In this document: positions 1 to 64,000 of the stretch, in pieces
Numbering within the stretch: position 1 is the first letter of the stretch
Layout of the letters: each line of letters starts with the position of its first letter
The notes under the pieces: generated by a model
Told to the model about the DNA's origin: nothing
What the model saw: the letters and a program-made list of their open reading frames with translations, nothing else
The model's database searches: none
Assembly: GCA_016223105.1 (NCBI GenBank)
Contig: JACRPR010000072.1
Coordinates: 7,982 to 71,981 of the forward strand
Length of the DNA stretch: 64,000 bases
Direction: 5' to 3'
Source: Chloroflexota bacterium
Lineage (GTDB): Bacteria > Chloroflexota > Anaerolineae > UBA4142
Made by a program: the position numbers and the translations under genes

Positions 1-16
1 GTCCTCATTCAAACGC

Positions 17-46
17 GCGACAAGGAAATCCTTGTCACGTTTTTTA
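17..46 (+). terminator. Terminator-like hairpin followed by a T-run, for a + strand gene ending upstream of the window
   Basis: GCGACAAGG-aaat-CCTTGTCAC followed by GTTTTTTATT. Confidence 0.45.
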
Positions 47-125
47 TTCAGGAATTATTCAGGCGCGCGCCAAATGCAGTGAGACATTTGTCATACAGGA
101 TTGAACACATCTCGGAGATAATCGC

Positions 126-187
126 TTGTAAGGGCGAAGCATTTTTTCGCTCTGCGCGCGGAGCGAAAAAATGCTTCGCCCTTACAA
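126..187. repeat. Perfect 27-bp-stem hairpin element
   Basis: TTGTAAGGGCGAAGCATTTTTTCGCTC (126-152), 8-nt loop, exact reverse complement at 161-187. Confidence 0.8.
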
Positions 188-190
188 ATA

Positions 191-310
191 CCCTCGCCAA
201 AATCTTCCCACGGATTCAAGGGAACACGGATGCTGAATAAAGTCTATGAAAATATCCGTGTTCTTTTGCATCTGTGGGAAAAAATTCATCCGCTCGAAGA
301 TTGGCGAAGG
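191..310 (+). repeat. MITE-like ~120-bp element, family T (copy 1 of 2)
   Basis: CCCTCGCCAAAATCTTCCCACGGATTCAAGGGAACACGGATG...GAAGATTGGCGAAGG. Closely similar to 9249-9373. Ends are inverted repeats and there is an internal GGAACACGGAT/ATCCGTGTTC hairpin. Confidence 0.75.
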
Positions 311-584
311 TATTGCCTTACGTGAATGTTATGAAAAAAAATTTTTCCGAACCGCGCACACCGCCGCCCGAAATTCCGGCGGATGAAAATAATTCAGATG
401 AACCACTCGAAATTATTTTTGCAGAAGAACTTTCACACGATTCCGCGGAGCAAGATACTGTGACGAAGCAGACATCATCCGTGCCGAGTGCGGACTCCGC
501 GCCCCAAGGAGGTGACCATCCCACACAGTAACTCGGCAATTGCGTATTCAAAAAAATTTCCATTTGATCACTCTGGAGGCAGAA

Positions 585-2573
585 ATGAAACAGTTAGCGA
601 TCGCGGTGCTTGCGCTCGCGACAATCCTGATGGTGGCATGCGGTGGTCAAGGCGCGGCGACGCCAGCCGCGACTGGTTTGACTTCGGACGCGGCGGCAGT
701 CGCGAAAGAACGCGAATTGAACGCGGATGATATTTATGCCGCGCTCAAAACGTTTACGCCATCCGGCAAACTCGATCCGTACATCATGTTTTCGTCCGGC
801 GGGCAATCGGGGCAGGTGCTGATTATCGGCGTGCCCTCGATGCGAATTCTCAAAGTGCTTGCCGTGTTCACGCCCGAATCCTGGCAAGGGTACGGCTTTG
901 GCGGCGGCGGCGAACAAGTTCTCGCCGGCGGATTTATGCCGAACAAGAAACCGATTCTCTGGGGCGACACACATCACCCCGGCTTGTCCGAAACCGCGGG
1001 CGAGTACGATGGTCAATTCCTTTTCATCAACGACAAAGCGAACGCGCGCGTCGCGGTAATTGACTTGCGCGATTTCAAAACGAAACAGATCATCAAAGCG
1101 CCGAACGCGATCAACGATCACGGTGGCGCGTTCGTTACGCCCAACACCGAGTACGTGATCGTCGGTCCGCAGTACGCCGCGCCGATCGGGTACGAGTACG
1201 CGCCGCTCGAACAGTACAAGGAAAAATATCGCGGCATTATCACGTTTTGGAAATTTGATCGCTCGAAGGGACGCATCGATCCCGCGCAATCGTTCCAGAT
1301 CGAATTGCCGCCGTACTGGCAAGACTTGTGCGACGCCGGTAAAAAAGTGAGCGACGGCTGGGTGTTCTGCAATTCGTTCAACACCGAAATGGCAACTGGC
1401 GGCGTCGAACTCGGCAATCCGCCGTTCGAAGCCGGCACGACCAAGAACGACACCGATTATCTCCACGTCTTCAATTGGAAAAAAGCGGAAGAGTTGTTCA
1501 AGGGCGGCAAAGCGGAAAAGATCAACGGAATGTCCGTGATTCGTTTAAAGACCGCGGCGGATGAAGGCGTGTTGCACTTTGTGCCAGAACCGAAATCCCC
1601 GCACGGCGCGGATGTTACGCCCGGCGGTGAGTTCGTCGTCGTCGGTGGTAAACTCGATCCGCACGTTACGATTTACTCGTTCGAAAAAATTCAGAACGCG
1701 ATCAAAGCCGGTGGATTGAGCAAGGATGCGTTCGGCGTGCCGGTGATTCCGCTCGACAAAGCGATGGAAGCGCAAGTCGAACTCGGCTTGGGACCTCTGC
1801 ACACAGTGTACGATGACAAGGGTTACGCGTACACATCCATGTTCCTCGATTCCGCCGTCGCGCGTTGGACGCTCGGTGGACCGTACGCGAGCAAACATCC
1901 CGAACCAGGTTGGAAACTCGTTCAGAAATTGCCGGTGCATTACAACATCGGGCACATCGCCGCCGCCGAAGGCGACACCGCGTCGCCCGATGGGCAGTTC
2001 GTCGTCGCGCTCAACAAGTGGAGCATTGATCGGTTCGCGAACATCGGACCCTTGCTCCCGCAAAATTTCCAACTCGTGGACATTACCAAGACCGGCGAAT
2101 CAATGAAATTGTTGTACGATATGCCGATTGGGATGGCGGAACCGCATTACGCGCAAATTATGAAAGCGGATAAACTAAAACCGTTCGAAGTGTATCCGCA
2201 GATCGGTTGGGATCCCGCGACGATGGCGGTGGATCCAAAATCAATCACGACCGAAAAAGAAGCGCGCGTCGAACGCAAAGGCAACAACGTCGAAATCTGG
2301 ATGTCGGTTGTGCGCTCGCACTTTTCGCCGGAACGCATCACGATCAAAAAAGGCGACAAGGTCACCTGGCACTTTACATCGCTCGAACGCCAGCGCGACG
2401 CGACGCACGGGTTTACGCTTTCCGGTTACAACATCAATCTTTCGCTCGAACCGGGAATGACGGAAACCATCGAGTTCGTCGCTGATCAAGCCGGCACGTA
2501 CACGTACTATTGCACCGAGTTCTGCTCGGCGTTGCACTTGGAGATGGTGGGCTATCTCTTGATCGAGCCCTAG
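585..2573 (+). CDS. nosZ: Nitrous-oxide reductase NosZ, Sec/lipoprotein-signal (clade II-like) type
   Basis: ORF 540..2573; ATG 585 preferred (GGAGG at 574-578). N-terminus MKQLAIAVLALATILMVAC is a signal peptide with a lipobox and no twin-Arg. WGDTHHP motif present. C-terminal CuA motif CTEFCSALHLEM (C-x2-FC-x3-H-x-EM). Confidence 0.92.
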   Translation: MKQLAIAVLALATILMVACGGQGAATPAATGLTSDAAAVAKERELNADDIYAALKTFTPSGKLDPYIMFSSGGQSGQVLIIGVPSMRILKVLAVFTPESWQGYGFGGGGEQVLAGGFMPNKKPILWGDTHHPGLSETAGEYDGQFLFINDKANARVAVIDLRDFKTKQIIKAPNAINDHGGAFVTPNTEYVIVGPQYAAPIGYEYAPLEQYKEKYRGIITFWKFDRSKGRIDPAQSFQIELPPYWQDLCDAGKKVSDGWVFCNSFNTEMATGGVELGNPPFEAGTTKNDTDYLHVFNWKKAEELFKGGKAEKINGMSVIRLKTAADEGVLHFVPEPKSPHGADVTPGGEFVVVGGKLDPHVTIYSFEKIQNAIKAGGLSKDAFGVPVIPLDKAMEAQVELGLGPLHTVYDDKGYAYTSMFLDSAVARWTLGGPYASKHPEPGWKLVQKLPVHYNIGHIAAAEGDTASPDGQFVVALNKWSIDRFANIGPLLPQNFQLVDITKTGESMKLLYDMPIGMAEPHYAQIMKADKLKPFEVYPQIGWDPATMAVDPKSITTEKEARVERKGNNVEIWMSVVRSHFSPERITIKKGDKVTWHFTSLERQRDATHGFTLSGYNINLSLEPGMTETIEFVADQAGTYTYYCTEFCSALHLEMVGYLLIEP

Positions 2574-2660
2574 GTCAGTAAACAGCAAGCAGTAAACAGT
2601 AAACAGTGATCAGTCGCGCGTTGACTGTTCACTGTTTACTGACCACTGATCACTGGTGAT
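2574..2660. repeat. Word-repeat hairpin (CAGTAAA/CAGTGAT words) between nosZ and the next gene
   Basis: CAGTAAACAGTGATCAGTC / GACTGTTCACTGTTTACTG, a 19-bp stem with 1 mismatch, flanked by further word copies. Confidence 0.75.
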
Positions 2661-2663
2661 ACG

Positions 2664-3344
2664 ATGAAATTTTCTCTTAACTTTGATTCCGACGTTCAAG
2701 TTCTTTTGCCGGATGGAAGCAAACGTTCGCTCATGTCCTTTCTGATTCCGAACGCGCTGTTGATGTTTGCCGCGCTCGTGTTGATGGTTTCGATGATGTT
2801 GCCGTACTGGAGTATGTCGCTCAAAGCACCGCAATACCCCAAAGGGCTCAAGGTCAACGTCTACGTCAATCATCTCGAAGGCGATGTGCGCGAGATTGAT
2901 TCGCTCAATCATTATTTGGGTATGCCGCCGCTTGATGAAGGCGGACGCTTTGAACGCTCGATCTCCATCGTCGCGATCGCGACCCTGGGTTTACTTTTGC
3001 TCGCCGGTGTGTTTGTGCATAATCAATTCGCGGCTCTGCTCGCCTTGCCCGCGCTCGGCTACCCCTTGATTTTTCTCGCGGACTTGTGGTACATTCTGTA
3101 CCAGTACGGGCACAGCATTGATCCCAAGTCTGCGCTCGGCGGCGCGATCAAACCATTCACGCCGCCGGTTTTTGGCGAAGGCAAAATCGGTCAGTTCGGC
3201 ACATTTGCCGCCCCTGAAATCGGTTTATACCTCGCGATTTTTTCCGCGCTGATCGTCCTCGCCGGCTTGTGGTTTCATCGCGCCGCGTACAAACCTCTTG
3301 TGGATGCGCGCAAACGCGTTCACGCTAGCAAGGCAACTGCATGA
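2664..3344 (+). CDS. Integral membrane protein in the nosB position (NosB-like)
   Basis: 226 aa, about 4 predicted TM helices with a periplasmic loop. Sits directly downstream of nosZ. Its stop overlaps the nosD start (ATGA at 3341-3344). The assignment rests on gene position in clade II nos clusters, not on a recognised motif. Confidence 0.45.
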   Translation: MKFSLNFDSDVQVLLPDGSKRSLMSFLIPNALLMFAALVLMVSMMLPYWSMSLKAPQYPKGLKVNVYVNHLEGDVREIDSLNHYLGMPPLDEGGRFERSISIVAIATLGLLLLAGVFVHNQFAALLALPALGYPLIFLADLWYILYQYGHSIDPKSALGGAIKPFTPPVFGEGKIGQFGTFAAPEIGLYLAIFSALIVLAGLWFHRAAYKPLVDARKRVHASKATA

Positions 3345-5650
3345 AATTGCGAATCGCGATCCTGGTTTTTAGCGCGCTCGCGTTGATCTCGATCAGCCGC
3401 GCGCACGCGCAAACCGCGAACCTCTCGCACGCGCCCGCGCTCGTCGTCTCGCCGACCGGTCCCTTCACCACGATTCAATCTGCGCTCGATGCCGCGCGCC
3501 CGGGCGATCACATTCGCGTCGAGCGCGGCGTGTACGCCGGTCCGATTATCGTCACCAAATCAGTTACGCTCGAAGGCGAGAATTTTCCGGTGATTGACAA
3601 CGGCGGCGATGGCACGGTCGTTACGCTCGACGCACCCGGCGCGATTTTGCGCGGCTTTGAATTGCGCGGCAGTGGCGTCGAACCGGATCGCGATCACTCC
3701 GGCATCGCAGTCAACGCGTCGCGCGTGATCGTCGAAAACAATCGCTTGCGCGAAGTATTGTTCGGAATTTTTGTCGCGAAGGCGAGTGATGTAATCGTGC
3801 GCGGGAACGATATTTCAAGCAAATCCGAGTACGACACCGGACGCCAGGGCGACGCGATTCGCTTGTGGTACAGCCCGCGCGCCGTCGTCGAAAATAATTA
3901 CGTGCATCACGCGCGCGATCTGATCGCGTGGTACGCGTCCGATGTGATCATTCGCAATAATCGCGTCGAGCATAGCCGCTACGGCGTGCATCTGATGTAC
4001 TGCGACCATGCGGTGATCGAACACAATCGCATCTTCGATAATTCGGTCGGCATTTACACAATGTACTCGAACGATATTCTTTTGCGCGAAAATTTTATTC
4101 GCGGCACGCGCGGACCGAGCGGTTACGCGCTCGGCTTCAAAGACGCGGACAATGTGCGCGCGACGAACAATGTGCTCGTGGACAATCGCGGCGGATTTTT
4201 TCTCGACAACACGCCGGTTACGCCGCAAGGCGAAGGATTGTTTCGCGACAACATTCTCGCGTTCAACGATGTCGGCGCGATTTTGATGCCGGCGGTGCGC
4301 GGCGCGAATTTTGAACACAACACCTTTTGGGAAAATGTCGAGCAGGTCGCGATTCAAGGAAGCGGCAAACTTGTCGGCAATCACTGGAACGAAAATTTTT
4401 GGAGCGATTATGCGGGCTACGACGCGAACGGTGACGGGCAAGGCGACCTGGCTTATCGGTCGGATCGTTTCTTTGAAGGAATGGCGGATCGCATCCCGAC
4501 ATTGCGCGCGCTGATTTACAGTCCGGTCGCGCAAGCGATTGAATTTGCCGGCTCCGCGTTCCCGATTGTGAAACCACAACCGAAAATGAGCGATCCAAAA
4601 CCGGCGATGCAAGCCGCGCCGATTCCTGGTTTTGCCTTGCCGACGCGCGATGGCGCGGGCGCGATGACCGGCGCGGCAATCGCGTTGTTATTGTTCGGCA
4701 TTGTGTCCGGCGCGTTTTCTGTCATTGCGAGCAAAGCGAAGCAATCCCCAACCGAGACCCGAAGGGTTTTCGGAAACCCTTCGGGTCTGTCCGCGTCCGT
4801 GCGCGTGGAAAATTTTTCCAAGCAGTACGGCAAGGTGCGCGCGATTGAAAACGTTTCGTTCGACGCGCGACCGGGCGAAGCATTGGCATTGTGGGGCGCA
4901 AACGGCGCGGGCAAAACAACTTTGCTCAAAGCAATCCTGGGATTGATTGATTATCGCGGCAAAATTCTGGTCGCCGATTTCGACGCGGCGCGCGCGGGAA
5001 AACAAGCGCGCGCGAACATCGGTTACGTGCCACAAGAAGCGACGTTCTACGATCTCAACGTACAAGCAACGCTCGAATTTTACGCGCGCCTCAAAAAAGC
5101 GGATCCCGCGCGCGTCCCGGTTTTGCTCGAACGCGTCGGACTCGCGGAACATGCGCGCAAACCGGTGCCCGCGTTATCGGGTGGACTCAAGCAACGACTC
5201 GCGCTCGCGGTCGCGCTGTTGAGCGATCCGCCGATTTTACTGCTCGACGAGCCGACCGCGAATCTCGACACACGCGCGCGGCGCGATTATCTCGCGCTCT
5301 TGTCCGCGTTGCATCACGAAGGCAAGACGTTGATCTTTGCGTCGCATCGCATCGAAGAAGTCGAAACGCTCGCGGATCGCGTGTTGATGATCGAAGCCGC
5401 GCAACTCGCCGAGATCATAACGCCGGAAGAATTGCGCGCGCGCCTCGCGACCGAAATCGAAATGACATTGTGGGTTGACGACGCGCAACGCGTCGCCGCG
5501 CGCGATTGTCTCGCGAATGCCGGGTTCGATCCGCGCGTCAACGGGCGCGGCACGGTGATTGTGCGCGTGCGCGCGGAACAAAAAATGCGCGCGTTCGATC
5601 TGCTGAATGAGTGCGGGGTCACGATCAAGAATTTCGAGATCGAGAATTAG
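3341..5650 (+). CDS. nosD-nosF: NosD::NosF fusion: periplasmic beta-helix Cu-maturation protein, TM helix, then ABC ATPase
   Basis: A single 769-codon frame. Signal peptide MKLRIAILVFSALALISISRAHA and a NosD-like repetitive beta-helix body. TM segment MTGAAIALLLFGIVSGAFSVIA. NosF-like ATPase with Walker A GANGAGKT, signature LSGGLKQR and Walker B LLLDEP. Confidence 0.85.
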   Translation: MKLRIAILVFSALALISISRAHAQTANLSHAPALVVSPTGPFTTIQSALDAARPGDHIRVERGVYAGPIIVTKSVTLEGENFPVIDNGGDGTVVTLDAPGAILRGFELRGSGVEPDRDHSGIAVNASRVIVENNRLREVLFGIFVAKASDVIVRGNDISSKSEYDTGRQGDAIRLWYSPRAVVENNYVHHARDLIAWYASDVIIRNNRVEHSRYGVHLMYCDHAVIEHNRIFDNSVGIYTMYSNDILLRENFIRGTRGPSGYALGFKDADNVRATNNVLVDNRGGFFLDNTPVTPQGEGLFRDNILAFNDVGAILMPAVRGANFEHNTFWENVEQVAIQGSGKLVGNHWNENFWSDYAGYDANGDGQGDLAYRSDRFFEGMADRIPTLRALIYSPVAQAIEFAGSAFPIVKPQPKMSDPKPAMQAAPIPGFALPTRDGAGAMTGAAIALLLFGIVSGAFSVIASKAKQSPTETRRVFGNPSGLSASVRVENFSKQYGKVRAIENVSFDARPGEALALWGANGAGKTTLLKAILGLIDYRGKILVADFDAARAGKQARANIGYVPQEATFYDLNVQATLEFYARLKKADPARVPVLLERVGLAEHARKPVPALSGGLKQRLALAVALLSDPPILLLDEPTANLDTRARRDYLALLSALHHEGKTLIFASHRIEEVETLADRVLMIEAAQLAEIITPEELRARLATEIEMTLWVDDAQRVAARDCLANAGFDPRVNGRGTVIVRVRAEQKMRAFDLLNECGVTIKNFEIEN
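4721..4749 (+). repeat. Family C half-element (GTCATTGCGAGCAAAGCGAAGCAATCCCC) inside the nosD::nosF linker
   Basis: Same motif as the left arm of the 79-bp element at 19355-19433. Translated here as VIASKAKQSP. Confidence 0.7.
4755..4788. repeat. Palindrome family P copy (AGACCCGAAGGGTTT-tcgg-AAACCCTTCGGGTCT), in frame in the nosD::nosF linker
   Basis: 15-bp perfect arms with a 4-nt loop. Translated as ETRRVFGNPSGL. Confidence 0.85.
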
Positions 5651-5727
5651 GGGTTGGAAGTTGGAAGTTGGAAATTAGAGATTGGATTGTCGCGCGAGGC
5701 GCATCCAGCATCCAACGTCCAACTTCA
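5651..5727. repeat. Word-repeat hairpin (GGAAGTT/GGATTGT words) between nosDF and nosY
   Basis: GGTTGGAAGTTGGAAGTTGGAAATTAGAGATTGGAT ... ATCCAGCATCCAACGTCCAACTTC. Confidence 0.7.
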
Positions 5728-5737
5728 AGGAATTACA

Positions 5738-6565
5738 ATGGAATGGCAACTCACCTGGACAATCGCGCAACGCGAATTGCGCGAGGCGTTGAAAAATAAA
5801 TGGTTGTGGTTTTACGCACTCGCGTTCGCGGGACTCGCGCTCGCGTTGTCGCAAGCCGGCGTGGCGTCGGCGGGGTACGCGGGCTTGGGCGGATTCGGGC
5901 GCACGGCGGCGAGTTTGATCAACGCGTTGTTGTTGTTCGTGCCGTTGATGGGCTTGAGCGTCGGCGCGGGCGCGCTCGCGGGAGATCGCGAACGCGGCAC
6001 CTTGTTGTACTTGCTCGCGCAACCGGTGAATCGCGCGGAAATTTTTTTCGGCAAAGCGCTCGGCGCGATGCTCGCGCTCTTCGCCGCGCTCGGGCTGGGA
6101 TTTGGATTCGCGGGGCTGGGTCTCGCATCGTCCGGCGATGGCAACGCGTTCGCGTATTTATCGCTCGCCGGCTATTCGCTTCTGCTCGCGCTCGTGTCAC
6201 TCGGACTCGGTTTCATCATCAGCGCGCTCACGCGCAAAGGCGCGACCGCGGCGGGCGCGGCATTGATCGCGTGGCTCGTCCTGGTTTTCTTTGGCGACCT
6301 CGGCGTGATGGGCGCGGCAGTTTCGTTTCGTCCGACCGCCAGCGCGTTGCTCGCGGTGATGCTCGTCAATCCCTTACAAGTATTCAAACTCGCGGCGATC
6401 TACAATTTGCGCGCGACGCTCGACACACTTGGCTCGGTGGGGCAATACGCGGATTATGAATTCGGCGCGGCGTTGCCGTTTATCTTGTTCGGTTTGCTCG
6501 CGACCTGGATCATCGCGAGTTTCGGCATCGCGTTCGCACTCTTCAATCGGCGCGGCGACCTATGA
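5738..6565 (+). CDS. nosY: NosY, ABC-2-type permease of the NosDFY complex
   Basis: ATG 5738 (AAGGA at 5727-5731); the longer 5654 start lies within the repeat hairpin. Polytopic membrane protein, MEWQLTWTIAQRELREALKNKW..., positioned after nosF. Confidence 0.8.
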   Translation: MEWQLTWTIAQRELREALKNKWLWFYALAFAGLALALSQAGVASAGYAGLGGFGRTAASLINALLLFVPLMGLSVGAGALAGDRERGTLLYLLAQPVNRAEIFFGKALGAMLALFAALGLGFGFAGLGLASSGDGNAFAYLSLAGYSLLLALVSLGLGFIISALTRKGATAAGAALIAWLVLVFFGDLGVMGAAVSFRPTASALLAVMLVNPLQVFKLAAIYNLRATLDTLGSVGQYADYEFGAALPFILFGLLATWIIASFGIAFALFNRRGDL

Positions 6566-7053
6566 GAAAATCCCAATTACCAATTACCAATTACCAATTA
6601 CTCCTGGGTTTGAGTTTGCTGATTGCGCTATTCCTGAGCGCGTGCGCGCAACCAACCGGCGAGCCGAAACCGCCGGACATTGTGTACAATCGCGATATGT
6701 GCGAAGCGTGCGGAATGATTATCAGCGATGCGCGCTTTGCCGCCGCGACGTTGACGACAGACGGACGATCGCTCAAGTTCGATGACGCGGGCGAAATGTT
6801 CGGTTATCACGCGCGCAATTCCCAGGTTCAAGTGCGCGCGTGGTTCGTCCACGATTACGATTCGCAAAAATGGATCAATGGCAAGGACGCGTTTTACGTG
6901 ATCGCGCGCGACATCAAATCGCCGATGGGCACCGGCGTCGCGACATTCGCAGAGCGCGCGAACGCGGAAACTTTGGCGAAACGCTTCAACGTCAATGTGT
7001 TGACCTTCGATCAAGCTTTCACGGCAATCAAGGAGGGCAAATCGGGAATGTAA
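6562..7053 (+). CDS. nosL: NosL copper-chaperone lipoprotein
   Basis: Start overlaps the nosY stop (ATGA). Lipobox LSAC. DMCEACGMII metal-binding motif typical of NosL. Confidence 0.85.
   Translation: MRKSQLPITNYQLLLGLSLLIALFLSACAQPTGEPKPPDIVYNRDMCEACGMIISDARFAAATLTTDGRSLKFDDAGEMFGYHARNSQVQVRAWFVHDYDSQKWINGKDAFYVIARDIKSPMGTGVATFAERANAETLAKRFNVNVLTFDQAFTAIKEGKSGM
6574..6601 (+). repeat. Tandem heptamer (CAATTAC)x4 inside the nosL 5' end
   Basis: Four exact 7-nt units, translated as PITNYQLL in the signal-peptide n-region. Related word runs at 33557-33611 and 48075-48102. Confidence 0.9.
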
Positions 7054-7104
7054 TCAGGTTGCATCGGACACCAATCACACATATAATTTATTTCGGAGGA
7101 AAAA

Positions 7105-7491
7105 ATGAAACTGCGAATGGTCTTACTCTTTTGCGTCATCGCGTTGGGCTTGACGATTGCCGCGTGCGGCGGTGGCGCGGGCGGCGCGCAACCCGCCGGC
7201 GACCGGAAGGGCGACGCGACGAAAGGCAAAACCAAGTTCGATGGAACGTGCGTCTCCTGCCACGGACCGGATGCCAAGGGCTTGCCCGGTCTCGGCAAGG
7301 ATATGACAACGAGCGCGTTCATCAAAGGTCAAACCGATCAGCAATTAGTTGATTTCGTCAAAAAGGGACGCACCGCAAATGATCCGGCGAACACGACCAA
7401 AGTGGATATGCCGGCAAAGGGCGGCAATCCCGCATTGACCGATTCAGATTTGTTCGATGTCATTGCGTACGTTCGAACGTTGATGAAGTAA
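7105..7491 (+). CDS. Monohaem c-type cytochrome lipoprotein, candidate electron donor to NosZ
   Basis: GGAGG RBS. Lipobox LTIAAC. A single CVSCH haem-binding motif. Distal Met candidate in VDMPAKG. Confidence 0.8.
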   Translation: MKLRMVLLFCVIALGLTIAACGGGAGGAQPAGDRKGDATKGKTKFDGTCVSCHGPDAKGLPGLGKDMTTSAFIKGQTDQQLVDFVKKGRTANDPANTTKVDMPAKGGNPALTDSDLFDVIAYVRTLMK

Positions 7492-7496
7492 GAACA

Positions 7497-7542
7497 AGAC
7501 CCGAAGGGTTCGCTTTGCGAAACCGCTTCGGGTCTCTTTTTT
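7497..7542. terminator. Family P palindrome (degenerate copy) acting as a convergent-gene terminator
   Basis: AGACCCGAAGGGTT-cgctttgcga-AACCGCTTCGGGTCT followed by CTTTTTTATTT. Lies between the cytochrome c stop (7491) and the stop of the minus-strand gene (7541). Confidence 0.7.
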
Positions 7543-9208
7543 ATTTCACGCGAAATTTGCCGCGTTGTGCGAAATGCGAATTGATGTAGAGTTCAATCGC
7601 GTACTCGCCGGGATCGAAAACGAATGTGTCCGTGTACCCCGGGCTCATCAAGCGATGCGCCGCGCCGGTCGCATCCAACTCCCAGGGCACGATCAGTCGC
7701 CACGACGGGTCCTCCGCGCCGTTGATGTACACTTTGAAAATGACCTGGTCGCCCTTTTTCATTCCCGCGTAATCGAACAACGCCGCGATCTCAACCGTGC
7801 CGTATTCAAATTCAGTGTCCTCCGCATAATCGGTAATGTTGCCTTTGGCGTCGTACTCCGGTTCGCCAAACGTAAACGCACCGATTTTCGCGGTGAGCGA
7901 TCCGACCGGCGGTTTGCCGGTGTACTCGAGCGCGACCGCAAGCCCTTTGAGTTGCGCGATCAGCGACTGCGCGATGGGGCGCGCGAGATCCGCGTTCGCG
8001 ATTTTTGCGCGCGGCGGTTCGCCTGTGCCGGTCGCGATCACTTGCAACAAATCATCCAGGTCAATCGCCGCGGTGTCGAGCGCCCACCACAAATTGTACG
8101 GCGGTTCTTTCCCGGCAGATTTGGCGTCCGCGACCTGGTTCGCGGCGGCGTTCATCCCTTCCACGTACGTCGCGGACGCGTCGGACGATTTGCCGGACGC
8201 GAGGAGCGCGAGCGCGAGATTGAAGCGAATCCATCCCTCGTTCGGATTTTCTTCGAGCGCGGCGCGATTCAAATCAATCGCGTTATCCAAGCGACCGAGC
8301 ATATAGTACGACCACGCGAGATTCCCGGCGATGTGCGCGCTCTTCGCATCCAACGCGCGCGCGCGTTCGTAACTCGGCACCGCCGCCGCGTAATCGCCCA
8401 ACTCGGCGTACGTATCCGCGCGATCCACGAGCGCGCTCGTGTAATCGGGCGCGGCTTGGATCGCGCGATCAAATTCCGCGATCGCTGGCTTGTGCAAACC
8501 TTGATGCGCGAGTCCGATGCCGCGCGCGTATGCCGGAATCGCGGCGCCGCGTTCGCGCAAATCCGGCACGGGTTGAATCAACAAAATGCCCGCCCACCCA
8601 ATCGCGACAAATGTAACGACAATGCCGGTCGCAGAAAAAATGACGCGCGCCGCCGCGCCGGAAATCAAGCCCGCCATACCGAGCAGAAACAACGCGACCG
8701 CGAGCAACGTGAGATGAATGATGTACGTGTTCGCTTTGTAATCCCACGCTTCTTTAACTGCGGTCGCGGCTTTGAATTTTTCGGTCAGTTCGGTGATCTC
8801 GACCAAGTACGTTTCGGCTTCGTACTTGGCAACGTTCAGATCGCCTTTCGCGCGATCAAAGTACGGCGGCGCGAGCAGGGGCGAAAGTTTTACGATTTTA
8901 TCGCGGAGCGCGGTGTACCGGCGCGCGGCATCCGGTTCGCCGCGTTTCGTCGCCGAGTCCGCGAGGATGCCGAGTTCGTACCATTGCTGATACGCTTTGT
9001 TGTAATCGTAATTCACGCGCGCGTCGCCGCTGACCTTGCGTCCGAACGCTTCGAGCGCGTAACGTTTGCTGTCACGATTCGCGCGATCATCGCGTTGCGC
9101 CGCGTCTGCTTGCAAGAACGCGATGATCGCCGCGAGCGCGGTGATCGTCGCGATCAAAACCGCGATGATTTGTTTGCCGCACCCGGTTTGGGAAGATGAT
9201 TGACTCAT
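7541..9208 (-). CDS. Membrane protein: TM, long helical region, 2 TM, TPR repeats, C-terminal beta-rich domain
   Basis: ATG 9208 (AAGGA upstream); the longer 9277 start is rejected. TPR-like repeats (AIAEFDRAIQAAPDYTSALVDRADTYAELGDYAAAVPSYERALDAK...). Function unknown. Confidence 0.6.
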   Translation of the reverse strand: MSQSSSQTGCGKQIIAVLIATITALAAIIAFLQADAAQRDDRANRDSKRYALEAFGRKVSGDARVNYDYNKAYQQWYELGILADSATKRGEPDAARRYTALRDKIVKLSPLLAPPYFDRAKGDLNVAKYEAETYLVEITELTEKFKAATAVKEAWDYKANTYIIHLTLLAVALFLLGMAGLISGAAARVIFSATGIVVTFVAIGWAGILLIQPVPDLRERGAAIPAYARGIGLAHQGLHKPAIAEFDRAIQAAPDYTSALVDRADTYAELGDYAAAVPSYERARALDAKSAHIAGNLAWSYYMLGRLDNAIDLNRAALEENPNEGWIRFNLALALLASGKSSDASATYVEGMNAAANQVADAKSAGKEPPYNLWWALDTAAIDLDDLLQVIATGTGEPPRAKIANADLARPIAQSLIAQLKGLAVALEYTGKPPVGSLTAKIGAFTFGEPEYDAKGNITDYAEDTEFEYGTVEIAALFDYAGMKKGDQVIFKVYINGAEDPSWRLIVPWELDATGAAHRLMSPGYTDTFVFDPGEYAIELYINSHFAQRGKFRVK

Positions 9209-9248
9209 TAAAATTATCCTTGCGAATTTTGAAATTCTAAATCCAATA

Positions 9249-9373
9249 CCTTCGCCAAAATCTTCCCACTGATTCAAAGGAACACGGATGAAGGAAAATA
9301 AATTGAAAATATCCGTGTTCTCGCGAAGCGTATCCGTGGGGAATTTTTTCGTTCGTGCAAGAATTGGCGAAGG
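9249..9373 (+). repeat. MITE-like element, family T (copy 2 of 2)
   Basis: CCTTCGCCAAAATCTTCCCACTGATTCAAAGGAACACGGATG...GAATTGGCGAAGG. Matches 191-310. Confidence 0.75.
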
Positions 9374-9407
9374 TTTTGTAAATCGGCAATGAATTTTTGC
9401 GCGAACT

Positions 9408-9498
9408 GGATTCGACCCCTTCGGCTTCGTTCAGGGCAATTGGCTTCAGCGCGCGGAGCGGTTTGTCCGGCCGAGCCACCGCGTAAACGCTCGACTCC
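9408..9498 (+). repeat. MITE-like element, family M, long form
   Basis: GGATTCGACCCCTTCGGCTTCGTTCAGGGCAATTGGCTTCAGCG...CCGCGTAAACGCTCGACTCC. Abuts the stop codon of gene 9500..10186. Confidence 0.8.
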
Positions 9499-9499
9499 A

Positions 9500-10186
9500 T
9501 TAGCGGATCACCAATTCGATCAGAATCGTTCCGGCAGTTCCAACGAACGTCAACACCGCGCCGAGCGCGAGCGGCGCGTAACGTAAACAGCCGCGCATCA
9601 CCTCGACTACCGTGAACGAGACCAAGCCGAACGAAAGCAGGACGACCATTCCCAACAAGCCGAGTGTTTTGCCGCGCAATTTTTCCGCGTCGTCGAATTG
9701 CGGTTCCGGGTTTAGATCTTTTTCGCGCGCGGCGTCCGCCCACATTTCGCCCAACTGTCTCTGCAGAGCGTACGTGCCATCGCGATTCAAAAAGCGATTC
9801 GGAAATAAATGTTGATTCGCGATCGCGAGATCGTGCGCTTCGAGCCGTTGTTGTTCGATCACGTTCGCGTCTTCGCCTTTGCCGGCTTGATCTTTTACCA
9901 TCATTTCGCCGAGTTGATCGTGGCGCAAGTACGCGGTGAACGCGCCGTAATTTTCGTACGCGTTCACAAAATTGAGCGCGCGCGTTTCTTCGACGTTCGT
10001 CATCGCGCGCAAGCCCGCGAAATCCGCGTCGCCCGCGGCATCCGCCGCGACCGACGCGCGCCACACCACGACCGCGCCGATCACAGTAACGAGCGCCATC
10101 AAAATCGCGATGACGGTTTGAAAACGATCATCGTTTTTTTCGACCGCGTTATTTTCGACGGCGGCAAAACTTTCGGGATTTTCCAT
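9500..10186 (-). CDS. Membrane protein (TM, ~170-aa helical region, 2 TM) with the same architecture as the N-terminal module of 7541..9208
   Basis: ATG 10186 with GGAGG RBS; the upstream extension to 10303 is repeat-encoded. Bracketed by two family M copies. Confidence 0.5.
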   Translation of the reverse strand: MENPESFAAVENNAVEKNDDRFQTVIAILMALVTVIGAVVVWRASVAADAAGDADFAGLRAMTNVEETRALNFVNAYENYGAFTAYLRHDQLGEMMVKDQAGKGEDANVIEQQRLEAHDLAIANQHLFPNRFLNRDGTYALQRQLGEMWADAAREKDLNPEPQFDDAEKLRGKTLGLLGMVVLLSFGLVSFTVVEVMRGCLRYAPLALGAVLTFVGTAGTILIELVIR

Positions 10187-10218
10187 TGCGCCTCCAAAAG
10201 GAATCGAACGACGTGACC

Positions 10219-10277
10219 GGACTCGACGCTTTAGCGGGTTGCTCGTCAAGCGAGTCACCGCGTAAACGCTCGACTCC
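10219..10277 (+). repeat. MITE-like element, family M, short form
   Basis: GGACTCGACGCTTTAGCGGGTTGCTCGTCAAGCGAGTCACCGCGTAAACGCTCGACTCC. Confidence 0.8.
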
Positions 10278-10365
10278 ATCATTTGTTCCTCATCTACGAT
10301 CAAGAATCGTCTTCAGGTAGGAATCGAATGTAGCATAGCGGAGTTGGGGTTGTCAAGGTGGGAAA

Positions 10366-10402
10366 CAAAAACCCGAAAGGTTTTCGAAAACCTTTCGGGT
10401 TT
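10366..10402 (-). terminator. Family P-like palindrome with U-tract, terminator of the FKBP gene
   Basis: AAACCCGAAAGGTTTTCGAAAACCTTTCGGGTTT, followed on the minus strand by TTTTGTTT. Lies 8 nt after the stop at 10410. Confidence 0.7.
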
Positions 10403-10409
10403 ATCGCTT

Positions 10410-10802
10410 TCATTTCACATCCAACAACTCGACTTCGAACACGAGCGTCGCGTTTGGTGGAATCACACCGCCCGCGCCGCGCGCGCCGTAACCCAGTTCC
10501 GGCGGAATCGTCAATTTGCGTTTGCCGCCGACTTTCATTCCGGCGACGCCTTGATCCCAGCCCTTGATCACTTGCCCCGCGCCCAGCACAAACGTGAATG
10601 GTTCTTTGCGATCATACGATGCATCGAATTGTTTGCCATCGGTCAATGTGCCGCGATAATGGACCGTAACGCGATTACCGACTTTCGCTTCCGCGCCGGT
10701 GCCGATTTGCAAATCCTGGATCACCAATTGATTTGGATTCGCCGGCGCGGAACACGCGACAACCGTGACCAGGATCGCGATCAATCCGAAGAATTTTTTC
10801 AT
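10410..10802 (-). CDS. FKBP-type peptidyl-prolyl cis-trans isomerase, lipoprotein
   Basis: [17 protein letters not shown] signal/lipobox. Complete FKBP domain ending ...[27 protein letters not shown]. Confidence 0.88.
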
Positions 10803-10836
10803 CGCGTTATCCAACCTCTAACAATTCGACTTCGAA

Positions 10837-11088
10837 CTAACCCAGCTCCGGCGGAATCGTCAGTTTGCGTTTGCCGCCGACCTTCATCCCGGCGACGCCT
10901 TGATCCCAGCCCTGGATCACTTGCCCCGCGCCAAGCGCAAACGCAAACGGTTGCATGCGATCGTACGACGCATCGAATTGTTTGCCGTTCGTCAACGTGC
11001 CGCGATAATGCACGGTGACGCGTTTGCCCGCGACCGCTTCCGCACCCGCGCCGATTTGCAAATCTTCAATTATAAGTTGGTTCGACAA
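10837..11088 (-). pseudogene. Truncated tandem FKBP duplicate (a 48-nt internal deletion creates a TAG)
   Basis: TTG start at 11088 after AAGGAG. Aligns with 10410..10802 up to PPELG, then TAG at 10837-10839. The in-frame remnant FEVELLEVG* follows. Confidence 0.65.
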
Positions 11089-11104
11089 TTTGATCTCCTT
11101 GGAA

Positions 11105-11180
11105 TTTAGATGTTGGAAATTGGAGGTTAGAAGTTGGAACGCGCAATCCAACTTCCAACTTCTAACATCCAACATCCAAT
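11105..11180. repeat. Word-repeat hairpin (GGAAGTT/GGATGTT words) downstream of metK
   Basis: GATGTTGGAAATTGGAGGTTAGAAGTTGGA-acgcgca-ATCCAACTTCCAACTTCTAACATCCAACATC. Confidence 0.75.
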
Positions 11181-11181
11181 T

Positions 11182-12387
11182 TTACAGACCCGCTTCCGCG
11201 CGAATCGCTTCCACCTTGTCCATCACTTCCCAGGGCGCGTCAATATCGTGGCGACCGAAATGTCCGTACGCCGCGGTCGGTTGAAAGATCGGTCGGCGCA
11301 AATTCAAATCGCGAATGATCGCCGCAGGGCGCAGATCGAAATGTTTGTTCGCGAGCTCGACGATTTTTTGATGCGGAATTTTTTCCGTGCCGAACGTTTC
11401 GACCATCACCGAGAGCGGGCGCGCGACGCCAATCGCGTATGCGACCTGGACTTCGAGGCGTTCCGCGAGTCCGGCGGCGACCAGGTTTTTCGCGACGTAA
11501 CGCGCCATATACGCGCCAGAGCGATCCACCTTCGTCGGGTCTTTGCCGGAGAACGCGCCGCCGCCGTGCCGCGCGATTCCGCCGTACGTGTCCACGATAA
11601 TCTTGCGCCCGGTCAACCCGGCATCGCCAACGGGACCGCCGATGTTGAATCGCCCGGTCGGGTTCACAAAGTATTTTGTTTTCGCGTCGAGCAGATGTGG
11701 CGGGATGATCATTTTCATCACTTGCTCGATCACATCGTCCTTGATTTTTTGTTGCGTGACATTGTCGAGATGCTGGGTCGAGATCAACACCGTGTCCACG
11801 CGCACCGGTCTGCCGTGCGCGTACTCGACCGTAACCTGGGATTTGCCATCGGGTCCGAGGTACGGCAACGCGCCGTTCTTGCGAACTTGCGCGAGTCGCT
11901 TGACGAGTTGATGCGCGAGCGAAATTGTGAGCGGCATATATTCCGCGGTTTCGTTGCACGCGAATCCGATCATCATGCCTTGATCGCCCGCGCCGATCTT
12001 GTCGATCGGATCGCCGCCGCCGTCGCGCACTTCGAGCGCGTCGTTCACGCCTTGTGCGATGTCGGGCGATTGCTTTTTGATCGCGGTTAAAATTCCGGCG
12101 GTCTTCCAATCGAGCCAGTATTTCGAATCGTTGTAGCCGATTTGTTCGAGCGTTTTTTGCACAACCTCGTACGGATTGAACGACGCGGTCGTCGTGATTT
12201 CGCCCATCACCGCGACCAAGCCGCCGCTCGCCGCCGCTTCGCACGCGACGCGCCCCATCGGGTCTTGCGTGTAAATCGCGTCGAGCACGCCGTCGGAAAT
12301 TTGATCGCACACTTTATCGGGATGCCCTTCCGTCACCGATTCCGAAGTCAAATACAATTGTGATGCGGACATGAAAGTAGTACTCAT
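11182..12387 (-). CDS. metK: S-adenosylmethionine synthetase
   Basis: [27 protein letters not shown] and [19 protein letters not shown] motifs. Confidence 0.96.
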
Positions 12388-12406
12388 TTATTTGCTCCTC
12401 ATTTTT

Positions 12407-12467
12407 GATTTCAAATTTCAAATTTCAGATTGATGAATCTGAAATCTGCAATCTGAAATCTGAAATT
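12407..12467. repeat. Word-repeat hairpin (GATTTCA/AATCTGA words) between ahcY and metK
   Basis: GATTTCAAATTTCAAATTTCAGATT-gatga-ATCTGAAATCTGCAATCTGAAATCTGAAAT. Confidence 0.8.
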
Positions 12468-12468
12468 C

Positions 12469-13764
<1,296 letters not shown>

Positions 13765-13794
13765 TTAGAAGTTGGATGTTGGAAGTTAGATGTT

Positions 13795-13879
13795 GGATTC
13801 GACCCCTTCGGCTTCGCTCAGGGCAATTGGCTTTAGCGGGTTGTTCGCTCGCGGAAAAACCGCGTAAACGCTCGACTCC
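13795..13879 (+). repeat. MITE-like element, family M, long form
   Basis: GGATTCGACCCCTTCGGCTTCGCTCAGGGCAATTGGCTTTAGCGGGTTGTTCGCTCGCGGAAAAACCGCGTAAACGCTCGACTCC. Confidence 0.85.
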
Positions 13880-13924
13880 CACTCGCGACTCAACATCTTT
13901 TGTGGAACAATTGATTTTTGAATT

Positions 13925-14506
13925 TTACAAACGACGCGAAATTTCGAAACGACACGCGGAATGATTTTGCGCGATGCACGCGCTTTCGCGCGCGTCCATT
14001 TCCACGTCGAACAAAAACGAAACGAGTCCGGCGATATAGCCGGCGAGCATCGCGCAACGCGGCATCAACTTGGCATCTTCGATTCGAGTCGCCGCGCCGC
14101 GCGCGGTGAATTTCGCGAGCGCGCCTTGCGCGAGAAATGAATTGTGCGCGATCACTGCGCCCGCGTGTTGCGCGTAATCGAGTTGGAAATCCAACTTTGC
14201 CCAACCGAGCGCGGCGTAAAAATCGGCGTAAAATTTTTCGAGTGCGGGTTTATCGGCAACGTCAATCTTGTTCGCGTTCGCGAGCGCGGCGGCGGTGCGT
14301 TTGCCGGCGCGCTTGCCGCCGAGATACAAACGCGCGTCCACAAACTTTTCGCCAAGCACGAGATAGAAATCGTCCATCACGTCGGCAATCGTGGACGCAC
14401 TCATCACAAACGCGCGCACGCCGATAAATTTGAGCGCGGCATCGTGATCGAATTGGAGTGTGCCGCTCAATTTGTACAAGTTCGACCCAGCATCGGGCGT
14501 TGCCAT
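13925..14506 (-). CDS. Stand-alone V4R (4-vinyl-reductase-like) small-molecule-binding domain protein
   Basis: ATG 14506 with GGAGG RBS; the longer ORF start lies in a repeat. C-terminal pattern CAMLAGYIAGLVSFLF...ESACIAQNHSACRFEI is typical of V4R domains. Confidence 0.55.
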   Translation of the reverse strand: MATPDAGSNLYKLSGTLQFDHDAALKFIGVRAFVMSASTIADVMDDFYLVLGEKFVDARLYLGGKRAGKRTAAALANANKIDVADKPALEKFYADFYAALGWAKLDFQLDYAQHAGAVIAHNSFLAQGALAKFTARGAATRIEDAKLMPRCAMLAGYIAGLVSFLFDVEMDARESACIAQNHSACRFEISRRL

Positions 14507-14530
14507 TGTCAGACCTCCGTCAGTCTGCGT

Positions 14531-14564
14531 AGACCCGAAGGGTTTTCGAAAACCCTTCGAGTCT
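14531..14564. repeat. Palindrome family P copy, intercistronic
   Basis: AGACCCGAAGGGTTTTCGAAAACCCTTCGAGTCT, between the kinase stop (14568) and the V4R start (14506). Confidence 0.85.
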
Positions 14565-14567
14565 GGT

Positions 14568-15512
14568 TCACAAGTCCGGCGCGCTCCCAAACGCGTCGCG
14601 ATAACGCGCGGCAAATTCTTGCAAAGTGTATTTGTGATTCTGCGTGCCGTACTCTTCGAGCGCGTACGTCGCGGCAAGACTACCCAAGCGACCGGTATTT
14701 TCCCACGCCGATTTTTTCAAATAGCCCTTGATGATCCCGGCGCGATACGCGTCGCCGACGCCGGTCGGATCGGCTTGGCGACGCGCCGACACAATCGGCA
14801 CCGTGATCATTTTGCCGTCCGCGTGGATGCGCGATCCCTTGTCGCCGAGCGTAATGATCAGCGTTTGCGTTTCGTGCGCGACCTGGTCATCGTTCCAGCC
14901 GGTTTTATTTTTCAGCATTTCAAATTCGTACTCGTTGACAATCGTCAGCGCGGAACCGCGCACGCCGTCCGCAAGTTCGTCGCCGCTCAAGCGAATGATC
15001 TGCTGGCTCGGATCGTAAATGTACGGCAGATTCAATTCTTTGCACTCGCGCGCGTACTGCACCATTGCGCGCGGATCGTTCGGTGAAATCACGACGAGAT
15101 CAATTTCGCCGGGCGCGTGTTGCTTGAACGAAAGCGTGTGCGCGTGCGCCATCGCGCCGGTGTAAAACATCGCGATCTGATTTTGCGTGCCGTCGGTACT
15201 GACGAAAAACGACGCGGTGAAATCGTCTGCGATTTCGATGATCGCGCGCGTGTCAATGTTATTCGCTTCGAGCCACGCGCGATAATCGGAAAAATCTTGA
15301 CCGACCGTCGCCATAATCCTGGGGCGCTCGCCGAGCAGAGCGAGATTGTACGCGATGTTCGTCGCGACGCCGCCGCGCTGTTTCTTCATCGAGTCCACGA
15401 GAAACGAGACGGACAAGGTTGCGATTTTTTCCGGCAAGATGTGATCTTTGAAATAGCCGGGAAATTGCATAATGTAATCGTAGGCAATCGAGCCGGTAAT
15501 GAGGACGCTCAT
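14568..15512 (-). CDS. PfkB-family sugar/nucleoside kinase, probable adenosine kinase
   Basis: 314 aa, ribokinase-like fold, C-terminal DPTGVGDAYRAG anion-hole motif. The adenosine-kinase call is inferred from the ahcY/metK/mtnA context. Confidence 0.7.
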   Translation of the reverse strand: MSVLITGSIAYDYIMQFPGYFKDHILPEKIATLSVSFLVDSMKKQRGGVATNIAYNLALLGERPRIMATVGQDFSDYRAWLEANNIDTRAIIEIADDFTASFFVSTDGTQNQIAMFYTGAMAHAHTLSFKQHAPGEIDLVVISPNDPRAMVQYARECKELNLPYIYDPSQQIIRLSGDELADGVRGSALTIVNEYEFEMLKNKTGWNDDQVAHETQTLIITLGDKGSRIHADGKMITVPIVSARRQADPTGVGDAYRAGIIKGYLKKSAWENTGRLGSLAATYALEEYGTQNHKYTLQEFAARYRDAFGSAPDL

Positions 15513-15589
15513 TCGAACTCCAGTAAATAGTGATCAGTGAACAGTGGACAGTGAACAGTGAACAGGTTTATTCTTCCACGATAAATGCC

Positions 15590-16066
15590 TTATAATTTGA
15601 ATCGCCGCGCAAACTCGGCGGGTGTCAAAATCGGGATTCGCTGAAATGATTTGAGTACGGTCAGATCGCGATCGCCGGAGACGATGTAATCCGCATCGCC
15701 TTCAACCGCGCAAGCGAGAATTGCTACATCTTTGGGATCACGCAACGCGCTTACCGGTTTTTTAATGCCAGGCGTGATCACCGCGCTCGTCACCAAGAAA
15801 TCTACCAACGCGTCGCCGCGCTCTGCCACCTGTGCGTATTTTTTAGTGATATGTGGTCGGCGGATGGTAGTTTGATATTCCTCGATCAAGTAGCGTGAGG
15901 TGAGTAGCATGATCTGACCATTCCGCGCCGCTTGAAAAATCCGCGCGGAAGGACTGAGCGTTACGATGCTCGCACTGACCAGGACATTGGTGTCAATGAC
16001 GACTCGGGGCAAATTTCTCCGCGCGAATTTCGTGAACCACGCGATTAACATCCGCCATAACTTCAT
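15590..16066 (-). CDS. PIN-domain toxin (VapC-like)
   Basis: RVVIDTNVLVSA N-terminal acidic motif and later D residues (GDADYIVSGDRDL). The start is ambiguous (ATG 16066, ATG 16051 or an internal TTG). Overlaps the antitoxin 3' end. Confidence 0.7.
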   Translation of the reverse strand: MKLWRMLIAWFTKFARRNLPRVVIDTNVLVSASIVTLSPSARIFQAARNGQIMLLTSRYLIEEYQTTIRRPHITKKYAQVAERGDALVDFLVTSAVITPGIKKPVSALRDPKDVAILACAVEGDADYIVSGDRDLTVLKSFQRIPILTPAEFARRFKL

Positions 16067-16247
16067 CTTCCGTGACTCCCGGATTGGCTTCGCGAATCGC
16101 TTGCAGGGCTTCGTCCAAGCGTTGATTCATCCGTTCACGCACATCATCGCTTAGCAATGCGCGCAAGCGCAATTTTTCCTCAAATGGCAATTGACGAATT
16201 GCCTCTAATAATTGATCAACGGTCAAATGTAAAGTTACCGTTGCCAT
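15993..16247 (-). CDS. Putative antitoxin (helical addiction-module component)
   Basis: 84 aa, immediately upstream of and overlapping the PIN gene. TVDQLLEAIRQLPFEEKLRLRALL resembles addiction-module antidote N-termini. Confidence 0.55.
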   Translation of the reverse strand: MATVTLHLTVDQLLEAIRQLPFEEKLRLRALLSDDVRERMNQRLDEALQAIREANPGVTEDEVMADVNRVVHEIRAEKFAPSRH

Positions 16248-16255
16248 GTTTCACC

Positions 16256-17293
16256 TCACTTGACTGCCCGCATCACCCGCGCTAGATTTTCTACAAACGG
16301 CGGACGCACGACGCCGCGTTCCGTTACGAGCGCGGTGATGTACTTGTGCGGCGTTACATCGAACGCGGGATTGCCGACGCGCACACCATCGGGCGCGATC
16401 GGCACGCCTTCGATGTGCGTTACTTCGCGCGCGTCGCGTTCTTCGATTTCGATCAGATCACCGTGCGCCAAATTCAGATCAATCGTCGAAGTTGGCATCA
16501 CCGCGTAAAATGGAATCCCATTTTCATGCGCGACGACCGCGACCTTGTACGTGCCGATCTTGTTCGCGACATCGCCGTTCGCCGCGACGCGATCCGATCC
16601 GACGAAACATTTTTTGACGACGCCTTTGCGAAGATAATGCCCCGCGGCATTGTCCGCGATCAACGTCATCGGCACGCCGTATTGCATCAATTCCCACGCG
16701 GTCAACCGCGCGCCTTGTAAACGCGGACGCGTTTCATCCACGAGGACGTGCACGCGCTTGCCTTGCCGATGCGCTTGAATGATGCAACCGAGCGCAGTGC
16801 CAACGTCAACGGTCGCGAGTGGTCCCGTGTTGCAGTGATGCAAAATCGTATCGCCGTCTTCGATCAATGCCGCGCCGTTCTGCGCCATCGCGGTATTGAT
16901 CGCGACATCTTCTTCCGCGATCGTTTGCGCGAGCGCGACGACGAAATCGCGCAAGCCGTGCGCGTCGAGATTCTGCGCGCGCGTCGCGTTCATCACGCGA
17001 TCCAACGCCCACATCAAATTGACCGCGGTCGGACGCGTGGCGCGCAAAATTTTTTCGGCGGCATCGAGATCGCGCAAAAATTCTTCGCGCGAAGTTGCGC
17101 GCGCTTCAATCGCCGCGAGCGCGAGACCGAACGCCGCCGCCGCGCCAATCGCCGGCGCGCCGCGAATCGTCATATCCTTGATCGCGTGTGCGACCGCGCG
17201 ATAATCGCGGCACTCGACGATTTCAAATTGGCGCGGCAGTTTGCGCTGGTCAATCATCTTGACGACATCACCGATCATTTCAATCGTTCGCAT
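16256..17293 (-). CDS. mtnA: S-methyl-5-thioribose-1-phosphate isomerase
   Basis: ATG 17293 (GGAGAG RBS). eIF-2B alpha/beta/delta family: [23 protein letters not shown] ... [19 protein letters not shown]. Confidence 0.85.
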
Positions 17294-17307
17294 CAATCTC
17301 TCCGAGC

Positions 17308-17535
17308 AAAAAAAAATCTCTCCGCGCAAGAGAGAGAACGTCAAAACACGCGTCTCATCTCCCAAGCCAAAGCACAGCGGCTTGCCGGAATTGGCACCGA
17401 TTTAGTTGGATAGTTGATTAGTTGGATAGTTGGTTAGTTGAATGTCAACTATCCAACTATGAAACTATATAACTATTGCACTACCGGTTGCCGAGGTTTC
17501 ACAGGGCCGATCCCTCCACCTCTCTGGATGAGTGT
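17308..17535 (-). promoter_or_regulatory. SAM-I (S-box) riboswitch with an intrinsic terminator, 5' of mtnA
   Basis: Minus-strand RNA: CUCAUCCAGAGAGGUGGAGGGAUCGGCCCUGUGAAACCUCGGCAACC-[~95-nt P3]-GGUGCCAAUUCCGGCAAGC...GGGAGAUGAG. This is followed by UCUCUC-uugcgcg-GAGAGA and U9. Confidence 0.88.
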
Positions 17536-17559
17536 CCAGTGGTATTTGATTGCGGAGAG

Positions 17560-17588
17560 TTTATAGCACAAGCGAAATGTTTTGTCAA
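17560..17588 (-). promoter_or_regulatory. Sigma-70-like promoter for the riboswitch-mtnA unit
   Basis: Minus strand TTGACA (17583-17588), 17-nt spacer, TATAAA (17560-17565). Confidence 0.5.
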
Positions 17589-19903
17589 TTTGAAATTTGA
17601 ATCGTGGTGAGCGTGATGTGATCGTCATTGTTCACCGGCAAACGCGCGCCGCCATTCGCGCGATACACGCCGACAAAAATTTTATACGCGCCGGGTGAAA
17701 GATCGCGCGGGATAATCAACGCGTACTCGTCCGCGACAATTTCGCCCGCGTCCCACAATGAAGTTGGATACGCGCCGCTCTGCGGCTGATCATCTTTTTG
17801 CGCGATGATTTTGCCGGTCGCGTCAACGAGATGCATGAACACGGTGTACTCTTGATCTATCGCGCCGCGCGCTTGCCAAAATAATTTCACGCGCAATGAT
17901 TCGCCATCGCGCGCGACCGAATGTCCGACAAGCGCGAGTTGATCCGCGAATTCATAGCGCGCCGGATTTTCGATTTGCACACGCGCTTGCCCAGCGATTT
18001 TGAAGCGCGCGAGCGTCGGCGTGATCGCGTTCCTGCGCGGATCGCGCGCGACCAGGTTTTCGAGCGGCACGCGGCGATAGAGCGTTACGTCAATCCGTCC
18101 GCCGCCCGGTCCGCGCGCGTCGCGCGATAACGGCACGCGATATTCGTCCGCGATAATTTCGCCGACCTGCCACAATCGCGTCGGATACAAACCGCGACCG
18201 GGGAACGCATCCCAGCGTCCGATCACATCACCACGCGCGTCGAGCAAGCGAAGCCCCACCGAAAAATCTTCCGCGATGCGTTCACGCGCGCGCCAATAAA
18301 TCGTGATCGGCAATTCGCCACCGGGCGCAACCGATTTTTGCGCGAGCGCGTAACCGATCAATTCGATCTGATCGTCGAAAATAATTTGCGTCGGATTTGG
18401 CACGCGCGCTTCATCGGAAAAACGCGCGGGCAAAGTGTACGTGGGCGCGATGAGCGTGAAAGGGGCGAGCGCGGCAAAAGTTAAAAGTAAAAAGGTAAAA
18501 ATAAAAAGTAATCCGTAATGCGTGATGCGTAAAATCTGAAATCTGAAATGTGAAATCTGAAATCCGCTCAGCCCGTAGACAAACAAAACTGCCACCGCGC
18601 TGATTGCCGGAAAAATCAGACGACCTTGCGATGCCATCGTGAGCCACGTCCAACGCACCAGCGAGAGATTGATCAGAATGAACCACAGCGCGGGCAACGC
18701 GATCAAACCGGGCAACGCGCGGCGAAAAATTCCGATCACCAAACCAATCAACGCGATCAGCGTGAACGCATCGAGAAGTGTGTACACAATTTCCGGCGCG
18801 ATGATGTTGACGCCGCCGAAATTGCCCCAAAACGAAATGCGAAATCCTTGCAGTTCGCCGAGCAAACTCGCGAACGAAACCGGCGTCGCGCGCCCACCAG
18901 CAATCGCGACCCAAACATTGAACGCTAGCGGATCGTCGTACAGCATCCAGTTGCGCGCGTACCACCAGAACGCGAGCGCGACGACGAGCGCGGCGCAAAC
19001 AAAACTGCCCTTGATAATTTCGAGTGGGTGAGCGGGTGAGTGGGTGAGTGGGAGAATTGCTCCCCCTCTCCCTCTCTTCCCCTCTCCCACTCGGTTTCGC
19101 CATAATAGATACGCGAACACAATCGCCGCGACACCGAGCAAACCCAGGTTACTAATTTTCGTGAGCGCGCCGAGACCCAGCACGATCCCAAGAATGACAA
19201 ACCGTTGCATCGTCGCACCACGCGTAACAAGTCGCGTCATCAGCAACAGCGCGAGCGTCGCGAGCATCGTCGCGAGGTTGTCATTGTTCACCGACGCGCT
19301 GATGAAAATAAACATCGGATTGCACGCGACCAGCGCGGCGGCGAATGCGGGAATGTCATTGCGAGCGAAGCGAAGCAATCCCCACCGCGCGGTGGAGATT
19401 GCTTCGTCGCCAAGGTCGCTCCTCGCAATGACAATTTCGCGCGCGAGCGCGTAGGTCAGCGCGACGGTGAGCGCGGAAAATATAATCGAGAGGAACCGGA
19501 TGAGGTGAACCGCGAGCGCGGTATTATGCCACGGAAAACTTTCCGCGTTCGTGTGGACGATCAAATTCTTGTTGCCAAAAACCAGGGGGATGCCAATTTT
19601 CGCATGCGGGTTGAGCCACACGCGCTCCGGCAAATCGCGCGCGTCAATCCAAAATGTCGCGAGCGCGCTGATCGCATAATACAGCGGTGGCTGTCCGCCC
19701 TCTTGCTCCCACAACGTTTTCACATTCGGGTCTTGGATCGGCAATCCATTCCCGGTCGCGAGATGTTGGATGAACGGATAATGCCAAATCTCATCGCCCG
19801 CTTCAAAAATCGGCGTGAGGATCGAGTACGTGATCGCAAGCGCGAGGAACGCGACCAGGATCAAAATCAGCGCGCGATTATTTGCCCACATAGATCGTTT
19901 CAA
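17585..19903 (-). CDS. GT-C fold membrane glycosyltransferase (GT39/ArnT/PMT-like), paralog 1, with two C-terminal beta-sandwich repeats
   Basis: 772 aa, more than 10 TM helices, first-loop EAGDEIWHYP acidic motif. The C-terminus carries two ~130-aa repeats (YWRA...DFSV / FWQA...EYTVFMHLVD...). Contains several in-frame repeat-derived segments. Confidence 0.7.
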   Translation of the reverse strand: MKRSMWANNRALILILVAFLALAITYSILTPIFEAGDEIWHYPFIQHLATGNGLPIQDPNVKTLWEQEGGQPPLYYAISALATFWIDARDLPERVWLNPHAKIGIPLVFGNKNLIVHTNAESFPWHNTALAVHLIRFLSIIFSALTVALTYALAREIVIARSDLGDEAISTARWGLLRFARNDIPAFAAALVACNPMFIFISASVNNDNLATMLATLALLLMTRLVTRGATMQRFVILGIVLGLGALTKISNLGLLGVAAIVFAYLLWRNRVGEGKRGRGGAILPLTHSPAHPLEIIKGSFVCAALVVALAFWWYARNWMLYDDPLAFNVWVAIAGGRATPVSFASLLGELQGFRISFWGNFGGVNIIAPEIVYTLLDAFTLIALIGLVIGIFRRALPGLIALPALWFILINLSLVRWTWLTMASQGRLIFPAISAVAVLFVYGLSGFQISHFRFQILRITHYGLLFIFTFLLLTFAALAPFTLIAPTYTLPARFSDEARVPNPTQIIFDDQIELIGYALAQKSVAPGGELPITIYWRARERIAEDFSVGLRLLDARGDVIGRWDAFPGRGLYPTRLWQVGEIIADEYRVPLSRDARGPGGGRIDVTLYRRVPLENLVARDPRRNAITPTLARFKIAGQARVQIENPARYEFADQLALVGHSVARDGESLRVKLFWQARGAIDQEYTVFMHLVDATGKIIAQKDDQPQSGAYPTSLWDAGEIVADEYALIIPRDLSPGAYKIFVGVYRANGGARLPVNNDDHITLTTIQISN
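18481..18565. repeat. Word-repeat segment (AAAAGTA, GATGCGT and AATCTGA words) inside GT-C paralog 1
   Basis: TTAAAAGTAAAAAGGTAAAAATAAAAAGTAATCCGTAATGCGTGATGCGTAAAATCTGAAATCTGAAATGTGAAATCTGAAATCC, translated as FQISHFRFQILRITHYGLLFIFTFLLLT. Confidence 0.7.
19022..19093. repeat. Word-repeat hairpin (GGGTGAG / CCCTCTC) inside GT-C paralog 1
   Basis: GAGTGGGTGAGCGGGTGAGTGGGTGAGTGGGAGAATTGCTCCCCCTCTCCCTCTCTTCCCCTCTCCCACTC, translated as GEGKRGRGGAILPLTHSPAHPL. Confidence 0.7.
19355..19433. repeat. Family C 79-bp hairpin element inside GT-C paralog 1
   Basis: GTCATTGCGAGCGAAGCGAAGCAATCCCCACCGCGCGGTGGAGATTGCTTCGTCGCCAAGGTCGCTCCTCGCAATGAC, translated as ...SDLGDEAISTARWGLLRFARNDI. Confidence 0.85.
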
Positions 19904-21674
19904 TTGTCACCGCGTCGCCAAACGACTGACCATTGGCGTCAACCATGGGCAAACGTTCCCCCGTTGCGCGATCATAAAAACCAACGCGGATCGCATAATT
20001 CCCCGGCGGCGTGTTCGCGTCAATCGGCAACACCGCGCCGTGCTTCCATTGGTCGCTCGCGCGCAAGCTACGCGTCGCCATTTGCGCGTCCGCGCCGGCG
20101 ATTTGATTACCGGCGGCATCAACGAGGTGGACAAAAATCGTATAGTCCCGATCGGTGTTTTCCAAACTCTGGAGATAAAAAATCGCCGCGAGATATTCGC
20201 CGGGTTGCACGCGCGCGCTTGCCAGATCGAAACGCGCCAATTGAATCGCGGCATTGAAATTTACCGGGAGCGGCGGCGCGGCGCGCGCATCGAACGTCGG
20301 CGCGACCGGGATTTCAATCGGACGCTCTTGTTCGTCGAGATAAATAATTAGCGGATGCGGATGCGCGCGCAAATCGGGACTGACATGCGATTGCACACTT
20401 CCGACCGCGATCGTTTTGCCGTACCGCCCCAGAAACATTCCTTCGAGACTGTCAATGTACGTGTTGATGAAATAGATGTACGTGCCGGGCGGGAACGTGG
20501 GATGGCGTTGGCGAATCGCGCGAAAGACCGCGCGCTCGTCGAGCGACATGGACGCGTATAGCGCGGCGGCTTCGTCAATTCGCAATCCATTGCCGATCAA
20601 AAAAAGCGCGACGAGCAACCCGATGCTCCACACCGCAACGCGCCGCCGATTTTGCGCGAGCCACACCACGAGCATCGCCGCGGCAATTGCGAACGCGAGC
20701 GCGGGCGCATACAAATAGCGCGATTGCGGTTTGGGAAACGGGATCACCGGGAGCAAGGTAACCAACGCGACCAATCCCAGGAATACCAGCGCGCGATTTT
20801 TTTTGCGCCACGCGCTCCATCCCGCGAACGCATAAATGCCGAGCGCGAGAATTTGATCCGCGACCGGGTTAATGCTCCACGGCACAACCAGTTCCGTCAA
20901 GTATTTGATCAAATTGGGCGCGAGGTGACTGCCCGCGCTATAACCGACCTGGCGCGTGCTAACGCCGTAGGTAATCGAGCGCAAGTCGAACGCGATCAAC
21001 GTCAGCCCGGCGAAACCGAACAGCGCGTAGCGCCGGAATAAATCGAACACGCGGAACGGTCGGCGCAACAAAATGATCTCGATGCCAAGCAGAACTGCCG
21101 GCAGAACAATGCTCGTCTCTTTGGTCATCAACGCAAGACAATAAAACAACAGGGCGCGCAAATAATCGCGCGCGCGCGCGCGTTCGAGATACGCGATCCA
21201 AAACCAGGTCGCGGCGAGCGCGAACGCGGTCGCCTCGTTTTGCGGCTCGATGGGCCACATCGCGACCCAACTGATTGTCGGCAGAGTCACAAAAAATAAC
21301 GCGGACAATAACGCGAGCCACGGATGGTGGGACAGCCGGCGCACAAGCGCGAACAACAACAAGCCGTTCAGCAAATGCAGTAACATCCAAACAACGTGAA
21401 AGCCAAACGGATCCGCGCCGAACAAGGTGTATTCGGCTAACCACATCACTCCAAACATCGGACGATACCAAATGAATTGGACGCGCGGATCGAAAAAGAA
21501 ACGCAGATACTCGCCGAGATCGAGTTTCACCAACAGCGTGATGAACGACCAATCGTCCCACAAAAAACCAATCCGCAAGCCGGGCGCGAAAAAAATCGCG
21601 ACGACCGCGCTGATCAGTAAAACGCATAACGCGGTGGAAAATTTTTCAATGGCTTTGATTTTTGAACTGGTCAT
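19878..21674 (-). CDS. GT-C fold membrane glycosyltransferase (PMT/TMTC-like), paralog 2
   Basis: ATG 21674. First-loop GFLWDDWSF motif. Polytopic N-terminal domain plus a C-terminal domain (FYLQSLENTDRDYTIFVHLVDAAGNQIAGAD...). Confidence 0.65.
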   Translation of the reverse strand: MTSSKIKAIEKFSTALCVLLISAVVAIFFAPGLRIGFLWDDWSFITLLVKLDLGEYLRFFFDPRVQFIWYRPMFGVMWLAEYTLFGADPFGFHVVWMLLHLLNGLLLFALVRRLSHHPWLALLSALFFVTLPTISWVAMWPIEPQNEATAFALAATWFWIAYLERARARDYLRALLFYCLALMTKETSIVLPAVLLGIEIILLRRPFRVFDLFRRYALFGFAGLTLIAFDLRSITYGVSTRQVGYSAGSHLAPNLIKYLTELVVPWSINPVADQILALGIYAFAGWSAWRKKNRALVFLGLVALVTLLPVIPFPKPQSRYLYAPALAFAIAAAMLVVWLAQNRRRVAVWSIGLLVALFLIGNGLRIDEAAALYASMSLDERAVFRAIRQRHPTFPPGTYIYFINTYIDSLEGMFLGRYGKTIAVGSVQSHVSPDLRAHPHPLIIYLDEQERPIEIPVAPTFDARAAPPLPVNFNAAIQLARFDLASARVQPGEYLAAIFYLQSLENTDRDYTIFVHLVDAAGNQIAGADAQMATRSLRASDQWKHGAVLPIDANTPPGNYAIRVGFYDRATGERLPMVDANGQSFGDAVTIETIYVGK

Positions 21675-21690
21675 CTGCGCTAGTCCAATT

Positions 21691-23589
21691 TTACGGTTGG
21701 CATTGACACACATTATTCGCGCTGGTCGCGCAATGGCTGGTCACGCGAATGGATTTGAGCGCGATTTCGGCGGGCGCGTCGGTCGGATCGAAACGGAGTT
21801 GTTCGATCTGATCGCCGAAAAATAATTTGCCGCTCGCGCCAAGGTTGACGCGATAGGTGCGCCATTCGCCGTCGGCTTGAATCGGGAACGCCTCGCTAAT
21901 GCCCGGGAAAAAATCGGCTTGATCGGTTGCGCGCCAAAATAGTTCGCCGCGCGTCGTCGGCGTCGCGGCGCGCGCGCGGAGCGTGATCTCGACAGCGGCA
22001 ATCGCAAGCGCGGGCATGTTGATTGGCGGACTCGCCAGGATCGGATCGTTGCCGAGGACGCGCAGTCCACGCGCGTCGTCGGGCGCGTCCATCTCGGCGA
22101 GATCGTTCCAGGTCGCCCATTCGCGCAAGCCCTGCGCGACCGTCCACTCGATTGCCGGGCGCGCGTGTCCCAAGCATTGCGCGCGCGCGCTCAACGCGTC
22201 GCGCACAGCGGGATGTTCGATCAAACGTCGCCGCGCGTACTCGATGAAAAAGATATTCGCGCGCGGCGCATCCACAATCGGAAATTTTGCGCCGAGCGTC
22301 GCATCCACCGCGCTCCGGTGGGAAATACCGAGCGCCATTTTCAAATTCAAATCGTCGAGAATCACCGGCACACCCCGCGCCATTGTGGGAATGCCGATAA
22401 AATAAAAACGCGTGCCCGGCGGAATTTGCGGAAATAGCCGCTCCATTTCTTGAACCACGCTTCCCGCGATATTTCCCGCCGTCGCCCAATTCTCGACGCG
22501 CCCGTTCAAGCCCATCGCGTACGCGCCGATGAAAAACACGGACAGCGCAAAACGCGCGACGCGCGCCCCCCGCATCGTTTGCGGAAACGGTTGCGCCACG
22601 ATTGCCGCGAGCGCGATCACAAATCCGGCGGAGGGTGTGTACGCGAGGCGCGGCGCGGGATACGCGACGGAGAGCGAAGGCATCAACGAAATGATCGTCC
22701 ACGCAATTCCCAACCACACAGTTTTGCGCCGACGATAAATCAACGCGAGGAGCGCGAACACGCCCAGCAAGGTCCAATACATCTCGACGCTGAGATCGGC
22801 AAAAAAGGGCTGGACGAATGTGATCGTATAATAATGCGCGAACAAGTTGATCACAATGTCGAGCGATTGCGTACTTTGATACAAGGATGGCGGCGCGAGA
22901 AAGGTGAAACGAATTAGGGCGTAACCGGCGAGCGCGCTCCACATCACGATTTGCGCGCGCGCGATGCGCCAGCGCAGGGTTGGAAAATGAAATAGCAGAT
23001 CATAAACGAGCAACACTGCCGGGAGCGCGAGCGTATTCTCTTTGGTCAAGTTCGCGCAGAGCATCGCGATTAACGCGACACCTAAATACAATCGTTTGGC
23101 GCGCGTGCGGAATAACCCAAAAAAAGTTGCGGACAGTAAATAGAAAAACGCGCTCAAGACATCGGTGCGATCCGAAATCCACGCGACCGATTCCGCGTGA
23201 TACGGATGCAACGCGAACAACGCGCCGGCGATAATGCCGATCCAGCGTTGGCGCGTTGTGAATCGCGTCAACACATACACGAGAAATGAACTGAGCGCGT
23301 GAAGCAGGACATTCGTCGCGTGATAGCCGAATGGCGCGCGCCCCCACATTGCGAAATCAATCAACCACAGCCATTGCACAAACGGACGCAGGAAAACAAT
23401 GCCATAGTACGTGAACAACCATTCCAGCAATCCGTGACCTTGCAGGTACGCGTCGGCATTGTCAATCAAATGCGTCATATACGAATTGTCGTCAATCAGA
23501 AAAAAACCGGACAAGCCGGGCGCGTACGCGGCAAAGCTAATGCAGATCAATCCGACGAAGATAAATCGTGAACTATGTTTCGCGATCAT
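21691..23589 (-). CDS. GT-C fold membrane glycosyltransferase (PMT/TMTC-like), paralog 3, with a divergent C-terminal domain
   Basis: ATG 23589. First-loop FFLIDDNSY motif. Polytopic. The C-terminal ~230 aa is unlike the other four paralogs. Confidence 0.6.
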   Translation of the reverse strand: MIAKHSSRFIFVGLICISFAAYAPGLSGFFLIDDNSYMTHLIDNADAYLQGHGLLEWLFTYYGIVFLRPFVQWLWLIDFAMWGRAPFGYHATNVLLHALSSFLVYVLTRFTTRQRWIGIIAGALFALHPYHAESVAWISDRTDVLSAFFYLLSATFFGLFRTRAKRLYLGVALIAMLCANLTKENTLALPAVLLVYDLLFHFPTLRWRIARAQIVMWSALAGYALIRFTFLAPPSLYQSTQSLDIVINLFAHYYTITFVQPFFADLSVEMYWTLLGVFALLALIYRRRKTVWLGIAWTIISLMPSLSVAYPAPRLAYTPSAGFVIALAAIVAQPFPQTMRGARVARFALSVFFIGAYAMGLNGRVENWATAGNIAGSVVQEMERLFPQIPPGTRFYFIGIPTMARGVPVILDDLNLKMALGISHRSAVDATLGAKFPIVDAPRANIFFIEYARRRLIEHPAVRDALSARAQCLGHARPAIEWTVAQGLREWATWNDLAEMDAPDDARGLRVLGNDPILASPPINMPALAIAAVEITLRARAATPTTRGELFWRATDQADFFPGISEAFPIQADGEWRTYRVNLGASGKLFFGDQIEQLRFDPTDAPAEIALKSIRVTSHCATSANNVCQCQP

Positions 23590-23602
23590 TGAGCGACTCG
23601 CA

Positions 23603-25408
23603 TCATTCCGCAATTACAATCGGGTCAATGCTGATTTTTTCCGGCAAAGTCGTGATGCTGATTTCGAGCCGATACGAACCCGGTTCGACCTCGAGCGGCA
23701 ATTGAAACGGGGCGATGGTCAACTCGCCTAACTTTCCCAGCCCGGCAATAATTTTTTGAGCGGACGCGACCGCGCGTCCATCCGGCGCGATCAGACGCGC
23801 CTCCGCGTGAATCACCCGTTCAAAATGATCGGTCACGCGCAAATACAGCAAGCCCAAAACCGGCTCGCCGCGTTTCAGATTCGCGCGCACGAGCTCGTAG
23901 CCGGCGAGTTGGATCAAGCCGGTGGATGGCGTGGGCGCGGGCGACATGCGCGCGGCGATGTCTTTTTCGACGCGTTGCTCTTTTTGATTGTCTTGCGCGT
24001 CCCAGTAAATCACAAACGCGTTCGCGCGCGCGCGCAAATTCGCCGGGCGTCCGTCATCGGTCGCGCGCGCGGAGACGCGCGCGCCATAATACCACAACAT
24101 CATCCCGGACAAATTTGCGCCCGGCACCGGCGGATTGAAAAAATAAAAATACGTGTCGTCCGGCAACGTCGGATGCGCTTGGCGGATGTTGCGAAACGGC
24201 ACGCGCGCGACGCGCCCATTTTCCGCGAACTCGCTCGCGGCACGCGCGATGTTCACGCTTCCAAACAGCGCGACGCCAACGATCAGCGCAAACGCGCTCC
24301 AAACGCGCGGCACACGTCCCGCGATGCGATCAATTCCGAGTGCGAGCAAAATCGCGGACGCGACGAGCGGCAAGTACAGAAAACGATTCGCGACAAACGG
24401 AAATGGCGCGACCGGCAAAATCGCGAGCGCCGCGCCGACAAGCGCGGGCAACAGCGCGTACCATTTTTTCGCGACGATCAAATACGCGAGCAATCCCGCG
24501 CCAAGCGCGAGCGCGATATAATTGAACGGCGGTGACGCGATCCACGGAAACGCGAGCGTGCCAAGATAATCCGCAAGGTTCTGCGCGATTTGGATCCCCG
24601 GATCATAGCCCTCGCGATTGACGAACACGCTTCGCCGCGTAACGATGTACTCGATCCACGCGTACGGCACAAGCACAAGCGCGAACGGCGCGTACCGTTT
24701 TGCCAATTGCGCGCGCGTCGCCGGTTGCGCGACGATGAAACGATCCATCAAGAAAAGTGTGATCGGCAACGTAACGCCAATCTCTTTTGAAAACAACGCG
24801 AACAAAAACGCGAGGAACGCGGCGACCGGCAAGATCGGACTCGACCCCTTCGGCTTTCGCTCAGGGCAATTGGCTTTAGCGGGTTGTTTAGCTGAACCGT
24901 CTACCGCGTCAACGCTCGACTCCCGATCTCTGCGCGCGGATAAATGCTCGAACCAAAACCAGGTCGCGAGCAAATAGAAAAATGTTTCGAGCGTGTCCAC
25001 CACGCCGGGCCAAAAAACGGCGAGCGCGGCAGTCGGGAGCGTTGCGAAAATCAGCGCGGCGAAAAACGCGGCGCGCGCGTTGCGCGTGATCCGGCGCACG
25101 AGCGCGAGAATCAAAAATGAATTCGCGAGATGAAGCAGAACGTTGACGAGATGATAGCCGAGCGGATTCGTTCCAAAAATTGTATTGCCGACGCGCCACA
25201 ACATGCCTTGCACCGGGCGATACCACGCGGTCTGCGCGCCGGGATCGAAATACTTTACAAGATACTCGGACAAATTCAAACGCCCGGCGAGATCGTAAAA
25301 AATCCAATCGTCGCCGTAGAAACCGAGCGCGAGCGCGGGAAAATACGCGAGCAAAACCGCCGCGCTAATGATCCCAAATTCGAGCGTAATTTTTTTTCGG
25401 TCGTTCAT
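23603..25408 (-). CDS. GT-C fold membrane glycosyltransferase (PMT/TMTC-like), paralog 4
   Basis: ATG 25408 overlaps the stop of paralog 5 (ATGA). First-loop GFYGDDWIF motif. Carries an 87-bp family M insertion in frame. Confidence 0.65.
   Translation of the reverse strand: MNDRKKITLEFGIISAAVLLAYFPALALGFYGDDWIFYDLAGRLNLSEYLVKYFDPGAQTAWYRPVQGMLWRVGNTIFGTNPLGYHLVNVLLHLANSFLILALVRRITRNARAAFFAALIFATLPTAALAVFWPGVVDTLETFFYLLATWFWFEHLSARRDRESSVDAVDGSAKQPAKANCPERKPKGSSPILPVAAFLAFLFALFSKEIGVTLPITLFLMDRFIVAQPATRAQLAKRYAPFALVLVPYAWIEYIVTRRSVFVNREGYDPGIQIAQNLADYLGTLAFPWIASPPFNYIALALGAGLLAYLIVAKKWYALLPALVGAALAILPVAPFPFVANRFLYLPLVASAILLALGIDRIAGRVPRVWSAFALIVGVALFGSVNIARAASEFAENGRVARVPFRNIRQAHPTLPDDTYFYFFNPPVPGANLSGMMLWYYGARVSARATDDGRPANLRARANAFVIYWDAQDNQKEQRVEKDIAARMSPAPTPSTGLIQLAGYELVRANLKRGEPVLGLLYLRVTDHFERVIHAEARLIAPDGRAVASAQKIIAGLGKLGELTIAPFQLPLEVEPGSYRLEISITTLPEKISIDPIVIAE
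24837..24923 (+). repeat. MITE-like element, family M, long form, in frame inside GT-C paralog 4
   Basis: 87 bp (29 codons), translated as ESSVDAVDGSAKQPAKANCPERKPKGSS. Paralogs 2 and 5 lack these residues at the aligned loop (WFWIAYLERARARDYL... / WFWITYLEKNSWQSYV...). Confidence 0.85.
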
Positions 25409-27216
25409 TCCACAATCTGAAACGGCGCAAGCGAAATCGAATCGCGGGTGGGCGCACCGATCACCGGCACGCGTGCGCCGGTCGTCGCGTCGTACAAACC
25501 GATTTGAATTTTGTATGCGTTGCCCAGCGGCGCGTCGCCGGGCACATTCAAAACGATCGCGTCCACGACGAGCCGCCGCGTTTCCCATTGCGTCGTCGGC
25601 AGTTTGCCCTTGCGCGGCGCGCTATCGGATTGCGCGATCACTTTGCCGTCCGGCGCGAGCAAATGCGCGAACACGGTGTAATCAGTTTCGATCCGATCCG
25701 TCGCGCGCCAATACAACATCAGCACAAGCGGCGCGCCGGGTTTGAGCGTCGCGCGCGCGATCTCGAATCCTTCGAGTTGGATCGACGCGGCGAATTGGAT
25801 CGGCAGATCGGGCGCACTGCGCGTCGCGATATTTTTTTCGACCGGAATTTCGACCGCGCGGCGCGCGGCATCGAACAAGTACACAAACGCGTTTTGATGC
25901 GCGCGCAGATTCGCGTAATCGTCCCAGCCGCCGACCGTAACCCCGCGACCATACCGCCCAAAAAACATTCCCGATAATCCGCCGGTGACCGGCGTGATCG
26001 GGTCGATAAAATAGAGATGCGTGTCCGGCGGAAACGTCGGATGCGCGCGTTCGATATCGCGGAACGGCACGCGCAATTGGCGCGCCCACTCCGCCGCCGC
26101 GATTGCGGAATCGTTCAGCGCGAACGCGTTGCCGAGCGCGAGCAAGGCGAGCGCGCTCGCGGCAGTCGCGCGCAAATTCAAGCGCGCGCGCGCGGAATCG
26201 AACAACGCGCCAAGAAAAATCGCGCCGGCGAACAGCGGCAAGTACAAATAGCGATGTTCGAGAAATGGGAACGGCAAAACCGGGATGAGCGTGATCAGCG
26301 CGAACACGCAGAGCAACACGAGCGCGCGACTGCGTTTACGAATGATCACGGTCGCGAGCAAAATCAGCGCGAGCGTCGTCCACGCGTAGGTGATGAACGT
26401 CCCGGTAACTTCGGGATTGAGATCAATCGAGGGAAAATCGCCCCAGGGGAAAAAGAACAGGACGAGGTATTGCGAAAAAATGTACGCCATCTTTGCGCCG
26501 ACGTGCCAACCGAACACGCCGACGAATGTGTGCGTGCTTTGGCTCGTGGATTGGATCAGCAAAAAGATGCCGCCGAAAATCGCGAACAGTGCGTACTCGC
26601 GCATCAGCCGCGCGAGCACAATCGGTTTGTGCATCAACCACCACTCGATCAAAAATAAAATCGGCGGTAGTGTGATCGCGGTTTGCTTTGCCATCAACGC
26701 GAGGACGAACATCGTAACCGCAAGTACGTAACTCTGCCAGGAATTTTTTTCGAGATACGTGATCCAAAACCAAATGCACGCGAGGTACGGCATCGTCGCG
26801 AGCGGATCAACAATGCCAACCCAGTTGACGCCGGAAATGTAGACGGTGAAGGTCGCGTAGAAAAACGCGCTCGCGAAGCCGACGCGCCATTTGCGCGTAA
26901 CGCGCGCGACGAGCGCGTAGAGCAAGAGCGCGTTGATCGCGTGAAAGCCATTATTGACGATGTGATACGCGTTCGGATTATTTCCAAAAATTTGCCACTC
27001 GATAAACCATTGAATCGCCTGGAGCGGACGATACCACACCGTCCACACGCGCGGATCGAAAATCGCGACGAGCGCGTTCGACCAATCGGTGCGCCCGGCG
27101 CGTTCGACGTAAATCCAATCGTCGAGATAAAAGCCCATTCGCAGATTAGGGTGATAGGAAATCAAAACGATCGCGCCGATAACGAGCGCGCCGATCAGAG
27201 GAATTTTGCGCGACAT
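25405..27216 (-). CDS. GT-C fold membrane glycosyltransferase (PMT/TMTC-like), paralog 5
   Basis: 603 aa. First-loop GFYLDDWIY motif. C-terminal domain LYWRATDRIETDYTVFAHLLAPDGKVIAQSD... Confidence 0.65.
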   Translation of the reverse strand: MSRKIPLIGALVIGAIVLISYHPNLRMGFYLDDWIYVERAGRTDWSNALVAIFDPRVWTVWYRPLQAIQWFIEWQIFGNNPNAYHIVNNGFHAINALLLYALVARVTRKWRVGFASAFFYATFTVYISGVNWVGIVDPLATMPYLACIWFWITYLEKNSWQSYVLAVTMFVLALMAKQTAITLPPILFLIEWWLMHKPIVLARLMREYALFAIFGGIFLLIQSTSQSTHTFVGVFGWHVGAKMAYIFSQYLVLFFFPWGDFPSIDLNPEVTGTFITYAWTTLALILLATVIIRKRSRALVLLCVFALITLIPVLPFPFLEHRYLYLPLFAGAIFLGALFDSARARLNLRATAASALALLALGNAFALNDSAIAAAEWARQLRVPFRDIERAHPTFPPDTHLYFIDPITPVTGGLSGMFFGRYGRGVTVGGWDDYANLRAHQNAFVYLFDAARRAVEIPVEKNIATRSAPDLPIQFAASIQLEGFEIARATLKPGAPLVLMLYWRATDRIETDYTVFAHLLAPDGKVIAQSDSAPRKGKLPTTQWETRRLVVDAIVLNVPGDAPLGNAYKIQIGLYDATTGARVPVIGAPTRDSISLAPFQIVE

Positions 27217-27246
27217 CGGCGCGGAGTATAGCAGAATTTACGCGCG

Positions 27247-27275
27247 ATGACAAAACCGGCAAACGCGGTTATACT
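27247..27275 (+). promoter_or_regulatory. Sigma-70-like promoter for the MBL-fold gene
   Basis: ATGACA (27247-27252), 17-nt spacer, TATACT (27270-27275). Confidence 0.4.
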
Positions 27276-27346
27276 TTGCGGGGCAAAGAAAAATCCCAAA
27301 AACCAAATTCCAAATTTCAAATCTGAAATTACCGAAAGGAGGCGCG

Positions 27347-27964
27347 ATGGAGGAAAACATTTTTTGGCTGGGGCACGATAGTTTTCGCTTGCGCGGCGAA
27401 AAAATTGTTTACATTGATCCGTGGAAACTCGCGGCGGACGCGGAAAAAGCGGACGTGATTTTGGTAACGCACGATCATCGCGATCATTTTTCCAAAGCTG
27501 ACATCGCAAAAATTTCAAAACCGGATACGGTCATCGTCGCGCCGGAATCGGTCACGAAACAATTGAGCAACGCGATCACGGTCAAGCCGGGCGATGCGAT
27601 CACGGCGAATGGCATCGCGATCCAGGTTGTGCCGGCGTACAATCCGAACAAGAAATTTCATCCGAAAGCGTCCGGGTTTGTCGGCTATATTGTAACTCTG
27701 CGCGGCAAACAGATTTATCACGCGGGCGACACCGATTTGATCTCGGAGATGACGCAGATGCAATGCGACATCGCGCTGTTGCCGGTGAGCGGGACGTACG
27801 TAATGACCGCGCTGGAAGCCGCCGAAGCCGCGCACACGCTCAAGCCCGCGCTCGCGATTCCGATGCACTGGGGCGATCCGACCGTCGTCGGCACGCGCGC
27901 GGACGCGGACGAATTCAAACGAGTGGCTAAAGTGCCGGTGAAAATTTTGGAGAAATCGAAATAG
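27347..27964 (+). CDS. Metallo-beta-lactamase-fold hydrolase
   Basis: AAGGAGG RBS. THDHRDH metal-binding motif. 205 aa. Confidence 0.75.
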   Translation: MEENIFWLGHDSFRLRGEKIVYIDPWKLAADAEKADVILVTHDHRDHFSKADIAKISKPDTVIVAPESVTKQLSNAITVKPGDAITANGIAIQVVPAYNPNKKFHPKASGFVGYIVTLRGKQIYHAGDTDLISEMTQMQCDIALLPVSGTYVMTALEAAEAAHTLKPALAIPMHWGDPTVVGTRADADEFKRVAKVPVKILEKSK

Positions 27965-27978
27965 CGCGCGAAAAAATT

Positions 27979-28144
27979 ATCCGCGAATCACGCGAATCGC
28001 GCGAATAAAATTTTCAGTACCGCCGGATTCGACGCTTCAGCGGGTTGCTCGTCCTTACGCACCACCGCGTAAACGCTCGAATCCAGACAATTGCCGAATT
28101 TGAAAATCAATAATTGTTCGCGGCGATTCGCGTGATTCGCGGAT
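27979..28144. repeat. Long-range word hairpin (CGCGAATC words) with a family M element in its loop
   Basis: ATCCGCGAATCACGCGAATCGCGCGAA (27979-28005) pairs with TTCGCGGCGATTCGCGTGATTCGCGGAT (28117-28144). Confidence 0.7.
28025..28084 (+). repeat. MITE-like element, family M, short form
   Basis: GGATTCGACGCTTCAGCGGGTTGCTCGTCCTTACGCACCACCGCGTAAACGCTCGAATCC. Confidence 0.85.
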
Positions 28145-28186
28145 AAAAAATCTTGCGAAGGTTTTGGCTTCGCAAGATTTTTTTTA
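28145..28186. terminator. Bidirectional Rho-independent terminator between the MBL gene (+) and lgt (-)
   Basis: AAAAAA-TCTTGCGAAG-gttttgg-CTTCGCAAGA-TTTTTTTT. Confidence 0.8.
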
Positions 28187-29107
28187 CGCTTGAGGTGGTT
28201 GGGGTTGTTGTGGTGGTTGCGGGCGCGGGCGACGCCGTTGGCGCGCGCGCGTCGCGGCGACCTCGGCTTTGCTCGGTCCGGTGTGGCGGTACATCAGGAT
28301 CACGCCGCAGACGACCACCAGGATCAACCCGATGATCTGCGCGGTAGCAATCCCGCTAATTAACCAGGCATCGGGGCGTTGAAACTCGGTGAGGAAGCGA
28401 ACGACGCCGTAAAAAATTCCCCAGAGCAAAAGCAGATCGCCCGCTTTCGCGTTTTGCCAGCGCCGACCAATCAGCAACAACACTCCCGCCGTGATCAACA
28501 TCGCGAGCGATTCGTAGAGAAACGTCGGATGAAAGCGCGTCGTCTCGACCGGGTACGTCGCGAGATCGGCAAAGAGGGGTAGGCGATGCGCGGCGTCAAT
28601 CGGCAGACCCCAGGGCAAATCGGTGGGATAGCCGTACAATTCCTGGTTGAAAAAATTGCCCCAGCGTCCAATCGCTTGCCCGATGGCTAAACCCGGCATC
28701 GCGATATCGATCAATGTGAGCAAATTTAATTTGGCATAGCGCGCGTACACATACGCGCCGAGTAAACCGCCGGCGACTGCGCCGTAAATGCCCAGCCCGC
28801 CCGAACGAAAATTCAAAATCTCAATCGGGTTTTGCATGTAATAATCGAACCCGACATTCGTGCCGCTCGGCGTCGAGATGACGTGATACAACCGCGCGCC
28901 GATCACGCCAAGGATCAACACGACGAGCAACGCGTTCCAAACATGATCCACGTCAATGTTGTGGCGTTTGGCTTCGACAGTGCTGAGATACGCACCCGCG
29001 AGCGCGCCGACCACAATCAAAATGCCGTACCAATAAATCGGAAAAACATTGCCGTCGGGAAGCGGAATGTTGAATGCAACCGGTGAAGGAAAGAAATTCA
29101 CTGCCAC
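28184..29107 (-). CDS. lgt: Prolipoprotein diacylglyceryl transferase
   Basis: IYWYGILIVVG, GGLGIYGAV and GRWGNFFNQELYG motifs. The start is GTG 29107, or more likely GTG 29101 after GGAG. Confidence 0.9.
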   Translation of the reverse strand: MAVNFFPSPVAFNIPLPDGNVFPIYWYGILIVVGALAGAYLSTVEAKRHNIDVDHVWNALLVVLILGVIGARLYHVISTPSGTNVGFDYYMQNPIEILNFRSGGLGIYGAVAGGLLGAYVYARYAKLNLLTLIDIAMPGLAIGQAIGRWGNFFNQELYGYPTDLPWGLPIDAAHRLPLFADLATYPVETTRFHPTFLYESLAMLITAGVLLLIGRRWQNAKAGDLLLLWGIFYGVVRFLTEFQRPDAWLISGIATAQIIGLILVVVCGVILMYRHTGPSKAEVAATRARQRRRPRPQPPQQPQPPQA

Positions 29108-29151
29108 TCCTTTGTTTTGAAAATTTCGTGGCGATTATACCACAGGTTAGG

Positions 29152-29194
29152 GAAATGACAAATGACAAATGGGCAAATGACAAATGTGATAAAT
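29152..29194 (+). repeat. Tandem (AAATGAC)-type word run downstream of rnhB
   Basis: GAAATGACAAATGACAAATGGGCAAATGACAAATGTGATAAAT. Confidence 0.7.
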
Positions 29195-29841
29195 TATTCG
29201 CGTTCGTCCGCGTTACTTTGTCGCCAATTTTTCACCGGCGCGAACGTGCGGCGATGTTCGCGCGATACGCCGCGCGCTTTTAACGCCGCGCGATGTTGCG
29301 CGGTGCCGTACCCTTTGTGTTGCGCGAACGCATAACCGGGAATTTGTGCGTCGAGATCGCGCATCAGTTGATCGCGCGTCGTTTTCGCGAGGATGGACGC
29401 GCACGCGATTGAAAGCGATTGTTGATCGCCGCGAATGATCGCGTTTTGCGGGAGCACGCGCGCGGGCAAGTTCAGCGCGTCGATCAGCAACGCGTCCGGC
29501 GCGATGCCGAGCGCGTCCAACGCGCGCATCATCGCGAGGCGCGTCGCGGGGACGATGCCGAGCGTATCAATTTCGTCGCATGTCGCCAAGCCAGTCGCGC
29601 ACGCCAGCGCGTGCGCGCGAATCGGCGCGACGAGTTCTTCGCGTTGCGCGGGCGTGAGCAATTTCGAATCGTGCACGCCGGCGAGCGCGCGGCGCGCCAC
29701 ATCGCGCGGCAAAATCACCGCGCCCGCGACGACGGGACCCGCCCACGCGCCGCGCCCCACTTCGTCCAGACCGGCGACGCGCGTTAACTCGCGCGACCAA
29801 AATTGTTTTTCAAATTTGAGCGAAGGCACCGGTTCAGCCAT
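29194..29841 (-). CDS. rnhB: Ribonuclease HII
   Basis: ATG 29841. GLDEVGRGAWAGPVVAGAV catalytic motif. DSKLLT present. Confidence 0.85.
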   Translation of the reverse strand: MAEPVPSLKFEKQFWSRELTRVAGLDEVGRGAWAGPVVAGAVILPRDVARRALAGVHDSKLLTPAQREELVAPIRAHALACATGLATCDEIDTLGIVPATRLAMMRALDALGIAPDALLIDALNLPARVLPQNAIIRGDQQSLSIACASILAKTTRDQLMRDLDAQIPGYAFAQHKGYGTAQHRAALKARGVSREHRRTFAPVKNWRQSNADERE

Positions 29842-30484
29842 TTTGATCCAAACCAATCTCGCGCGCGAGCGCGGTGTAAAACGCGCGCTTGGCGGCAAGT
29901 CGTTCGCGCGCCCATTCACGCGTCGGCGCGAAATAAAATTGCGCGATGAACAATTCGTCGCCGTCCACTTTATCGAAACCGTGTTGTGCGATCGTCGCGA
30001 ATGTGTTGGGCTTGTGCGGAAACGCGGGATTGCCCGCGAGAAACATCACGATTTCAAGCGCGCCAACTTTGCCCACCTTGTCCGCGTCCCACAACACGCG
30101 CGCGTCGGGCGCGTCATCCGGCAACGCGCCCGGCGCGCGCGAATGATTCGCGACTGCGAAAATCACGCGCGCGATTTTTTCCGGCGGAAATCCGTACGCC
30201 GCGAGATTTGCGCGCGCCCACTCGCCCGCGCGCGCGGCGTGATGGTCGCCGATGTGCTGTGGCTTGAAGCGGTCGTGAAGCCAAACCGATGCTAACACAA
30301 CATCGCGATCACCACCGACCCGATCGAGCAAGCGCAACGCGTCGCGCTCGACCTGGCGAACGTGTTCGAGCCGATAGTTGAAATACGGCGGCGCGCCATC
30401 GGGCACGCCGCGCCAAATTACGCGCGCGGCATCGGTCGTGATCGCGATCAAATCGTCGCGCAAACGCGCAAGCCAATCGGTCAT
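29834..30484 (-). CDS. HD-domain phosphohydrolase
   Basis: ATG 30484. H...HD signature (VWLHDRFKP) and a later DADKVG. Confidence 0.6.
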   Translation of the reverse strand: MTDWLARLRDDLIAITTDAARVIWRGVPDGAPPYFNYRLEHVRQVERDALRLLDRVGGDRDVVLASVWLHDRFKPQHIGDHHAARAGEWARANLAAYGFPPEKIARVIFAVANHSRAPGALPDDAPDARVLWDADKVGKVGALEIVMFLAGNPAFPHKPNTFATIAQHGFDKVDGDELFIAQFYFAPTREWARERLAAKRAFYTALAREIGLDQNG

Positions 30485-30558
30485 TGCATCACTCCTCAAA
30501 ACAAAATACCGCAAAATTCACTGGCGAGTGAATTTTGCGGTACCGCATCAAAGTAGAT

Positions 30559-30954
30559 TTAGGATTCTGCGGGTGTCGCGGCGGCGTCTGCCGCTGGCGC
30601 GGCTTCGACCGTGCGTTTCTCGCGCAAGCGCGCGGCTTTGCCGGTGCGACCGCGCAAATAGTACAACTGCGCGCGGCGAACATGCGTGTGCCCTTGCACT
30701 TCGACTTTTTCAACGCGCGGCGATTGAAGCAAGAACGTGCGCTCGACGCCGATGCCGTGCGTCGCGATGCGGCGCACCGTGAAGGATGCGTTCGCGCCGC
30801 CTTTGCGAAGGCGCATCACCGTGCCGTGAAAAACCTGCACGCGTTCGCGGTCGCCTTCGACAATGCGCGTGTGCACACGCACACGGTCGCCCGGTTCGAG
30901 ACGCGGGATATTCGGATTGCGTTCGCGTTTGCCAATTGCGGCTACCAAGTTCAT
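30559..30954 (-). CDS. rplS: 50S ribosomal protein L19
   Basis: PGDRVRVHTRIVEGDRERVQVFHGTV...RRAQLYYLRGRTGKAARL. Ala/Pro-rich C-terminal tail. Confidence 0.95.
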   Translation of the reverse strand: MNLVAAIGKRERNPNIPRLEPGDRVRVHTRIVEGDRERVQVFHGTVMRLRKGGANASFTVRRIATHGIGVERTFLLQSPRVEKVEVQGHTHVRRAQLYYLRGRTGKAARLREKRTVEAAPAADAAATPAES

Positions 30955-30970
30955 CGTCCACCACCCTCTA

Positions 30971-31013
30971 TGATTTCAAAATTTCGATTTCAAATTTCAG
31001 ATTGCCAATTTGA
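30971..31013 (+). repeat. One-armed word run (GATTTCA words) upstream of rplS
   Basis: GATTTCAAAATTTCGATTTCAAATTTCAGATTGCCAATTTGAG. Confidence 0.6.
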
Positions 31014-31090
31014 GAACGGGCGGGATTATAGCACGGTTGGCAGAATCGCGCAAATTGTAACCCGGTTTCACACGCCCCGAATAAAATGGG

Positions 31091-31642
31091 CTAGCCATCG
31101 AGCAAAATTTTTTCGAGCGTTTCGTATTCGTGCGCGCCGGTTTGTCGCGTGAGATCCACGCGCGTGACGCGCAAAGTGAGATTGATGCAAGTGCCGAGCG
31201 GCAGACCCGCGGAAACTTGCGCCGGAAAGCGCGCGAGCAAAATATGCGGAACCCAATCATCGAGCGTCAAACCGCGATTGCTCAATCCGCAGTGCCGCGC
31301 GATCCCGGCGAGATCGGAATGAATCGCGCGAAGCGTGGCGTCTTTCTCCAACGTCAACCACAAACTGCCGACATTCACATTCAGCAATTTGTCCGCGCGC
31401 ACATCGAACGCGCCAAGCGTCGCGCCATAACGCACGAGTTCGGATCGAAACGGTTCCACGTTTGCCAAACCGCTCAAGTACACCAGCGAGCAATGCAACG
31501 CGTCCACCGGCACACCGCCGCGTTGCGATGCTTCGAACGCGCGCGTCTCGACCGCGGCGAGCGCGTCGTCGCGATCAAATTTTGCCAACACGAATGCGCG
31601 ATGTTCATCGGCGGAAAATGGGGCGACGCGAACCGGATCCAT
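31091..31642 (-). CDS. 2H-phosphoesterase (LigT-like) superfamily protein with a degenerate second motif
   Basis: First motif H-C-S-L (ALHCSLVYL). Second motif PHILLARF (H-x-L instead of H-x-T/S). 183 aa. Confidence 0.4.
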   Translation of the reverse strand: MDPVRVAPFSADEHRAFVLAKFDRDDALAAVETRAFEASQRGGVPVDALHCSLVYLSGLANVEPFRSELVRYGATLGAFDVRADKLLNVNVGSLWLTLEKDATLRAIHSDLAGIARHCGLSNRGLTLDDWVPHILLARFPAQVSAGLPLGTCINLTLRVTRVDLTRQTGAHEYETLEKILLDG

Positions 31643-31645
31643 TAC

Positions 31646-31969
31646 TTATGCTGATCCTGGTTTTTGCCACGCCGCCGGTTCGGGAAAAAGCGCGTCAAAT
31701 TCATTGCCGTTGCCACGCCGTTCGCACGACGCGAGATAAACTGCTTTCCACATTTTGAAATGCGCGGTCTCTAAATGCGCGTTGCGCGCCTGCTCGTCGC
31801 GATACACTTCAAACAAACTGAAATGCGTCGGCTCGGCTTTGTCGCGAAAAACATCAAACCGAATCACGCCCGGTTCTTGAATCGTGAGGCGCGCGTTTTC
31901 CATCGTCGCGGCGAGATATGCTTCGACCTGGTCGGGCTTGATGTAATGGTGCACTTGAAAGATAAACAT
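31646..31969 (-). CDS. ABM (antibiotic-biosynthesis-monooxygenase-like) domain protein
   Basis: ATG 31969 with GGAGG RBS. ~107 aa ferredoxin-like pattern ...FSLFEVYRDEQARNAHLETAHFKMW. Confidence 0.6.
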   Translation of the reverse strand: MFIFQVHHYIKPDQVEAYLAATMENARLTIQEPGVIRFDVFRDKAEPTHFSLFEVYRDEQARNAHLETAHFKMWKAVYLASCERRGNGNEFDALFPEPAAWQKPGSA

Positions 31970-31979
31970 CGCCCCTCCT

Positions 31980-33680
31980 TCAGGGTGAGACCGCAAGTTC
32001 AACCGGCAATTTTCCCCGCGCACTCGCTTTGCCGGTCAACACCTCCGCGAGCGCGTCGATCATCGGCGGATTCGCGCCATAGATTGCGAGGTACGTCGGC
32101 GCGTTTGGAAACGCGAGCAGATCATACGGCGAACGCGTCGCGATCACAATCGTCGGCGCGTTCAGCTTGAGCAACGCGTTCACCAAATCGGCTTGCGCGC
32201 GATTTTTCGCGGCGTCGCTTGTCGCGACGATCACCACGCGACCATCTTCCGCGATTTTCAACACGGACGCGATTTCGCTCTGCGTCGGTTGTGCTTTCAC
32301 TTGCATCGTGGTCGCGCCGAGCAATTTGCCGATCCCAAAATTTCCGGTTTCGATCACAAGCAATTTCGCGTCGAGCTTGAGCGGAACGCGATTCGCGTAA
32401 TCGCGCACGAGCGTAACCGCTTGGTGCGCGACCGCGCGCGAGATTGCTTTCATTTCCGGTGAACCGACGCGAGAGAGTGCGTCTTTCGACTCCGCTTCGC
32501 TCCGCTCAGGACGCGGATTCAAAATTCCGAATTGTTGTTTCGCGCGTAAAATTCGCGCAACGGCTTGATCCAATCGCGTCTGCGAAATCACACCGCGTTG
32601 AACGTGATCCAAAAGTTGCGCGTGCACTTGGCGATGCATCGCGTATCCGGTTTGAAACAGCAAAATGTCCGCACCCGCGCGCAACGCGGCGGACGCGGCT
32701 TGCGGCGCGGGATAGCCGCTTTTCGCGATTGCGCCCATCGTCAACTCGTCCGTCATCACGAGACCGTCGTAGTGCATTTCGTCGCGCAATAATCCGGTCA
32801 ACACATTTGGCGAAAGCGTCCCGGCGAGACCTGGTGTCGGATCAATCGCGGGAAACGTGATGTGCGCGGACATTATCCCGGCGACGTTCGCGCGCATCGC
32901 GGCTTTGAACGGCACGAACTCGATTGATTCGAGTCGCGCGCGGTCATGCGGCACGGACGATAACGCGACATGCGAATCAACCGCGGTGTCGCCGTGTCCG
33001 GGAAAATGTTTTCCAATCGCGATCATCCCCGCGCTTTGCATTGCTTCGATGTACGCGACGCCGTACTCGGCGACGCGCGCGGGATCGGAACTGAACGCGC
33101 GCGTGCCGATGATCGGATTGTTCGCGTTGTTGTTCACGTCGAGGTCGGGCGTCAAATCCATATTAAATCCGAGCGCGCGCATCTCCGCGCTGATCGCCTG
33201 CGCGATGCGCCGCGCGTTCGCGAGATCGTTCGTCGCGGCGACCGCCATTTGGCTGGGAAATTCGGTGAACCCTTTTTCTTCTTTCAGCCGCGCGACGATG
33301 CCGCCCTCCTGATCAATCGTGATCAAGAGCGCGGGATCGCCGTTCGCGCGCATCGCGTTTTGCAAATCCGCATTGAGTTGCGCGACCTGGTTTGGCGATG
33401 CGACGTTGCGATCATAAAAAATCACGCCGCCGATGTGCAGTTGCGTGATCCCTTCGCGCAATTCTGGCGTGAGCGTCGTGCCGTCGAAACCGATCAACAT
33501 CAGTTGACCGATTTTTTGTTCGAGGGAGAGCGAATCGAGAGATTGAGAGAGTGAGCGATTGGGTATTGGCATTGGGGTAATTGGTAAATGGTCAGTGGTA
33601 ATTGGGGTTGGCGCGGGCGCGCAACGGACGAGCGCGACAAGCCATAGGAAAAATGTAATGATGAAAATAAATTTGTTCAT
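31980..33680 (-). CDS. Glycoside hydrolase family 3 (NagZ-like beta-N-acetylhexosaminidase) lipoprotein
   Basis: Signal/lipobox LVALVRC. LEQKIGQLMLIGF, IDQEGGIVARL and KHFPGHGDTAVDSH motifs. Has an extra C-terminal alpha/beta domain. Confidence 0.8.
   Translation of the reverse strand: MNKFIFIITFFLWLVALVRCAPAPTPITTDHLPITPMPIPNRSLSQSLDSLSLEQKIGQLMLIGFDGTTLTPELREGITQLHIGGVIFYDRNVASPNQVAQLNADLQNAMRANGDPALLITIDQEGGIVARLKEEKGFTEFPSQMAVAATNDLANARRIAQAISAEMRALGFNMDLTPDLDVNNNANNPIIGTRAFSSDPARVAEYGVAYIEAMQSAGMIAIGKHFPGHGDTAVDSHVALSSVPHDRARLESIEFVPFKAAMRANVAGIMSAHITFPAIDPTPGLAGTLSPNVLTGLLRDEMHYDGLVMTDELTMGAIAKSGYPAPQAASAALRAGADILLFQTGYAMHRQVHAQLLDHVQRGVISQTRLDQAVARILRAKQQFGILNPRPERSEAESKDALSRVGSPEMKAISRAVAHQAVTLVRDYANRVPLKLDAKLLVIETGNFGIGKLLGATTMQVKAQPTQSEIASVLKIAEDGRVVIVATSDAAKNRAQADLVNALLKLNAPTIVIATRSPYDLLAFPNAPTYLAIYGANPPMIDALAEVLTGKASARGKLPVELAVSP
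32486..32511 (+). repeat. Short repeat TCGACTCCGCTTCGCTCCGCTCAGGA inside the GH3 gene
   Basis: The reverse complement is found at 58387-58412 inside the E2 gene. Translated here as ERSEAESK. Confidence 0.75.
33557..33611 (-). repeat. CAATTAC-type word run inside the GH3 N-terminal tether
   Basis: GATTGGGTATTGGCATTGGGGTAATTGGTAAATGGTCAGTGGTAATTGGGGTTGG, translated as PITTDHLPITPMPIP just after the lipobox. Confidence 0.7.
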
Positions 33681-33719
33681 GATGCCGCGCCCAGTCCAAA
33701 CTACATATTTACACGATCT

Positions 33720-33779
33720 GGATTCGACGCTTCAGCGGGTTGTTTACCTGCGCGAGCAACCGCGTAAACGCTCGATTCC
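33720..33779 (+). repeat. MITE-like element, family M, short form
   Basis: GGATTCGACGCTTCAGCGGGTTGTTTACCTGCGCGAGCAACCGCGTAAACGCTCGATTCC. Confidence 0.85.
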
Positions 33780-33814
33780 AAAAGCACAATCAATGATCGC
33801 GATCGGTTTAGGTT

Positions 33815-33855
33815 TCACGCATCACGCATTACGTTTTACGCATTACGTTTTACGC
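33815..33855 (-). repeat. ACGTTTT/GATGCGT composite element abutting the GT2 stop codon
   Basis: TCACGCATCACGCATTACGTTTTACGCATTACGTTTTACGC. The gene stop (33850-33852) lies inside it. Confidence 0.7.
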
Positions 33856-34803
33856 TTCCTCATCGCGCGGTTTCGGCGGGGCTTCACTCACGATGTAAAG
33901 CGGACGATTTTTCACCTCGTCGTAAATCCGTCCCAGGTATTCGCCGATGATGCCGAGGAAAATTAATTGCACGCCGCCGAGAAACAGAATCGCGATGATC
34001 GAAGTCGCTTCGCCATAAAACGCATTGTTGCCGGAAAGCCGCAGAGCGATGACGACCGGAATGGTAAGGAGCGCGATGCCGGAAATCCAAAAGCCAATCG
34101 TCGTCGCGAGTTGAAGCGGGATGTACGAAAAGCCGGTGATCGCGTCGGTCGCGAATTTGAGCATTTTGCGAAACGGATATTGCGTCGTGCCGGCAAAACG
34201 TTCCTGGCGCACGTACTGAATCCCGGTTTGTTTGAATCCAACCCACACCGACAAGCCGCGCATAAAGCGATGATGCTCGCGCAATTTTCGCATCGCCAAA
34301 ACAACCTTGCGATCAATCAAGCGAAAATCGCCGGTGTCCGGCGGAATATCAATCGAAGAAAGTTTGCGAATCAGCCGATAAAAAATCGAAGCGGTGAAAA
34401 GTTTGAACCAGGTTTCGCCTTCGCGCTTGGCGCGTTGCGCGTACACCAACTCGAATCCGGTTTTCCATTTCGCGATCATTTCTAAAATCACTTCGGGCGG
34501 GTCTTGCAAATCGGAATCTATGATCGCGACGGCATCGCCTTCCGCGTAATCAATCCCGGCGGTGATCGCGATCTGGTGCGAAAAGTTGCGCGAGAAGACG
34601 ACGCACTTGACGCGCGGATCGTACGCGTGCAGTTCGCGCCCAATCGCCGGCGAACGATCGCGACTGCCGTCAAAAACCAGGACGAGTTCGCACGCGCCGT
34701 CAAGTTGATCCATCACCGCGCGCGTGCGGCGATAAAATTCCGGGAGCGTGGCTTCCTCATTAAAGACGGGCGCGACAATGGAGTAACGAGGTCGGTTTGG
34801 CAT
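33850..34803 (-). CDS. GT2 polyprenol-phosphate glycosyltransferase (Ppm1/GtrB/ArnC-like)
   Basis: [16 protein letters not shown] and [10 protein letters not shown] (DxD) motifs. Two C-terminal TM helices. Confidence 0.8.
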
Positions 34804-34810
34804 AGGTCGT

Positions 34811-34957
34811 TTGGAAATTGGAAATTAGAAATTGGAAGTTGGAAGACGTGATACGTGATGCGTGATAATCTCACGCATCACGCATCACGTTTTACGTTTT
34901 ACGTTTTACGTTTTACGTTTTACGTTTTACGTTTTACGCTTTACGCTTTACGTTTTA
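34811..34957 (-). repeat. Composite intercistronic element: (ACGTTTT)x10 tandem, a GATGCGT-word hairpin and TTGGAAA words
   Basis: Ten 7-nt units at 34887-34956. Hairpin ACGTGATACGTGATGCGTGA-taatc-TCACGCATCACGCATCACGT at 34846-34890. TTGGAAATTGGAAATTAGAAATTGGAAGTTGGAAG at 34811-34845. The substrate-binding-protein stop at 34955 lies within it. Confidence 0.85.
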
Positions 34958-36889
34958 CTTGATCGTCCAACTTTCCGCGTAGAACGGAATGTATTTGCCT
35001 TCGTTCACATCATAGTACGTGAACGGCGGATAGAGCGCATTGCTCAAGACCGCGCCGCTTGCCATGATGTTGTCCGTCGAATAGAGATTGTAATTCGCTT
35101 TCGGTGGTTGCACGTACGGGTACGAGGTCTTGAATTCTTTCGCGCGATTCGTCGCGCTCGGTTTGAGTTGACCGCTCAAGAGCTGGCGCGCGACCGGCGA
35201 ATTGTTCTGATTGTTTTTGTAAATCTTGTCGTCCACCGGCAACCAACCGGTCACCCGCGTCTTGGTGTCAATCGGATCGGTGAGGTAGCGTTCGAACATC
35301 ATCAAGACGGGCAAACTGTCGTTGAAGAACGATGCGACATCGGCGATGTAGGGTTTTTGTTTTTCCGCGTCAAACCCTTCCGCCATCTTGTCCACCCATT
35401 CCTTGATGTTGATCTCTTTGCCATCCGCGGTTTTTTGCTTGAACGGCAAGTTGATGCCGCGTTCGCCTTCGTTGCCTTCGGGATTGTTTTTCCAACCCGC
35501 GCTCACCACACCCGGGCGCAAGTTGTAATCGAAGGAAACGTACGGGTGAAAGTACGTAAAGCGGAAACCAATGTCCATCGAAATTTGATACTTGCCGGCT
35601 TTGTGGAGGTTGGTGCGTTCGGACGATTGGTACGGCTTGACCGTGATCTTGATGCCGAACTTGGTTAATTGTTGCGCGACGTTTTCGGACGACGCGAGGT
35701 ATTCGGTGAAATCGGCGGGCACGCTCAATTCAAATTCCAGTTTCTTGCCCTTGTCATCCACCCAAATGCCATCCGCGCCTTTTTTGAAATTGAGCCCAGT
35801 CAACAACGCTTCGGCTTTTTTCACATCCGCATCGTACGTGTTGAGTTTGGCAAGTTGCGCGGCGGAAAGCCAGGTCGGCACTGCGGCATCGGTAAAGCCG
35901 GCTTCGTACTTGACCGGGCGGCACGCATCGCCGAACGCAACCTTGCAATTTTCAACGCGATCAATCGCGTACGCGAATGCCTGGCGCACTTCTTTTTTGT
36001 TCAGCGGATAGACATCGTTGTTAAAGTACATCCCGGGTCCGTTCGTCCCAGGTCCGCCGAGCACGACCATGTGATTGCCGACCGCGCGAATCGCTTGCAA
36101 ATTCGCGGGGCTGTACGCGTTCGAGGAATAGTCCATATCGTTCGAGAGATACAATGGCATATCCTGAACGGTGTCGCCCCAGTACACGGTAACTTTGTCG
36201 AAATCAATCTTGTCCGCGTTGAACCCGGACGCGTTCTTGACCATCGTGAATTGCGCTTCGGTAACTTGTTTCGGATCAATGTTGAACGGACCGTAGACGA
36301 TCGCGCTCGGCGGGCGGAACGCGTTCATTTCGTCGAGCGTTTTGGTTACGTCCGCGCTTTTGCGGTCAGTGTTATTTTTGCGAAAACCGGCGGCGGCGTC
36401 CATCCATTTGCCGTACTGCGCGTACGGACGCGTGACGGTCGCGCGCACAATCGTGTCGAGAATCGCGGGACCGGGGGTTTTGATCGTGAACTCGACGGTC
36501 GCGTCATCTTTCGCGACGACATCGTTCAGCGCGTTCCAGGTCGAGCTGGTTTGCATCCACAAAATGTTGTACGTGCCGACGACATCTTTCGAGCTGAACG
36601 CGGAGCCGTCGCTCCATTTCATGCCCTTGCGAAGATTGATCGTGATCGTTGTAACGCCGGGCGCGGCGGGTTTAGTTGGCTCTGCCGGTTTCGTGGCAAC
36701 CGGCGCGGTCGTCGCCGCGGGCTTGGTGGGTTCCGGTGCTTTGGTTGCCGGCACCGCGGTCGGCGGCACCGCCGCCGTTGGTTTCGGCGCGTCGGTCGGT
36801 TTAGGCGCGGGCGTCGGCGTTGGCGCGGCGCACGCGACGAGCGCGACAAGCGCGATCAGCAATGTGAGCGCGAGCAAAATCTTTTTCAT
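34955..36889 (-). CDS. ABC transporter substrate-binding lipoprotein, family 5 (peptide/nickel/oligosaccharide type)
   Basis: Lipobox LVAC followed by a ~60-aa Pro/Thr/Ala tether. Family-5 body (INLRKGMKWSDGSAFSSKDVV...). Confidence 0.8.
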   Translation of the reverse strand: MKKILLALTLLIALVALVACAAPTPTPAPKPTDAPKPTAAVPPTAVPATKAPEPTKPAATTAPVATKPAEPTKPAAPGVTTITINLRKGMKWSDGSAFSSKDVVGTYNILWMQTSSTWNALNDVVAKDDATVEFTIKTPGPAILDTIVRATVTRPYAQYGKWMDAAAGFRKNNTDRKSADVTKTLDEMNAFRPPSAIVYGPFNIDPKQVTEAQFTMVKNASGFNADKIDFDKVTVYWGDTVQDMPLYLSNDMDYSSNAYSPANLQAIRAVGNHMVVLGGPGTNGPGMYFNNDVYPLNKKEVRQAFAYAIDRVENCKVAFGDACRPVKYEAGFTDAAVPTWLSAAQLAKLNTYDADVKKAEALLTGLNFKKGADGIWVDDKGKKLEFELSVPADFTEYLASSENVAQQLTKFGIKITVKPYQSSERTNLHKAGKYQISMDIGFRFTYFHPYVSFDYNLRPGVVSAGWKNNPEGNEGERGINLPFKQKTADGKEINIKEWVDKMAEGFDAEKQKPYIADVASFFNDSLPVLMMFERYLTDPIDTKTRVTGWLPVDDKIYKNNQNNSPVARQLLSGQLKPSATNRAKEFKTSYPYVQPPKANYNLYSTDNIMASGAVLSNALYPPFTYYDVNEGKYIPFYAESWTIK

Positions 36890-36905
36890 TTTCTTCTCCT
36901 CCGAA

Positions 36906-36960
36906 TTAGTTGGATAGTTGAATTGTTGAATTGTTGGATAGTTGGATAGTTGTTGGTTGA
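36906..36960 (+). repeat. One-armed word run (GGATAGTT/GAATTGTT words)
   Basis: TTAGTTGGATAGTTGAATTGTTGAATTGTTGGATAGTTGGATAGTTGTTGGTTGA. Confidence 0.7.
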
Positions 36961-36983
36961 ATCACCTCCTTGTGATTTATTTT

Positions 36984-37166
36984 TTACCGATTCGACCACC
37001 GCACGACCAGCGCGATGATCGCGATAAAGCCGATGCCAATTATAAGCGACGTTACGCTAATGACAAATTCTGCCGTGCCGGGCGCGACAAAAAATAGCAA
37101 GCCGCCGGACGTGAGTGTAAAAAAAAGCGCGATGCGAAACCATGCCAAGCCAAGTTCTGGGTTCAT
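36984..37166 (-). CDS. Possible small two-TM membrane protein
   Basis: 60 aa with two hydrophobic helices. No convincing RBS. Only its position within the operon supports it. Confidence 0.3.
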   Translation of the reverse strand: MNPELGLAWFRIALFFTLTSGGLLFFVAPGTAEFVISVTSLIIGIGFIAIIALVVRWSNR

Positions 37167-37172
37167 TGTTGC

Positions 37173-37227
37173 TGATGCGTGATGCGTGAAAATTATTCAC
37201 GCATCACGTTTTACGTTTTGCGATTTA
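37173..37227 (-). repeat. ACGTTTT/GATGCGT composite element abutting the ATPase stop codon
   Basis: TGATGCGTGATGCGTGAA-aatta-TTCACGCATCACG followed by TTTTACGTTTTGCGATTTA. The stop at 37211-37213 lies inside it. Confidence 0.8.
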
Positions 37228-38203
37228 CCAAGTGACACGCGACACGCGCGCCATTCGCCTCGAGCAATCCCGGCACATTCTGCTCGCACACCGCGCCGAT
37301 GAATTGCGGACAGCGCGGATGAAACGCGCAACCCGTCGGCAGACGCAAGAGACTCGGCACATCCATACTGCGTAGTTCGATGTGCTTTTTGCGCCGCGTC
37401 ACTTCGGGGTCGGCTTCCGGGATCGCGGAAAGCAAAACCTGGGTGTACGGATGTTGCGGTCGTTCGACCAGGTCGCGCGCCGGCGCGAGTTCGACGAGTC
37501 GTCCCAGGTACATTACGCCGATGCGCCCTTCCCACGCAAAGTATTTCGCGAGCGCGAGATCGTGCGTGATGAACAATACCGCCAGCCCCATCGCGTCTTT
37601 GAGTTTCGTCAACGTGTTGAGCAAACTGATCCGAATCGAAACATCCACCATCGAAACGGCTTCGTCCGCGATGATGAACGACGGCGCGACCGTGAGCGCG
37701 CGCGCGATCGAAACGCGTTGGCGTTGTCCGCCGGAAAGTTGATGCGGAAATTTTTCGAGGTAATCGTCCGGCGGCGTGAGGTCAACGCGCGCGAGCAATT
37801 CGCGCACGCGTTCGCGCGTCGCCGCGTCGCCGCGCGTGAAACCGTGATGGCGCAGTGGCGCGGCGATAATATCGGCAATCGTGTGCGTCGGATTCAGCGA
37901 GGCGTACGGATCCTGGTGAATCATTTGCACGCCAAGCCGGTATTGTTTGCGATCATCGCCGCGCAAGTTCGCGATGTTTTGATTGCGAAACAAAATTTCG
38001 CCGGACGATACCGGCAAAACGCCCGCGATCATTTTGCCGGTCGTCGTTTTGCCGCATCCCGATTCGCCGACGAGACACACAATCTCGCCTTCGCGAATCG
38101 CGAGCGACACATCGTCCACCGCCTTGATCGTTTGGCGTTTGACGGCGAACGTGCGCGTAACGTGGTTGAGGGTGAGAATGGGGTTGGACATTGGATTATG
38201 CAA
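37211..38203 (-). CDS. ABC transporter ATP-binding protein (OppF/DppF-like)
   Basis: Walker A GESGCGKTT, signature LSGGQRQR, Walker B IIADEAVS, C-terminal oligopeptide-type extension. The start is TTG 38203 or ATG 38191. Confidence 0.85.
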   Translation of the reverse strand: MHNPMSNPILTLNHVTRTFAVKRQTIKAVDDVSLAIREGEIVCLVGESGCGKTTTGKMIAGVLPVSSGEILFRNQNIANLRGDDRKQYRLGVQMIHQDPYASLNPTHTIADIIAAPLRHHGFTRGDAATRERVRELLARVDLTPPDDYLEKFPHQLSGGQRQRVSIARALTVAPSFIIADEAVSMVDVSIRISLLNTLTKLKDAMGLAVLFITHDLALAKYFAWEGRIGVMYLGRLVELAPARDLVERPQHPYTQVLLSAIPEADPEVTRRKKHIELRSMDVPSLLRLPTGCAFHPRCPQFIGAVCEQNVPGLLEANGARVACHLVNRKT

Positions 38204-38555
38204 GAACCATCGGCAAGGGTTTTAATTCGCGCCGCAACGGATCCAACGCCAACCCAAGCGATTCAAGCGTGAACGCGCCCAAAAGTTCGCTGTCGCCGGC
38301 TTCACCAAAAATCACATCCGCGCCACCAATCCGTTCGCCGTATTTGAAGATCGCAACGCCTTTTTTACGCGCGATGGTTGTGCCATCCGCCAAGCGAAAT
38401 TTTTCTGTCGTCAACGGTTTGATGCCCAGTTTTTCCAGAATGGGCGTCGGCACGACCGAATAGATCGCGCCCGAGTCAACGAGGAACTCGATGGTTTCAG
38501 TTATTTCAGGATTCGCGACATTTGCAACTTGAACACTCAAAACAGCCAGTCCCAT
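38196..38555 (-). CDS. Retropepsin-like (clan AA) aspartic protease domain protein
   Basis: ATG 38555 (GGGAGAGG upstream). FLVDSGAIYSVV D-S-G active-site motif. 119 aa single domain. Confidence 0.6.
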   Translation of the reverse strand: MGLAVLSVQVANVANPEITETIEFLVDSGAIYSVVPTPILEKLGIKPLTTEKFRLADGTTIARKKGVAIFKYGERIGGADVIFGEAGDSELLGAFTLESLGLALDPLRRELKPLPMVLA

Positions 38556-38576
38556 TTTTGCCTCTCCCGAAAATAA

Positions 38577-38630
38577 GTTTGTAGGGCGCGCTTGCGCGTT
38601 CTGAACGGCGATGAATCGCCGACTACAAAC
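38577..38630. repeat. Hairpin element GTTTGTAG...CTACAAAC between the RHH and protease genes
   Basis: GTTTGTAGGGCGCGCTTGCGCGTTCTGAACGGCGATGAATCGCCGACTACAAAC, with outer 8-bp arms and two inner hairpins. Confidence 0.7.
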
Positions 38631-38662
38631 AATCAATTGTCCTTTCAAAATATAATCGCGGA

Positions 38663-38890
38663 TCAATAGCGATCGTGCTCGGTAGAAAGATCAGGCAAGC
38701 CGGAGTGAAAACGTCCGGCGGCGGCAAGCGCGCGGCGTTTGCGTTCCGCGCGATCTAACGCGCCGCGCGCGCGTAACATTTGATCTACCGCTTGGCGAAT
38801 CAAATCCGCCGGTTTTTTTTTCTGCGCCGCCGCGAGCGATTTCAACGCGCGCGCTTGCGCTTCACTCAGTTCAATTTGAGTTCTGACCAT
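38663..38890 (-). CDS. Ribbon-helix-helix (CopG/VapB-like) antitoxin-type protein
   Basis: GGAGG RBS. N-terminus MVRTQIELSEAQARALKSLA is an RHH pattern. The C-terminus ...FHSGLPDLSTEHDRY is typical of VapB-like RHH antitoxins. Confidence 0.6.
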   Translation of the reverse strand: MVRTQIELSEAQARALKSLAAAQKKKPADLIRQAVDQMLRARGALDRAERKRRALAAAGRFHSGLPDLSTEHDRY

Positions 38891-38902
38891 CGTTCCTCCT
38901 AT

Positions 38903-39880
38903 TCATGTCGTACGCCAATTCCAACACGCGACGCGATGCCCGCTCGCAATCTCTTCCAGTTCCGGCTCATCGCGTTTGCACCGCGCGTCCGCGCGCGGAC
39001 AGCGCGGATGAAATTTACACCCGCTTGGCAATTCGATCAAGTCCGGCGGCGAACCTGGGATCGAAGTCAAATCTTCTTTCGCGCCTTGAAGCGTCGGCAC
39101 CGCGTTGATCAAGCCAATCGTGTACGGATGCGCGGGCGTTTTGAACGTCGTCGTAACATCTGCAAATTCGACGATTTTGCCGGCGTACACCGTCGCGACA
39201 CGATCGGCGAGTTCGGCGGCGAGCGACAAATCGTGCGAAATAAAAATCAACGAGAAATCGAGTTTGCCGCGCAATTCTTTCAGCACGTCCATAATATTGC
39301 GTTGCGTCAGAATGTCGAGCGCGGTCGTCGGCTCATCGAGAATCAAGAGTTGCGGTTCGAGCAGTAAGCCGAGCGCGATCAGCACGCGTTGCCGCATGCC
39401 GCCGGACAATTCGTGCGGAAACGATTTCCACACGCGTTCCGGATCGAGCCGGACGAGCGTGAGCAAATGTTCCGCGCGTTCTTTCAGCGCGCGCCCTTGC
39501 AAATAGTTATGCGCGCGCGCCGTGTCGCCGAATTGATCCGCGATGCGTAAAACCGGGTTGAGCGAGTTGAGCGCGGATTGAAACACCATCGCGCACTCTT
39601 TCCAACGAAACTCGCGGAGGGCTTTGCCCTTCAGCGTGAGCGCGTCAATCGTTTTATTGTCGCGATGATACAGCGCATTGCCCTGCGTGATCTTCGCGGT
39701 ACTCGGAAGCAATTGCACCACGCCCAAGCCGAGCGTCGTTTTGCCGGAACCGCTTTCGCCGATCAGCGCGAGCGCATCGCCACGCGCAACGTCGAAGGAC
39801 ACGTTGCGAATCGCGCGCACCTTGCCGCGCCGCGCGGCGTATTCGATGGATAAATTTTGAACAGATAAAGTTGGAGGCAT
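38903..39880 (-). CDS. ABC transporter ATP-binding protein (OppD/DppD-like)
   Basis: ATG 39880; the upstream extension is repeat-encoded. Walker A GESGSGKTT, signature LSGGMRQR, Walker B LILDEPTT. Confidence 0.85.
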   Translation of the reverse strand: MPPTLSVQNLSIEYAARRGKVRAIRNVSFDVARGDALALIGESGSGKTTLGLGVVQLLPSTAKITQGNALYHRDNKTIDALTLKGKALREFRWKECAMVFQSALNSLNPVLRIADQFGDTARAHNYLQGRALKERAEHLLTLVRLDPERVWKSFPHELSGGMRQRVLIALGLLLEPQLLILDEPTTALDILTQRNIMDVLKELRGKLDFSLIFISHDLSLAAELADRVATVYAGKIVEFADVTTTFKTPAHPYTIGLINAVPTLQGAKEDLTSIPGSPPDLIELPSGCKFHPRCPRADARCKRDEPELEEIASGHRVACWNWRTT

Positions 39881-39968
39881 AGTTGGATGGTTGGATAGTT
39901 GGGTAGTTGGGTAGTTGAATAGTTGCGTGGTTGGAAGAATTATCCAACTATCCAACTATTCAACTATC
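39880..39968. repeat. Word-repeat hairpin (GGATAGTT/GGGTAGTT words)
   Basis: ATAGTTGGATGGTTGGATAGTTGGGTAGTTGGGTAGTTGAATAGTTG ... TTATCCAACTATCCAACTATTCAACTATC. Confidence 0.75.
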
Positions 39969-39971
39969 TAA

Positions 39972-40085
39972 TTTGACAATGTCAGATTAGCCACAGAATC
40001 ACACAGAAACACACAGAATAAGAAAAAATTTCTGTGAAATTCTGTGTGTTTCTGTGGCAGAAAAAGGAAATCTGACATTGCCAAA
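39972..40085. repeat. Nested two-level hairpin (outer GACAATGTCAGATT, inner CACAGAA words)
   Basis: TTTGACAATGTCAGATT-[AGCCACAGAATCACACAGAAACACACAGAA ... TTCTGTGAAATTCTGTGTGTTTCTGTGGC]-AATCTGACATTGCCAAA. Confidence 0.8.
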
Positions 40086-40976
40086 CTAAACACTTGTGCG
40101 TAACCTGGGATTGAAAACTTCTTCGAGCGAACGCGCGAACGAGATGAGCGCGAGTTGAAACAGCACGATCGCGCCAATCGGCGCAATAATGCTCCACGAC
40201 GCGGCGGCGGTGTACAGCACGCCGCGCCGCTCCGCCGCGGAAATCATCACGCCCCAATTTGCGCCCGAGTACGGCACGATGCCGAGAAAGACCAAACCGG
40301 TCTGTTGATAAATCGCGAACGTCATGGTGAAAATCGTCGAGACCGCGATGAACGACATCATATTCGGCAAAATCTCGCGGAAAATAATTTGGCGCGTGCC
40401 GAGATCGAGCATCGTCGCGGCTTCGATGTAATCGCGTTTCTTGAGCGACAACACCTGGGCGCGCACCTGACGCGACAAGCCGGGCCAATCCAGGAACGCC
40501 ATCAAAAGCGAAAGCGTAACGGGATCGTTTAATTTGATGACGGTCGCGATCACCGCGAGCAGAGGAAATTTTGGAATCGTCATCCAGATATTGACGAGTT
40601 CCATCAACGCACTATCCACGCGTCCGCCGACGAACGCGCTGAACGCGCCGACCGTTACCGCGAGCAAGGTCGCGATGATGCCGGTCAGAAACGCGGTAAT
40701 CACAATGTCTTTGCCGCCATTGATCACCTTGCGTAAATTATCCTGTCCTTGAAAATCGGTGCCAAGAAAATGTTTTTCCGACGGACCCTGATTAATGTCC
40801 GCGACGTTCGCCGAAGTTTCGGGTTGCCAAATGATCGGACCGACAAACGAGAGCAGGACGATGACGAGCGTCATCACAAAACCGAACAAGCCCATCTTGT
40901 TGCGCGCGAGCAGTTTGAATGTTTTGATCGTCTCGCGCGCAAAACCGCCGATCCCATCGCGTAACGCGTTCATCAA
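40086..40976 (-). CDS. ABC transporter permease (OppC/DppC-like)
   Basis: 296 aa, 6 TM, binding-protein-dependent transport inner-membrane signature region (..AATMLDLGTRQIIFREILPN..). Confidence 0.85.
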   Translation of the reverse strand: MMNALRDGIGGFARETIKTFKLLARNKMGLFGFVMTLVIVLLSFVGPIIWQPETSANVADINQGPSEKHFLGTDFQGQDNLRKVINGGKDIVITAFLTGIIATLLAVTVGAFSAFVGGRVDSALMELVNIWMTIPKFPLLAVIATVIKLNDPVTLSLLMAFLDWPGLSRQVRAQVLSLKKRDYIEAATMLDLGTRQIIFREILPNMMSFIAVSTIFTMTFAIYQQTGLVFLGIVPYSGANWGVMISAAERRGVLYTAAASWSIIAPIGAIVLFQLALISFARSLEEVFNPRLRTSV

Positions 40977-42046
40977 TTGCCCCCTCCCGCGATGCGGATG
41001 CGCGGATCGAGCCAGCCGTACAGAAAATCGGCGATCAAGTTGGAAAAGACGACCGCGAACGTGATGACCAAAAACACGCCTTGCATCACCGGATAATCGC
41101 GATTGCCGAGACTATCCGCCAACAAAAATCCGACGCCGCGATACGCAAACAAGCGTTCGAGCAACAGCGAGCCGCCGACTGCGAACCCGATCGAAATCGC
41201 GAGCCGCGTGAACAAGGGCAGGGTCGCGTTGCGTCCGACGTACGCGGTGAGGATGCGAAAATCGCTCAAGCCGCGCGCGCGCGCGGCGGTAACGTAATCT
41301 TCGCCGAGCGTCGCGATCGTGTTGCTCTTCATAATCAAAATCCACGAGCCAACTGACGCCAGGACATACACGAGCAAAAGCACTTTGACGTGACTGAACG
41401 CATCCGCGAAAAATTCGAGCGAAAATTCCGGTTGGATCCCGGGCGATAACGCGCCGCGCATTTCGCTAAACGGAATAATTTTCCACGTTACGCCGAGCAA
41501 TAAAATTGCGAGCAAGCCGATCAGGTACGGCGACACGGCGTCGAGCGTCGCGGCGATGTTGCTGATCAGATGATCGAACCAGGTGTCGCGCGCGTACGCA
41601 ATGAGCGCGCCGAGCGCGATGCCGATGATGAACGTGATCGCGAGCGACAAGCCGACGCTGAACAAGGTCCAGGGCAGAACTTGCGCGATCATATCCGCCA
41701 CGTTGAGCCCGCGCGAGCGGTACGATTTGCCGAAATCGCCGCGCACGACGTTCGCGAGATAATCGAGATATTGCTCGTGCGCCGGCTGATTGAGATCAAT
41801 GCCCATGAGCGACGCGGCTTGATTGAGCGCTTCGTCCGCGGAGAATCCTTGCGCGGTGAGGTCTTGGATCAAAATGTCCACCGCGTTGCCCGGCATTGCG
41901 CGCACCACAAAGAACGTGATCGTCACGACCACCCAAATTGTGAACATTGCTTTGACGATGCGGCGCAGGACATAGTTCGATGTGATGCGTTCGATCCGCG
42001 CGAGCAGTGAAAATGTTTGTGGCTGGGTTTGAGAAGTTACTGCCAT
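40973..42046 (-). CDS. ABC transporter permease (OppB/DppB-like)
   Basis: 357 aa. ...YVTAARARGLSDFRILTAYVGRNATLP EAA-loop region. Overlaps the next permease gene by 4 nt. Confidence 0.85.
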   Translation of the reverse strand: MAVTSQTQPQTFSLLARIERITSNYVLRRIVKAMFTIWVVVTITFFVVRAMPGNAVDILIQDLTAQGFSADEALNQAASLMGIDLNQPAHEQYLDYLANVVRGDFGKSYRSRGLNVADMIAQVLPWTLFSVGLSLAITFIIGIALGALIAYARDTWFDHLISNIAATLDAVSPYLIGLLAILLLGVTWKIIPFSEMRGALSPGIQPEFSLEFFADAFSHVKVLLLVYVLASVGSWILIMKSNTIATLGEDYVTAARARGLSDFRILTAYVGRNATLPLFTRLAISIGFAVGGSLLLERLFAYRGVGFLLADSLGNRDYPVMQGVFLVITFAVVFSNLIADFLYGWLDPRIRIAGGGN

Positions 42047-42074
42047 AAATAACCTCGAAGGTTGTGCGGCAAAT

Positions 42075-42545
42075 TTATAAATTTGCCATACGTTTCCAAA
42101 ATATCAACTCGCTCACACCTTGTATCACATAATCATCCAATTTGCCAACTTGATGATAACCGAGCCGCGCGTAAAATTTTTGCGCGTCCGTGTTGAAATC
42201 GGAAACCAGGAGAAAAATGTCGCGCGCTTGCGCGTGCGTTTCCGCAAACTGCATCAACGCGCGACCGACGCCGCCCGCGCGCGCGTCCGGTCTGATGCCG
42301 ATCAGTTGGATGTACGCACTCCGGTTGAACGCGCCGCGCGCGACAAGCCACACAAAACCGATCACATCATCCCCGCGCGTCGCGACAAAAATCGTCGCGC
42401 CGGTCGCGAGCCCGTCCGCTAAACGCGCGGCGAAACCGGCTTCAGTTACATTGTAACGTTGCCACAACGGTGTCGCCGCGACCCAGCGCGCGATGCCGGG
42501 AATGTCGGCGCGCGCAAGCGGGCGGAAGGTGAGTGAGTCGGTCAT
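42075..42545 (-). CDS. GNAT-family N-acetyltransferase
   Basis: 156 aa. QLIGIRPDARAGGVGRALM acetyl-CoA-binding motif (R/Q-x-x-G-x-G/A). Confidence 0.7.
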   Translation of the reverse strand: MTDSLTFRPLARADIPGIARWVAATPLWQRYNVTEAGFAARLADGLATGATIFVATRGDDVIGFVWLVARGAFNRSAYIQLIGIRPDARAGGVGRALMQFAETHAQARDIFLLVSDFNTDAQKFYARLGYHQVGKLDDYVIQGVSELIFWKRMANL

Positions 42546-42549
42546 TTTT

Positions 42550-42625
42550 TATGGGACGCGGATGAGCGCGGAGGAACGCGGATAAAAAAGAATAATCCGC
42601 GTTCGTCCGCGTTTGTCCGCGTCCA
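42550..42625. repeat. Family R ~76-bp hairpin element (copy 1 of 3)
   Basis: TATGGGACGCGGATGAGCGCGGAGGAACGCGGATAAAAAAGAATAATCCGCGTTCGTCCGCGTTTGTCCGCGTCCA. Confidence 0.85.
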
Positions 42626-42627
42626 AT

Positions 42628-43470
42628 TTACATTCGCAAACGCGGATCGAGCGCGTCGCGCAAACCGTCGCCGAGTAAGTTGAAACCCAGCACACCGAGC
42701 ATAATCGCCAGCCCCGGCGAAATCGCCATCCACGGCGCGATCTCCATCATCCGCCGGCTCTCGCTCAACATACTGCCCCAGGATGGTTGCGGCGGTTGCG
42801 TGCCGAGACCCAGGAACGACAACGCGGCTTCGGTCAACATCGCCCACGAGAGCGCGAGCGAAACCTGGACGATGATCGGCGCGACCATATTCGGTAAAAT
42901 GTGGCGCGTCAAAATTTGCAAATGATTCGAGCCGACACACCGCGCCGCCGCGACAAATTCCATTTCTTTGATCGCGAGCACGGGACCGCGCGCGACGCGC
43001 GCAAAGATCGGCGTGTAGACGACGGCAATCGCGAGAATCGTGTTCGTCGCGCCCGGACCGAGCGCGGCGACAATCGAAAGCGCGAGCAAGATCGCCGGGA
43101 ACGCGAAAAATAAATCCATCACGCGCATAATCGCATTGTCCGCGATGCCGCCCGCGTAACCGGACAACATTCCAATCGCGGTGCCGATCAATGTCGCCAA
43201 GCCAACCGCGAAAAGCGCGATGCGAAGCGAACTCGACGCGCCGTGCATCAAGCGGCTGAGAATGTCGCGCCCAAATTCATCCGTGCCGAAAAGATGGTGC
43301 GCGCCCGGCTCTTGCAAACGATCCGCCGCGCGTTGCTCAATCGGCGAGTACGGCGCGAGCACACCGGCAAACACCGCGACGATCAAATAGATCGCGACGA
43401 GCAGTAAGCCAATGTTTGCCGCCGGGTAACGGAGGAGGCGCGGGAGTTTTCTTCGCAAAGTTGATTTCAT
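42628..43470 (-). CDS. ABC transporter permease (DppC-like), second system
   Basis: ATG 43470. 6 TM. EAA-loop region EFVAAARCVGSNHLQILTRHILPN. Confidence 0.85.
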   Translation of the reverse strand: MKSTLRRKLPRLLRYPAANIGLLLVAIYLIVAVFAGVLAPYSPIEQRAADRLQEPGAHHLFGTDEFGRDILSRLMHGASSSLRIALFAVGLATLIGTAIGMLSGYAGGIADNAIMRVMDLFFAFPAILLALSIVAALGPGATNTILAIAVVYTPIFARVARGPVLAIKEMEFVAAARCVGSNHLQILTRHILPNMVAPIIVQVSLALSWAMLTEAALSFLGLGTQPPQPSWGSMLSESRRMMEIAPWMAISPGLAIMLGVLGFNLLGDGLRDALDPRLRM

Positions 43471-43530
43471 AGCGATGTGGCGCGGGCGGCTCGCCCGCAA
43501 ACGCGCGGCGGGCGAGCCGCCCGCGGCAGA

Positions 43531-44484
43531 TTACTCGTACCGGATTCGCGGATTCACAAACGCGTACGCGAGATCGGCGAGCAGATTGATGATCACAAAA
43601 TTGAACGCGATAAAAATCACCGCGCCTTGCACGACCGCGTAATCGCGTTGGCTGATGCCGTTGAGCAACAAGCGCCCGACGCCGGGCAACGCGTACACTT
43701 CTTCGACGACAATCGCGCCGCCGAGCAAATAGCCCATCTCGACGCCGACGAGCGTGATCACCGGGATCAACGCGTTCTTCAAACAATGTCCCACGATCAC
43801 CGCTTGCTCGCGCAAACCTTTGCCGCGCGCGGTGCGCGCGTAATCCTGAAACAATTCTTCGAGCAAGGATGATCGCGTCGCGCGCATCACCGACGCGGAA
43901 AACGCGAGACCGAGCGTGATCGCGGGAAATAAAATTTGTTGCAAATTCAAAAGCGGGTTTTGCGTAAACTCGACATAGTTGCCCGAGTTGGGCAAAATTC
44001 CAAGATAAAGCGACAAGACCAGGATGATGATCGTGCCGAGCCAAAAATTTGGAAGCGCGAGACCGACGAGCGAAAATAATCGTCCGAACAAATCGAGAAA
44101 CGAATCGCGTTTGACCGCGGACAAAATTCCAACCGGCAAACCGATCAGCAAACCGACGATCACCGCGCCGAGCGCGAGTTCGAGCGTGAGCGGAAAGCGA
44201 TTGAGAATTTCGCCCAACACCGGTTGTCCACTGCGAACCGAAAATCCAAAATTGCCTTGCAGTGCGTTCGTGATCCAAATCCAGTACTGTTCCGGCAAAG
44301 ATTTATCCAAACCAAAATACGCGCGCAGAGACGCGGCTTGCACTTCAGTTAATTTGTATTGCGTGCCGATCATCGCGCTGATCGTGTCGCCGGGAATTAG
44401 TCGCATCACCAGAAACACAATGATCGAAATACCAAACAGAGTCGGCACAAGCGCGACGAGACGTTGTAAGATAAAGCGTTGCAT
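43531..44484 (-). CDS. ABC transporter permease (DppB-like), second system
   Basis: 317 aa. DYARTARGKGLREQAVIVGHCLKNALIP EAA-loop region. Confidence 0.85.
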   Translation of the reverse strand: MQRFILQRLVALVPTLFGISIIVFLVMRLIPGDTISAMIGTQYKLTEVQAASLRAYFGLDKSLPEQYWIWITNALQGNFGFSVRSGQPVLGEILNRFPLTLELALGAVIVGLLIGLPVGILSAVKRDSFLDLFGRLFSLVGLALPNFWLGTIIILVLSLYLGILPNSGNYVEFTQNPLLNLQQILFPAITLGLAFSASVMRATRSSLLEELFQDYARTARGKGLREQAVIVGHCLKNALIPVITLVGVEMGYLLGGAIVVEEVYALPGVGRLLLNGISQRDYAVVQGAVIFIAFNFVIINLLADLAYAFVNPRIRYE

Positions 44485-44496
44485 AGTTCGAGTGGG

Positions 44497-44557
44497 TAGT
44501 AAACAGTGAACAGTCTACGCACGACTGATCACTGTTTACTGTTTACTGTTGACTGAC
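44497..44557. repeat. Word-repeat hairpin (CAGTAAA/CAGTGAA words)
   Basis: GTAGTAAACAGTGAACAGTC-tacgcac-GACTGATCACTGTTTACTGTTTACTGTTGACTGAC. Confidence 0.75.
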
Positions 44558-46212
44558 TATTTGTCGAGCCAGGTTTCGCGCAGGTACGTGTTCGCGCCGT
44601 TCGCCAGCGGCACAAAGCCCTTGACGTACGATTGCATCACACGATACTCGTAGCCGACGTACAGCCACACCCAGGGCACGGCGTCCGCAAGTTTCTTTTG
44701 AATGTTGTCGTAAATCTCTTTGCGTTTCGCCGGGTCAGCGGTGACGCGACCTTGTTCCAACAACTTGTCAATTTCCGGGTCTTTGTAATTCGCGACCAGG
44801 TTCAAGTTGCCGGTGCTGTGCCAATAGCGGAAGAACATGATGTCGGGATCGGGATTGCCACCGTTGAGCGCGACCGTCGCATCGAAATCGCCCTTGAGCC
44901 AGCGATCCACATACACGCCCAGCTCGAGCGATTCGATTTCCGATTCGATGCCGATCTTTTTCAATTGCGCTTGAATGTTTTGCGCTTCGGCGAGCGCGGT
45001 CGGCGGTTCAGCATTCGCCGCCATAATTTTGAATTTCACGGTTGGATTACCGGCATCCGCCAACAATTTTTTCGCGCGATCCATGTCTTTGGTGTAGCAG
45101 AACAAATCTTTTTGCGCGGTGCGATAGAACGGCGGCGTCGCGGGCGAAGTAACTTCACCTTCACCGAGCGACGCGACATCGAGAACTTCTTGACGATCAA
45201 TCGCGCACGACACGGCTTGGCGCACCTTAACATCTTCGAACATCGCGCGCGACGCGTTCAATTGCAAAACGTGATACGCGAGAGCGGGCGCGCGCGTGAT
45301 CGTAAGACCGCTTCCGCCTGCGCCGGCGCGAATGCCGACGCGCGGATCGTTGATCAACGCCCAGTCAATCGTTTTCGCGCGCAAGCCGGCGAGAATGCTC
45401 GCTTCATCTGGGATTGTGCGGAACTCGATGCCCGCGAGACGCGGTTGACCTGGGATCCAATAATCCTTGTTCGCGTCGAGTTTCAAAATTTTGTCCGGTT
45501 GCCAATCCGCGATCTTGAACGCGCCGGTGCCATTCGAAACTTTTGCCGGGTCTTGTCCGCCGCTCACTGCTTTGCGCGAAAGGATCGCGCTGTTGAGCAA
45601 CGTCATCGACGCGGGCAACGCGCCGTTCGCGGTTTTCAGCGTGAACACGACCGTGCTCGCGTCCGGCGTTTCGATCTTGTCAATCAGCGCGTAATTCGCG
45701 CGCGCCGCCGCGCCGGTTTTTTCATCGAGGATGCGCTCGAATGAAAATTTCACATCGTCCGAAGTCATCGCATCGCCGTTGTGAAATTTCACATTCTTGC
45801 GAAGCGTCATCGTGAGCGTCTTGCCATCTTCGGACCACTTCCACGATTCGGCGAGATGCGGAACGACTTTCATATCTTTGTCGAGCGTCACGAGCGGATC
45901 ATAAATCAACTCGAGCACGCGGAACGACGCGAACGCGGTTTGTTTGTGCGGGTCTAGCCCGGTCATATCCGTCGCGCGCGCCGCGAACAGGATGCCGCCG
46001 GTTTTCGGCGCGGCAGTCGGCGCGGGCGTAACCGTAACAACTTTTTCGACGACTTTGGTTTGTTCGACGACCGTCGTCGCTTGCACGACGCGCGTTTGTT
46101 CGACAACTTTGGTTTGCACGACCGGCGCGGGCGCGGTCGGCGCGGCGCACGCGATCAACATTATCGCGGCAAGCGCGAGCAGAGAAACGATCAGTGTGAT
46201 TTTGCGTAACAT
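44557..46212 (-). CDS. ABC transporter substrate-binding lipoprotein, family 5, second system
   Basis: ATG 46212 with GGAGGAG RBS. Lipobox LIAC. Repetitive tether QTKVVEQTRVVQATTVVEQTKVVEKVV. Family-5 body. Confidence 0.8.
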   Translation of the reverse strand: MLRKITLIVSLLALAAIMLIACAAPTAPAPVVQTKVVEQTRVVQATTVVEQTKVVEKVVTVTPAPTAAPKTGGILFAARATDMTGLDPHKQTAFASFRVLELIYDPLVTLDKDMKVVPHLAESWKWSEDGKTLTMTLRKNVKFHNGDAMTSDDVKFSFERILDEKTGAAARANYALIDKIETPDASTVVFTLKTANGALPASMTLLNSAILSRKAVSGGQDPAKVSNGTGAFKIADWQPDKILKLDANKDYWIPGQPRLAGIEFRTIPDEASILAGLRAKTIDWALINDPRVGIRAGAGGSGLTITRAPALAYHVLQLNASRAMFEDVKVRQAVSCAIDRQEVLDVASLGEGEVTSPATPPFYRTAQKDLFCYTKDMDRAKKLLADAGNPTVKFKIMAANAEPPTALAEAQNIQAQLKKIGIESEIESLELGVYVDRWLKGDFDATVALNGGNPDPDIMFFRYWHSTGNLNLVANYKDPEIDKLLEQGRVTADPAKRKEIYDNIQKKLADAVPWVWLYVGYEYRVMQSYVKGFVPLANGANTYLRETWLDK

Positions 46213-46353
46213 TTTATCTCCTCCTGGAATCCAATCTGAACGATTGACCGAGCAAAGGTCGGGGTAGCCATCCTCCTTTCGATTTTTTATCCGCGAACCC
46301 TGGCACTTGCGTTCCCGCCAGGGCAAGTGTAACGCGAATCTCCGCGAATTTTT

Positions 46354-46430
46354 TATGGGACGTAGATGAACGCAGATGAACGCAGATTTTTTCTTCTTAT
46401 CCGCGTTCGTCCGCGTTTGTCCGCGTCCCA
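46354..46430. repeat. Family R hairpin element (copy 2 of 3)
   Basis: TATGGGACGTAGATGAACGCAGATGAACGCAGATTTTTTCTTCTTATCCGCGTTCGTCCGCGTTTGTCCGCGTCCCA. Confidence 0.85.
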
Positions 46431-46633
46431 GAACTACCGATTTCTTCCGCGAGCGGCGCGAGCAATTCCAACTTCCACGGTTCGACGCGCGGCGCGACGG
46501 AACACGCGGTACTCAAAATATATCCGCCGCCGATTTTGCCGATGTTAATTCGTTCGCCTGCTTCCGCGATCACTTGATCGCGCGTTTCATAATCGAGCAA
46601 CGCGACCGAGTTCAAGTTTCCTTTGATGAACAA
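46397..46633 (-). pseudogene. C-terminal remnant of a URO-D/MtaA-family (uroporphyrinogen-decarboxylase-like) gene
   Basis: Only ~80 codons (…AEAKRRIGAKLFIKGNLNSVALLDYETRDQVIAEAGERINIGKIGGGYILSTACSVAP…) survive. No N-terminal ~250 aa. Both ends run into repeat elements. Confidence 0.45.
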
Positions 46634-46670
46634 CTTTGCGCCGATGCGTCGTTTCGCTTCTGCGAGTAAA

Positions 46671-46726
46671 GGATGAGGGATGAAGGATGAAGGATGAAAA
46701 TTCAGGCGGAGCGTTCATCCTTCACC
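46671..46726. repeat. Word-repeat hairpin (GGATGAA words)
   Basis: GGATGAGGGATGAAGGATGAAGGATGAAAATTCAGGCGGAGCGTTCATCCTTCACC. Confidence 0.7.
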
Positions 46727-46729
46727 CGT

Positions 46730-47884
46730 TCAATACAGCAAGTATTTTTTTCTGATCAGATCAAACCGCGCGAGATCGGCGTCCCACGCGCGCGTGATAG
46801 TTTCGATGGAATGATTCGCGATCAACCCTTCGCGCACGCGCACATCGCCGGTGAGCAAATCGAAATGCGGTGGGCGACCTTCCCAACTCGTTTGCAAAAA
46901 CTCGAATTGATTTGGCGCGAGCGCGCGGCAAGTCGCGATAACATGCAAGCCGGTCGGAATCGCGCGGAACGCGTTGCGGTCGGTGATGTGCAATTGCGCG
47001 CCGAAACATTCGACGCCCGCGTGTTTGCTCGAACACGGCGTGAATGCAATCGGACGAAAAATCACGCCGGCGAGTTTCAACGCGTTGAGCGATTCCGCGA
47101 GCGCGTAGCCATCGAGAAACGGCGCGCCGACAATTTCAAACGGGAACGGCGTGCCGCGCCCTTCGGAAAGATTTGTGCCTTCGATGAAACACATTCCCGG
47201 GTACGGAATCGTCGTCGCGAAATTTGGAATGCCGGGCGATGGCGTAACCCAGGTCAAGCCGGTTTCATCGAACCACATTGCGCGATCCCAGTCGCGCATT
47301 TCAATCACGCGCAAATCCGCGTTGATGTTCAACTCGCGATTGTAGAATCGCGCGAGTTCGCCGAGCGTCATTCCGAATCGAATCGGGAGCGCGCCGTGCC
47401 CGATGAACGATTGCAAACCTGGGTCGAGCAGTGCGCCTTCGATGATTCTGCCGGTGATTGGATTCGGGCGATCCAAAACGATGAGCGGTTTTTGATTTTC
47501 CGCGCAGGATTCGAGCGCGAGTCCGAGTGTCGCGGTGTAGGTGTAAAAGCGCGCGCCGACATCTTGCAGATCGAAAAGCAAAATGTCCACATCCGTGAGC
47601 ATTGCGCGCGTCGGCTTGCGAATCTTACCATAGAGCGAATAGACCGGCAACCCCGTGCGCGCATCGCGCCCCGATTCGACTGCCGCGCCGTCCGCCGCAG
47701 ACGCGCTGAATCCGTGTTCGGGTCCGAATAGCGCGACGAGATGCACGCCCGCGTCGCGCAACGCGTCCACGTTCGAACGCAGATCGCGCGTAACGCCGGT
47801 TGGGTTCGTGATCAGACCGACGCGTTGGTTACAAAGCACATCCAATTTTTCGGTGAGTAAAATTTCGAGACCGGTTTGAATCAT
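46730..47884 (-). CDS. DUF1343 family protein (NamZ-like exo-beta-N-acetylmuramidase candidate)
   Basis: 384 aa. RVGLITNPTGV, LFGPEHGF and DLQDVGARFYTY motifs characteristic of DUF1343. Confidence 0.8.
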   Translation of the reverse strand: MIQTGLEILLTEKLDVLCNQRVGLITNPTGVTRDLRSNVDALRDAGVHLVALFGPEHGFSASAADGAAVESGRDARTGLPVYSLYGKIRKPTRAMLTDVDILLFDLQDVGARFYTYTATLGLALESCAENQKPLIVLDRPNPITGRIIEGALLDPGLQSFIGHGALPIRFGMTLGELARFYNRELNINADLRVIEMRDWDRAMWFDETGLTWVTPSPGIPNFATTIPYPGMCFIEGTNLSEGRGTPFPFEIVGAPFLDGYALAESLNALKLAGVIFRPIAFTPCSSKHAGVECFGAQLHITDRNAFRAIPTGLHVIATCRALAPNQFEFLQTSWEGRPPHFDLLTGDVRVREGLIANHSIETITRAWDADLARFDLIRKKYLLY

Positions 47885-47899
47885 AGTCGAATACTCTTT

Positions 47900-48072
47900 G
47901 GAGTCGAGCGTTTACGCGGTAACTTGACAAAGGAGATTGATCGAGAATTCGCGTCAACGAATCGCTTCGCGCAACGAATAAACGAATCGCGGGCGGTGTC
48001 AGCATATTCGTTTATTCGTTCAAAATTCCTAGACGCGGAATTTCCAATGCAACCCGCTAAAGCGTCGAATCC
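47900..48072 (-). repeat. Family M element in inverse orientation with a ~110-bp insert replacing the variable core
   Basis: Ends are GGAGTCGAGCGTTTACGCGGT... and ...CAACCCGCTAAAGCGTCGAATCC. The interior contains its own hairpin GAACGAATAAACGAAT/ATTCGTTTATTCGTTC. Confidence 0.7.
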
Positions 48073-48074
48073 AG

Positions 48075-48102
48075 AATTGCCAATTACCAATTACCGATTG
48101 CC
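48075..48102 (+). repeat. CAATTAC-type word run supplying the stop codon of anmK::murQ
   Basis: GAATTGCCAATTACCAATTACCGATTGCC. On the minus strand it reads ...GGC AAT CGG TAA (GNR*). Confidence 0.7.
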
Positions 48103-50151
48103 CAACGCGCCGCGCACCGAACCACCCGCCGCGCGCAAACGTCGCCGCGCGTCGTCCGCCGAAACACGCGCGAGCGCGATCACAATCGCGGTCTTCACTT
48201 CGCCGTCCGCGCGCGCGAGCAATTGCTCCGCCTCGTCCTCCGCGATGCGCGCCGCGGTCGCGACGATGCGCCGCGCGCGGTCGCGCAGTTTCACATTCGT
48301 CGCTTGCACATCCACCATCAAATTGCCGAACGTTTTGCCAAGCCGGATCATTACGCCGGTGCTGAGTTTGTTCAGCACCAATTTTTGCGCGGTGCCGGAT
48401 TTCATCCGCGTCGAACCGGCGATCACTTCGGGCCCGACGAGCGGCGCGATGTTGATCTGCGCGACATCCTGGATCGGCGCGGGGCGATTGCACGCGACCG
48501 AGATCGTCAGCGCGCCGCGCGCGTGCGCTTCGATCAACGCGCCGATCACATACGGCGTGCGCCCGCTCGCCGCGAGCCCGACGACCGAATCGCGCGCGGA
48601 CACATTCAAATTCGCGAGATCGAGTTTGCCTTGCTCCGCGTCATCCTCCGCGCCTTCAATCGAACGCGTGATCGCCGCGTTGCCGCCCGCGATGATCGCG
48701 ATCACTTGATCGGGGCGCGTGCTAAATGTCGGCGGCATTTCCGACGCGTCGAGCACACCGAGCCGCCCCGACGTGCCTGCGCCGATGTAAATCAACCGAC
48801 CACCCGCGCGCATCCGTTCCGCAATCGCGTCCACCGCTTGCGCGATGTGCGGCAGTTCAACCGCAACCGCGTGCGCGACGCGTTGATCTTCCGCGTTGAT
48901 GCGCCGCAACATTTCGAGCGTGGACAACGTATCAATCTCCGCTGTCGCGGGGTTGTGCGCTTCGGTGAAGTTGGAGGTTGGATGTTCGATGTTGGAAGTT
49001 GGACGCGCGCCGGGGGTGATGTTGCCGAGAATGACCGGATGCCGCGCGCCGGTTGCCGCGGGGACATTGCCGGCGCGCTGAAACCAGGTCTCGTGCGCGA
49101 GAATCGCGAACGCGAGCGCTTCTTTCGCTTCGCTCGCGACGCCCAGCTCATCAATAGCGATCACGCGCGCGGGCGCGAGCAAATCGCGCAGAATTTGCAT
49201 CAAGGTTCGATTCAACGCGCCGCCGCCGGAAACGATCACCTCGTCCACGCGCGTCGGCAGAAAATCGCGATACGCTTGCGCGATCGAGTGCGCGGTGAAC
49301 GCGGTGAGCGTCGCGATAATGTCGTGATCGGAAATGCCGCGCGCTTTTGCGCGCTCCCACACCGGCGCGCCGAATTGCGCGCCGAACAATTCGCGCCCGG
49401 TTGTTTTTGGCGGCGATTGTTGCAAGTACGGTTCGTTCATCAACTCGCGCAAGAGTTGATCATTCACGCGACCTTGCGCGGCGAGCGCGCCATCGCGATC
49501 AAATGTTTGCGCGCCATTCGTCGCGCGTTGCGTCGCGTAATCAATCAGCATATTGCCGGGACCGGTGTCGAACGCGAATGGCGGTAGGGGCGACGCATGC
49601 GTCGCCCCTACCGGCGGCAAATACGTCACATTCCCAATGCCGCCAATGTTCTGCGCGGCGCGCGTCAAAACGGGATGCGCGAACAATATCACGTCGAGGT
49701 GCGGCACGAGCGGCGCGCCTTGTCCGCCCGCCGCCATATCGCGCGTGCGAAAATTTGAAATCGTCGTGATGCCAGTGCGCTCCGCGATCACCGCCGGTTC
49801 GCCGAGTTGCATTGTGGACGCGTCCTTGCCTTCGGGAATATGCCACAGCGTTTGACCGTGACTGCCGATGAGATCGACCTGGTCCGGTTGCAGTTGCGCG
49901 CGCGCGATCACATCGAGCGCGGCGCGCGCGAACGCTTCGCCGAGTTGAAAGTTGAGCGCGCACAAACGATCCACCGTGCCGTGCGCGGGGCGAAAGCACG
50001 CGAGAATTTCGTCGCGCAACGCGGGATCGAAATGCGCGTGATGATGCGCGCGCAGTTTCCATTCGAGCGCGGGCGGTGCGCCGGTAATTTCGACGACGAC
50101 GGCATCAATGCCATCTGCGGATGTGCCTGAAATCATTCCAACGACAAGCAT
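48091..50151 (-). CDS. anmK-murQ: AnmK::MurQ fusion: anhydro-N-acetylmuramic acid kinase fused to N-acetylmuramic acid-6-phosphate etherase
   Basis: A single 686-codon frame. N-terminus [18 protein letters not shown] (AnmK). C-terminal SIS domain [25 protein letters not shown] (MurQ). The linker is repeat-encoded. Confidence 0.85.
48967..49003 (+). repeat. GGAAGTT/GGATGTT word run forming the AnmK-MurQ linker
   Basis: GAAGTTGGAGGTTGGATGTTCGATGTTGGAAGTTGGA, translated on the minus strand as [13 protein letters not shown]. Confidence 0.8.
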
Positions 50152-50162
50152 AATTTAATCCT

Positions 50163-50262
50163 GGGGGTTGGAAGAGTGTCATTCCGAACGAAGTGAGGAA
50201 TCTCCTGTTCGTCACGCGAGACACTTTGCTTTTCCAACTTCCAACATCTAATTCCCGACTTC
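50163..50262. repeat. Nested hairpin (outer GGAAGTT words, inner GTCATTCCGAACGAAGTGAGGAATCTCC element) between the GntR gene and anmK::murQ
   Basis: GGGGGTTGGAAG-AGTGTCATTCCGAACGAAGTGAGGAATCTCCTGTTCGTCACGCGAGACACT-TTGCTTTTCCAACTTCCAAC. Confidence 0.7.
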
Positions 50263-50985
50263 CAACGTCGAGTGGAATTTGTAACGGTCGCCGCGATAGA
50301 TTGAATGAACGTGTTCGATCAAGATGCCTTGGTCGGTATACGTCACGCGTTCCATTTTGAGCACCGGCGCGGGCAAGTCCAATCGCAACAATGTGGCTTG
50401 GCGCGCGTCGGCGAGCCCGGCTTCGATCGTTTGTTCCGCGCGCGTGAGTCGAAAACCGTACTCGTGTTCAAGCACCGCGTAAAGCGATTCGGTTGCGAAA
50501 TCGTGCCGAAGCAAATTTGGAACGCGCGCGTGCGGAATGTGGACGGTTTCAATCGCGAGCGGTATTTTGTCGGCGATGCGGAGACGCGCGAGCAAAACGG
50601 TTTCGGAATTGGGGAGAATGTTCAACCGTTGCGCGAGCGCGTCATCCGCGCGCACGATCCGCGCTTTGAGTACGCGCGATGCGGGGTGACTACCGCGCGC
50701 TTGGACATCCTGGCTAAAGCCGGAGAGCGTTTTGAGTTCCTGATCAATTTTGGGCGTGTTCGCGAACGTGCCTTTGCCGATGCGACTGTAGATCAAACCT
50801 TCGCGCGTGAGATCGAGCAATGCCTGCCGCACGGTCATACGACTGACGCGAAAACGCGCGCACAGATCGCGTTCGGAGGGAAGTTGCTGGTGCGCGCGCA
50901 ATTTGCCGGCAAGAATGTCGGCACGGAGTGAATCTTTAAGTTGGGCGTACAACGGGAGGGGGTGGTTGCGGTTCAGACGCGCCAT
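50248..50985 (-). CDS. GntR/HutC-family transcriptional regulator (UTRA effector domain)
   Basis: ATG 50985. wHTH region LPSERDLCARFRVSRMTVRQALLDL. C-terminal UTRA-like region. Confidence 0.85.
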   Translation of the reverse strand: MARLNRNHPLPLYAQLKDSLRADILAGKLRAHQQLPSERDLCARFRVSRMTVRQALLDLTREGLIYSRIGKGTFANTPKIDQELKTLSGFSQDVQARGSHPASRVLKARIVRADDALAQRLNILPNSETVLLARLRIADKIPLAIETVHIPHARVPNLLRHDFATESLYAVLEHEYGFRLTRAEQTIEAGLADARQATLLRLDLPAPVLKMERVTYTDQGILIEHVHSIYRGDRYKFHSTLEVGN

Positions 50986-51000
50986 TGCGACTCCAATCAA

Positions 51001-51024
51001 CTGGTTATAACCGGTATAGACCAG
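51001..51024. promoter_or_regulatory. Candidate GntR/HutC operator (dre-like inverted repeat)
   Basis: CTGGTTATAACC|GGTATAGACCAG, imperfect dyad, 16 nt upstream of the regulator start codon. Confidence 0.45.
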
Positions 51025-51175
51025 TTTGGATTATAGCGAATATGTCGGCGCGTGTCAAAAACGAATTTTACAGCCCAAAGCGAATCGCCTTCTCTCTTCG
51101 CACGGGAGAAGGCGATTCATTCTTGCGGAAGATGTCTCGTACGCGAATTAGCAATCGTGGCGGAGAGAATGATTC

Positions 51176-51619
51176 CTATGCTTTCGCTTGCGCTTTCGGA
51201 TAAACATAGTCTACCATCCACTGCACGCCGAACTTGTCCGTGAAACTTCCATAGTAATCGCCCCAGGGCGCATCGGCGATAGGTTGCTCGATCACGCCGC
51301 CCGCGGACAGGGCGTGAAAGATCCGGTCCGCTTCGGCTTTGCTGTCCGGCTGGATTGATATGCGGACATTGTTGCCCGGCATCAATTTTTGCCCAAATGC
51401 TTCAAGCGTATCGGACGCCATCAAGACATCCTCTTTGCCGATTGGCAAGCCGATGTGCATAATTTTATTCGCGTGCTCATTGGGAATATTCATCCCTTCC
51501 ATCGGCATATCCTTGAAGCGGGTCAGCGAGGTGAACTCGCCGCCAAAAACGGACTTGAAAAAGTTGAACACTTGCTCGGTGTTGCCCGCAAAGTTGAGAT
51601 AGATGTTCAGTTTTGTCAT
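51176..51619 (-). CDS. VOC (glyoxalase/PhnB-like) family protein
   Basis: 147 aa. ...PWGDYYGSFTDKFGVQWMV C-terminal pattern of PhnB/3-demethylubiquinone methyltransferase-like VOC proteins. Confidence 0.6.
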   Translation of the reverse strand: MTKLNIYLNFAGNTEQVFNFFKSVFGGEFTSLTRFKDMPMEGMNIPNEHANKIMHIGLPIGKEDVLMASDTLEAFGQKLMPGNNVRISIQPDSKAEADRIFHALSAGGVIEQPIADAPWGDYYGSFTDKFGVQWMVDYVYPKAQAKA

Positions 51620-51624
51620 ACCGA

Positions 51625-52572
51625 TTATCTCCTTTCGCCCTTGAATGCTTGCTCTAATTTCGCAATGTCGTATTTCTTCATCGGCAAGAACGCTTGGGTC
51701 ACGCGATCAATTTGTTCTGGAGTGCCGCGGCTCATCATCGCGTCCATCGCGGTGGGAGCAATCTGCCAGGAGAGACCATATTGATCTTTGAGCCAACCAC
51801 ACTGTTCCGCCTCGGCAACCGCAGAGAGTTTTTCCCAGTAATAATCAATTTCATTTTGATTATCACAGCGCACGATGAAAGAGATGGCTTCATTGAAGGC
51901 AAAGTTATGTTCGTGGGCACTGTCCATCGCGGCAAACCATTGACCCTCAAGCATGAAATCGGAAAACATGATCGTTCCTTCTTTGTCTGGTTCCTGCCCC
52001 TTGCCATAGCGGAGGACATTGCCGGGTTTTACATTCTTAAACACGGAACGATAGAAATGTGCCGCTTCCTCCGCCTTTCCGCATACCTTGCCGACGAACA
52101 TAAGGAAAGGCGCGATAAAAGCACGTTCCTCGCCGGCAAAGGGACGTTCCGCGTCGGCGGGGTTTGACAAAATCAGTTGCCATGAAAGCCCGTATTTGTC
52201 CGCGACCCAGCCAAAGCGATCACTGAACGGATACTTGTCAAGCGGCATCAGCGCGGTGCCGCCGTCGGATAATTTCTCCCACAGTGCGTCGAGATTCTTG
52301 CGCGCGGTCTTGTCCCGCGATGAGTCAAAGTTGACGATGAACGACACGGACGGATTGAATTTGAAAAGTGGTCCTGCGCTGATCGCCATAAACGGCTGAC
52401 CGGCAAGTTCAAACGAAACAATGTCCACATCGCCTGATGGCGTATCGCGCAGTGTCGTGATGTTTGTGATCTTCGAGCCGTTCCCAAAAGCGGAGACATA
52501 GAATTCGCCCGCCTCCCGCGCGTGTTTGTCAAACCACAAGTTGGGTGTAATTTTGTGATTGAAGATGGTCAT
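51625..52572 (-). CDS. Two-domain VOC (PhnB/YjdN-like) family protein
   Basis: 315 aa with two repeats each ending in ...(R/Q)(F/Y)G(W/L)(V/S)...YGLSWQ(L/I). Confidence 0.6.
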
Positions 52573-52703
52573 ACTTGTTCCTCCTTACTTGACCTCATTT
52601 AGATGACTCGTATCACCGCTCCATTGGTAAGTATAGAACATTTGTCCGCTAAAATATACCACGAAAATACGGACGCGTGCATCAAGATTTCGTTTGAAAA
52701 AGT

Positions 52704-52740
52704 AAAAACCCGAAGGGTCTGAGAGACCCTTCGGGTTTTT
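52704..52740 (-). terminator. Family P-like palindrome with flanking A/T runs, terminator of the liv operon
   Basis: AAAAACCCGAAGGGTCTGAGAGACCCTTCGGGTTTTT, 7 nt after the stop at 52747. Confidence 0.8.
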
Positions 52741-52746
52741 ATTCCA

Positions 52747-53457
52747 TCACAATCCCAGGTACGCCTTGCGCACACTTTCCATCTCGCGCACCTGTTTCGC
52801 TTCGCCCTCCGTTTCGATGCGTCCGTTTGCCATCACGTACGCGTAATCACTCACGGCGAGCGCCATTTGCACATTCTGTTCGACCAGGAGCATCGTATAT
52901 CCTTCGGCTTTCAACTTGCGAATCACTTCGAACAGATTCAACACGAGGAGCGGCGAAAGACCGAGCGAGAGTTCATCGAACATGAGAATCTTGGGCTTGC
53001 CCATCAACCCGCGCGCGATCGCGAGCATTTGTTGTTCGCCGCCGGAAAGCGTGCCGGAAACTTGCGCGCGGCGTTCTTTCAAACGCGGCAAAAGTTCAAA
53101 GACCCATTCGAGATTTTTTTTGTACTCGCCGCGCGCGCTTCCCGGCGTCGCGCCCATTTCCAAATTTTCTTGCACGGTCATATCGGTAAAGAGTTGGCGA
53201 CCTTCTGGCACGAGCACCAACCCCATCTGCGCTTTGTCGTGCGGCGAAAGTTTGGTTACGTCGCGGCTATCGAAATGCACACTGCCTTGCATCGCCGGCA
53301 GTAAACCCATCACCGTGCGGAGAAGCGTCGTTTTGCCTGCGCCATTCGAGCCGACGAGCGAAGTCAATTTCCCCGGTTGCAATTTCAGCGAAACGCCCCA
53401 CAGGATTTGCACTTGCCCGTATCCCGATTCAACGTTTTTGATTTCAAGCGTAGCCAT
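52747..53457 (-). CDS. livF: Branched-chain amino-acid ABC transporter ATP-binding protein
   Basis: Walker A GSNGAGKTT, signature LSGGEQQM, Walker B MFDELSLGL. Confidence 0.85.
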   Translation of the reverse strand: MATLEIKNVESGYGQVQILWGVSLKLQPGKLTSLVGSNGAGKTTLLRTVMGLLPAMQGSVHFDSRDVTKLSPHDKAQMGLVLVPEGRQLFTDMTVQENLEMGATPGSARGEYKKNLEWVFELLPRLKERRAQVSGTLSGGEQQMLAIARGLMGKPKILMFDELSLGLSPLLVLNLFEVIRKLKAEGYTMLLVEQNVQMALAVSDYAYVMANGRIETEGEAKQVREMESVRKAYLGL

Positions 53458-54203
53458 TATCCGCCCTCCAGAAATCTTTGCGCGACTTTGGGATCGCCGA
53501 GGTACGCTTCGATGACGCGCTCATTCGCCGACACTTCTGCCGGCGTGCCTTCCGCGATTTTCGCGCCGTAATCCAACACGACGACGCGATCCGAAAGATT
53601 CATCACCGCGTGCATCAAGTGTTCGATCATCATAATCGTTACACCCTGCCCGCGCACCTTGCGAATCACGGCGACCATCCCGGCGACTTCTTGCTCATTC
53701 AATCCGGCAAGCACTTCGTCAAGCAAAATCAAAATCGGTTTTTGCGCGAGCGCGCGCGCGAGCTCGAGCCGTTTCTTTTGCGCGACGTTGAGTTTCGCGG
53801 CAAGCATCTCGGCGCGATCCTTCAGTCCGACGAACTCGAGCACTTCGTCCGCGATTTTGGATGCCGCGTCCAAGCCATGTTTTTCGCGACCGAAACACGC
53901 GCCGACCGTTACATTTTCGCGCACGGTCAACTCGTTGAGCGGGCGCACGATTTGATGCGTGCGCGACATGCCCATTTGCGCGAGCGCGAACGGCGGCTTG
54001 CCGGTCATATCCGCGCCGCGAAAAATGACGCGTCCCTCGGTCGGCGGAAACACGCCGTTGACCGCGTTGAACAAGGTCGTCTTGCCCGCGCCGTTCGGTC
54101 CGATCAATCCCAGGATTTCATTTTCTTTGACGGTGAAGGACACTTTGTCGAGCGCGAGCAAACCCCCAAAGCGTCGGCTCACGTTTTGGATTTCGAGAAT
54201 CAT
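53457..54203 (-). CDS. livG: Branched-chain amino-acid ABC transporter ATP-binding protein
   Basis: ATG 54203 overlaps the livM stop (ATGA). Walker A GPNGAGKTT. LivG-type C-terminal extension. Confidence 0.85.
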   Translation of the reverse strand: MILEIQNVSRRFGGLLALDKVSFTVKENEILGLIGPNGAGKTTLFNAVNGVFPPTEGRVIFRGADMTGKPPFALAQMGMSRTHQIVRPLNELTVRENVTVGACFGREKHGLDAASKIADEVLEFVGLKDRAEMLAAKLNVAQKKRLELARALAQKPILILLDEVLAGLNEQEVAGMVAVIRKVRGQGVTIMMIEHLMHAVMNLSDRVVVLDYGAKIAEGTPAEVSANERVIEAYLGDPKVAQRFLEGG

Positions 54204-55168
54204 TCCAAATACCTCCGCAGAACCGGCGATTGTTGGCGCAACCAACCGATCACCCCAGCCGTAACGAACAAGACGATGATGAGCAGTAACGCGCCGGAGA
54301 TAACGAGGTGCGCGTTGCTGAACGTAGGATCGGTGATCAAGAAACCGCGCAAGCGTTCGTACACGAACGCGCCGATGATTGGACCGGTGACCGTGCCGAA
54401 TCCGCCGAGCATCACCATCACGAGCGCTTCAATCGAACGATGCAGTTCGAACGCGGGACCGGGTTCGATGTTGCCGTTCTTGAAGAAAAAGAGCGCGCCC
54501 GCGAGCGCGGGAAAGAACGCCGAGATCGCGTACGTCATTACTTTGGCGCGCGCCGGGTCAATGCCCAATACCATCGCGGTATCCTGGTCTTCGCGAATTG
54601 CCATCAACGCCAAACCGAATTTCGATTTCTTGATCATGAAACTCGCGGTGATCGTCAACAGCGCGACCAGGATGATTCCATAGTACGCGAGTTGCGACGC
54701 CTCTTTCGCGCCGCCGTACGCATCGTACACCGAAAATTGCAACAGCATCCCCACCGCGCCGCCGAGTTGATCAATGTTGGTCACCAGGGTGCGAAATGCT
54801 TCGTTGATGCCGATGGTCGCGAGCGCAAAGTACGCGCCGCGCAAACGCAGAACCGGCATGCCCATCAAAAACGCGATCAGACTCGCGACGCCGCCGCCGA
54901 TGAGCGCGGCGAGCGCGACGTGCATTTGCAAAGTCTGCACCAGGAAGAAACCGGTGTAACCGCCGATGCCGAAGAAAACAATGTGTCCGAAACTCACATA
55001 GCCGGTGTAACCCATAATGATGTTGACGCTAGAGGCGAGTATGATGAGCATCAACAGGACAAAGAGTTCTTCGCGCAACGCCGGCAAGTTCGCGATCATT
55101 GGAATTAACGCGACGGCGAGGACAACGAGCAAAACGATCCAGAGCGAGGGACTGGTTAATACTTTCAT
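54200..55168 (-). CDS. livM: Branched-chain amino-acid ABC transporter permease
   Basis: 322 aa polytopic. GYTGYVSFGH motif. Confidence 0.85.
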   Translation of the reverse strand: MKVLTSPSLWIVLLVVLAVALIPMIANLPALREELFVLLMLIILASSVNIIMGYTGYVSFGHIVFFGIGGYTGFFLVQTLQMHVALAALIGGGVASLIAFLMGMPVLRLRGAYFALATIGINEAFRTLVTNIDQLGGAVGMLLQFSVYDAYGGAKEASQLAYYGIILVALLTITASFMIKKSKFGLALMAIREDQDTAMVLGIDPARAKVMTYAISAFFPALAGALFFFKNGNIEPGPAFELHRSIEALVMVMLGGFGTVTGPIIGAFVYERLRGFLITDPTFSNAHLVISGALLLIIVLFVTAGVIGWLRQQSPVLRRYLE

Positions 55169-55169
55169 T

Positions 55170-56036
55170 TTAGCGCGCTCCCAGGATCCCGTTCGGACGG
55201 AACAACAGAATCAAAATGAACACGACGAACTCGAACACCGGCACATAACTGACCGGCATAAAAATCGTCGTGATACTTTCGAGCAAGCCGATGATGATGC
55301 CGCCGAGCAGTGCGCCGGTCGGATTGCCCAAGCCGCCGAGCACGACGATCACAAAACTTTTTGTTTCGAGTCCGCCGCCGGAGAGAACGGTGAAACCAAA
55401 GAGGGTTGCGAGGAGCGAACCGGCAACCATCGCCAGCACGGTGCCGATGCCGAAACTCAACGCGAGAATCCAGGATGAGTTGATGCCCATCAATTCCGCG
55501 GCGGCGCGATTGTTCGCGACCGCGCGAATGGATTTGCCGGTGTGCGTGCGATAGAGGAACGCGTAGAGCGCGCCGGTAACGAGCGAAGCGATCAACACCG
55601 CGACGACGCGCGTGCCGAGAACCGTGATCGTGCCGGCGCGAAACGAAGGCAGTTCGAGCGATAGCCCGCGCGGGCTGGTCGTAAACAAAATCGTCAGCGC
55701 GCCGATCAGCATCATATTCACGGAGAACGTCGCGAGCAGAGTCGTCAATTCCGGCGCGTTGATGACGCGATGCACCGCGACAAAGTACGTTACGATGCCG
55801 GTCACAAGTCCCAGCACAATGACAATCGGCAAAGCAACGTACGGATTAATGCCCAGGTTTTGACTCAACACCAGGACGGCGAACATGCCCATCACGATAA
55901 ACGGTCCGTGACCGAGATTGATCACTTTCATTACGCCAAAGATCAGCGTGAGCCCCATCGCCATCAAGCCAAAGACAAACCCGAGCGTCAACCCATCAAT
56001 GGACGAAGCGATCAAGACTTCAAAGTTCATTGTCAC
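55170..56036 (-). CDS. livH: Branched-chain amino-acid ABC transporter permease
   Basis: 288 aa polytopic. VINLGHGPF motif. Confidence 0.85.
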   Translation of the reverse strand: MTMNFEVLIASSIDGLTLGFVFGLMAMGLTLIFGVMKVINLGHGPFIVMGMFAVLVLSQNLGINPYVALPIVIVLGLVTGIVTYFVAVHRVINAPELTTLLATFSVNMMLIGALTILFTTSPRGLSLELPSFRAGTITVLGTRVVAVLIASLVTGALYAFLYRTHTGKSIRAVANNRAAAELMGINSSWILALSFGIGTVLAMVAGSLLATLFGFTVLSGGGLETKSFVIVVLGGLGNPTGALLGGIIIGLLESITTIFMPVSYVPVFEFVVFILILLFRPNGILGAR

Positions 56037-56059
56037 CTCTGTAGTTGCATAGTGAAATA

Positions 56060-56119
56060 GTTCGATAGTGCGATAGTTAAAAACTATCGCACTATCGAAC
56101 TAGGAAACTATCGCACTAT
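56060..56119. repeat. Word-repeat hairpin (CGATAGTG words) between the liv substrate-binding-protein gene and livH
   Basis: GTTCGATAGTGCGATAGTT-aaaa-AACTATCGCACTATCGAAC followed by TAGGAAACTATCGCACTAT. Confidence 0.8.
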
Positions 56120-57507
56120 TTGCGAAGTTGTCCGTCCGCCGATTTGGCTTCGAGCGGCCAAACGATGTTCGTGATCAATTTGCCGGCAGAATCTTTCTGC
56201 CACTGCATATAAACCATATCGTGCGCGGTCTGCTTGCCGTGCGTCTTGGCATCGGTGCTGAATTTGACGACGCCGTAGAACGTCATCAAGTTCATCTTGT
56301 CGAGCGCGGCGACAATTTTCGCGGGATCAACACTGTCCGCATCTTCAATCGCTTTTTGGAGAATCAAACCCTGAGCGTAACCGCCGGCGGAGTGGTACGA
56401 CGGCGTATCTTTGTATTTCGCGACGTACGCGTCGGTGAACGCTTTGACACTCACACCATAGTAGGGGATGTTCGCGGCTTTGGCGGATTCCGCGCTGTAC
56501 GTCACTTGGGGTTCCCACTGGCTGGGTCCGATGATGTACTGCGCGGCATCGCCGATATCTTTAAAGGTCGGTTCCGGCGGCGCGACGAGCAAAGAGACAA
56601 AGCGCACCGGAATCTTTTTCTCGTAAAGTTGTTTGGCGAAGGTCGTGCCATCGGCAAAGTGACCGCCGCCCAAAATCGCGTCGGGGTTGGTCGCGCTGAT
56701 CTTGTTGATGAACGGAGAGAAATCGGTCGCGCCGGTATCGTACCCCTCGAACATCACGACGTTCAACCCTTTGCTTTCCGCGTACGGTTTCAGCGCGTTC
56801 GCGACCGAGGTCGAGAAGGCATCTTTTTCGTACACGATCGCGATCTTTTTCGCGGTCGGGTCAATCTTCATCAACATATCTGCCGCGCCGGTGAGATAGC
56901 GACTCGCGGGCGTGTACAATTGGAACGTGTTCTTGAAACCTTGTTCCATCGTTACATCGTCCGCCGCGCCGGCGGTGATCATCACTTTGCCGTTCTGTTC
57001 ACCGACGACTGCCGCGGCGCGCGCGAGACCGCTACTGTATGGGCTGAGGAGGAAATCGGCTTTGTCTTCGTTGATGAGTTTGGCGTAGAGCGCTTGCACG
57101 CGATCGGTCTTACTCTCATCATCGTAGAATTTCATTTCCGGCATATAGACCGTGCCGTCTTTCAACTTGATGCCGCCGGCTTTCGCCACATCATCAAGCC
57201 ACAACTGTAAACCTTCGACCTGTTTCTTTGAAGCGACTTGTTGCGCGCCGGTCTGGGATGCGGTGAAACCGATCAAAAGTTTCTTTGCCGCGACGGGTGG
57301 TTTAGTCGCGGCGGCGGGCGGCTTGGTTGCTTCAGGCGCTTTGGTCGCGGCGGCGGGCGCAGAAGTCGCGGCGACCGGCGCGGTCGTTGGCGCGGGCGCT
57401 TTGGTGGGGGGCGCGGATGTGGGTGCCGCCGTCGGCGCGGCGCACGCGGTCAGGATCAGCGCAGTCAATAGAACGCCGATCCACAACAATCGGGGAAACT
57501 TGCTCAT
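56116..57507 (-). CDS. Type-1 periplasmic-binding-fold (LivJ/K-like) substrate-binding lipoprotein
   Basis: ATG 57507 (GGAG upstream). Lipobox LTAC followed by a ~55-aa Pro/Thr/Ala tether. Confidence 0.8.
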   Translation of the reverse strand: MSKFPRLLWIGVLLTALILTACAAPTAAPTSAPPTKAPAPTTAPVAATSAPAAATKAPEATKPPAAATKPPVAAKKLLIGFTASQTGAQQVASKKQVEGLQLWLDDVAKAGGIKLKDGTVYMPEMKFYDDESKTDRVQALYAKLINEDKADFLLSPYSSGLARAAAVVGEQNGKVMITAGAADDVTMEQGFKNTFQLYTPASRYLTGAADMLMKIDPTAKKIAIVYEKDAFSTSVANALKPYAESKGLNVVMFEGYDTGATDFSPFINKISATNPDAILGGGHFADGTTFAKQLYEKKIPVRFVSLLVAPPEPTFKDIGDAAQYIIGPSQWEPQVTYSAESAKAANIPYYGVSVKAFTDAYVAKYKDTPSYHSAGGYAQGLILQKAIEDADSVDPAKIVAALDKMNLMTFYGVVKFSTDAKTHGKQTAHDMVYMQWQKDSAGKLITNIVWPLEAKSADGQLRK

Positions 57508-57673
57508 CGTCTTCTTCTCCTTTTTCTTTTCGCGCATCTTGGCGATTTTTGGAAATTCATTCCATTGGCACAGGCATTGGGTTGCGAACCCGCGTGTGGC
57601 GCAATCATCACCTCGCTGTGATTAAATTTGCAAGGAAGGCAGTGGAGACGAAAGGTTAAAATATCTTAATGCG

Positions 57674-57702
57674 ATTATATCCGCTAGATTCAAATAAATC
57701 AA
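57674..57702 (-). promoter_or_regulatory. Sigma-70-like promoter of the liv operon
   Basis: Minus strand TTGATT (57697-57702), 17-nt spacer, TATAAT (57674-57679). Implies a ~160-nt leader. Confidence 0.5.
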
Positions 57703-57707
57703 ATTCA

Positions 57708-58988
57708 TTACGCCAACAACGCGAATGGCTCTTCAATCAGATTCGCGAGCGCGTCGAGAAATTGCGCGGCGCGCGCGCCATCCACAACACGATGATCGCT
57801 CGAAAGCGTGAGCGTCAGCATCGGGCGCACGGCGGGCTGACCCTTGATCGCGATCACGCGCTCCGCGATGCGTCCGACCGCGAGGATCGCGGCTTGCGGC
57901 GCGTTGATGATCGCGCTGAACGCGTCCACGTTGTACATTCCCAGGTTCGTCAGCGTGAATGTGCCGCCCGCGATGTCCGCCGGTTTCAACTTGTTCGCGC
58001 CCGCGCGTTCCACAATATCTTTGCGGCGCGTCGCGATTTCACCAATCGCAAGCGCGTCCGCGCGATGCACAACCGGCACGATCAAGCCATCCTCAAGCGC
58101 GGTCGCGATGCCGATGTTGATCGCGTCGTTGAGTTTGATTGTGTTGTCCATCCAGCTCGCGTTCACGCGCGGATGATCACGCAACGCGATCGCGATCAGC
58201 TTGACGAGCAAATCCGTGTACGTCGGTTTGACGCCGGAGCGTTTCGCGATGATCGGCGCGATCCGCGCGCGCAATTCGACGAGCGCGGTCGCGTCCACAT
58301 CGCGCGTGAGAAAAAAGTGTGGCACGGTTGTCCAACTTGTCGTCATTCGTTCCGCCATCACGCGCCAGACGGTGGAGATGTCAGCATCCTGAGCGGAGCG
58401 AAGCGGAGTCGAAGGATGCGGTGATCCGGCGCGAGCAGGGGCGAGGGTGTAAGTCGCCGACATGTTTAACACATCATTCGCGATGATTGCGCCGTCGGGA
58501 CCAGAGCCGCGCAACGTTGCAAGATCAATGCCGCGTTCACTCGCGAGACGACGCGCTTTGGGTGACGCGGGGACGAGACCCGAAGGGTTTGGCAAACCCT
58601 TCGGGTCTTTGTTTAGGTACGCGATCACATCCGCCTTCTCAATTCGTCCGCCGGTCGGCTTCACGCGCGCGAGATCAACGCGATGCTCCTCCGCGATTTT
58701 GCGCGCGACCGGCGACGCGCTCAGACCCGAAGGGTTTACAAAACCCTTCGGGTCTTCAACAATCAGCGCGATCGTTTGCCCGACCGGGATCACATCCCCT
58801 TCGCGTGCGGTGCCGTTCGAAAGTACACCGCTCGTGGTCGCTTCGATCTCGACGGTAACTTTGTCCGTCTCGATCTCCATAATCGGCTCGCCCTTGATGA
58901 CCTGGGCACCTTCGCTTTTGAGCCAGCGTAAAATTTTTCCGGTATCCTGCGCCATTTCGAGAGCAGGCATGATGAATTCGGTAGTCAT
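57708..58988 (-). CDS. Dihydrolipoamide acyltransferase (E2) of a 2-oxoacid dehydrogenase complex, with two peripheral-subunit-binding domains
   Basis: ATG 58988. Lipoyl domain IETDKVTVEIE. Two PSBDs (PVARKIAEEHRVDL..., SPKARRLASERGIDL...). Catalytic domain with DHRVVDG. Confidence 0.88.
   Translation of the reverse strand: MTTEFIMPALEMAQDTGKILRWLKSEGAQVIKGEPIMEIETDKVTVEIEATTSGVLSNGTAREGDVIPVGQTIALIVEDPKGFVNPSGLSASPVARKIAEEHRVDLARVKPTGGRIEKADVIAYLNKDPKGLPNPSGLVPASPKARRLASERGIDLATLRGSGPDGAIIANDVLNMSATYTLAPARAGSPHPSTPLRSAQDADISTVWRVMAERMTTSWTTVPHFFLTRDVDATALVELRARIAPIIAKRSGVKPTYTDLLVKLIAIALRDHPRVNASWMDNTIKLNDAINIGIATALEDGLIVPVVHRADALAIGEIATRRKDIVERAGANKLKPADIAGGTFTLTNLGMYNVDAFSAIINAPQAAILAVGRIAERVIAIKGQPAVRPMLTLTLSSDHRVVDGARAAQFLDALANLIEEPFALLA
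58387..58412 (-). repeat. Short repeat (reverse complement of 32486-32511) inside the E2 linker
   Basis: TCCTGAGCGGAGCGAAGCGGAGTCGA, translated as STPLRSAQD. Confidence 0.75.
58576..58608. repeat. Palindrome family P copy, in frame in an E2 linker
   Basis: AGACCCGAAGGGTTTGGCAAACCCTTCGGGTCT, translated as KDPKGLPNPSGL. Confidence 0.88.
58723..58755. repeat. Palindrome family P copy, in frame in an E2 linker
   Basis: AGACCCGAAGGGTTTACAAAACCCTTCGGGTCT, translated as EDPKGFVNPSGL. Confidence 0.88.
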
Positions 58989-59002
58989 CCAAGTGAGTTC
59001 CT

Positions 59003-59060
59003 TTATTTCCCTTATTTCCCTCATTTCCGTATCGGGAAATGAGGGAAATGAAGGAAATTA
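59003..59060. repeat. Word-repeat hairpin (GGAAATGA words) between the M24 and E2 genes
   Basis: ATTTCCCTTATTTCCCTCATTTCC-gtatc-GGGAAATGAGGGAAATGAAGGAAAT. Confidence 0.8.
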
Positions 59061-60383
59061 TCCGCGCACTGCCGCGACCATTTTCTTCACATCCTCACTC
59101 GGTTCGGGATCGTGCACGCGCGTTGTCGGCAGAGGACCGGTCGCGGTGTAATAGTGATGACCGGCAACCATCAAATCGTTCGCCGGAAAACGCGTGATGA
59201 TTTCGTGCCCGGTTTCGGTAACGACAATTTCCTCTTCGATGCGCGCCGCGCTCCAACCATCGGTCGAGGGCCAAAAGGTTTCGAGCGCGAACACCATCCC
59301 AGGTTTCAATTCGGTGGGATGCTCGAGCGAGACGAGACGGCTGATCACCGGCTTTTCCCAAATCGCGAGACCGACGCCGTGCCCGTACTGCAACGCGAAC
59401 GCGGCTTCTTCATTCGCGAATCCAAACTCGGTGGCTTTAGGCCACACGGACGCGACTTCGCCGGTGGTGCGCCCAGGTCGAATCAATTCGATTGCCGCGT
59501 CGAGATAATCGCGGCAACGTTTGTACGCGTCCACCATCGCGCGCGACGCGTAGCCAATCGTAAAGCAACGATAGTAGCAAGTGCGATAGCCCATATACGA
59601 TTGTAATACATCGTAATACACTGGATCGCCGGGGCGCAACATTCGATCCGAAAAAACGTGCGGGTGTGGATTGCAACGTTCGCCGGAAATCGCGTTCACC
59701 GCTTCGACGTATTCCGATCCCAGGTCGTACAACACTTTACTCACGATGCCGACCGCTTCGTTCTCGCGCATCCCAGGTTTCATCGCGCGATAGAGTTCGT
59801 CGTACGCGGCATCCACTTGCGCGGCGGCGTGCGTGAGAAGCGCGATCTCGTCTACTGTTTTGATCAAGCGCGCGTCGGACATCAATTGTTGACCGTCAAC
59901 GATTTTTAATCCCTTGTTCTGCAACGCGAACAGAACCGGCACTTCGGCAATGTCCACGCCGACCGGTTCGTTTTCGAGTCCGCGCTCTTTCAACTCGACC
60001 CAGATTTTGTTCGCGACATCTTCCGCGCGTCCCATCTCCGGCGACATTGCGCCGCGCAAAAGCGAAATGCCGGGACGCGAGCGTTTTTCGCCGAGCCAGG
60101 GCGCGTAGAGTTGATGATGCTTTGCCGCCGAACCAAAATCCCACAGAATCGGCTCGTCGTCCTGCGGCAACAACGTAAAGCGATTCATTTTATCTTGCGC
60201 CCAAGTGCCGATGTGCGTCGCGGTGAGATAACGGACATTGTTCATATCGAAACACAACAGCGCACCCATCTCGGATTCTTTCAATAATTTTTTCGCGCGC
60301 GCCAATCGTTCGCGGCGCAAGCGATCAAAATCAATGCGCTGTTCCCAATCCACTTGCATTGTGCCGTAGGTTTTGATTGCCAT
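59058..60383 (-). CDS. M24-family metallopeptidase-fold protein (creatinase/prolidase-like, with a creatinase-N-type domain)
   Basis: ATG 60383 (AAGGAG RBS). Pita-bread C-terminal domain (..HGVGLAIWEKP.., ..GMVFALETF.., ..EEEIVVTETG..). Substrate not inferable. Confidence 0.7.
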   Translation of the reverse strand: MAIKTYGTMQVDWEQRIDFDRLRRERLARAKKLLKESEMGALLCFDMNNVRYLTATHIGTWAQDKMNRFTLLPQDDEPILWDFGSAAKHHQLYAPWLGEKRSRPGISLLRGAMSPEMGRAEDVANKIWVELKERGLENEPVGVDIAEVPVLFALQNKGLKIVDGQQLMSDARLIKTVDEIALLTHAAAQVDAAYDELYRAMKPGMRENEAVGIVSKVLYDLGSEYVEAVNAISGERCNPHPHVFSDRMLRPGDPVYYDVLQSYMGYRTCYYRCFTIGYASRAMVDAYKRCRDYLDAAIELIRPGRTTGEVASVWPKATEFGFANEEAAFALQYGHGVGLAIWEKPVISRLVSLEHPTELKPGMVFALETFWPSTDGWSAARIEEEIVVTETGHEIITRFPANDLMVAGHHYYTATGPLPTTRVHDPEPSEDVKKMVAAVRG

Positions 60384-60393
60384 TGTAAACTCC

Positions 60394-60750
60394 TTATCGT
60401 ATTTCTGCTTTATGGAAATAGAATGGTTTGCAAACATTCAAGAGTTGTTGAACTTGGTGTGTCGAGACAAAAACAATATCGAGGTGTTCGTGTGTCCCGA
60501 ACATTGAACTAAAAATTTTCCAGATTTGTTTTGCGATTTCCTCATCAGCACCGGTCGGGACATCCAAACACAAAGCGATGCTGTACGTTTTTGCATCATC
60601 GTACGAGACAATAGCGAGAAACGCTGTCTTTATTTTATCATTCTTTTTGAACAAATTGATGAACTTGGTCTTTAATTGGCGTTCTGGAACACCATCTTGC
60701 TCACCTAAAAATTGGATTTGTGGAACATTAAAATTGTCTAACGGTGACAT
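60394..60750 (-). CDS. Hypothetical protein, conspicuously AT-rich ORF (possibly SseB-C-like)
   Basis: ATG 60750 with AAGGAG RBS. 118 aa. By eye it is much more AT-rich than its neighbours. The pattern KTAFLAIVSYDD...YSIALCLDV...LDIVFV...CKPFY is weakly reminiscent of SseB C-terminal domains. Confidence 0.4.
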   Translation of the reverse strand: MSPLDNFNVPQIQFLGEQDGVPERQLKTKFINLFKKNDKIKTAFLAIVSYDDAKTYSIALCLDVPTGADEEIAKQIWKIFSSMFGTHEHLDIVFVSTHQVQQLLNVCKPFYFHKAEIR

Positions 60751-60757
60751 TGGATTT

Positions 60758-61195
60758 TTACTCCTTGACTTTTTCCCACACCAATTGCCCCACTGCTTCC
60801 GCGCCGGCAAGGATCAATGGCGACGTTCGCAACGTGAGACGATTGCCGGAAAATTCGTAAAAACGCACCAGGTCAATGCCGACCCAGTTCGGATGCCACG
60901 CGCCTTCGATGTGATGCGTTACCGTGTGTTTATCCGCGTCAAGCGTGTACGTGCCAAAGTAACCGAGGTAGCCGCGAAACGCGGTCTGAGTCTCGTGCGG
61001 CGCACCACTCAAACGATCGCCGGTCGCAAACAGCGGACGATCACGGCGCATAATTTGCACCGCCATATTTCCATCCGCATCGTAAATAATCCGCCCGGTT
61101 GGATTCACGCCGTACATATCAATAACCTCGCCGTTCGCGCGACGATAATCGGCGGAAATCAATTTCCAGGTTCCGATAAATTTATCGTTCGACAT
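60758..61195 (-). CDS. Lipocalin-like domain protein
   Basis: ATG 61195. FIGTWKLIS...NPTGRIIYDADGNMAVQIM...YLGYFGTYTLD pattern of bacterial lipocalin-like domains. Confidence 0.6.
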   Translation of the reverse strand: MSNDKFIGTWKLISADYRRANGEVIDMYGVNPTGRIIYDADGNMAVQIMRRDRPLFATGDRLSGAPHETQTAFRGYLGYFGTYTLDADKHTVTHHIEGAWHPNWVGIDLVRFYEFSGNRLTLRTSPLILAGAEAVGQLVWEKVKE

Positions 61196-61210
61196 TCGCA
61201 ACTCCAATTG

Positions 61211-61285
61211 TAATGCGTGATGCGTGATGCGTGATGCGTGAACCTCACGAATCACGCATCACGTTTTACGTTTTACGTTTTACGA
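61211..61285 (-). repeat. ACGTTTT/GATGCGT composite element abutting the E1-beta stop codon
   Basis: TAATGCGTGATGCGTGATGCGTGATGCGTGA-acc-TCACGAATCACGCATCACG followed by (TTTTACG)x3. The stop at 61280-61282 lies inside it. Confidence 0.85.
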
Positions 61286-62266
61286 TTTCCCGCAGAGCAT
61301 ACGCGCCATTTCAAAAACTGTTTGCTCCGTCGGCACCGTTACATCTTCGAGCGTGGGCGAAAATGGCACCGGCACATTCAGTGCACCCATTCGTTTGACC
61401 GGCGCGTCGAGATAGTAAAACGCGCCTTCCGCGATGACCGACGCGATTTCGGCGGTGACACCGTACTGCTCGTACCCTTCGTCAATCACAATCGCGCGCG
61501 AAGTTTTTTTCGCGGACTCGATACAAGTTTTTTTATCGAGCGGCAACGTCGTGCGCGGATCGATCACCTCCGCGCCGATACCGATTTGCGCGAGCATCTC
61601 CGCCGCGCCGAGCGCGACCTGCACCATCGAACTTGTCGCGACGAGCGTGATGTCACTGCCCGCGCGTTTCACATCGGCAACGCCGAACGGAATCGTGTAA
61701 TCATCCGTCGGTACAACACCTTTCATTTTGAACATCATCTTGTCTTCAAAAAAAACGACCGGGTTGTTATCGCGAATCGCGGTTTTCAGCAAACCCTTGG
61801 CATCGTACGGCGTTGATGGAATCGCGACTTTCAACCCAGGAATGTGGCTGACCCACGCGTGCAAACTTTGCGAGTGTTGCGCCGCCGAGCGTCGCGTCGC
61901 GCCCATCGTCGTGCGAAACACCATCGGCACATTCAGTTTGCCGCCGGACATGTAATGCACTTTGGCGGCTTGGTTCGCGATTTGATCCATCGCCAGTGTG
62001 AGAAAATCGCCGAACATTAAATCCACAACCGGGCGCATCCCGGTCATCGCCGCGCCAACGCCGATGCCGGAAAAACCAGGTTCAGAAATCGGCGTGTCAA
62101 TCACGCGCGCTGTGCCAAACTCTTCGACCAAGCCGGATAAAACTTTGAACGGCGTTCCCGCTTCGGCGACATCTTCGCCGAAGATGAACACGCGCGCATC
62201 GCGCCGCATCTCCTCCGCGAGCGCTTCGCGGATCGCTTCGGCAAACGTGATTTCGCGATCAGACAT
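61280..62266 (-). CDS. 2-oxoacid dehydrogenase E1 component, beta subunit
   Basis: 328 aa. VFIFGEDV...GTARVIDTPISEPGFSGIGVGAAMTGMRPVV transketolase-like pyrimidine-binding domain. Confidence 0.9.
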   Translation of the reverse strand: MSDREITFAEAIREALAEEMRRDARVFIFGEDVAEAGTPFKVLSGLVEEFGTARVIDTPISEPGFSGIGVGAAMTGMRPVVDLMFGDFLTLAMDQIANQAAKVHYMSGGKLNVPMVFRTTMGATRRSAAQHSQSLHAWVSHIPGLKVAIPSTPYDAKGLLKTAIRDNNPVVFFEDKMMFKMKGVVPTDDYTIPFGVADVKRAGSDITLVATSSMVQVALGAAEMLAQIGIGAEVIDPRTTLPLDKKTCIESAKKTSRAIVIDEGYEQYGVTAEIASVIAEGAFYYLDAPVKRMGALNVPVPFSPTLEDVTVPTEQTVFEMARMLCGKS

Positions 62267-62288
62267 TGCGTTCTCCAGACAACGGATT

Positions 62289-62364
62289 TATGGGACGCGG
62301 ACAAACGCGGATGAACGCGGATAATTTTCTCTTGTCCATGTTTGTCCGTGTTAATCCGCGTCCA
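62289..62364. repeat. Family R hairpin element (copy 3 of 3) between E1 alpha and E1 beta
   Basis: TATGGGACGCGGACAAACGCGGATGAACGCGGATAATTTTCTCTTGTCCATGTTTGTCCGTGTTAATCCGCGTCCA. Confidence 0.85.
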
Positions 62365-62373
62365 ATTTTATTT

Positions 62374-63345
62374 TTACGCATACACATCTTCATCCACCTC
62401 GCGCGCATCCGGGAACGGCGCATCGAGCGCGAACGCGACGCCGGCTTCGACTTCCGCGTTCACATCCGCTTCAATGCGTTCAAGCACGCTTGCATCGGTC
62501 AGTTTTTGCGCGATAAGACGCGTCGAGAGAATTTTAAGCGGGTCGCGATTCGTCATCCATTCGCGTTCTTCTTCTTTCGCGCGATAGTACGCGCGATTAA
62601 TGTCGCCGACGTGATGTCCATAATAGCGATACGTGTCGCACTGCAAAAACGCCGGACCTTCACCGCGCCGCGCGCGTTCGACGAGCTTTTGCATCGCCAT
62701 GAAAACCGCGTGCACATCTTGACCGTCCACGATTTCCGCGCGCATCCCAAACGTTTGCGCGCGCGCGATAAATTCACCGGCGGCAGTTTCGGTGTGATGC
62801 GTGTACTCGCCGTACAAATTATTTTCGCAGACGTAAATCACCGGCAATTTCCACAACGCCGCCATGTTCGCAACTTCGTAAAACAATCCTTGCCCCAACG
62901 CGCCATCGCCAAAAAAGCATACGGCGACCTGCCCACTGCGCCGCATCTTTGCCGACATTGCCGCGCCCGTCGCGATGCCCATGCTTCCACCGACAATCGC
63001 GTTCGCGCCCAGGTTGCCGGAATCTGGGTCGGCGATGTGCATCGAGCCGCCCTTGCCGCGACAATAGCCGGCTTCTTTGCCGAGCAATTCCGCGAACATG
63101 CGATCCACGCGCGCGCCTTTCGCGAGACAGTGCCCATGCCCGCGATGTGTGCTGGTGATGTAATCGTCGCGATCGAGTGCCTCGCACACGCCGACGGCAA
63201 CCGCTTCCTCGCCGGAATACAGATGCGCGAGTCCCGGCATTTTCGCGCTCTTGTACAGTTCGTTCACTTTTTCTTCAAACGCGCGAATCTTTGCCATTTG
63301 TTGATACATCTGCAAAGATTGTTCGAGGTCTATGTGTTCGGTCAT
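62374..63345 (-). CDS. 2-oxoacid dehydrogenase E1 component, alpha subunit (TPP-binding)
   Basis: 323 aa. YSGEEAVAVG...HRGHGH...GDGALGQGLFYEVANMAALWKLPVIYVCENN TPP motif. Confidence 0.9.
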   Translation of the reverse strand: MTEHIDLEQSLQMYQQMAKIRAFEEKVNELYKSAKMPGLAHLYSGEEAVAVGVCEALDRDDYITSTHRGHGHCLAKGARVDRMFAELLGKEAGYCRGKGGSMHIADPDSGNLGANAIVGGSMGIATGAAMSAKMRRSGQVAVCFFGDGALGQGLFYEVANMAALWKLPVIYVCENNLYGEYTHHTETAAGEFIARAQTFGMRAEIVDGQDVHAVFMAMQKLVERARRGEGPAFLQCDTYRYYGHHVGDINRAYYRAKEEEREWMTNRDPLKILSTRLIAQKLTDASVLERIEADVNAEVEAGVAFALDAPFPDAREVDEDVYA

Positions 63346-63356
63346 TCGTTGACTCC

Positions 63357-63410
63357 AAAACGTAAAGCGTAAAACGTGAAACGTAATTGCGCTTTACGTT
63401 TTACGTTTTA
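63357..63410 (-). repeat. ACGTTTT-word hairpin abutting the stop codon of the dehydrogenase gene
   Basis: AAAACGTAAAGCGTAAAACGTGAAACGTAA-ttgc-GCTTTACGTTTTACGTTTTAT. The stop at 63408-63410 lies inside it. Confidence 0.8.
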
Positions 63411-64000
63411 TTCTACTCCGCTCATTTTCGCTAACGCCCGAAACATCACCGCGAAATCTTCTTTCGCAAACCCCATCCCGCGCGCGGTCGTGAGCATTTC
63501 GTTCGTCGCCGCGGTCGTCGGCAGTGGCACGTCGAGTTGGCGACCCAGTTCGAGCGCGAGCAACAAATCTTTTTGCATCATATTCACATCGAACCACGCT
63601 TCGTCCGGCAATTTCAAAACGAACGGTCCGCGATATTTCACCATCGGCGAGGCGATCACGCTGTTGAGCAACACTTCAACGGCGGTCGCGCGTTTGATCC
63701 CGGCTTTTTCCGCGATCAAAACGCCTTCGCTGAACGCAAGCATTTGCACCGCGAGCGATAAATTCGTCGCGATCTTCATCGTTACCGCGAGCCCGTTCGC
63801 GCCGACGTAATTTACTTTCGGACCGATCGCGAGCAGAACCGGTTTTATCTTTTCGAACGTGGCTGGATCGCCCGCGACCATCAGCGACACATTGCCTTGT
63901 TCGAGTGTGATGACACTGCCGGAGACCGGACAATCGAGCATTTGCGCGCCGCGCGCCGCGACAGACTTTGCGATTTCGCGCGATGCCGCCGGGCTGACCG
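63408..64000 (-). CDS. 3-hydroxyisobutyrate / 6-phosphogluconate-dehydrogenase-like NAD(P)-dependent oxidoreductase (5' end outside the window)
   Basis: C-terminal all-helical domain ...GANGLAVTMKIATNLSLAVQMLAFSEGVLIAEKAG...MMQKDLLLALE. The reading frame is open to the window edge. Confidence 0.75.
   Translation of the reverse strand, partial: VSPAASREIAKSVAARGAQMLDCPVSGSVITLEQGNVSLMVAGDPATFEKIKPVLLAIGPKVNYVGANGLAVTMKIATNLSLAVQMLAFSEGVLIAEKAGIKRATAVEVLLNSVIASPMVKYRGPFVLKLPDEAWFDVNMMQKDLLLALELGRQLDVPLPTTAATNEMLTTARGMGFAKEDFAVMFRALAKMSGVE

Follow-up and report, generated by a model that had tools for sequence, protein, structure and literature searches.

The 64-kb window, i.e., the whole stretch of 64,000 nucleotides that was analysed, has a tandem array of five GT-C (PMT_2/ArnT-like) genes, and a copy of a palindromic repeat, here called family M, lies in frame within the fourth. 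Our best explanation, to which we give a probability of roughly 80% as a whole, is that family M is a REP/REPIN-like hairpin repeat, newly recognised here, and that a long-form, REPIN-type copy inserted in frame in the TM4-TM5 turn of paralog 4, after the paralogs had duplicated and before the split from the lineage of three other assemblies (L001, L014 and L015), and was retained as a tolerated passenger. A single long-form copy would have entered the DNA for the tight TM4-TM5 turn when the array was already formed. It would have survived because its length keeps the frame, because the frame in which it is read is free of stops and because it lies at the tip of a short loop, probably on the cytoplasmic side. 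Translation would then add about 30 residues, which may extend TM4 into the cytoplasm and continue as a flexible coil.

The host gene is identical to HZC40_09885, a protein of a Chloroflexi MAG (Table 1). Its longest ORF reaches 25588, but both the orthologues and an overlap (ATGA) with the paralog 5 stop codon support the start at 25408; the overlap suggests translational coupling of the two genes. Pfam PMT_2 was matched by paralogs 1, 2 and 5 and by the orthologues P0003, P0004, P0006 and P0007, whereas the scan gave no match for paralog 4, with or without the insert. The possibility that the insert masks the domain was rejected, as deletion of the insert followed by a Pfam rescan again gave no match. 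The Pmt and ArnT models of NCBIfam reached paralog 4 at sub-threshold scores only. An acidic motif, G-D33-D34-W, directly follows TM1; in 80 homologues D33 is invariant and D34 is conserved in at least 90%.

Table 1. Coordinates of the GT-C array, of the in-gene element and its parts, and of the other family M copies in the window.
Feature	Position	Strand	Basis
GT-C paralog 1, 772 aa, PMT_2; bears two other in-frame palindromic inserts	17585..19903	-	
GT-C paralog 2, 611 aa, PMT_2, without insert	19878..21713	-	
GT-C paralog 3, 640 aa, without insert	21691..23613	-	
GT-C paralog 4, 601 aa, insertion host, NCBI HZC40_09885	23603..25408	-	ORF; 100% match to P0001
GT-C paralog 5, 603 aa, PMT_2, without insert; stop overlaps paralog 4 start (ATGA)	25405..27216	-	
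Family M long-form element, 87 nt; gene reads reverse complement	24837..24923	+ (family orientation)	copy alignment
5' REP arm, outer part GGACTCGAC	24837..24845	+	copy alignment
27-nt 'mid' block CCCTTCGGCTTTCGCTCAGGGCAATTG, specific to long-form subfamily	24846..24872	+	
5' REP arm, inner part GCTTTAGCGGGTTG, mini-hairpin CGC-TTTA-GCG	24873..24886	+	
Copy-specific centre (spacer)	24887..24902	+	differs in every copy
3' REP arm ACCGCGTCAACGCTCGACTCC, one mismatch to family consensus	24903..24923	+	
Family M long form, 91 nt, intergenic	9408..9498	+	copy alignment
Family M short form, 59 nt	10219..10277	+	copy alignment and folding
Family M long form, 85 nt, intergenic; within the window, most closely related to the in-gene copy	13795..13879	+	
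Family M short form, 60 nt, between convergent genes; nested in heptamer inverted-repeat element absent from L001	28025..28084	+	
Family M short form, 60 nt, intergenic	33720..33779	+	
Family M copy, two intact arms, interior expanded to 131 nt	47900..48072	-	

The preliminary description of this DNA had proposed an alignment with orthologues as a check on the insertion. In that alignment the spacing from the WFW motif to KE is exactly 25 aa in 75 of the 80 homologues and 55 aa in paralog 4, a net gain of 30 residues (90 nt) over the un-inserted homologues. The absence of the segment from paralogs 2 and 5, as first described, was seen again in the paralog comparison and extends to paralog 3. 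On the gene strand the translation across the element is D-R-ESSVDAVDGSAKQPAKANCPERKPKGSS-P, from which the tryptic peptide DRESSVDAVDGSAK is predicted. Only two of the six frames of the element are free of stops, the translated frame being one of them. The element had also been described as exactly 29 codons; this is right for its 87 nt, which make up 28 whole codons and two split codons (29 codon-equivalents), but not for the net excess of 30 residues, nor for the peptide quoted at the time, which has 28. The 3 nt by which the gain exceeds the element are accounted for by no duplication. GATC, present on both flanks, was considered as a target duplication and rejected, since the two sites are 92 nt apart, which is incompatible with a 90-nt gain.

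Family M has seven copies in the window, six of them intergenic. The in-gene element is 85% identical to the copy at 13795 over 89 nt (E 9e-21) and matches the five other copies of Table 1 as well; with a chance expectation of 0.35 arm matches per shuffled window, its standing as a real copy of a dispersed family, in frame, is upheld. The family consists of two inverted REP arms of ~21 nt each around a copy-specific centre. Across the copy alignment there is conservation of both arms, GGAYTCGACGCTTYAGCGGGT and ACCGCGTAAACGCTCGAYTCC, while no two copies have the same centre, and a 3-bp mini-hairpin is present in each arm. Folding gives hairpins for the short forms, with z of -2.5 to -3.6 relative to shuffled controls, and the long form folds no better than shuffled sequence (z about 0). 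Comparison of full-length copies from the window and from related loci showed no target-site duplication. The terminal GTAG / CGTC tag is absent from both ends of the arms, and GACG, the complement of CGTC, is present only internally in the 5' arm. Rfam has no family over the in-gene element, its sole match in the window being a SAM riboswitch; no promoter-like sites were seen inside or beside the element, and terminator-like sites there did not exceed the shuffled expectation. A scan of a genome collection gave matches at at least 11 loci, three among those listed being chance matches; outside the window, family M copies occur in JACRMI01 and Anaerolineales UBA4826. The copy at 28025 was rejected as a clean empty-site case against L001, as its absence there falls within a larger indel and the copy is nested in another element.

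Related genomes connect the family to a transposase. At L003, a 178-aa gene lies between inverted family M copies (1491-1567 on the plus strand and 2158-2232 on the minus strand) and scores 110.5 bits against the NCBIfam model of the REP-associated tyrosine transposase (RAYT), NF047646, for which the cut-off is 80. Its score against the IS200 model NF033573 is 25.7 bits, under the cut-off of 55; it also matches Pfam Y1_Tnp, and NCBI gives a homologue of 61% identity the name REP-associated tyrosine transposase. Three homologous RAYT genes were found on six contigs (L075-L080), with arrays of family M or of variant repeats on their flanks, and the RAYT of L078 stands between exact family M arms. 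In the variant families CGC/GCG is replaced by GGC/GCC or GCC/GGC, so that pairing of the mini-stem is kept (covariation). The 64-kb window itself showed neither a RAYT gene nor any direct evidence of movement. On the strength of these related genomes, we infer that a RAYT moved family M.

The age of the insertion is bracketed by orthologues with and without the element. In the related MAG L073 (JACRBM010000088.1), a lactamase_B gene is followed by PMT_2 genes of 606, 567, 602 and 797 aa, the same array context as in the window. The 567-aa product, P0004, is the positional orthologue of paralog 4, with about 63% identity and an un-inserted loop of 25 residues. This un-inserted loop is also present in P0003, P0006 and P0007. 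Paralog 5, at 38%, is far more distant from paralog 4 than any of these four proteins, and an NJ tree joins the four in an un-inserted clade, the sister group of the inserted pair. L016 and L073 do not have the in-gene copy; the 21.7 kb around the un-inserted orthologue of L073 contain no family M, a stretch too short to speak for the genome. The element occupies the same site, in an intact ORF, in four independent assemblies (the window, L001, L014 and L015), and the orthologue common to the last three, which bears it, is 84% identical to paralog 4 in amino acids. The refuting case named in the preliminary description, a homologous loop in genomes that lack family M, did not arise: the loop of the L001 orthologue is the same repeat at the DNA level and so cannot be a repeat-free ancestral feature. 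With the positional orthologue empty and the 84% orthologue filled, the insertion postdates the duplication, in agreement with the preliminary description, and predates the split of the lineages.

The AlphaFold2 model of paralog 4 has a confident GT-C fold (pLDDT 94, pTM 0.92), and its best Foldseek matches in the PDB were ArnT (5f15, the top match), ALG12, STT3 and AftD. A sequence-profile search of the PDB returned chance matches only; the link to solved GT-C structures is by fold only. In the model, the TM4 helix spans residues 138-170 and is followed by coil at 171-191, with a pLDDT of 65-86 for residues 161-190. The first 9-10 inserted residues are modelled as a continuation of TM4 (pLDDT about 86). 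The insert is thus modelled as a lengthening of the TM4 helix and an added, lower-confidence flexible coil at the TM4-TM5 turn. The membrane side was read by helix counting from the DD-bearing first external loop and from clusters of K/R at alternate loops, not computed from coordinates, and it places the inserted loop inside; the TM4-TM5 turn is probably cytoplasmic. The insert would probably lie across the membrane from the catalytic DD loop, which is extracytoplasmic.

This turn has received repeats more than once. At this TM4-TM5 turn, P0005 has a composite made up of two other repeat families, and P0008 a third insert, known here from the protein alone; in this GT-C family the turn takes 24-41 extra residues. 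As judged from these loops, other repeats have struck the same loop independently in sister orthologues. A turn so tolerant may be useful for engineering tags.

Between the window and L001, paralog 4 has a dN/dS of 0.29 at a dS of 0.33 over 595 codons; the value for paralog 5 is 0.205. Codon comparison shows paralog 4 to have been under purifying selection since the split and not to be a pseudogene. The frame, intact in all four assemblies, has survived the insertion, as originally described. Since the enzyme is under purifying selection, the most likely status of the insert is that of a tolerated passenger, its neutrality being what we infer.

Divergence between the two orthologous in-gene copies bears on whether they descend from one event. 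Had two separate events brought a long-form copy to this site, one in the window lineage and one in the L001 lineage, the differing centres of the copies (9 differences in 16 nt) and their upstream junctions (a difference of 12 nt) would be explained, and the inserts in P0005 and P0008 could mark the turn as a hot spot or as the one place where insertion is tolerated. The two copies, however, are of the same subfamily and share orientation and frame; the 3' junction agrees to the nucleotide in L001, L014 and L015; the 'mid' block has an extra T (CTTTCGC) common only to these two copies and missing from the intergenic long forms; and the host genes are sisters in the tree. Separate gains are very unlikely on this evidence, and the junction difference is read as 12 nt lost in the L001 lineage. 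An ancestral loop lost elsewhere, a decaying pseudogene or an assembly artefact at the repeat are extremely improbable. Paralog 4 does lack the PMT_2 match of paralogs 1, 2 and 5, and repeats do break metagenome assemblies, many of the RAYT contigs being about 1 kb long. Yet the 25-residue loop prevails among the homologues, and the in-gene segment is 85-92% identical in DNA to intergenic repeats, both contrary to an ancestral loop, while the agreement of four independent assemblies argues against an artefact. The missing match, which persists when the insert is deleted, is not due to the insert, and the intact ORF, the dN/dS and the confident model are not those of a pseudogene.

Co-option of the insert, which might add to the enzyme (e.g., by contact with a partner) or act as a nucleotide element (a RAYT substrate or a structure that tunes the operon), is a more substantial alternative, and we consider it quite unlikely. 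The insert has been kept across a split of dS 0.33 in four assemblies, and its first residues are modelled with fair pLDDT as part of TM4. Moreover, the half that codes for PAKANCPERKxKGxS (the 5' arm and the 'mid' block) has only two differences in 50 nt from L001, whereas 4-fold sites have diverged by 19% (P = 0.002); both differences are non-synonymous, and its roughly 16 codons show no synonymous change. This half is also the part kept in all copies of the family, however, and gene conversion between copies would account for its conservation. The insert alone has a dN/dS of 0.49 over 30 codons, which is not below the 0.28 of the remaining gene; the host codons that flank the element diverge fast, like its centre, and the L001 lineage has lost 12 nt at the junction. 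The unrelated repeats at the same turn in sister orthologues also fit tolerance better than a specific role. Such uneven divergence between orthologous copies is not predicted for a simple neutral passenger. A 5' arm and 'mid' block that are nearly unchanged, a centre that changes faster than neutral sites and at least three repeats at the turn in a small clade allow the reading that the passenger is not dead: the in-gene REPIN may still be active in the REPIN population, through gene conversion or recognition by the RAYT, or may serve as an RNA or DNA signal of the operon, the turn being a preferred landing site. We regard this reading as unlikely and retain that of a tolerated passenger.

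Intragenic REP dimers are among the closest known parallels. Di Nocera et al. 2013 (PMC3733652) described palindromes that are mostly intergenic, with a minority wholly within ORFs; most intragenic inserts were dimers that code for 20-30 amino acids, recB of two Xanthomonas species carried different REPs at about the same site, and tolerance in linkers and loops was proposed. Family M is alike in being a short palindrome, mostly intergenic, with one copy inside an ORF. It differs in lacking the terminal GTAG/CGTC tag, although this tag defines the two REP superfamilies of that study and not RAYT association as such. The host here is an uncultured member of the Chloroflexi (Anaerolineae-like), unlike the earlier cases, and the repeat sits in a polytopic GT-C enzyme of the membrane, whereas that study stresses replication and repair genes; insertion age and selection on the host gene were measured here, unlike there.

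REPINs are non-autonomous elements that fold into a long hairpin, with two inverted REPs around a spacer of lower conservation (Bertels and Rainey 2011, PMC3116915; RAREFAN, 10.1101/2022.05.22.493013), and RAYTs are Y1/HUH transposases, usually single-copy and flanked by repeats (same sources). Family M shares with these systems its inverted arms, its variable spacer, a repeat-flanked RAYT (in related genomes) and the lack of target duplication. REPINs have been described as extragenic and mostly from Proteobacteria (PMC3116915; 10.1101/2022.05.22.493013), whereas one family M copy is predicted to be translated in frame, and the long form has a 27-nt 'mid' block for which REPIN-RAYT systems offer no described counterpart. 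REP/REPIN-RAYT biology is thereby extended to uncultured groundwater Chloroflexi.

Family M resembles the Rickettsia palindromic elements (RPE; Ogata et al. 2000, 2002, via PMC10969869) in behaviour only. As summarised in PMC10969869, RPE lie in frame in many unrelated genes in a manner compatible with fold and function; they measure about 100-150 bp, occur in obligate intracellular Alphaproteobacteria and encode a conserved peptide in one frame, whereas the two intragenic copies known for family M differ in the frame in which they are read. That summary reports no RAYT link for RPE, and family M is RAYT-linked in related genomes. In-frame fusions of MITEs (Coxiella QMITE, ERIC and BOX; PMC5896051, PMC10969869) likewise have a small non-autonomous repeat that adds residues to its host protein. 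Classical MITEs have terminal inverted repeats and a target-site duplication and derive from DDE-type IS; family M has inverted ends but no duplication, and its link is to a Y1 transposase.

For annotation, peptides like RFARND or QPAKA in proteins of repeat-rich MAGs should be taken as repeat-derived and not as domain features. The locus offers a dated and polarised REPIN that would be translated inside a polytopic membrane enzyme, for which empty, filled and diverged filled sites are all available. The current view of how such elements work is left unaltered, as in-frame intragenic palindromes are already established from REP dimers and from Rickettsia; the family M case is a clean new example of them.

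On the gene strand, the 87 nt at 24837-24923 read R-ESSVDAVDGSAKQPAKANCPERKPKGSS-P within paralog 4, a member of the tandem GT-C gene array, and match window 13795-13879 at 85% over 89 nt (E 9e-21). The repeat copies and the reading frame agree that an 87-bp element of the hairpin repeat family M lies in frame in this gene, as the preliminary description had proposed. The distance from the WFW motif to the KE motif is 25 residues in 75 of the 80 homologues, 26 in one and 55 in paralog 4, which has therefore undergone a net gain of 30 residues (90 nt); no duplication accounts for the 3 nt in excess of the element. The earlier count of exactly 29 codons holds for length and frame but not at the ends, where both terminal codons are split, nor for the net gain. 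Comparison of the paralogs showed no such segment in paralogs 2 and 5, as already described, nor in paralog 3.

Coordinates of the GT-C array, further family M copies and intergenic tandem-repeat hairpins in the window
Feature	Position	Strand	Remark
GT-C paralog 1	17585-19903	-	Pfam PMT_2 match
GT-C paralog 2	19878-21713	-	Pfam PMT_2 match
GT-C paralog 3	21691-23613	-	tandem array member
GT-C paralog 4	23603-25408	-	601 aa, ATG at 25408
GT-C paralog 5	25405-27216	-	Pfam PMT_2 match
Family M copy	9408-9498
Family M copy	10219-10277
Family M copy	28025-28084
Family M copy	33720-33779
Family M copy	48072-47900
Inverted pairs of tandem heptamer/octamer repeats	2574-2649; 5636-5700; 13754-13804; 34858-34956; 36885-36955; 39866-39971; 42548-42629; 46352-46433; 62287-62368		intergenic; examples of many across the window

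In each copy of family M, the arms (5' GGAYTCGACGCTTYAGCGGGT, 3' ACCGCGTAAACGCTCGAYTCC) enclose a centre whose roughly 16-20 nt differ from copy to copy, and 0.35 arm matches are expected by chance per shuffled window. Three window copies, the in-gene copy included, have a block of 26-27 nt after the first nine bases. The hairpins of the short forms have folding values far below those of shuffled controls (z -2.5 to -3.6), which is not the case for the long forms, and no target-site duplication was visible at any full-length copy compared. Rfam has no family matching family M. The minus-strand copy at 47900-48072 has both arms intact around a 131-nt interior with AACGAATAAACGAAT-type repeats, probably a nested insertion. 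Another copy (28025-28084) is itself nested in an inverted repeat of CGCGAAT-type heptamers; the syntenic contig L001 lacks this block (27975-28145) altogether and carries a plain terminator-like hairpin in its place. Among the matches listed when one genome per species was scanned, the 3' arm was found in the groundwater Chloroflexi MAG JACRMI01 and in Anaerolineales UBA4826; three further listed matches were missing the 5' arm and were set aside as chance. JACRMI01 has a GC content of 52-54% compared with 56% for the window and is therefore a different genome.

Paralog 4 is 100% identical to the NCBI protein HZC40_09885 from a Chloroflexi MAG, and its start codon overlaps the stop codon of paralog 5 (ATGA). 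A Pfam scan found no match for it with the insert present or deleted; since deletion changes nothing, the insert was rejected as the cause of the missing match. The AlphaFold2 model (80-sequence alignment; mean pLDDT 94, pTM 0.92) had as its best Foldseek matches in the PDB ArnT (5f15), ALG12, the OST subunit STT3 and AftD, and its C-terminal beta domain was similar to carbohydrate-binding modules. The motif G-D33-D34-W directly follows the first helix, with D33 invariant and D34 nearly so among the 80 homologues; GT-C enzymes have catalytic acidic residues at the matching position.

The modelled helices comprise residues 2-21, short ones in the DD-bearing loop, 82-108, 111-132 and 138-170, followed by a coil (171-191) and helices 192-207 and 209-226. 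Across residues 161-190 the pLDDT was 86, 65 and 74, and at least 96 in the adjoining 10-residue blocks; in the model, the first 9-10 inserted residues continue TM4 and the remainder forms a flexible loop. In ArnT and other GT-C enzymes the N-terminus is inside and the DD loop outside, which would make the TM4-TM5 turn of paralog 4 cytoplasmic. Clusters of K/R occur on alternate loops (DRKK, RRITRNAR, SARRDR, KKW and RIAGRVPR). The odd number of helices (11) would likewise place the C-terminal sugar-binding-like domain outside.

The closest relatives of paralog 4 bear on the age of the insertion. P0002, a protein about 84% identical to paralog 4 (L001 and the JGI contigs L014 and L015), has a homologous insert, and the sister clade of P0003, P0004, P0006 and P0007 (58-65%) has the plain 25-residue loop. 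Next after this clade come P0005 and P0008, each with a different insert. The 166-kb contig of P0004 (L073) has the same context as the window, a lactamase_B gene and then four PMT_2-type genes, with P0004 second in its array, immediately behind the equivalent of paralog 5; P0004 thus occupies the position of paralog 4 and is its positional orthologue, and empty. The layout around P0007 is the same. At the DNA level, L001, L014 and L015 share with the window the same long-form element in the same orientation and frame with the same 3' junction, as well as an additional T, in CTTTCGC, which is missing from the intergenic long forms; at the upstream junction, these three contigs have lost 12 nt of the host sequence. 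An empty P0004 and an element shared with all three contigs argue that the insertion came after duplication of the array, as the preliminary description had it, and before the window and L001 lineages split. The arrays themselves vary: 453-aa and 133-aa genes in L001 (5997-7826) replace paralogs 3 and 2 (window 19878-23613) with no nucleotide match to them, and L073 (8178-15903) has four GT-C genes compared with five in the window.

The possibility that paralog 4 is a pseudogene, or its insert an assembly artefact, was ruled out by an ORF intact in four assemblies from different samples and by a dN/dS of 0.29 between the window and L001 (dS 0.335, 595 codons), and the reading frame has survived as first described; the corresponding dN/dS of paralog 5 is 0.205. 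The 30 codons of the insert gave 0.49, with too few sites to tell them from the rest of the gene. With the divergence at 4-fold sites (0.192) as the reference, the parts of the element have diverged unevenly: the 5' arm plus mid block shows 2/50 differences (P = 0.002 for so few), both non-synonymous, the centre 9/16 (P = 0.001 for so many), and the 3' arm a not unusual 4/21. Gene conversion from other copies may have produced this pattern, as may nucleotide-level constraint on the arm or a hypermutable hairpin loop.

The same TM4-TM5 turn has received other inserts. P0005 has 41 extra residues there (DNA L002 1655-1780), which combine two further repeat families, both present in the window, at 58384-58420/32479-32511 and 19354-19410, and P0008 has 24; these inserts are independent. 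Paralog 1 (minus strand) has two further in-frame palindromic inserts, which appear to lie in other cytoplasmic turns. The one at 19354-19432, GTCATTGCGAG...CTCGCAATGAC, is read as VIARSDLGDEAISTARWGLLRFARNDI; part of it recurs at 4720-4754, and the P0005 insert contains a relative. The other (19021-19093), read as VGEGKRGRGGAILPLTHSPAHPLE, forms a purine/pyrimidine hairpin. In JACRMI010000164.1, a 657-aa PMT_2-type ORF (2684-4657) contains a second intragenic copy of family M, a short form of 58 nt at about 3435-3493, read as ...RSRAFTRLSSSTQPAKASSP..., and the reading frame of its 3' arm differs from that of the paralog 4 copy. In a SAM riboswitch (RF00162, 74.7 bits; window 17352-17534, minus strand), one helix ends in 77 nt coinciding with an octamer-repeat hairpin (17397-17483) where a 6-nt terminal loop would be. 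A census of the window gave at least 60 direct-repeat families and at least 102 inverted pairs, which makes small hairpin repeats unusually abundant in this genome; they occur wherever the folded product tolerates a longer loop.

A candidate for mobilization was found in related genomes. In JACRMI010000006.1, a 178-aa gene (1609-2144) lies between a family M copy at 1491-1567 (+) and an inverted one at 2158-2232 (-); its product matches Pfam Y1_Tnp and the NCBIfam equivalog model for the REP-associated tyrosine transposase (RAYT; 110.5 bits, cut-off 80) and fails the NCBIfam IS200 model. Most homologues of this gene come from contigs only about 1 kb long, which is expected of genes embedded in repeats. 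The homologues P0085, P0091 and P0102 (six contigs, L075-L080) all have arrays of these hairpins or of variants on their flanks, with exact family M arms on either side of the gene in L078. Across these loci, the flanks are single copies or tandem arrays of up to six units at about 75-nt spacing. Where CGC-TTTA-GCG becomes GGC-TTTA-GCC or GCC-TTTA-GGC, the other arm changes to match, and each arm therefore keeps a 3-bp mini-stem. The 64-kb window itself has no RAYT gene. A REPIN-RAYT system is characterised by REP arms in inverted orientation around a variable spacer, by insertion without duplication and by a RAYT gene between such repeats (PMC3116915; 10.1101/2022.05.22.493013); family M has these features, the flanked RAYT gene in related genomes.

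The preliminary finding is thus correct and its interpretation supported, and the most likely course is transposition, in-frame survival and persistence as a tolerated passenger. From the association of the repeats with RAYT genes and knowledge of the IS200/IS605 superfamily, we infer that a long-form REPIN reached the gene as single-stranded DNA, carried by a RAYT-type Y1/HUH transposase and leaving no duplication. Insertions in genes are normally lost, but this copy kept the frame, is read in a frame free of stop codons, as only two of the six are, and landed at the tip of a short turn, on the presumed cytoplasmic face opposite the DD-bearing loop. It has probably drifted there since.

In-frame inserts of hairpin repeats are already known. 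REPs lie within ORFs of several species, mostly as dimers encoding 20-30 residues, and two Xanthomonas species have different REPs at nearly the same place in recB; tolerance of intragenic REPs in loops has been proposed (Di Nocera et al. 2013, PMC3733652). For in-frame insertion, the classic example is that of the Rickettsia palindromic elements (PMC10969869), and Coxiella QMITEs provide another (PMC5896051). Paralog 4 is a new example, which differs from these in its host phylum, in having a membrane enzyme as the target and in that both the empty and the filled state are dated, and family M, unlike tagged REPs, has no GTAG or CGTC tag.

Follow-up and report, generated by a model that had tools for sequence, protein, structure and literature searches.

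Heptamer arrays at the ends of five genes of a Chloroflexota bacterium and their probable place in a wider class of short-period repeats

Known short-repeat systems

The STRR (short tandemly repeated repetitive) heptamers of cyanobacteria comprise several families, which are intergenic and dispersed in the genomes of filamentous bacteria. STRR are not known to have a hairpin-arm architecture, stop-codon overlap or in-frame coding copies. The DNA analyzed here, a 64-kb stretch of a contig from the metagenome-assembled genome of a Chloroflexota bacterium (hereafter the window), resembles them in having several tandem heptamer families dispersed in intergenic regions; the phylum and the words differ, and one window family, (AAACAGT)n, is presumably one base away from STRR3 (CAACAGT). 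Rickettsia palindromic elements (RPE) are conserved mobile elements of 100-150 bp and, like the repeats of the window, are palindromic and tolerated in frame in coding genes and in structured RNAs, whereas the in-frame pieces in the window are heptamer arrays that give 7-residue peptide repeats in linkers. Long simple-sequence repeats, reportedly described by Mrazek et al. in 2007, are more general kin of the heptamers of Xanthomonas and Nostoc.

The heptamers of Xanthomonas (GGGAATC) and Nostoc (GGGGAYT) lie in gaps between co-directional ORFs, near stop codons or overlapping with them (Rehm et al. 2015, PMC4692102). The window arrays share with them the 7-nt unit, the strongly intergenic location favouring gaps between co-directional ORFs, a distance of often less than 50 nt from a stop codon or an overlap with it, occasional inverted pairs, and transcription (PMC4692102). 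In contrast, the window words are neither G-rich nor able to form quadruplexes, inverted arrays with long perfect stems make up most copies, many words and periods (7-10 nt) coexist, and the arrays are far denser (40% of junctions) in a host that belongs to the Chloroflexota. Heptanucleotides of Calothrix are cited in the same paper (PMC4692102), and according to work cited in PMC4679880 the unit of long simple-sequence repeats in bacteria is most often a heptamer.

TAACTGA direct repeats occur in marine Beggiatoaceae, Cyanobacteria and Bacteroidetes, and in Beggiatoaceae they were proposed to be binding sites for a sequence-specific protein (MacGregor 2015, PMC4679880). As in the window, an identical heptamer word is found in distant phyla with no evident transfer mechanism, in inter-cistronic spacers and beside translation signals (PMC4679880). 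The TAACTGA repeats are, however, mostly direct, lie just 5' of start codons and have one dominant word (PMC4679880), whereas the window arrays are mostly inverted, extend from stop codons and use many words. REP, BIME and REPIN sequences of gamma-proteobacteria are extragenic palindromes that lie in operon spacers near gene 3' ends and fold in mRNA (PMC3116915), and they are a plausible analogue for the action of the window stems. REPs are conserved 20-40-nt units of fixed sequence per genome with an associated RAYT transposase (PMC3116915), while the window stems consist of 7-10-nt units in tandem, vary from site to site and are accompanied by no RAYT that we could see. In the same phylum, the dispersed (GATAGRA)n satellites of Chloroflexus aurantiacus are the largest short-repeat family that Subirana and Messeguer (2019, PMC6749651) found in bacteria; they share the heptamer unit and the many dispersed loci with the window family, which has a different word, and gene-relative position, hairpin pairing and coding copies were not reported in that survey.

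Arrays at five gene ends and elsewhere in the window

An earlier note on this DNA described five copies of a composite element, an (ACGTTTT)n run with a GATGCGT hairpin, on the stop codons of minus-strand genes. The five copies exist: a search for (ACGTTTT)2 with at most one mismatch gave 16 matches in the window, clustered at the five sites (Table 1), where shuffled sequences gave an expectation of 0.06. The array overlaps the TAA stop at all five sites, and the minus-strand ORFs that end there have clear Pfam domains (GT2, SBP_bac_5, OppF-like ATPase, E1 beta and 3-hydroxyisobutyrate dehydrogenase, respectively). The size given for the largest copy, about ten heptamers, was also confirmed (10.3 copies with 96% match).

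Table 1. Positions of the arrays and associated features in the window
Feature	Position	Strand	Details and basis
Site 1 array, mixed T-R-A-N-R-C-G	33815..33858	-	TAAAACG TAATGCG TAAAACG TAATGCG TGATGCG TGAAACC; no significant hairpin on folding (z -1.0)
Site 1 stop	33850-33852	-	TAA of GT2 gene is the first unit of the array
(TTCCAAN)5 array	34811..34844	-	another word family of the same class; fills the leader from site 2 hairpin to ATG of GT2 gene (34803)
Site 2 hairpin	34846..34889	-	20-bp stem, (GUGAUGC)n with (GCAUCAC)n; stem -36.4 kcal/mol, one G:U pair in mRNA sense; region -48.6 kcal/mol, z -8.0; folding
Site 2 run	34887..34958	-	10.3 TAAAACG/TAAAGCG units; Tandem Repeats Finder
Site 2 stop	34955-34957	-	TAA of SBP_bac_5 gene is the first TAA of the run
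Site 3	37173..37228	-	TAAATCG CAAAACG TAAAACG, encoding the final residues (VNRKT) and stop (37211-37213) of OppF-like ATPase; -22.3 kcal/mol, z -5.7
Site 3 hairpin	37173-37209	-	13 bp, GUGAUGC word, 3' of the stop
Site 4	61211..61288	-	(TAAAACG)3 from TAA stop of E1 beta (61280-61282); -33.6 kcal/mol, z -4.9
Site 5 hairpin	63357..63410	-	5' arm (TAAAACG)2 TAAAGCG, 3' arm (CGUUUYA)4; first unit is TAA stop of 3-hydroxyisobutyrate dehydrogenase gene (63408-63410); -20.3 kcal/mol, z -2.8
Decamer (ACGCGGAYRA)n hairpin	62295..62352	-	E1 alpha/E1 beta junction; Tandem Repeats Finder, folding
(ACGCGGAYRA)n, further copies	42556-42622; 46360-46426
Octamer (TAGTTCGA/TAGTGCGA)n hairpin	56057..56119	-	first unit provides TAG stop of Peripla_BP_6 gene (56116); Tandem Repeats Finder
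(TAAACAG/TGATCAG)n hairpin	44485..44556	-	starts at TAG stop of SBP gene 44557..46326
(TAAACAG/TGATCAG)n, further copies	2576-2655	+
(TAAACAG/TGATCAG)n, further copies	15521-15565
(TAGTTGGA)n/(TCCAACTA)n hairpin	17403..17476	-	P3 loop of SAM riboswitch (17352-17534)
TAGTTGGA/TCCAACTA, further copies	36907-36952; 39879-39968
In-frame arrays in GT39 gene (17585..19903)	18476..18564	-	(TTTCAGA)4, then TTACGCATCACGCATTACGGATTAC, then (TTTTTAC)n
In-frame (TCCAACN)n array	48970..49003	-	AnmK-MurQ inter-domain linker

The inner structure departs from that description. Strong folds follow the run at sites 2, 3, 4 and 5, as had been claimed, but site 1 has none, nor is its run pure, since TAAAACG and TAATGCG units alternate in it. 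Run and hairpin are not separate modules but parts of a single unbroken array with period 7, whose units follow T-R-A-N-R-C-G (TAAAACG, TAAAGCG, TAATGCG, TGATGCG and TGAAACG), and in other genomes AAAACGT units often belong to the stem itself. The next cistron comes directly after the element at sites 2, 4 and 5, but not at sites 1 and 3, which are followed by 169 nt containing another dispersed repeat and by 321 nt with a promoter-like site (11 of 12 positions match), respectively. At site 4, the run is followed by a GUGAUGC-word hairpin, GGAG and the ATG of a lipocalin-like gene; the GGAG of E1 alpha adjoins the 3' arm of the site 5 hairpin; no Shine-Dalgarno motif was evident between the site 2 hairpin and the GT2 ATG.

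ACGTTTT/GATGCGT is one of at least ten word families of 7-10-nt tandem arrays in the window, usually inverted and with stems of 13-24 bp. Tandem Repeats Finder detected dozens of period-7, -8 and -10 arrays of many words across the window, and almost all longer gaps between cistrons contain a hairpin whose arms are repeats. Of 43 co-directional gene junctions, 17 (about 40%) contain arrays, compared with 13% in other genomes that have the 23-mer described below and 2-3% in E1 beta orthologue loci; they are also present in divergent and convergent gaps. Among 56 gene stops in the window, 22 have an array within 60 nt, 13 have one starting within 6 nt and 7 are overlapped, and other words, such as TAATTGG and TAGTTCGA, supply the stop codon as well. 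The P3 loop of the SAM riboswitch is 77 nt long versus 6 nt in the model, and the middle part of the GT39 array belongs to the T-R-A-N-R-C-G family, read in the stop-free direction. The arrays were also considered as terminators and rejected as such; the window has separate canonical terminators, which combine unique stems with U runs.

Stop codons, orientation and turnover

In the AAAACGT direction every unit carries TAA or TGA and, the period of 7 being no multiple of 3, three successive units place a stop in every frame; an ORF that runs into such an array ends within three units. In the ACGTTTT direction no frame is closed. The overlap with stop codons thus mostly follows from the stops that the repeat word carries in all three frames. 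Among the arrays near a stop in the window, the stop triplet is in the sense unit in 8 and in the antisense unit in 2, and coding arrays were seen only in the stop-free direction, such as TTACGCATCACGCAT in the window and the P0013 array of CGTTTTA, which gives 'TFYALRF'. The first TAA of the array is the in-frame stop at four of the five sites and in roughly 8-10 of 18 cases elsewhere, more than the one-third expected under pure survivorship, and the arrays seem to be anchored on the stop codon beyond pure survivorship. The stop position of E1 beta at site 4 is kept in orthologues without arrays.

All five sites have the one polarity that the earlier note stressed (two-sided probability 0.06 under 50:50), but this is not independent evidence because the minus strand carries about 85% of the window genes. 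In other genomes, copies are found in either orientation. At least 114 stretches of other genomes contain the exact 23-mer AAAACGTAAAACGTGATGCGTGA, which joins run and hairpin; most of them are from Chloroflexota, but other phyla are also represented (Myroides phaeus, Poribacteria, Verrucomicrobiae and Latescibacteria). In 76 independent copies, about 24 lie between co-directional genes in the orientation of the window and about 17 in the opposite one, and these counts are approximate because genes in the other genomes were called crudely, from long ORFs and GC by codon position; five of the opposite cases were checked with Pfam. Larger dispersed repeats contain the 23-mer, with 26 copies in MAG W31_78 and 14 in M_MetaBat.175.

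In the syntenic relative L116 (85-88% nucleotide identity), the site 5 hairpin is retained, its arms counting 4+3 units against 3+4 in the window; the TAA stop of site 4 carries (TAATTCG/CAATTCG)n, and (CAATTCG)4 runs from the TGA stop of E1 alpha, where the window has the decamer hairpin. GT39 homologues of 66-81% identity have different words at the same two coding positions, and an unrelated 84-nt palindrome of the GT39 gene shows clean presence or absence between 78%-identical homologues. An array persists long at a site while its unit number and word change, which fits replication slippage and homogenization along the array, i.e., concerted evolution.

Origin and possible action of the arrays

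The five sites are probably members of a genome-wide and largely phylum-wide class of short-period (7-10 nt) arrays, slippage-driven and long-lived, in which ACGTTTT/GATGCGT is one word family with the unit T-R-A-N-R-C-G. Such arrays, usually paired in inverted form as long near-perfect hairpins, would fill constraint-free sequence: stop-to-RBS spacers, leaders, a riboswitch loop and protein linkers. Template switching may match the arms and produce the hairpin form. In the stop-bearing direction, an array could abut or overrun a gene end without a longer protein, and deletion of unconstrained spacer would join array and stop; in the open direction, its survival would be limited to places after an independent stop or within coding linkers that tolerate it. 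If survival depends on direction in this way, location on a stop in one polarity would be mainly what selection lets through, rather than the mark of a dedicated device at stop codons.

The earlier note was right that these are no random one-off expansions, and that the arrays lie within transcribed inter-cistronic spacers, where inverted arrays must fold in mRNA. It went on from fixed position and polarity to a role at the mRNA level, which would be that of a dedicated cis-acting element, a (UAAAACG)n run plus hairpin selected at cistron ends for 3'-end protection, processing or tuning of translational coupling. The location of the arrays in transcribed spacers within operons, very stable stems at four of the five sites, the many stems in the window that begin 0-6 nt past a stop, where they could affect the terminating ribosome, ribosome-binding sites that stay free just 3' of the stems, the excess of arrays that start at the stop, and conservation of site 5 in L116 agree with this idea. 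The inference nevertheless fails, because stop overlap is partly automatic (units carry TAA or TGA and the period is not a multiple of 3), abutting a stop is common to all word families in the window, the polarity of the 23-mer is not fixed elsewhere, words and architecture are rapidly replaced at orthologous junctions, the stop-to-stem distance is anything between 0 and about 70 nt at the five sites, and stem mismatches have no excess of G:U in the sense strand (27 G:U versus 24 A:C). Site 1 lacks a stem, and arrays of this kind are also found in divergent and convergent gaps, the riboswitch loop and coding linkers. We regard such an element as distinctly unlikely; the five sites are no discrete composite device.

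Copying of pre-formed hairpins to new sites as miniature mobile palindromic elements (REPIN-, MITE- or RPE-like), by a transposase or otherwise, with a preference for TAA/TGA or hairpin loops and with slippage only afterwards, would account for identical words at many loci and in many genomes, for the larger repeats that contain the 23-mer, for arrays in the riboswitch P3 loop and in frame within genes, and for the presence or absence of the GT39 palindrome. However, loops, unit order and unit number vary from site to site, unlike those of cut-and-paste or copy-and-paste families, target-site duplications were not seen, about 55 ORFs of the window, at 64 kb a small sample, yielded neither a transposase nor a RAYT domain, viral contigs gave no match to the 23-mer, and orthologous sites retain the array while the word drifts, which fits evolution in place; we hold mobility to be unlikely. 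Termination of antisense transcripts that run against the operon is very unlikely. On the opposite strand a G+C-rich hairpin is followed by UUUUACGUUUU, a simple scan marks site 3 as terminator-like on the plus strand (14 pairs, tail TTTACGTTTT), sites 2 and 4 share this layout, and all five sites face against the genes, but the U tract is broken by ACG, most other word families are without any U run, and separate canonical terminators exist in the genome. The approximately 17 cases elsewhere that face with the genes have the U-rich run 11-24 nt from the next Shine-Dalgarno or start, which is hard to reconcile with efficient termination because no room is left for a promoter. We give least credence to arrays of binding sites for a sequence-specific RNA- or DNA-binding protein, a shared factor explaining the cross-phylum words, for which the exact 23-mer in distant lineages, the CG and T-R-A core kept in all units and the precedent hypothesis for TAACTGA repeats in Beggiatoaceae (PMC4679880) could be cited; within 64 kb, at least ten word families that are unrelated and differ in period (7, 8, 9 or 10 nt) show the same behaviour, so many factors would be needed, words are replaced at orthologous junctions, and both strands are used.

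Slippage in long-lived arrays does not by itself explain the recurrence of the same words across loci, genomes and phyla, nor the entry of arrays into a riboswitch loop and, in frame, into coding regions; besides slippage, these call for some process of copying or insertion, or else for strong convergence.

The sequence data gave no sign of selection on the stems for an effect on mRNA, either in mismatch types or in the stability of sense and antisense folds, which were equally stable in Chloroflexota loci (189 versus 188). On mRNA, inverted arrays would fold into 13-24-bp stems and probably act like REP-type inter-cistronic stem-loops, as a barrier to 3' exonucleases, a possible RNase III substrate or, where the stem begins a few nucleotides past the stop, an obstacle to the terminating ribosome. 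A stem-loop effect on mRNA, in 3'-end protection, processing or decoupling, is plausible, and selection for a stem-loop could lie behind the occupancy of 40% of junctions and the persistence of arrays at their sites.

Arrays at stop codons in the window

An earlier note on this DNA had placed five copies of an (ACGTTTT)n run with GATGCGT hairpin words on the stop codons of minus-strand genes, and this placement was borne out. With at most one mismatch, (ACGTTTT)2 has 16 matches in the window, where shuffles give an expectation of 0.06; all of them fall within these five sites, and at every site the array overlaps the TAA stop of a Pfam-supported minus-strand ORF. Within site 2, Tandem Repeats Finder gave a 96% match and 10.3 copies for 34887-34958. 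Run and hairpin words had been regarded as two parts; instead, they form one continuous period-7 array of the family T-R-A-N-R-C-G, represented at the sites by TAAAACG, TAAAGCG, TAATGCG, TGATGCG and TGAAACG. The next cistron follows immediately, as had been claimed, at sites 2, 4 and 5 but not at sites 1 and 3: 169 nt containing another dispersed repeat lie downstream of site 1, and 321 nt with a promoter-like site (11/12 positions matched) lie downstream of site 3. The stems of sites 2-5 are unlike in unit order, unit number and loop.

Coordinates of arrays, genes and other features in the window, with predicted folds of the five sites
Feature	Position	Strand	Description	Fold (kcal/mol)	z
Site 1	33815-33858	-	GT2 glycosyltransferase, 33850..34803 (Pfam); no significant stem	-15.3	-1.0
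Site 2	34846-34958	-	SBP_bac_5 binding protein, 34955..36889 (Pfam)	-48.6	-8.0
Site 3	37173-37228	-	OppF-like ATPase, 37211..38203 (Pfam)	-22.3	-5.7
Site 4	61211-61288	-	E1 beta, 61280..62266 (Pfam)	-33.6	-4.9
Site 5	63357-63410	-	3-hydroxyisobutyrate dehydrogenase, 63408.. (Pfam)	-20.3	-2.8
SAM riboswitch	17352-17534	-	RF00162, 74.7 bits; upstream of IF-2B-family gene 16256..17365
GT39 gene	17585..19903	-	in-frame arrays at 18476-18564 and 19022-19092
GT39 palindrome	19349-19432	-	84 nt, in frame
Glycosyltransferase paralogues	17585-27216	-	five in tandem
AnmK-MurQ ORF	48091..50151	-	linker array at 48970-49003
G-poor leader arrays	34811-34844, 13771-13798, 27291-27322, 36907-36952		read on the downstream gene's sense strand
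NosD/ABC-ATPase ORF	3341-5650	+	(GTTGGAA)3 at the following junction, 5653-5673
~60-nt repeat core	9479, 10258, 13860, 28065, 33760, 47906		GAGCGTTTACGCGG or its reverse complement
Canonical terminators	7492-7540, after 10410, 28125-28183, after 52747		unique stem and U run

Sites 1-5 are not special among the arrays of the window. Tandem Repeats Finder showed it to be rich in arrays with periods of 7 to 10 nt and with many words that are unrelated, such as CAGTAAA, CAGATTT, TAGTTGGA, TAGTTCGA, TTGGAAA, AAGGATG, GCGAATCAC, CACAGAATCA and ACGCGGATGA, and in the majority of the longer inter-cistronic gaps inverted arrays pair as the two arms of a hairpin. Of the 43 co-directional junctions, 17 (~40%) have an array of period 7, 8 or 10; arrays of these periods lie mainly in gaps, the exceptions being in-frame linker copies. 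An array starts within 60 nt of 22 of the 56 gene stops and within 6 nt of 13, and seven stop codons are overlapped, including those of the AnmK-MurQ ORF, by (GGTAATT)n, and of the gene at 56116..57537, by (CGATAGTT)n.

G-poor arrays, for example (TTCCAAN)n and (CTATCCAA)n, occupy leaders as far as the ribosome-binding site or start codon; behind one of them the GT2 gene (start at 34803) lacks an evident Shine-Dalgarno motif. The (GTTGGAA)3 array follows an ORF of 769 residues that joins NosD and ABC-ATPase (NosF-like) domains, in a nos-type cluster made up of an N2O-reductase-like propeller/cupredoxin protein, this NosD/F ORF, an ABC-2 permease, NosL and a cytochrome c.

Copies in other genomes and at orthologous junctions

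An exact 23-mer, AAAACGTAAAACGTGATGCGTGA, joins the run to the hairpin at sites 2, 3 and 4. At least 114 stretches from species-representative genomes contain it; for a 23-mer in 596 Gb, both strands, we estimate the chance expectation at ~0.02. Most of the matches listed are Chloroflexota MAGs (Anaerolineae, Caldilineaceae, Ardenticatenaceae, Chloroflexia and Thermoflexus); the others listed are Myroides phaeus DSM 23313 and MAGs of Poribacteria, Latescibacteria, Verrucomicrobiae and Bacteroidetes. Since the loci were selected by the 23-mer, a word-frequency census across them is uninformative. The 23-mer was not found in viral contigs of IMG/VR; (ACGTTTT)3 matched in 10 of these contigs (L196-L205).

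Forty of the listed copies are parts of two larger dispersed repeats in two MAGs. For the other 76, gene context was taken from a crude ORF-based gene call, so the following counts are approximate. In ~24 a sense gene ends at or in the array, as in the window, with the stop inside the array in ~18 and as its first unit in ~8. In ~17 the array has the opposite orientation between co-directional genes, the order being stop, hairpin, (ACGUUUU)n, Shine-Dalgarno and start; Pfam confirmed five of these, among them hemCD and then hemB in locus L090. Thus the fixed polarity from which an mRNA-level role had been argued is not a property of the element. Within the window, uniform polarity is not separable from gene strand, because the minus strand carries ~85% of the genes.

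Scanning metagenomes with E1 beta yielded 80 orthologous loci. The relative L116 shares synteny with window 59756-63895, with a nucleotide identity of 85-88%, and has arrays at 3/3 comparable junctions. At site 5 both have the same hairpin; its arms comprise 3+4 units in the window but 4+3 units in L116, a change in unit number between related genomes that was seen in this single comparison. At site 4, the E1 beta stop, the window has a TAAAACG/TGATGCG composite and L116 a direct array, (TAATTCG/CAATTCG)n, from the same TAA. The E1 alpha to E1 beta junction has a decamer hairpin in the window and (CAATTCG)4 beginning at the TGA stop in L116. Yet other words stand at the E1 beta junction in the array-bearing orthologous loci L119, L122, L140, L149 and L156, and in many lineages this junction is array-free, with a tight spacer holding only the Shine-Dalgarno motif. 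The position of the E1 beta stop is unchanged in array-free orthologues (…LCGK[AS]*); therefore the array starts at the ancestral stop and the protein is not truncated. Arrays are shown to stay at a site while their word and unit number change.

Searches for strain polymorphism through identical proteins gave no matches for E1 beta and SBP, and for GT2 only one ~1-kb contig, identical to the window and with both ends within arrays (L001, Logan contig SRR12113407_1855372, an independent assembly; 1025 nt, 100% identical to window 33819-34843). Because this contig ends within arrays on both sides, these repeats evidently break short-read assemblies.

Arrays in a riboswitch and in coding sequence

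The SAM riboswitch was the only match in an Rfam search of the window. A 77-nt (TAGTTGGA)n/(TCCAACTA)n hairpin in place of the 6-nt P3 loop extends it to 183 nt, against 108 nt in the model.

The GT39 glycosyltransferase gene is genuine: an NCBI Chloroflexi MAG protein matches its 772-residue product with 100% identity, and full-length alignments were obtained with homologues of 740-840 residues. Its arrays, of heptamers and octamers, are in frame, and one makes a hairpin; the stretch at 18476-18564 includes TTACGCATCACGCATTACGGATTAC, which belongs to the T-R-A-N-R-C-G family in the stop-free direction. At both of these positions, homologues with 66-81% identity have different repeat words, for example CGAATTA encoding 'ELRITNY' in P0002 and CGTTTTA encoding 'TFYALRF' in P0013. 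The array peptides have a 7-residue period (FQISDFR, ELRITNY, TFYALRF). The same gene contains a palindrome, GTCATTGCGAGG...CCTCGCAATGAC (-50 kcal/mol), encoding VIARSDLGDEAISTARWGLLRFARND. It is missing from the 78%-identical P0002; P0013 has an independent palindrome copy at the same spot, and the same element type lies upstream of E1 beta in L149. The five tandem paralogues at 17585-27216 are highly diverged PMT_2/GT39-like membrane glycosyltransferases with 19-25% identity.

Many Chloroflexota homologues of the AnmK-MurQ fusion, 674-768 residues long, keep the fusion. Its inter-domain linker, encoded by a (TCCAACN)n array, is hypervariable in homologues, frequently with a 7-residue period (PTSNFQL, ESANRRI, RTTNDEG). 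We rejected the idea that the array created the fusion, since many homologues retain the fusion and the array is confined to the variable linker.

Origin and possible effects of the arrays

In the AAAACGT direction, every unit contains TAA or TGA and, the period being 7, three units suffice to close every frame. In the ACGTTTT direction, all frames are open (T-F-Y-V-L-R-F). Among window arrays near a stop, the stop triplet lies in a sense unit eight times and in an antisense unit twice; inside genes, only the stop-free direction was seen. It is likely that arrays evolve by slippage and homogenisation, that their arms are kept complementary through template switching, and that loss of unconstrained spacer would bring array, stop and ribosome-binding site to adjoin. 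An array in the stop-bearing direction may adjoin the end of a gene, or run past it, without harm, which would produce the pattern that the earlier note described. Derivation of the array from the final codons of the gene itself (GCG TAA approximating a unit) was not accepted as a general rule, as it fits 3/5 window sites but not most copies elsewhere.

By an approximate count on the sequences, the first unit of the array appears to be the in-frame stop more often than in one-third of cases. This and the recurrence of the same words at different loci and in different phyla need some copying process or convergence, and copies lie within larger dispersed repeats in two other MAGs, so a mobile-element origin is retained, although we regard it as unlikely. 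Neither a transposase nor a RAYT, the Y1 transposase associated with REP/REPIN, was found among the ~55 ORFs of the window (64 kb of genome covered), and no target-site duplications were seen at the five sites. A more far-reaching idea, to which we likewise give little weight, is that Chloroflexota, and sporadically other phyla, harbor an as yet undescribed class of self-propagating 'tandem-repeat palindromes' with arms of 7-10-nt arrays, which would spread shared words without an element-encoded transposase. Stop codons, hairpin loops and protein linkers might be where they are seeded, their words being passed between loci and genomes, e.g. by template switching between arrays; if so, they would remodel operon mRNAs and protein linkers genome-wide.

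In MAG W31_78, the 23-mer is inside a dispersed repeat of ~260 nt with 26 copies among loci L002-L115 (e.g. L005 ~2964, reverse strand), where a small palindrome, GTAATCCACCGAAAT...ATTTCGGTGGATTAC, is nested in the loop of a T-R-A-N-R-C-G hairpin. MAG M_MetaBat.175 has another dispersed family with the 23-mer (14 copies among the loci). A second dispersed repeat, of ~60 nt with complementary ends (GGAGTCGAGCGTTTACGCGGT...ACCCGCTGAAGCGTCGAATCC), has at least six copies in the 64 kb of the window; one lies between site 1 and a GH3 gene, and one is nested in a (GCGAATCAC)n hairpin (27982-28142).

As for effects on RNA, a first sample of 25 window regions had 54 antisense against 31 sense G:U pairs. 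This strand bias vanished in larger samples: both strands were equal in 563 regions from 23-mer-bearing loci, and in strict ungapped stems 3' of stops the sense-strand mismatches were 27 G:U and 24 A:C. In 394 co-directional regions 3' of stops in 23-mer genomes, the sense fold was the more stable in 189 and the antisense fold in 188. Arrays occupy 13% of co-directional, 7% of convergent and 12% of divergent gaps in 23-mer-bearing genomes. These comparisons give no sign of selection for a stem effect on mRNA, though the stems may still have one. Sites 1-5 fall outside the definition of an intrinsic (Rho-independent) terminator: in the gene direction an A-rich run precedes the stems and no U run follows, UUUUACGUUUU being on the opposite strand only. 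Canonical terminators are separate from them in the window. The reading of sense-facing copies as operon-end terminators was weakened, the next start lying 11-24 nt after the U-rich run.

Cyanobacterial STRRs, with the words CCCCAGT, TTGGTCA and CAACAGT, and Rickettsia palindromic elements are analogues of these arrays. The words of sites 1-5 are T-R-A-N-R-C-G and not STRR words, the nearest window family, (AAACAGT)n, being one base off, and the host is a member of Chloroflexota whereas that of STRRs is a (heterocystous) cyanobacterium. REP/REPIN have one near-identical palindromic unit genome-wide, whereas the stems of sites 2-5 differ. Heptameric or long simple-sequence repeats (LSSRs) are head-to-tail 5-11-nt units beyond chance length, change in unit number between relatives and, where unit length is not divisible by 3, lie chiefly between genes, and the window arrays are likewise in each respect, the second from the one comparison at site 5. 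According to Mrazek 2007, as related in a passage of PMC4679880, heptamers are the most common long simple-sequence repeat unit in bacteria. TAACTGA repeats are common to several phyla (PMC4679880), and the GGGAATC repeats of Xanthomonas and GGGGAYT repeats of Nostoc favor gaps between aligned ORFs, within 50 nt of stop codons or overlapping them (PMC4692102). For repeat hairpins in Chloroflexota, our literature search found only a satellite survey of Chloroflexus aurantiacus, which has a dispersed (GATAGRA)n family (PMC6749651). We found no description of the hairpin-arm architecture, of multiple coexisting word families and periods, of arrays at 40% of junctions, of the frame rule, or of array copies in a riboswitch loop and coding linkers.

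The role and spread of bacterial heptamer repeats have been in question since cyanobacterial STRRs were described. This lineage is an unusually dense case, with arrays at 40% of gene junctions, and it offers natural experiments, since the same arrays occur in a riboswitch stem and protein linkers and change at orthologous junctions. The frame rule, with one direction closed and the other open, predicts where each orientation can survive. Because Myroides phaeus DSM 23313 is a cultured carrier of the 23-mer, experiments are feasible. If the arrays are neutral, they would be strong evidence that mutation can drive genome architecture, and also a practical hazard, as they break assemblies, make gene-start calls uncertain and give rise to odd peptide repeats. 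Should the stems shape mRNA ends or coupling, the majority of operons in these organisms would be affected.

Follow-up and report, generated by a model that had tools for sequence, protein, structure and literature searches.

The ATPase genes D and F of Opp/Dpp-type ABC importer operons are normally adjacent, as had been assumed for this locus and as was found in orthologous operons with an empty junction, where they are 4–11 nt apart. In a stretch of 64,000 nt from a Chloroflexota contig, referred to here as the window, a gene for a ribbon-helix-helix (RHH) protein and a gene for a retropepsin-like aspartic protease, both on the minus strand, lie between them (Table 1). The original prediction read these two genes as a toxin-antitoxin-like (TA-like) pair, and the question raised by the locus is whether they belong together at all. 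The comparison of both gene families and of sister operons points, with a high degree of confidence, to a leftover of a vapBC module beside an unrelated protease, the toxin gene having been swapped out by recombination, rather than to a co-evolved pair.

Two inserted genes in a peptide-type importer operon

The operon encodes two ATPases, identified by direct profile search, together with two permeases and a binding protein, identified by the precomputed Pfam domains of their orthologues (for permease gene 1, BPD_transp_1 in the orthologues of L083, L181 and L195). ATPase D matches an NCBI protein of 325 aa at 100% identity; its gene ends in TGA (38903-38905), and its C-terminus, …CWNWRTT*, falls some 10 aa short of the …CWQWKNARQSLEKFKA* found in operons with an empty junction. 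That two small genes are wedged between D and F was borne out, and since the junction is empty in relatives lacking them, both are insertions. The lower GC content noted by eye for the segment is real but modest (protease gene 51.7%, spacer 45.8% and RHH gene 57.9%, vs. 57.7–59.2% for the ATPase genes) and is plainer at third codon positions, with GC3 of 0.55–0.56 for both inserted genes vs. 0.68–0.74 for the operon genes, a composition that suggests foreign DNA. No sigma-70-like promoter or terminator match was detected within 38196-38902, so that both genes are most likely transcribed as part of the operon.

Table 1. Features of the importer operon and of its D/F junction (positions in the window).
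Feature	Position	Strand	Description
ABC permease gene 1	40973..42046	-	357 aa; opens the examined operon segment; ORF
ABC permease gene 2	40086..40976	-	296 aa; ORF; orthologues with OppC_N and BPD_transp_1
ATPase D	38903..39880	-	325 aa, start MPPTLSV; ABC_tran and oligo_HPY
D/vapB junction	38891..38902	-	12 nt, ATAGGAGGAACG; holds the RHH Shine-Dalgarno sequence
vapB' (RHH antitoxin gene)	38663..38890	-	75 aa vs. 82 in the complete form
Spacer	38556..38662	-	107 nt; open in the protease frame; protease Shine-Dalgarno sequence GGGAGAGG at 38561-38568
Y-shaped hairpin	38577..38630	-	outer stem GTTTGTAG/CTACAAAC around two small hairpins, then UUAUUUUC
Clan AA aspartic protease gene	38196..38555	-	119 aa; stand-alone single domain; D27-S-G-A, L91-L-G
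Protease/F junction	38192..38195	-	4 nt, TCCA
ATPase F	37211..38191	-	326 aa, start MSNPILTLNH; ABC_tran and oligo_HPY; start fixed by orthologues
Hydrophobic ORF	36984..37166	-	60 aa; conserved; after F in all orthologous operons
Substrate-binding protein gene	34955..36889	-	644 aa; ORF; orthologues with SBP_bac_5

Regarding the RHH gene, here termed vapB', its start 12 nt beyond the D stop and its own ribosome-binding site (AGGAGG ahead of the ATG) are as predicted, and its 263 homologues identify it as a real gene. The match of the protein to RHH_1 is weak (18.8 bits, cutoff 20.5), and PF01402 is precomputed in most of the homologues that are 60–75% identical to it. The ORF ends in ...SGLPDLSTEHDRY; members of the family are 82–86 aa long, normally 82, and vapB' lacks the last seven codons (L-S/A-E-A-F/Y-x-x), its tail stopping at …HDRY, so the full toxin-binding tail is not present, while all family-invariant residues, including the N-terminal ones, are. 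The PADLOC library gave no match for either the RHH protein or the protease, and PHROGs gave weak RHH matches only.

The second gene indeed encodes, as proposed, a 119-aa single-domain clan AA protease with the motif FLVDSGA. Its start, MGL..., was set from 25 aligned homologues, and a ribosome-binding site of its own (GGGAGAGG) was found 5 nt ahead of this start. D27, S28, G29 and A30 as well as L91, L92 and G93 are invariant in the 25 sequences. The stop codon, TAA (38196-38198), abuts the F start, with 4 nt between it and the ATG at 38191; the alternative version, an 8-nt overlap with F starting at TTG 38203, was rejected, as the orthologues begin with MSNPILTLNH at the 38191 ATG. The intervening TCCA resembles the ancestral D-stop/F-start junction of empty sites, TAA-ATCT-ATG. 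The protein scores above the cutoff for PF13650 (28.0 bits, cutoff 24.3) and below it for PF13975 (25.4, cutoff 28.2) and TIGR03698 (45.6 bits, cutoff 57.35). Solved structures gave no match by sequence, and an AF2 monomer model (pLDDT 76) found a foamy-virus protease as its best structural match in the PDB (probability 0.96, E 0.23) and, among the top six in BFVD, four proteins with the name of an aspartyl, acid or retropepsin-like protease (probability 0.97–1.0, TM 0.51–0.57, E 0.014–0.14); retroviral and phage aspartyl proteases were among the best structural matches, and no match reached an E of 0.001. Judging from its motifs and predicted fold, the protein is probably an aspartic protease active as a homodimer. 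By eye, neither a signal peptide nor a hydrophobic stretch is apparent at its N-terminus.

For the protease, over 5000 clusters of homologues were obtained. In a comparison of the 75 nearest full-length copies, which come from archaea and over 20 phyla, median amino acid identity is about 76%, and the subfamily is 63–95% identical across phyla; identity across phyla falls to 38% at the third positions of conserved codons, synonymous sites are therefore saturated, and these codon comparisons indicate that the family is under selection. No relatives were found in 2.9 million viral contigs, and on plasmids the sole relatives were 30%-identical Synechocystis genes. An apparent second copy near 2451-2504 of the window was a chance match, in an ORF that by eye is presumably a NosZ gene.

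Between the two genes, the hairpin that had been noted was confirmed in the spacer; it folds at -22.6 kcal/mol (z = -3.3), a value equalled in 0 of 200 shuffles, and is present in a single copy in the window (chance expectation 0). The whole spacer is not significant as a structured RNA (z = -0.9), the 64-nt core alone being so. A repeat element (missing from 185 other loci) and a known RNA (no Rfam match, spacer included) were likewise rejected as identities of the hairpin. The ends of the hairpin, GTT…AAC, are the reverse of the R''/R' order of integron attC sites, and because of this reversed polarity an attC site was rejected too. The spacer itself has no match in 194 fetched loci and no second copy in the window. 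A PIN remnant was sought in its 107 nt by three-frame translation and by tblastn with two cognate VapC proteins, and nothing was found; the same tblastn search detected no related PIN gene anywhere in the window, the best match (E 0.06, 12458-12523) being a chance match within a 421-aa ORF which, from its sequence, is taken to be an S-adenosylhomocysteine hydrolase gene.

Neighbourhoods and relatives of the two families

When the RHH family was surveyed at 80 metagenome loci, a PIN homologue was found directly downstream of the RHH gene in 64, usually with a 4-nt overlap, so that the expectation of PIN toxins as partners of RHH proteins with this tail held; the same RHH-then-PIN arrangement is found for P0132, P0134 and P0123. 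The protease was not found beside the RHH gene in any of these 80 loci. Conversely, an RHH homologue was sought within 4 kb of the protease in 80 genome loci, which cover archaea and over 20 bacterial phyla, and was detected in none. The protease loci have no recurrent neighbour, large or small, beyond syntenic relatives, and a recurrent small ORF considered as a partner proved to be an artefact, lying antisense to the conserved coding sequence; upstream of the protease, the Shine-Dalgarno sequence is the sole conserved element. A putative toxin should never occur without its antitoxin, and the protease stands alone in the 80 genomes and in sister operons. Thus, the proposed pairing does not recur in the loci of either survey, and its reading as a TA-like system fails, the RHH gene being a leftover of VapBC.

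The window RHH protein is a member of a VapB family whose conserved tail reads …AAAGRFHSG…DLS.EHD.YL.EA…. A PIN gene follows this family in the 64 loci of the survey above, and in sister operons a 132-aa PIN gene does so at the same D/F junction. It differs from VapBC in being half a module, without vapC and with a VapB minus its last seven residues. Regarding the protease, the nearest likeness is to the pSNCAPs (COG5550 / TIGR03698 'clan_AA_DTGF', PF13650), which are about 120 aa long, have D-S/T-G-A and a hydrophobic-hydrophobic-Gly motif, and occur in bacteria and archaea; little is known of prokaryotic single-domain clan AA peptidases in general (PMC2642776). The window protease differs in scoring below the TIGR03698 cutoff and in belonging to an unusually conserved subfamily, for no member of which a sequence search detects a solved structure. 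The Rickettsia protease APRc is reportedly membrane-associated. APRc (PMC4140852) and the Pseudomonas aeruginosa proteases, described as secreted (PMC11957051), share with the window protein a retropepsin-type domain in a prokaryote. The window protein, by contrast, appears by eye to lack both an N-terminal signal peptide and a hydrophobic segment.

Junction states in orthologous operons

Four states of the D/F junction were found among orthologous operons: empty, complete vapBC, protease alone, and the chimera of the window. The empty state occurs in L184, L185 and L195, whose D proteins are 84–90% identical to that of the window, and the protease-only state in L081-L088 and L181-L183. The complete state, an 82-aa VapB with a 132-aa PIN VapC (PF01850, 45.5 bits), occurs in L190-L194, with the order D (325 aa), 12 nt, vapB, an overlap, vapC, 14 nt and F (327 aa); the VapB of these operons (P0364, 82 aa) is in the same 90% cluster as the window RHH protein, and the 12-nt D/vapB junction of the window, ATAGGAGGAACG, is orthologous to their GTAGGAGGCACG. 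An intact vapB-vapC at the same junction in sisters bears out the reading of the RHH gene as a remnant of a VapBC pair that lost its PIN gene, which the original prediction had named as a refuting outcome.

The breakpoint is readable from the comparison with L190. The two sequences align from the 3' end of D to codon 75 of vapB, diverge abruptly after CTATT, with the stop codon of vapB' made at the breakpoint (TAT|TGA), and become similar again at the F start codon; between these points the last seven vapB codons and the whole of vapC are replaced in the window by the 107-nt spacer and the protease gene. Upstream of the breakpoint, vapB' and the in-place vapB of L190 are 93.3% identical in nucleotides (15 of 225 differ, mainly synonymously) and 94.7% in amino acids (4 of 75 differ), and at least two of the four amino acid changes, polarised against alignment A2, fall on the L190 branch. 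Since the ORF is intact, the Shine-Dalgarno sequence kept and only 4 of 75 residues changed, vapB' may have kept its function instead of decaying as a remnant. In the protease-only sisters a 92–95% identical protease occurs at this junction without an RHH gene, which speaks against the protease being a toxin dependent on this antitoxin and lends indirect support to a non-toxic protease, a further refuting outcome named in the original prediction.

The absence of the pairing from both surveys, together with the in-place vapBC of sister genomes, thus suggests that the RHH and protease genes became neighbours by recombination. The D/F junction of this Chloroflexi peptide-type importer would be a strain-variable slot for small accessory genes, formerly occupied by the complete vapBC that is still there in sister genomes. 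In the window lineage, one recombination event would have swapped out the end of vapB and all of vapC for an incoming block of about 470 nt, comprising the spacer with its hairpin and then a promoterless protease gene with its own RBS, leaving an orphan, C-terminally truncated VapB adjoining an unrelated protease. In type II TA modules a stable toxin is paired with a labile antitoxin, so that loss of the toxin with the antitoxin kept is the sole tolerated order of decay; by this order the window looks like an intermediate and the protease-only sisters like a later stage. In D and F sequences, however, the window is an outgroup (about 90% nucleotide identity) to a cluster of 93–98% identity in which the vapBC and the protease-only alleles both occur, so a simple linear series needs either independent events or recombination that exchanges alleles within the population. 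Shine-Dalgarno-like sequences, TAGGAGGA and GGGAGAGG, flank the RHH indel on both sides, and its difference from the protease-only allele therefore fits either an insertion or a microhomology deletion.

Alternative readings and significance

Whether the truncated VapB is of use to its host, as anti-addiction immunity against the vapBC allele that circulates in its population or as a stand-alone RHH repressor, is a separate matter, compatible with replacement of the toxin gene by recombination; a useful role is possible, though on the doubtful side. Orphan antitoxins have been seen as remnants of degraded TA modules or as anti-addiction modules (PMC7354431), and the vapBC and protease alleles share the metagenome samples 3300060336, 3300024054 and 3300055478, which together with the intact gene and its conserved invariant residues would suit immunity. 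However, the last seven tail residues are gone, the gene is wholly lost in sister lineages, the window holds no cognate PIN gene, and the window branch is a single sequence, too few to measure selection. Like other orphans, the window gene is an antitoxin gene without its cognate toxin gene, from a once complete module; it differs in that the complete ancestor, the breakpoint and the replacing DNA are readable from sister genomes, and in that its toxin gene gave way to an unrelated gene instead of being inactivated by mutation.

An extension of this reading, in which the truncated VapB is kept as immunity against vapBC and the protease is a hitch-hiker displacing resident toxin genes, is improbable. 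If it were true, the vapBC allele could re-enter the slot by homologous recombination via the flanking D and F genes, and the locus would be a record of a live contest of selfish elements over one operon junction.

Still less probable is a tie of the protease to the peptide importer, for which it would have been recruited, e.g., to process imported peptides. At least three diverged lineages retain the gene in the operon, with 92–95% amino acid identity, third positions of conserved codons being only 68% identical among them, but no neighbour family recurs in the 80 other protease loci, operons with 84–90% identical D proteins do without the protease, and the same junction takes unrelated genes, namely vapBC and, in L196/L197, a 23S_rRNA_IVP gene, with a PDDEXK_3 gene at the neighbouring junction in L184.

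The pair itself, with the RHH protein neutralising or regulating a toxic aspartic protease, can be set aside as most improbable: the two genes are adjacent and co-oriented, 107 nt apart and with an RBS each, and from a TTG overlapping the RHH stop the protease ORF can be read in frame as an extended, 156-aa form, but this form is missing from a collection of 15 billion proteins, all homologues start at MGL, the pairing is found in none of the 80 loci of either survey, the orthologous RHH gene is partnered in place by a PIN toxin, its toxin-binding tail is truncated here, and sisters hold the protease without it.

Thus, the locus is explained without any protease-type TA toxin, and a tempting false lead is gone; both gene kinds are ordinary, an orphan truncated VapB and a COG5550/TIGR03698-like clan AA protease. 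Near-identical sister alleles document the decay of a chromosomal vapBC in which the toxin was probably lost first, displaced by foreign DNA, with the antitoxin outlasting it as a truncated orphan, and the protease-only sister lineages carry neither vapB nor vapC. Intergenic junctions within a conserved ABC operon can thus be landing pads where small stand-alone genes settle, the examples here being vapBC, the retropepsin-like protease, 23S_rRNA_IVP and PDDEXK_3. The protease family, conserved and partnerless, may be worth biochemical study.

Small genes and repeats in the window

Both small genes lie between the ATPase genes D and F of an Opp/Dpp-type ABC importer operon, with the predicted coordinates and order and on the minus strand. 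The ATG of the RHH gene (vapB') is found 12 nt downstream of the D stop and is preceded by AGGAGG, the ATG of the protease gene is preceded by GGGAGAGG and 5 nt, confirming a ribosome-binding site for each gene, and the protease stop abuts F at a distance of 4 nt from an ATG that is also used by the F orthologues (MSNPILTLNH). Regarding composition, the lower GC content noted by the original prediction is modest in bulk and clear at third codon positions, with GC3 of 0.55-0.56 in both small genes versus 0.68-0.74 in the operon genes, and their codon composition is foreign. Neither promoter-like nor terminator-like sites were detected within the insert.

Features of the window
Feature	Position	Strand	Remark
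Permease gene 1	40973-42046	-	operon gene order
Permease gene 2	40086-40976	-	operon gene order
ATPase D	38903-39880	-	ABC_tran + oligo_HPY
RHH ORF (vapB')	38663-38890	-	75 aa; between D and spacer
Spacer	38556-38662	-	107 nt; between RHH ORF and protease
Hairpin	38577-38630		in spacer
Protease ORF	38196-38555	-	119 aa; between spacer and F
ATPase F	37211-38191	-	ABC_tran + oligo_HPY
Conserved ORF	36984-37166	-	60 aa; after F
Substrate-binding protein gene	34955-36889	-	after 60-aa ORF
SAM riboswitch match	17352-17534	-	74.7 bits; 183 nt vs 108-nt model
Tandem repeats	5636-5700, 6568-6609, 17397-17483, 33797-33858, 34867-34956, 36885-36955, 37186-37233, 39866-39979, 48075-48102, others		7-8-nt units
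Family D7 palindrome	4755, 10369, 14531, 52705, 58575, 58723		six copies
Families D6, D17	9461, 10240, 13842, 24886, 28047, 33742, 47881		last copy inverted
NosZ-like ORF	540-2573	+	judged by eye

The predicted hairpin is real by occurrence count and fold statistics, being found once where none is expected by chance and folding into a Y shape (-22.6 kcal/mol, z = -3.3). Since it is followed by UUAUUUUC and stands 8 nt ahead of the Shine-Dalgarno sequence of the protease gene, a role in attenuating read-through or in transcript stability is conceivable, if speculative. Neither spacer nor hairpin had a match among the 194 loci fetched, nor in Rfam.

Intergenic tandem repeats, (GTTGGATA)n, (ACGTTTT)n, (GGAAGTT)n and (CCAATTA)n, form long palindromes across the window and create spurious N-terminal ORF extensions, for instance of ATPase D; a 57-nt palindrome between protease and F in two related operons (L081, L181) is of the same type. 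One octamer-repeat palindrome (17397-17483) falls inside the SAM riboswitch match, and therefore appears to be inserted in a variable loop. The perfect palindrome of ~35 nt, AGACCCGAAGGGTTTTCGGAAACCCTTCGGGTCT, looks REP-like or terminator-like, and a dispersed repeat of 44-61 nt (D6, D17) has the conserved core ACCGCGTAAACGCTCGACTCC and, in longer copies, inverted ends (GGATTCGA…TCGAATCC). An ORF that looks like the gene of the nitrous-oxide reductase NosZ contains a protease match in its C-terminal segment GMTETIEFVADQ, which was set aside as chance.

Origin of the RHH gene

The 263 homologues of the RHH protein are nearly all of 82 or 86 aa and end in …HDRYLAEAFxx, the copy in the window ending in …HDRY. 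Downstream of the RHH gene in 80 metagenome loci comes an ORF of ~132 aa, typically overlapping it by 4 nt, which encodes a PIN homologue in 64 of them, as had been anticipated for RHH proteins with this tail; the rest are mostly cut off by contig ends or degraded, none of the 80 has a protease, and individual look-ups agreed with this survey. DNA similarity between the window and the vapB genes of these loci ends right after codon 75.

The D/F junction occurs in four states, three of them in relatives. The junction is empty in L184, L185 and L195 (D protein 84-90% identical), with D and F 4-11 nt apart and a D tail longer by ~10 aa (…KNARQSLEKFKA before the stop). In L190-L194, retrieved because an RHH protein of 82 aa (P0364) shares a 90% cluster with that of the window, D is followed after 12 nt by vapB (82 aa) and vapC (132 aa, PIN), and after a further 14 nt by F. 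The protease alone follows D after 12 nt in L081-L088 and L181-L183, with 61 nt containing a heptamer-repeat palindrome before F, and the fourth state is that of the window itself. The vapBC and protease-only alleles are present in the same metagenome samples. In a more distant orthologue of the operon (D 77% identical), a 23S_rRNA_IVP four-helix-bundle gene (54 bits; L196 3509-3778, L197 3238-3507) follows D instead of F, a further small stand-alone gene at this junction, and in L184 (2538-2999) a 131-aa PDDEXK_3 gene flanked by 22-nt inverted repeats, TTTTCACCACAGAGACACAGAG / CTCTGTGTCTCTGTGGTGAAAA, is inserted between a permease gene and ATPase D.

In both the window and L190, D has a shortened end (CWNWRTT and CWNWRGT, respectively), followed by the 12-nt Shine-Dalgarno junction and by vapB, which is 93.3% identical over 225 nt, with four amino-acid differences, as far as codon 75; past this the sequences diverge abruptly until similarity returns at the start of F. 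This shared stretch and its break identify the RHH gene as the in-place remnant of a vapBC module. A PIN remnant in the spacer and a related PIN gene elsewhere in the window were sought and not found. The RHH gene descends from a VapB and would work like one but, having neither the complete tail nor the neighbouring PIN gene that define a whole member, it is best classed as a truncated VapB without a partner, an orphan. It is compatible with this origin that the orphan still functions, either in immunity against addiction, the light in which orphan antitoxins have been discussed (PMC7354431), or as a repressor; its ORF is intact and barely diverged, but the cut tail and the absence of the gene from sister lineages leave such a function a tentative and rather doubtful proposition.

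The protease family

Regarding the protease, motifs, size and a score above the Pfam Asp_protease_2 (PF13650) threshold liken it to single-domain clan AA peptidases, although its TIGR03698 match falls short of the cutoff. Prokaryotic clan AA proteins of ~120 aa, termed pSNCAPs (COG5550, COG3577), are little known (PMC2642776). More than 5000 homologues were retrieved, and the top 120 are 75-92% identical and annotated from many phyla; an alignment of 25 homologues places the start at MGL, with D27-S-G-A and L91-L-G invariant. The best PDB matches of an AF2 model (pLDDT 76) are foamy-virus and EIAV proteases, and its best BFVD matches include phage proteins that bear the name aspartyl protease or retropepsin-like, all with E > 0.01, the evidence for a retropepsin fold being suggestive only. 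No related solved structure was detectable by sequence, and no relatives were found among viral contigs.

Neighbourhoods were surveyed in 80 fetched genome loci from Chloroflexi, Nitrospirota, Nitrospinota, Acidobacteriota, Planctomycetota, Omnitrophota, Zixibacteria, Methanosarcinales and other groups. In none of these was an RHH-like ORF found upstream of the protease, or a tblastn match to the window's RHH protein within 4 kb of it; no neighbour family of at least 70 aa recurred in more than four loci, those few being syntenic relatives, and no small ORF recurred except an antisense artefact of conserved coding sequence. Conservation upstream is confined to a Shine-Dalgarno sequence, and past residue 119 the C-terminal tails have anywhere from 0 to 30 aa. 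The protease gene stands on its own, without a regular partner. Pairwise comparison (2775 pairs) gave a median amino-acid identity of 76%, against only 38% identity at the third positions of codons that are conserved; synonymous sites are hence saturated, and the conservation reflects strong purifying selection rather than a recent spread. Recruitment of the protease for peptide import is improbable, as the family elsewhere is without a recurrent neighbour of any kind and operon junctions in other relatives house unrelated small genes (23S_rRNA_IVP, PDDEXK_3).

In three genomes, L030 (3769-3969), L063 (1141-1476) and L068 (2993-3340), the conserved protease gene has another, diverged paralogue (30-57% identical) immediately upstream, and the two could form heterodimers. 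Genes detected within ~500 nt of the protease in nine loci (L019, L020, L038, L061, L064, L065, L066, L068, L072), in varied positions and strands, include single genes of the following types: RelB-like, HicB-like, MqsA-like, BrnA-like (weak), Pol-beta nucleotidyltransferase, DUF6036/AbiEii, Uma2 and IS3 OrfA; the protease thus tends to be found in accessory-gene patches, without a fixed partner. Within a type III-B cmr operon on the Synechocystis sp. PCC 7338 plasmid pSyn7338-1 (L189, 2501-2911) are a gene for a Uma2 endonuclease and a 30%-identical one named 'clan AA aspartic protease', and retropepsin-domain proteins of ~100 aa are associated with type III CRISPR loci of Sulfolobales (PMC3973734). 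Between the window and L081, amino-acid identity is equal (~92-93%) in protease, D and F, but conserved codons agree at 68% of their third positions in the protease versus 82-83% in D and F, which could stem from weaker codon bias in a foreign gene or from a separate allele history.

History of the junction

The spacer and the protease gene have replaced the last 7 vapB codons and the toxin gene. For a type II toxin-antitoxin module it is safe to lose the stable toxin first, but not the labile antitoxin, so that the state of the window is a plausible intermediate between vapBC and the protease alone; a later deletion of vapB' and the spacer could have been mediated by the flanking Shine-Dalgarno-like sequences TAGGAGGA … GGGAGAGG. 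Judged by its D and F genes, the window (~90% nt) is an outgroup to the cluster (93-98%) in which both vapBC and protease-only alleles occur, and the order we infer therefore needs inter-strain recombination or independent events.

Thus, the insertion described by the original prediction is real, but a new toxin-antitoxin pair of RHH protein and protease is highly improbable: the neighbourhood survey contradicts it, the in-place partner of the RHH gene is a PIN gene, the RHH tail is truncated and sister operons carry the protease without the RHH gene. On both testable points, co-occurrence and no toxin gene without its antitoxin, the pair does not behave as a toxin-antitoxin module. That the two genes are neighbours is a chance outcome of recombination. 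The D/F junction is polymorphic, the breakpoint is sharp, the habits of the two small genes elsewhere differ, and each belongs to a known kind, with nothing outside known categories. The locus may be read as a natural record of toxin-first decay of a toxin-antitoxin module and of an operon junction serving as an accessory-gene slot, and the protease family, strongly conserved and partnerless, may merit biochemical study.
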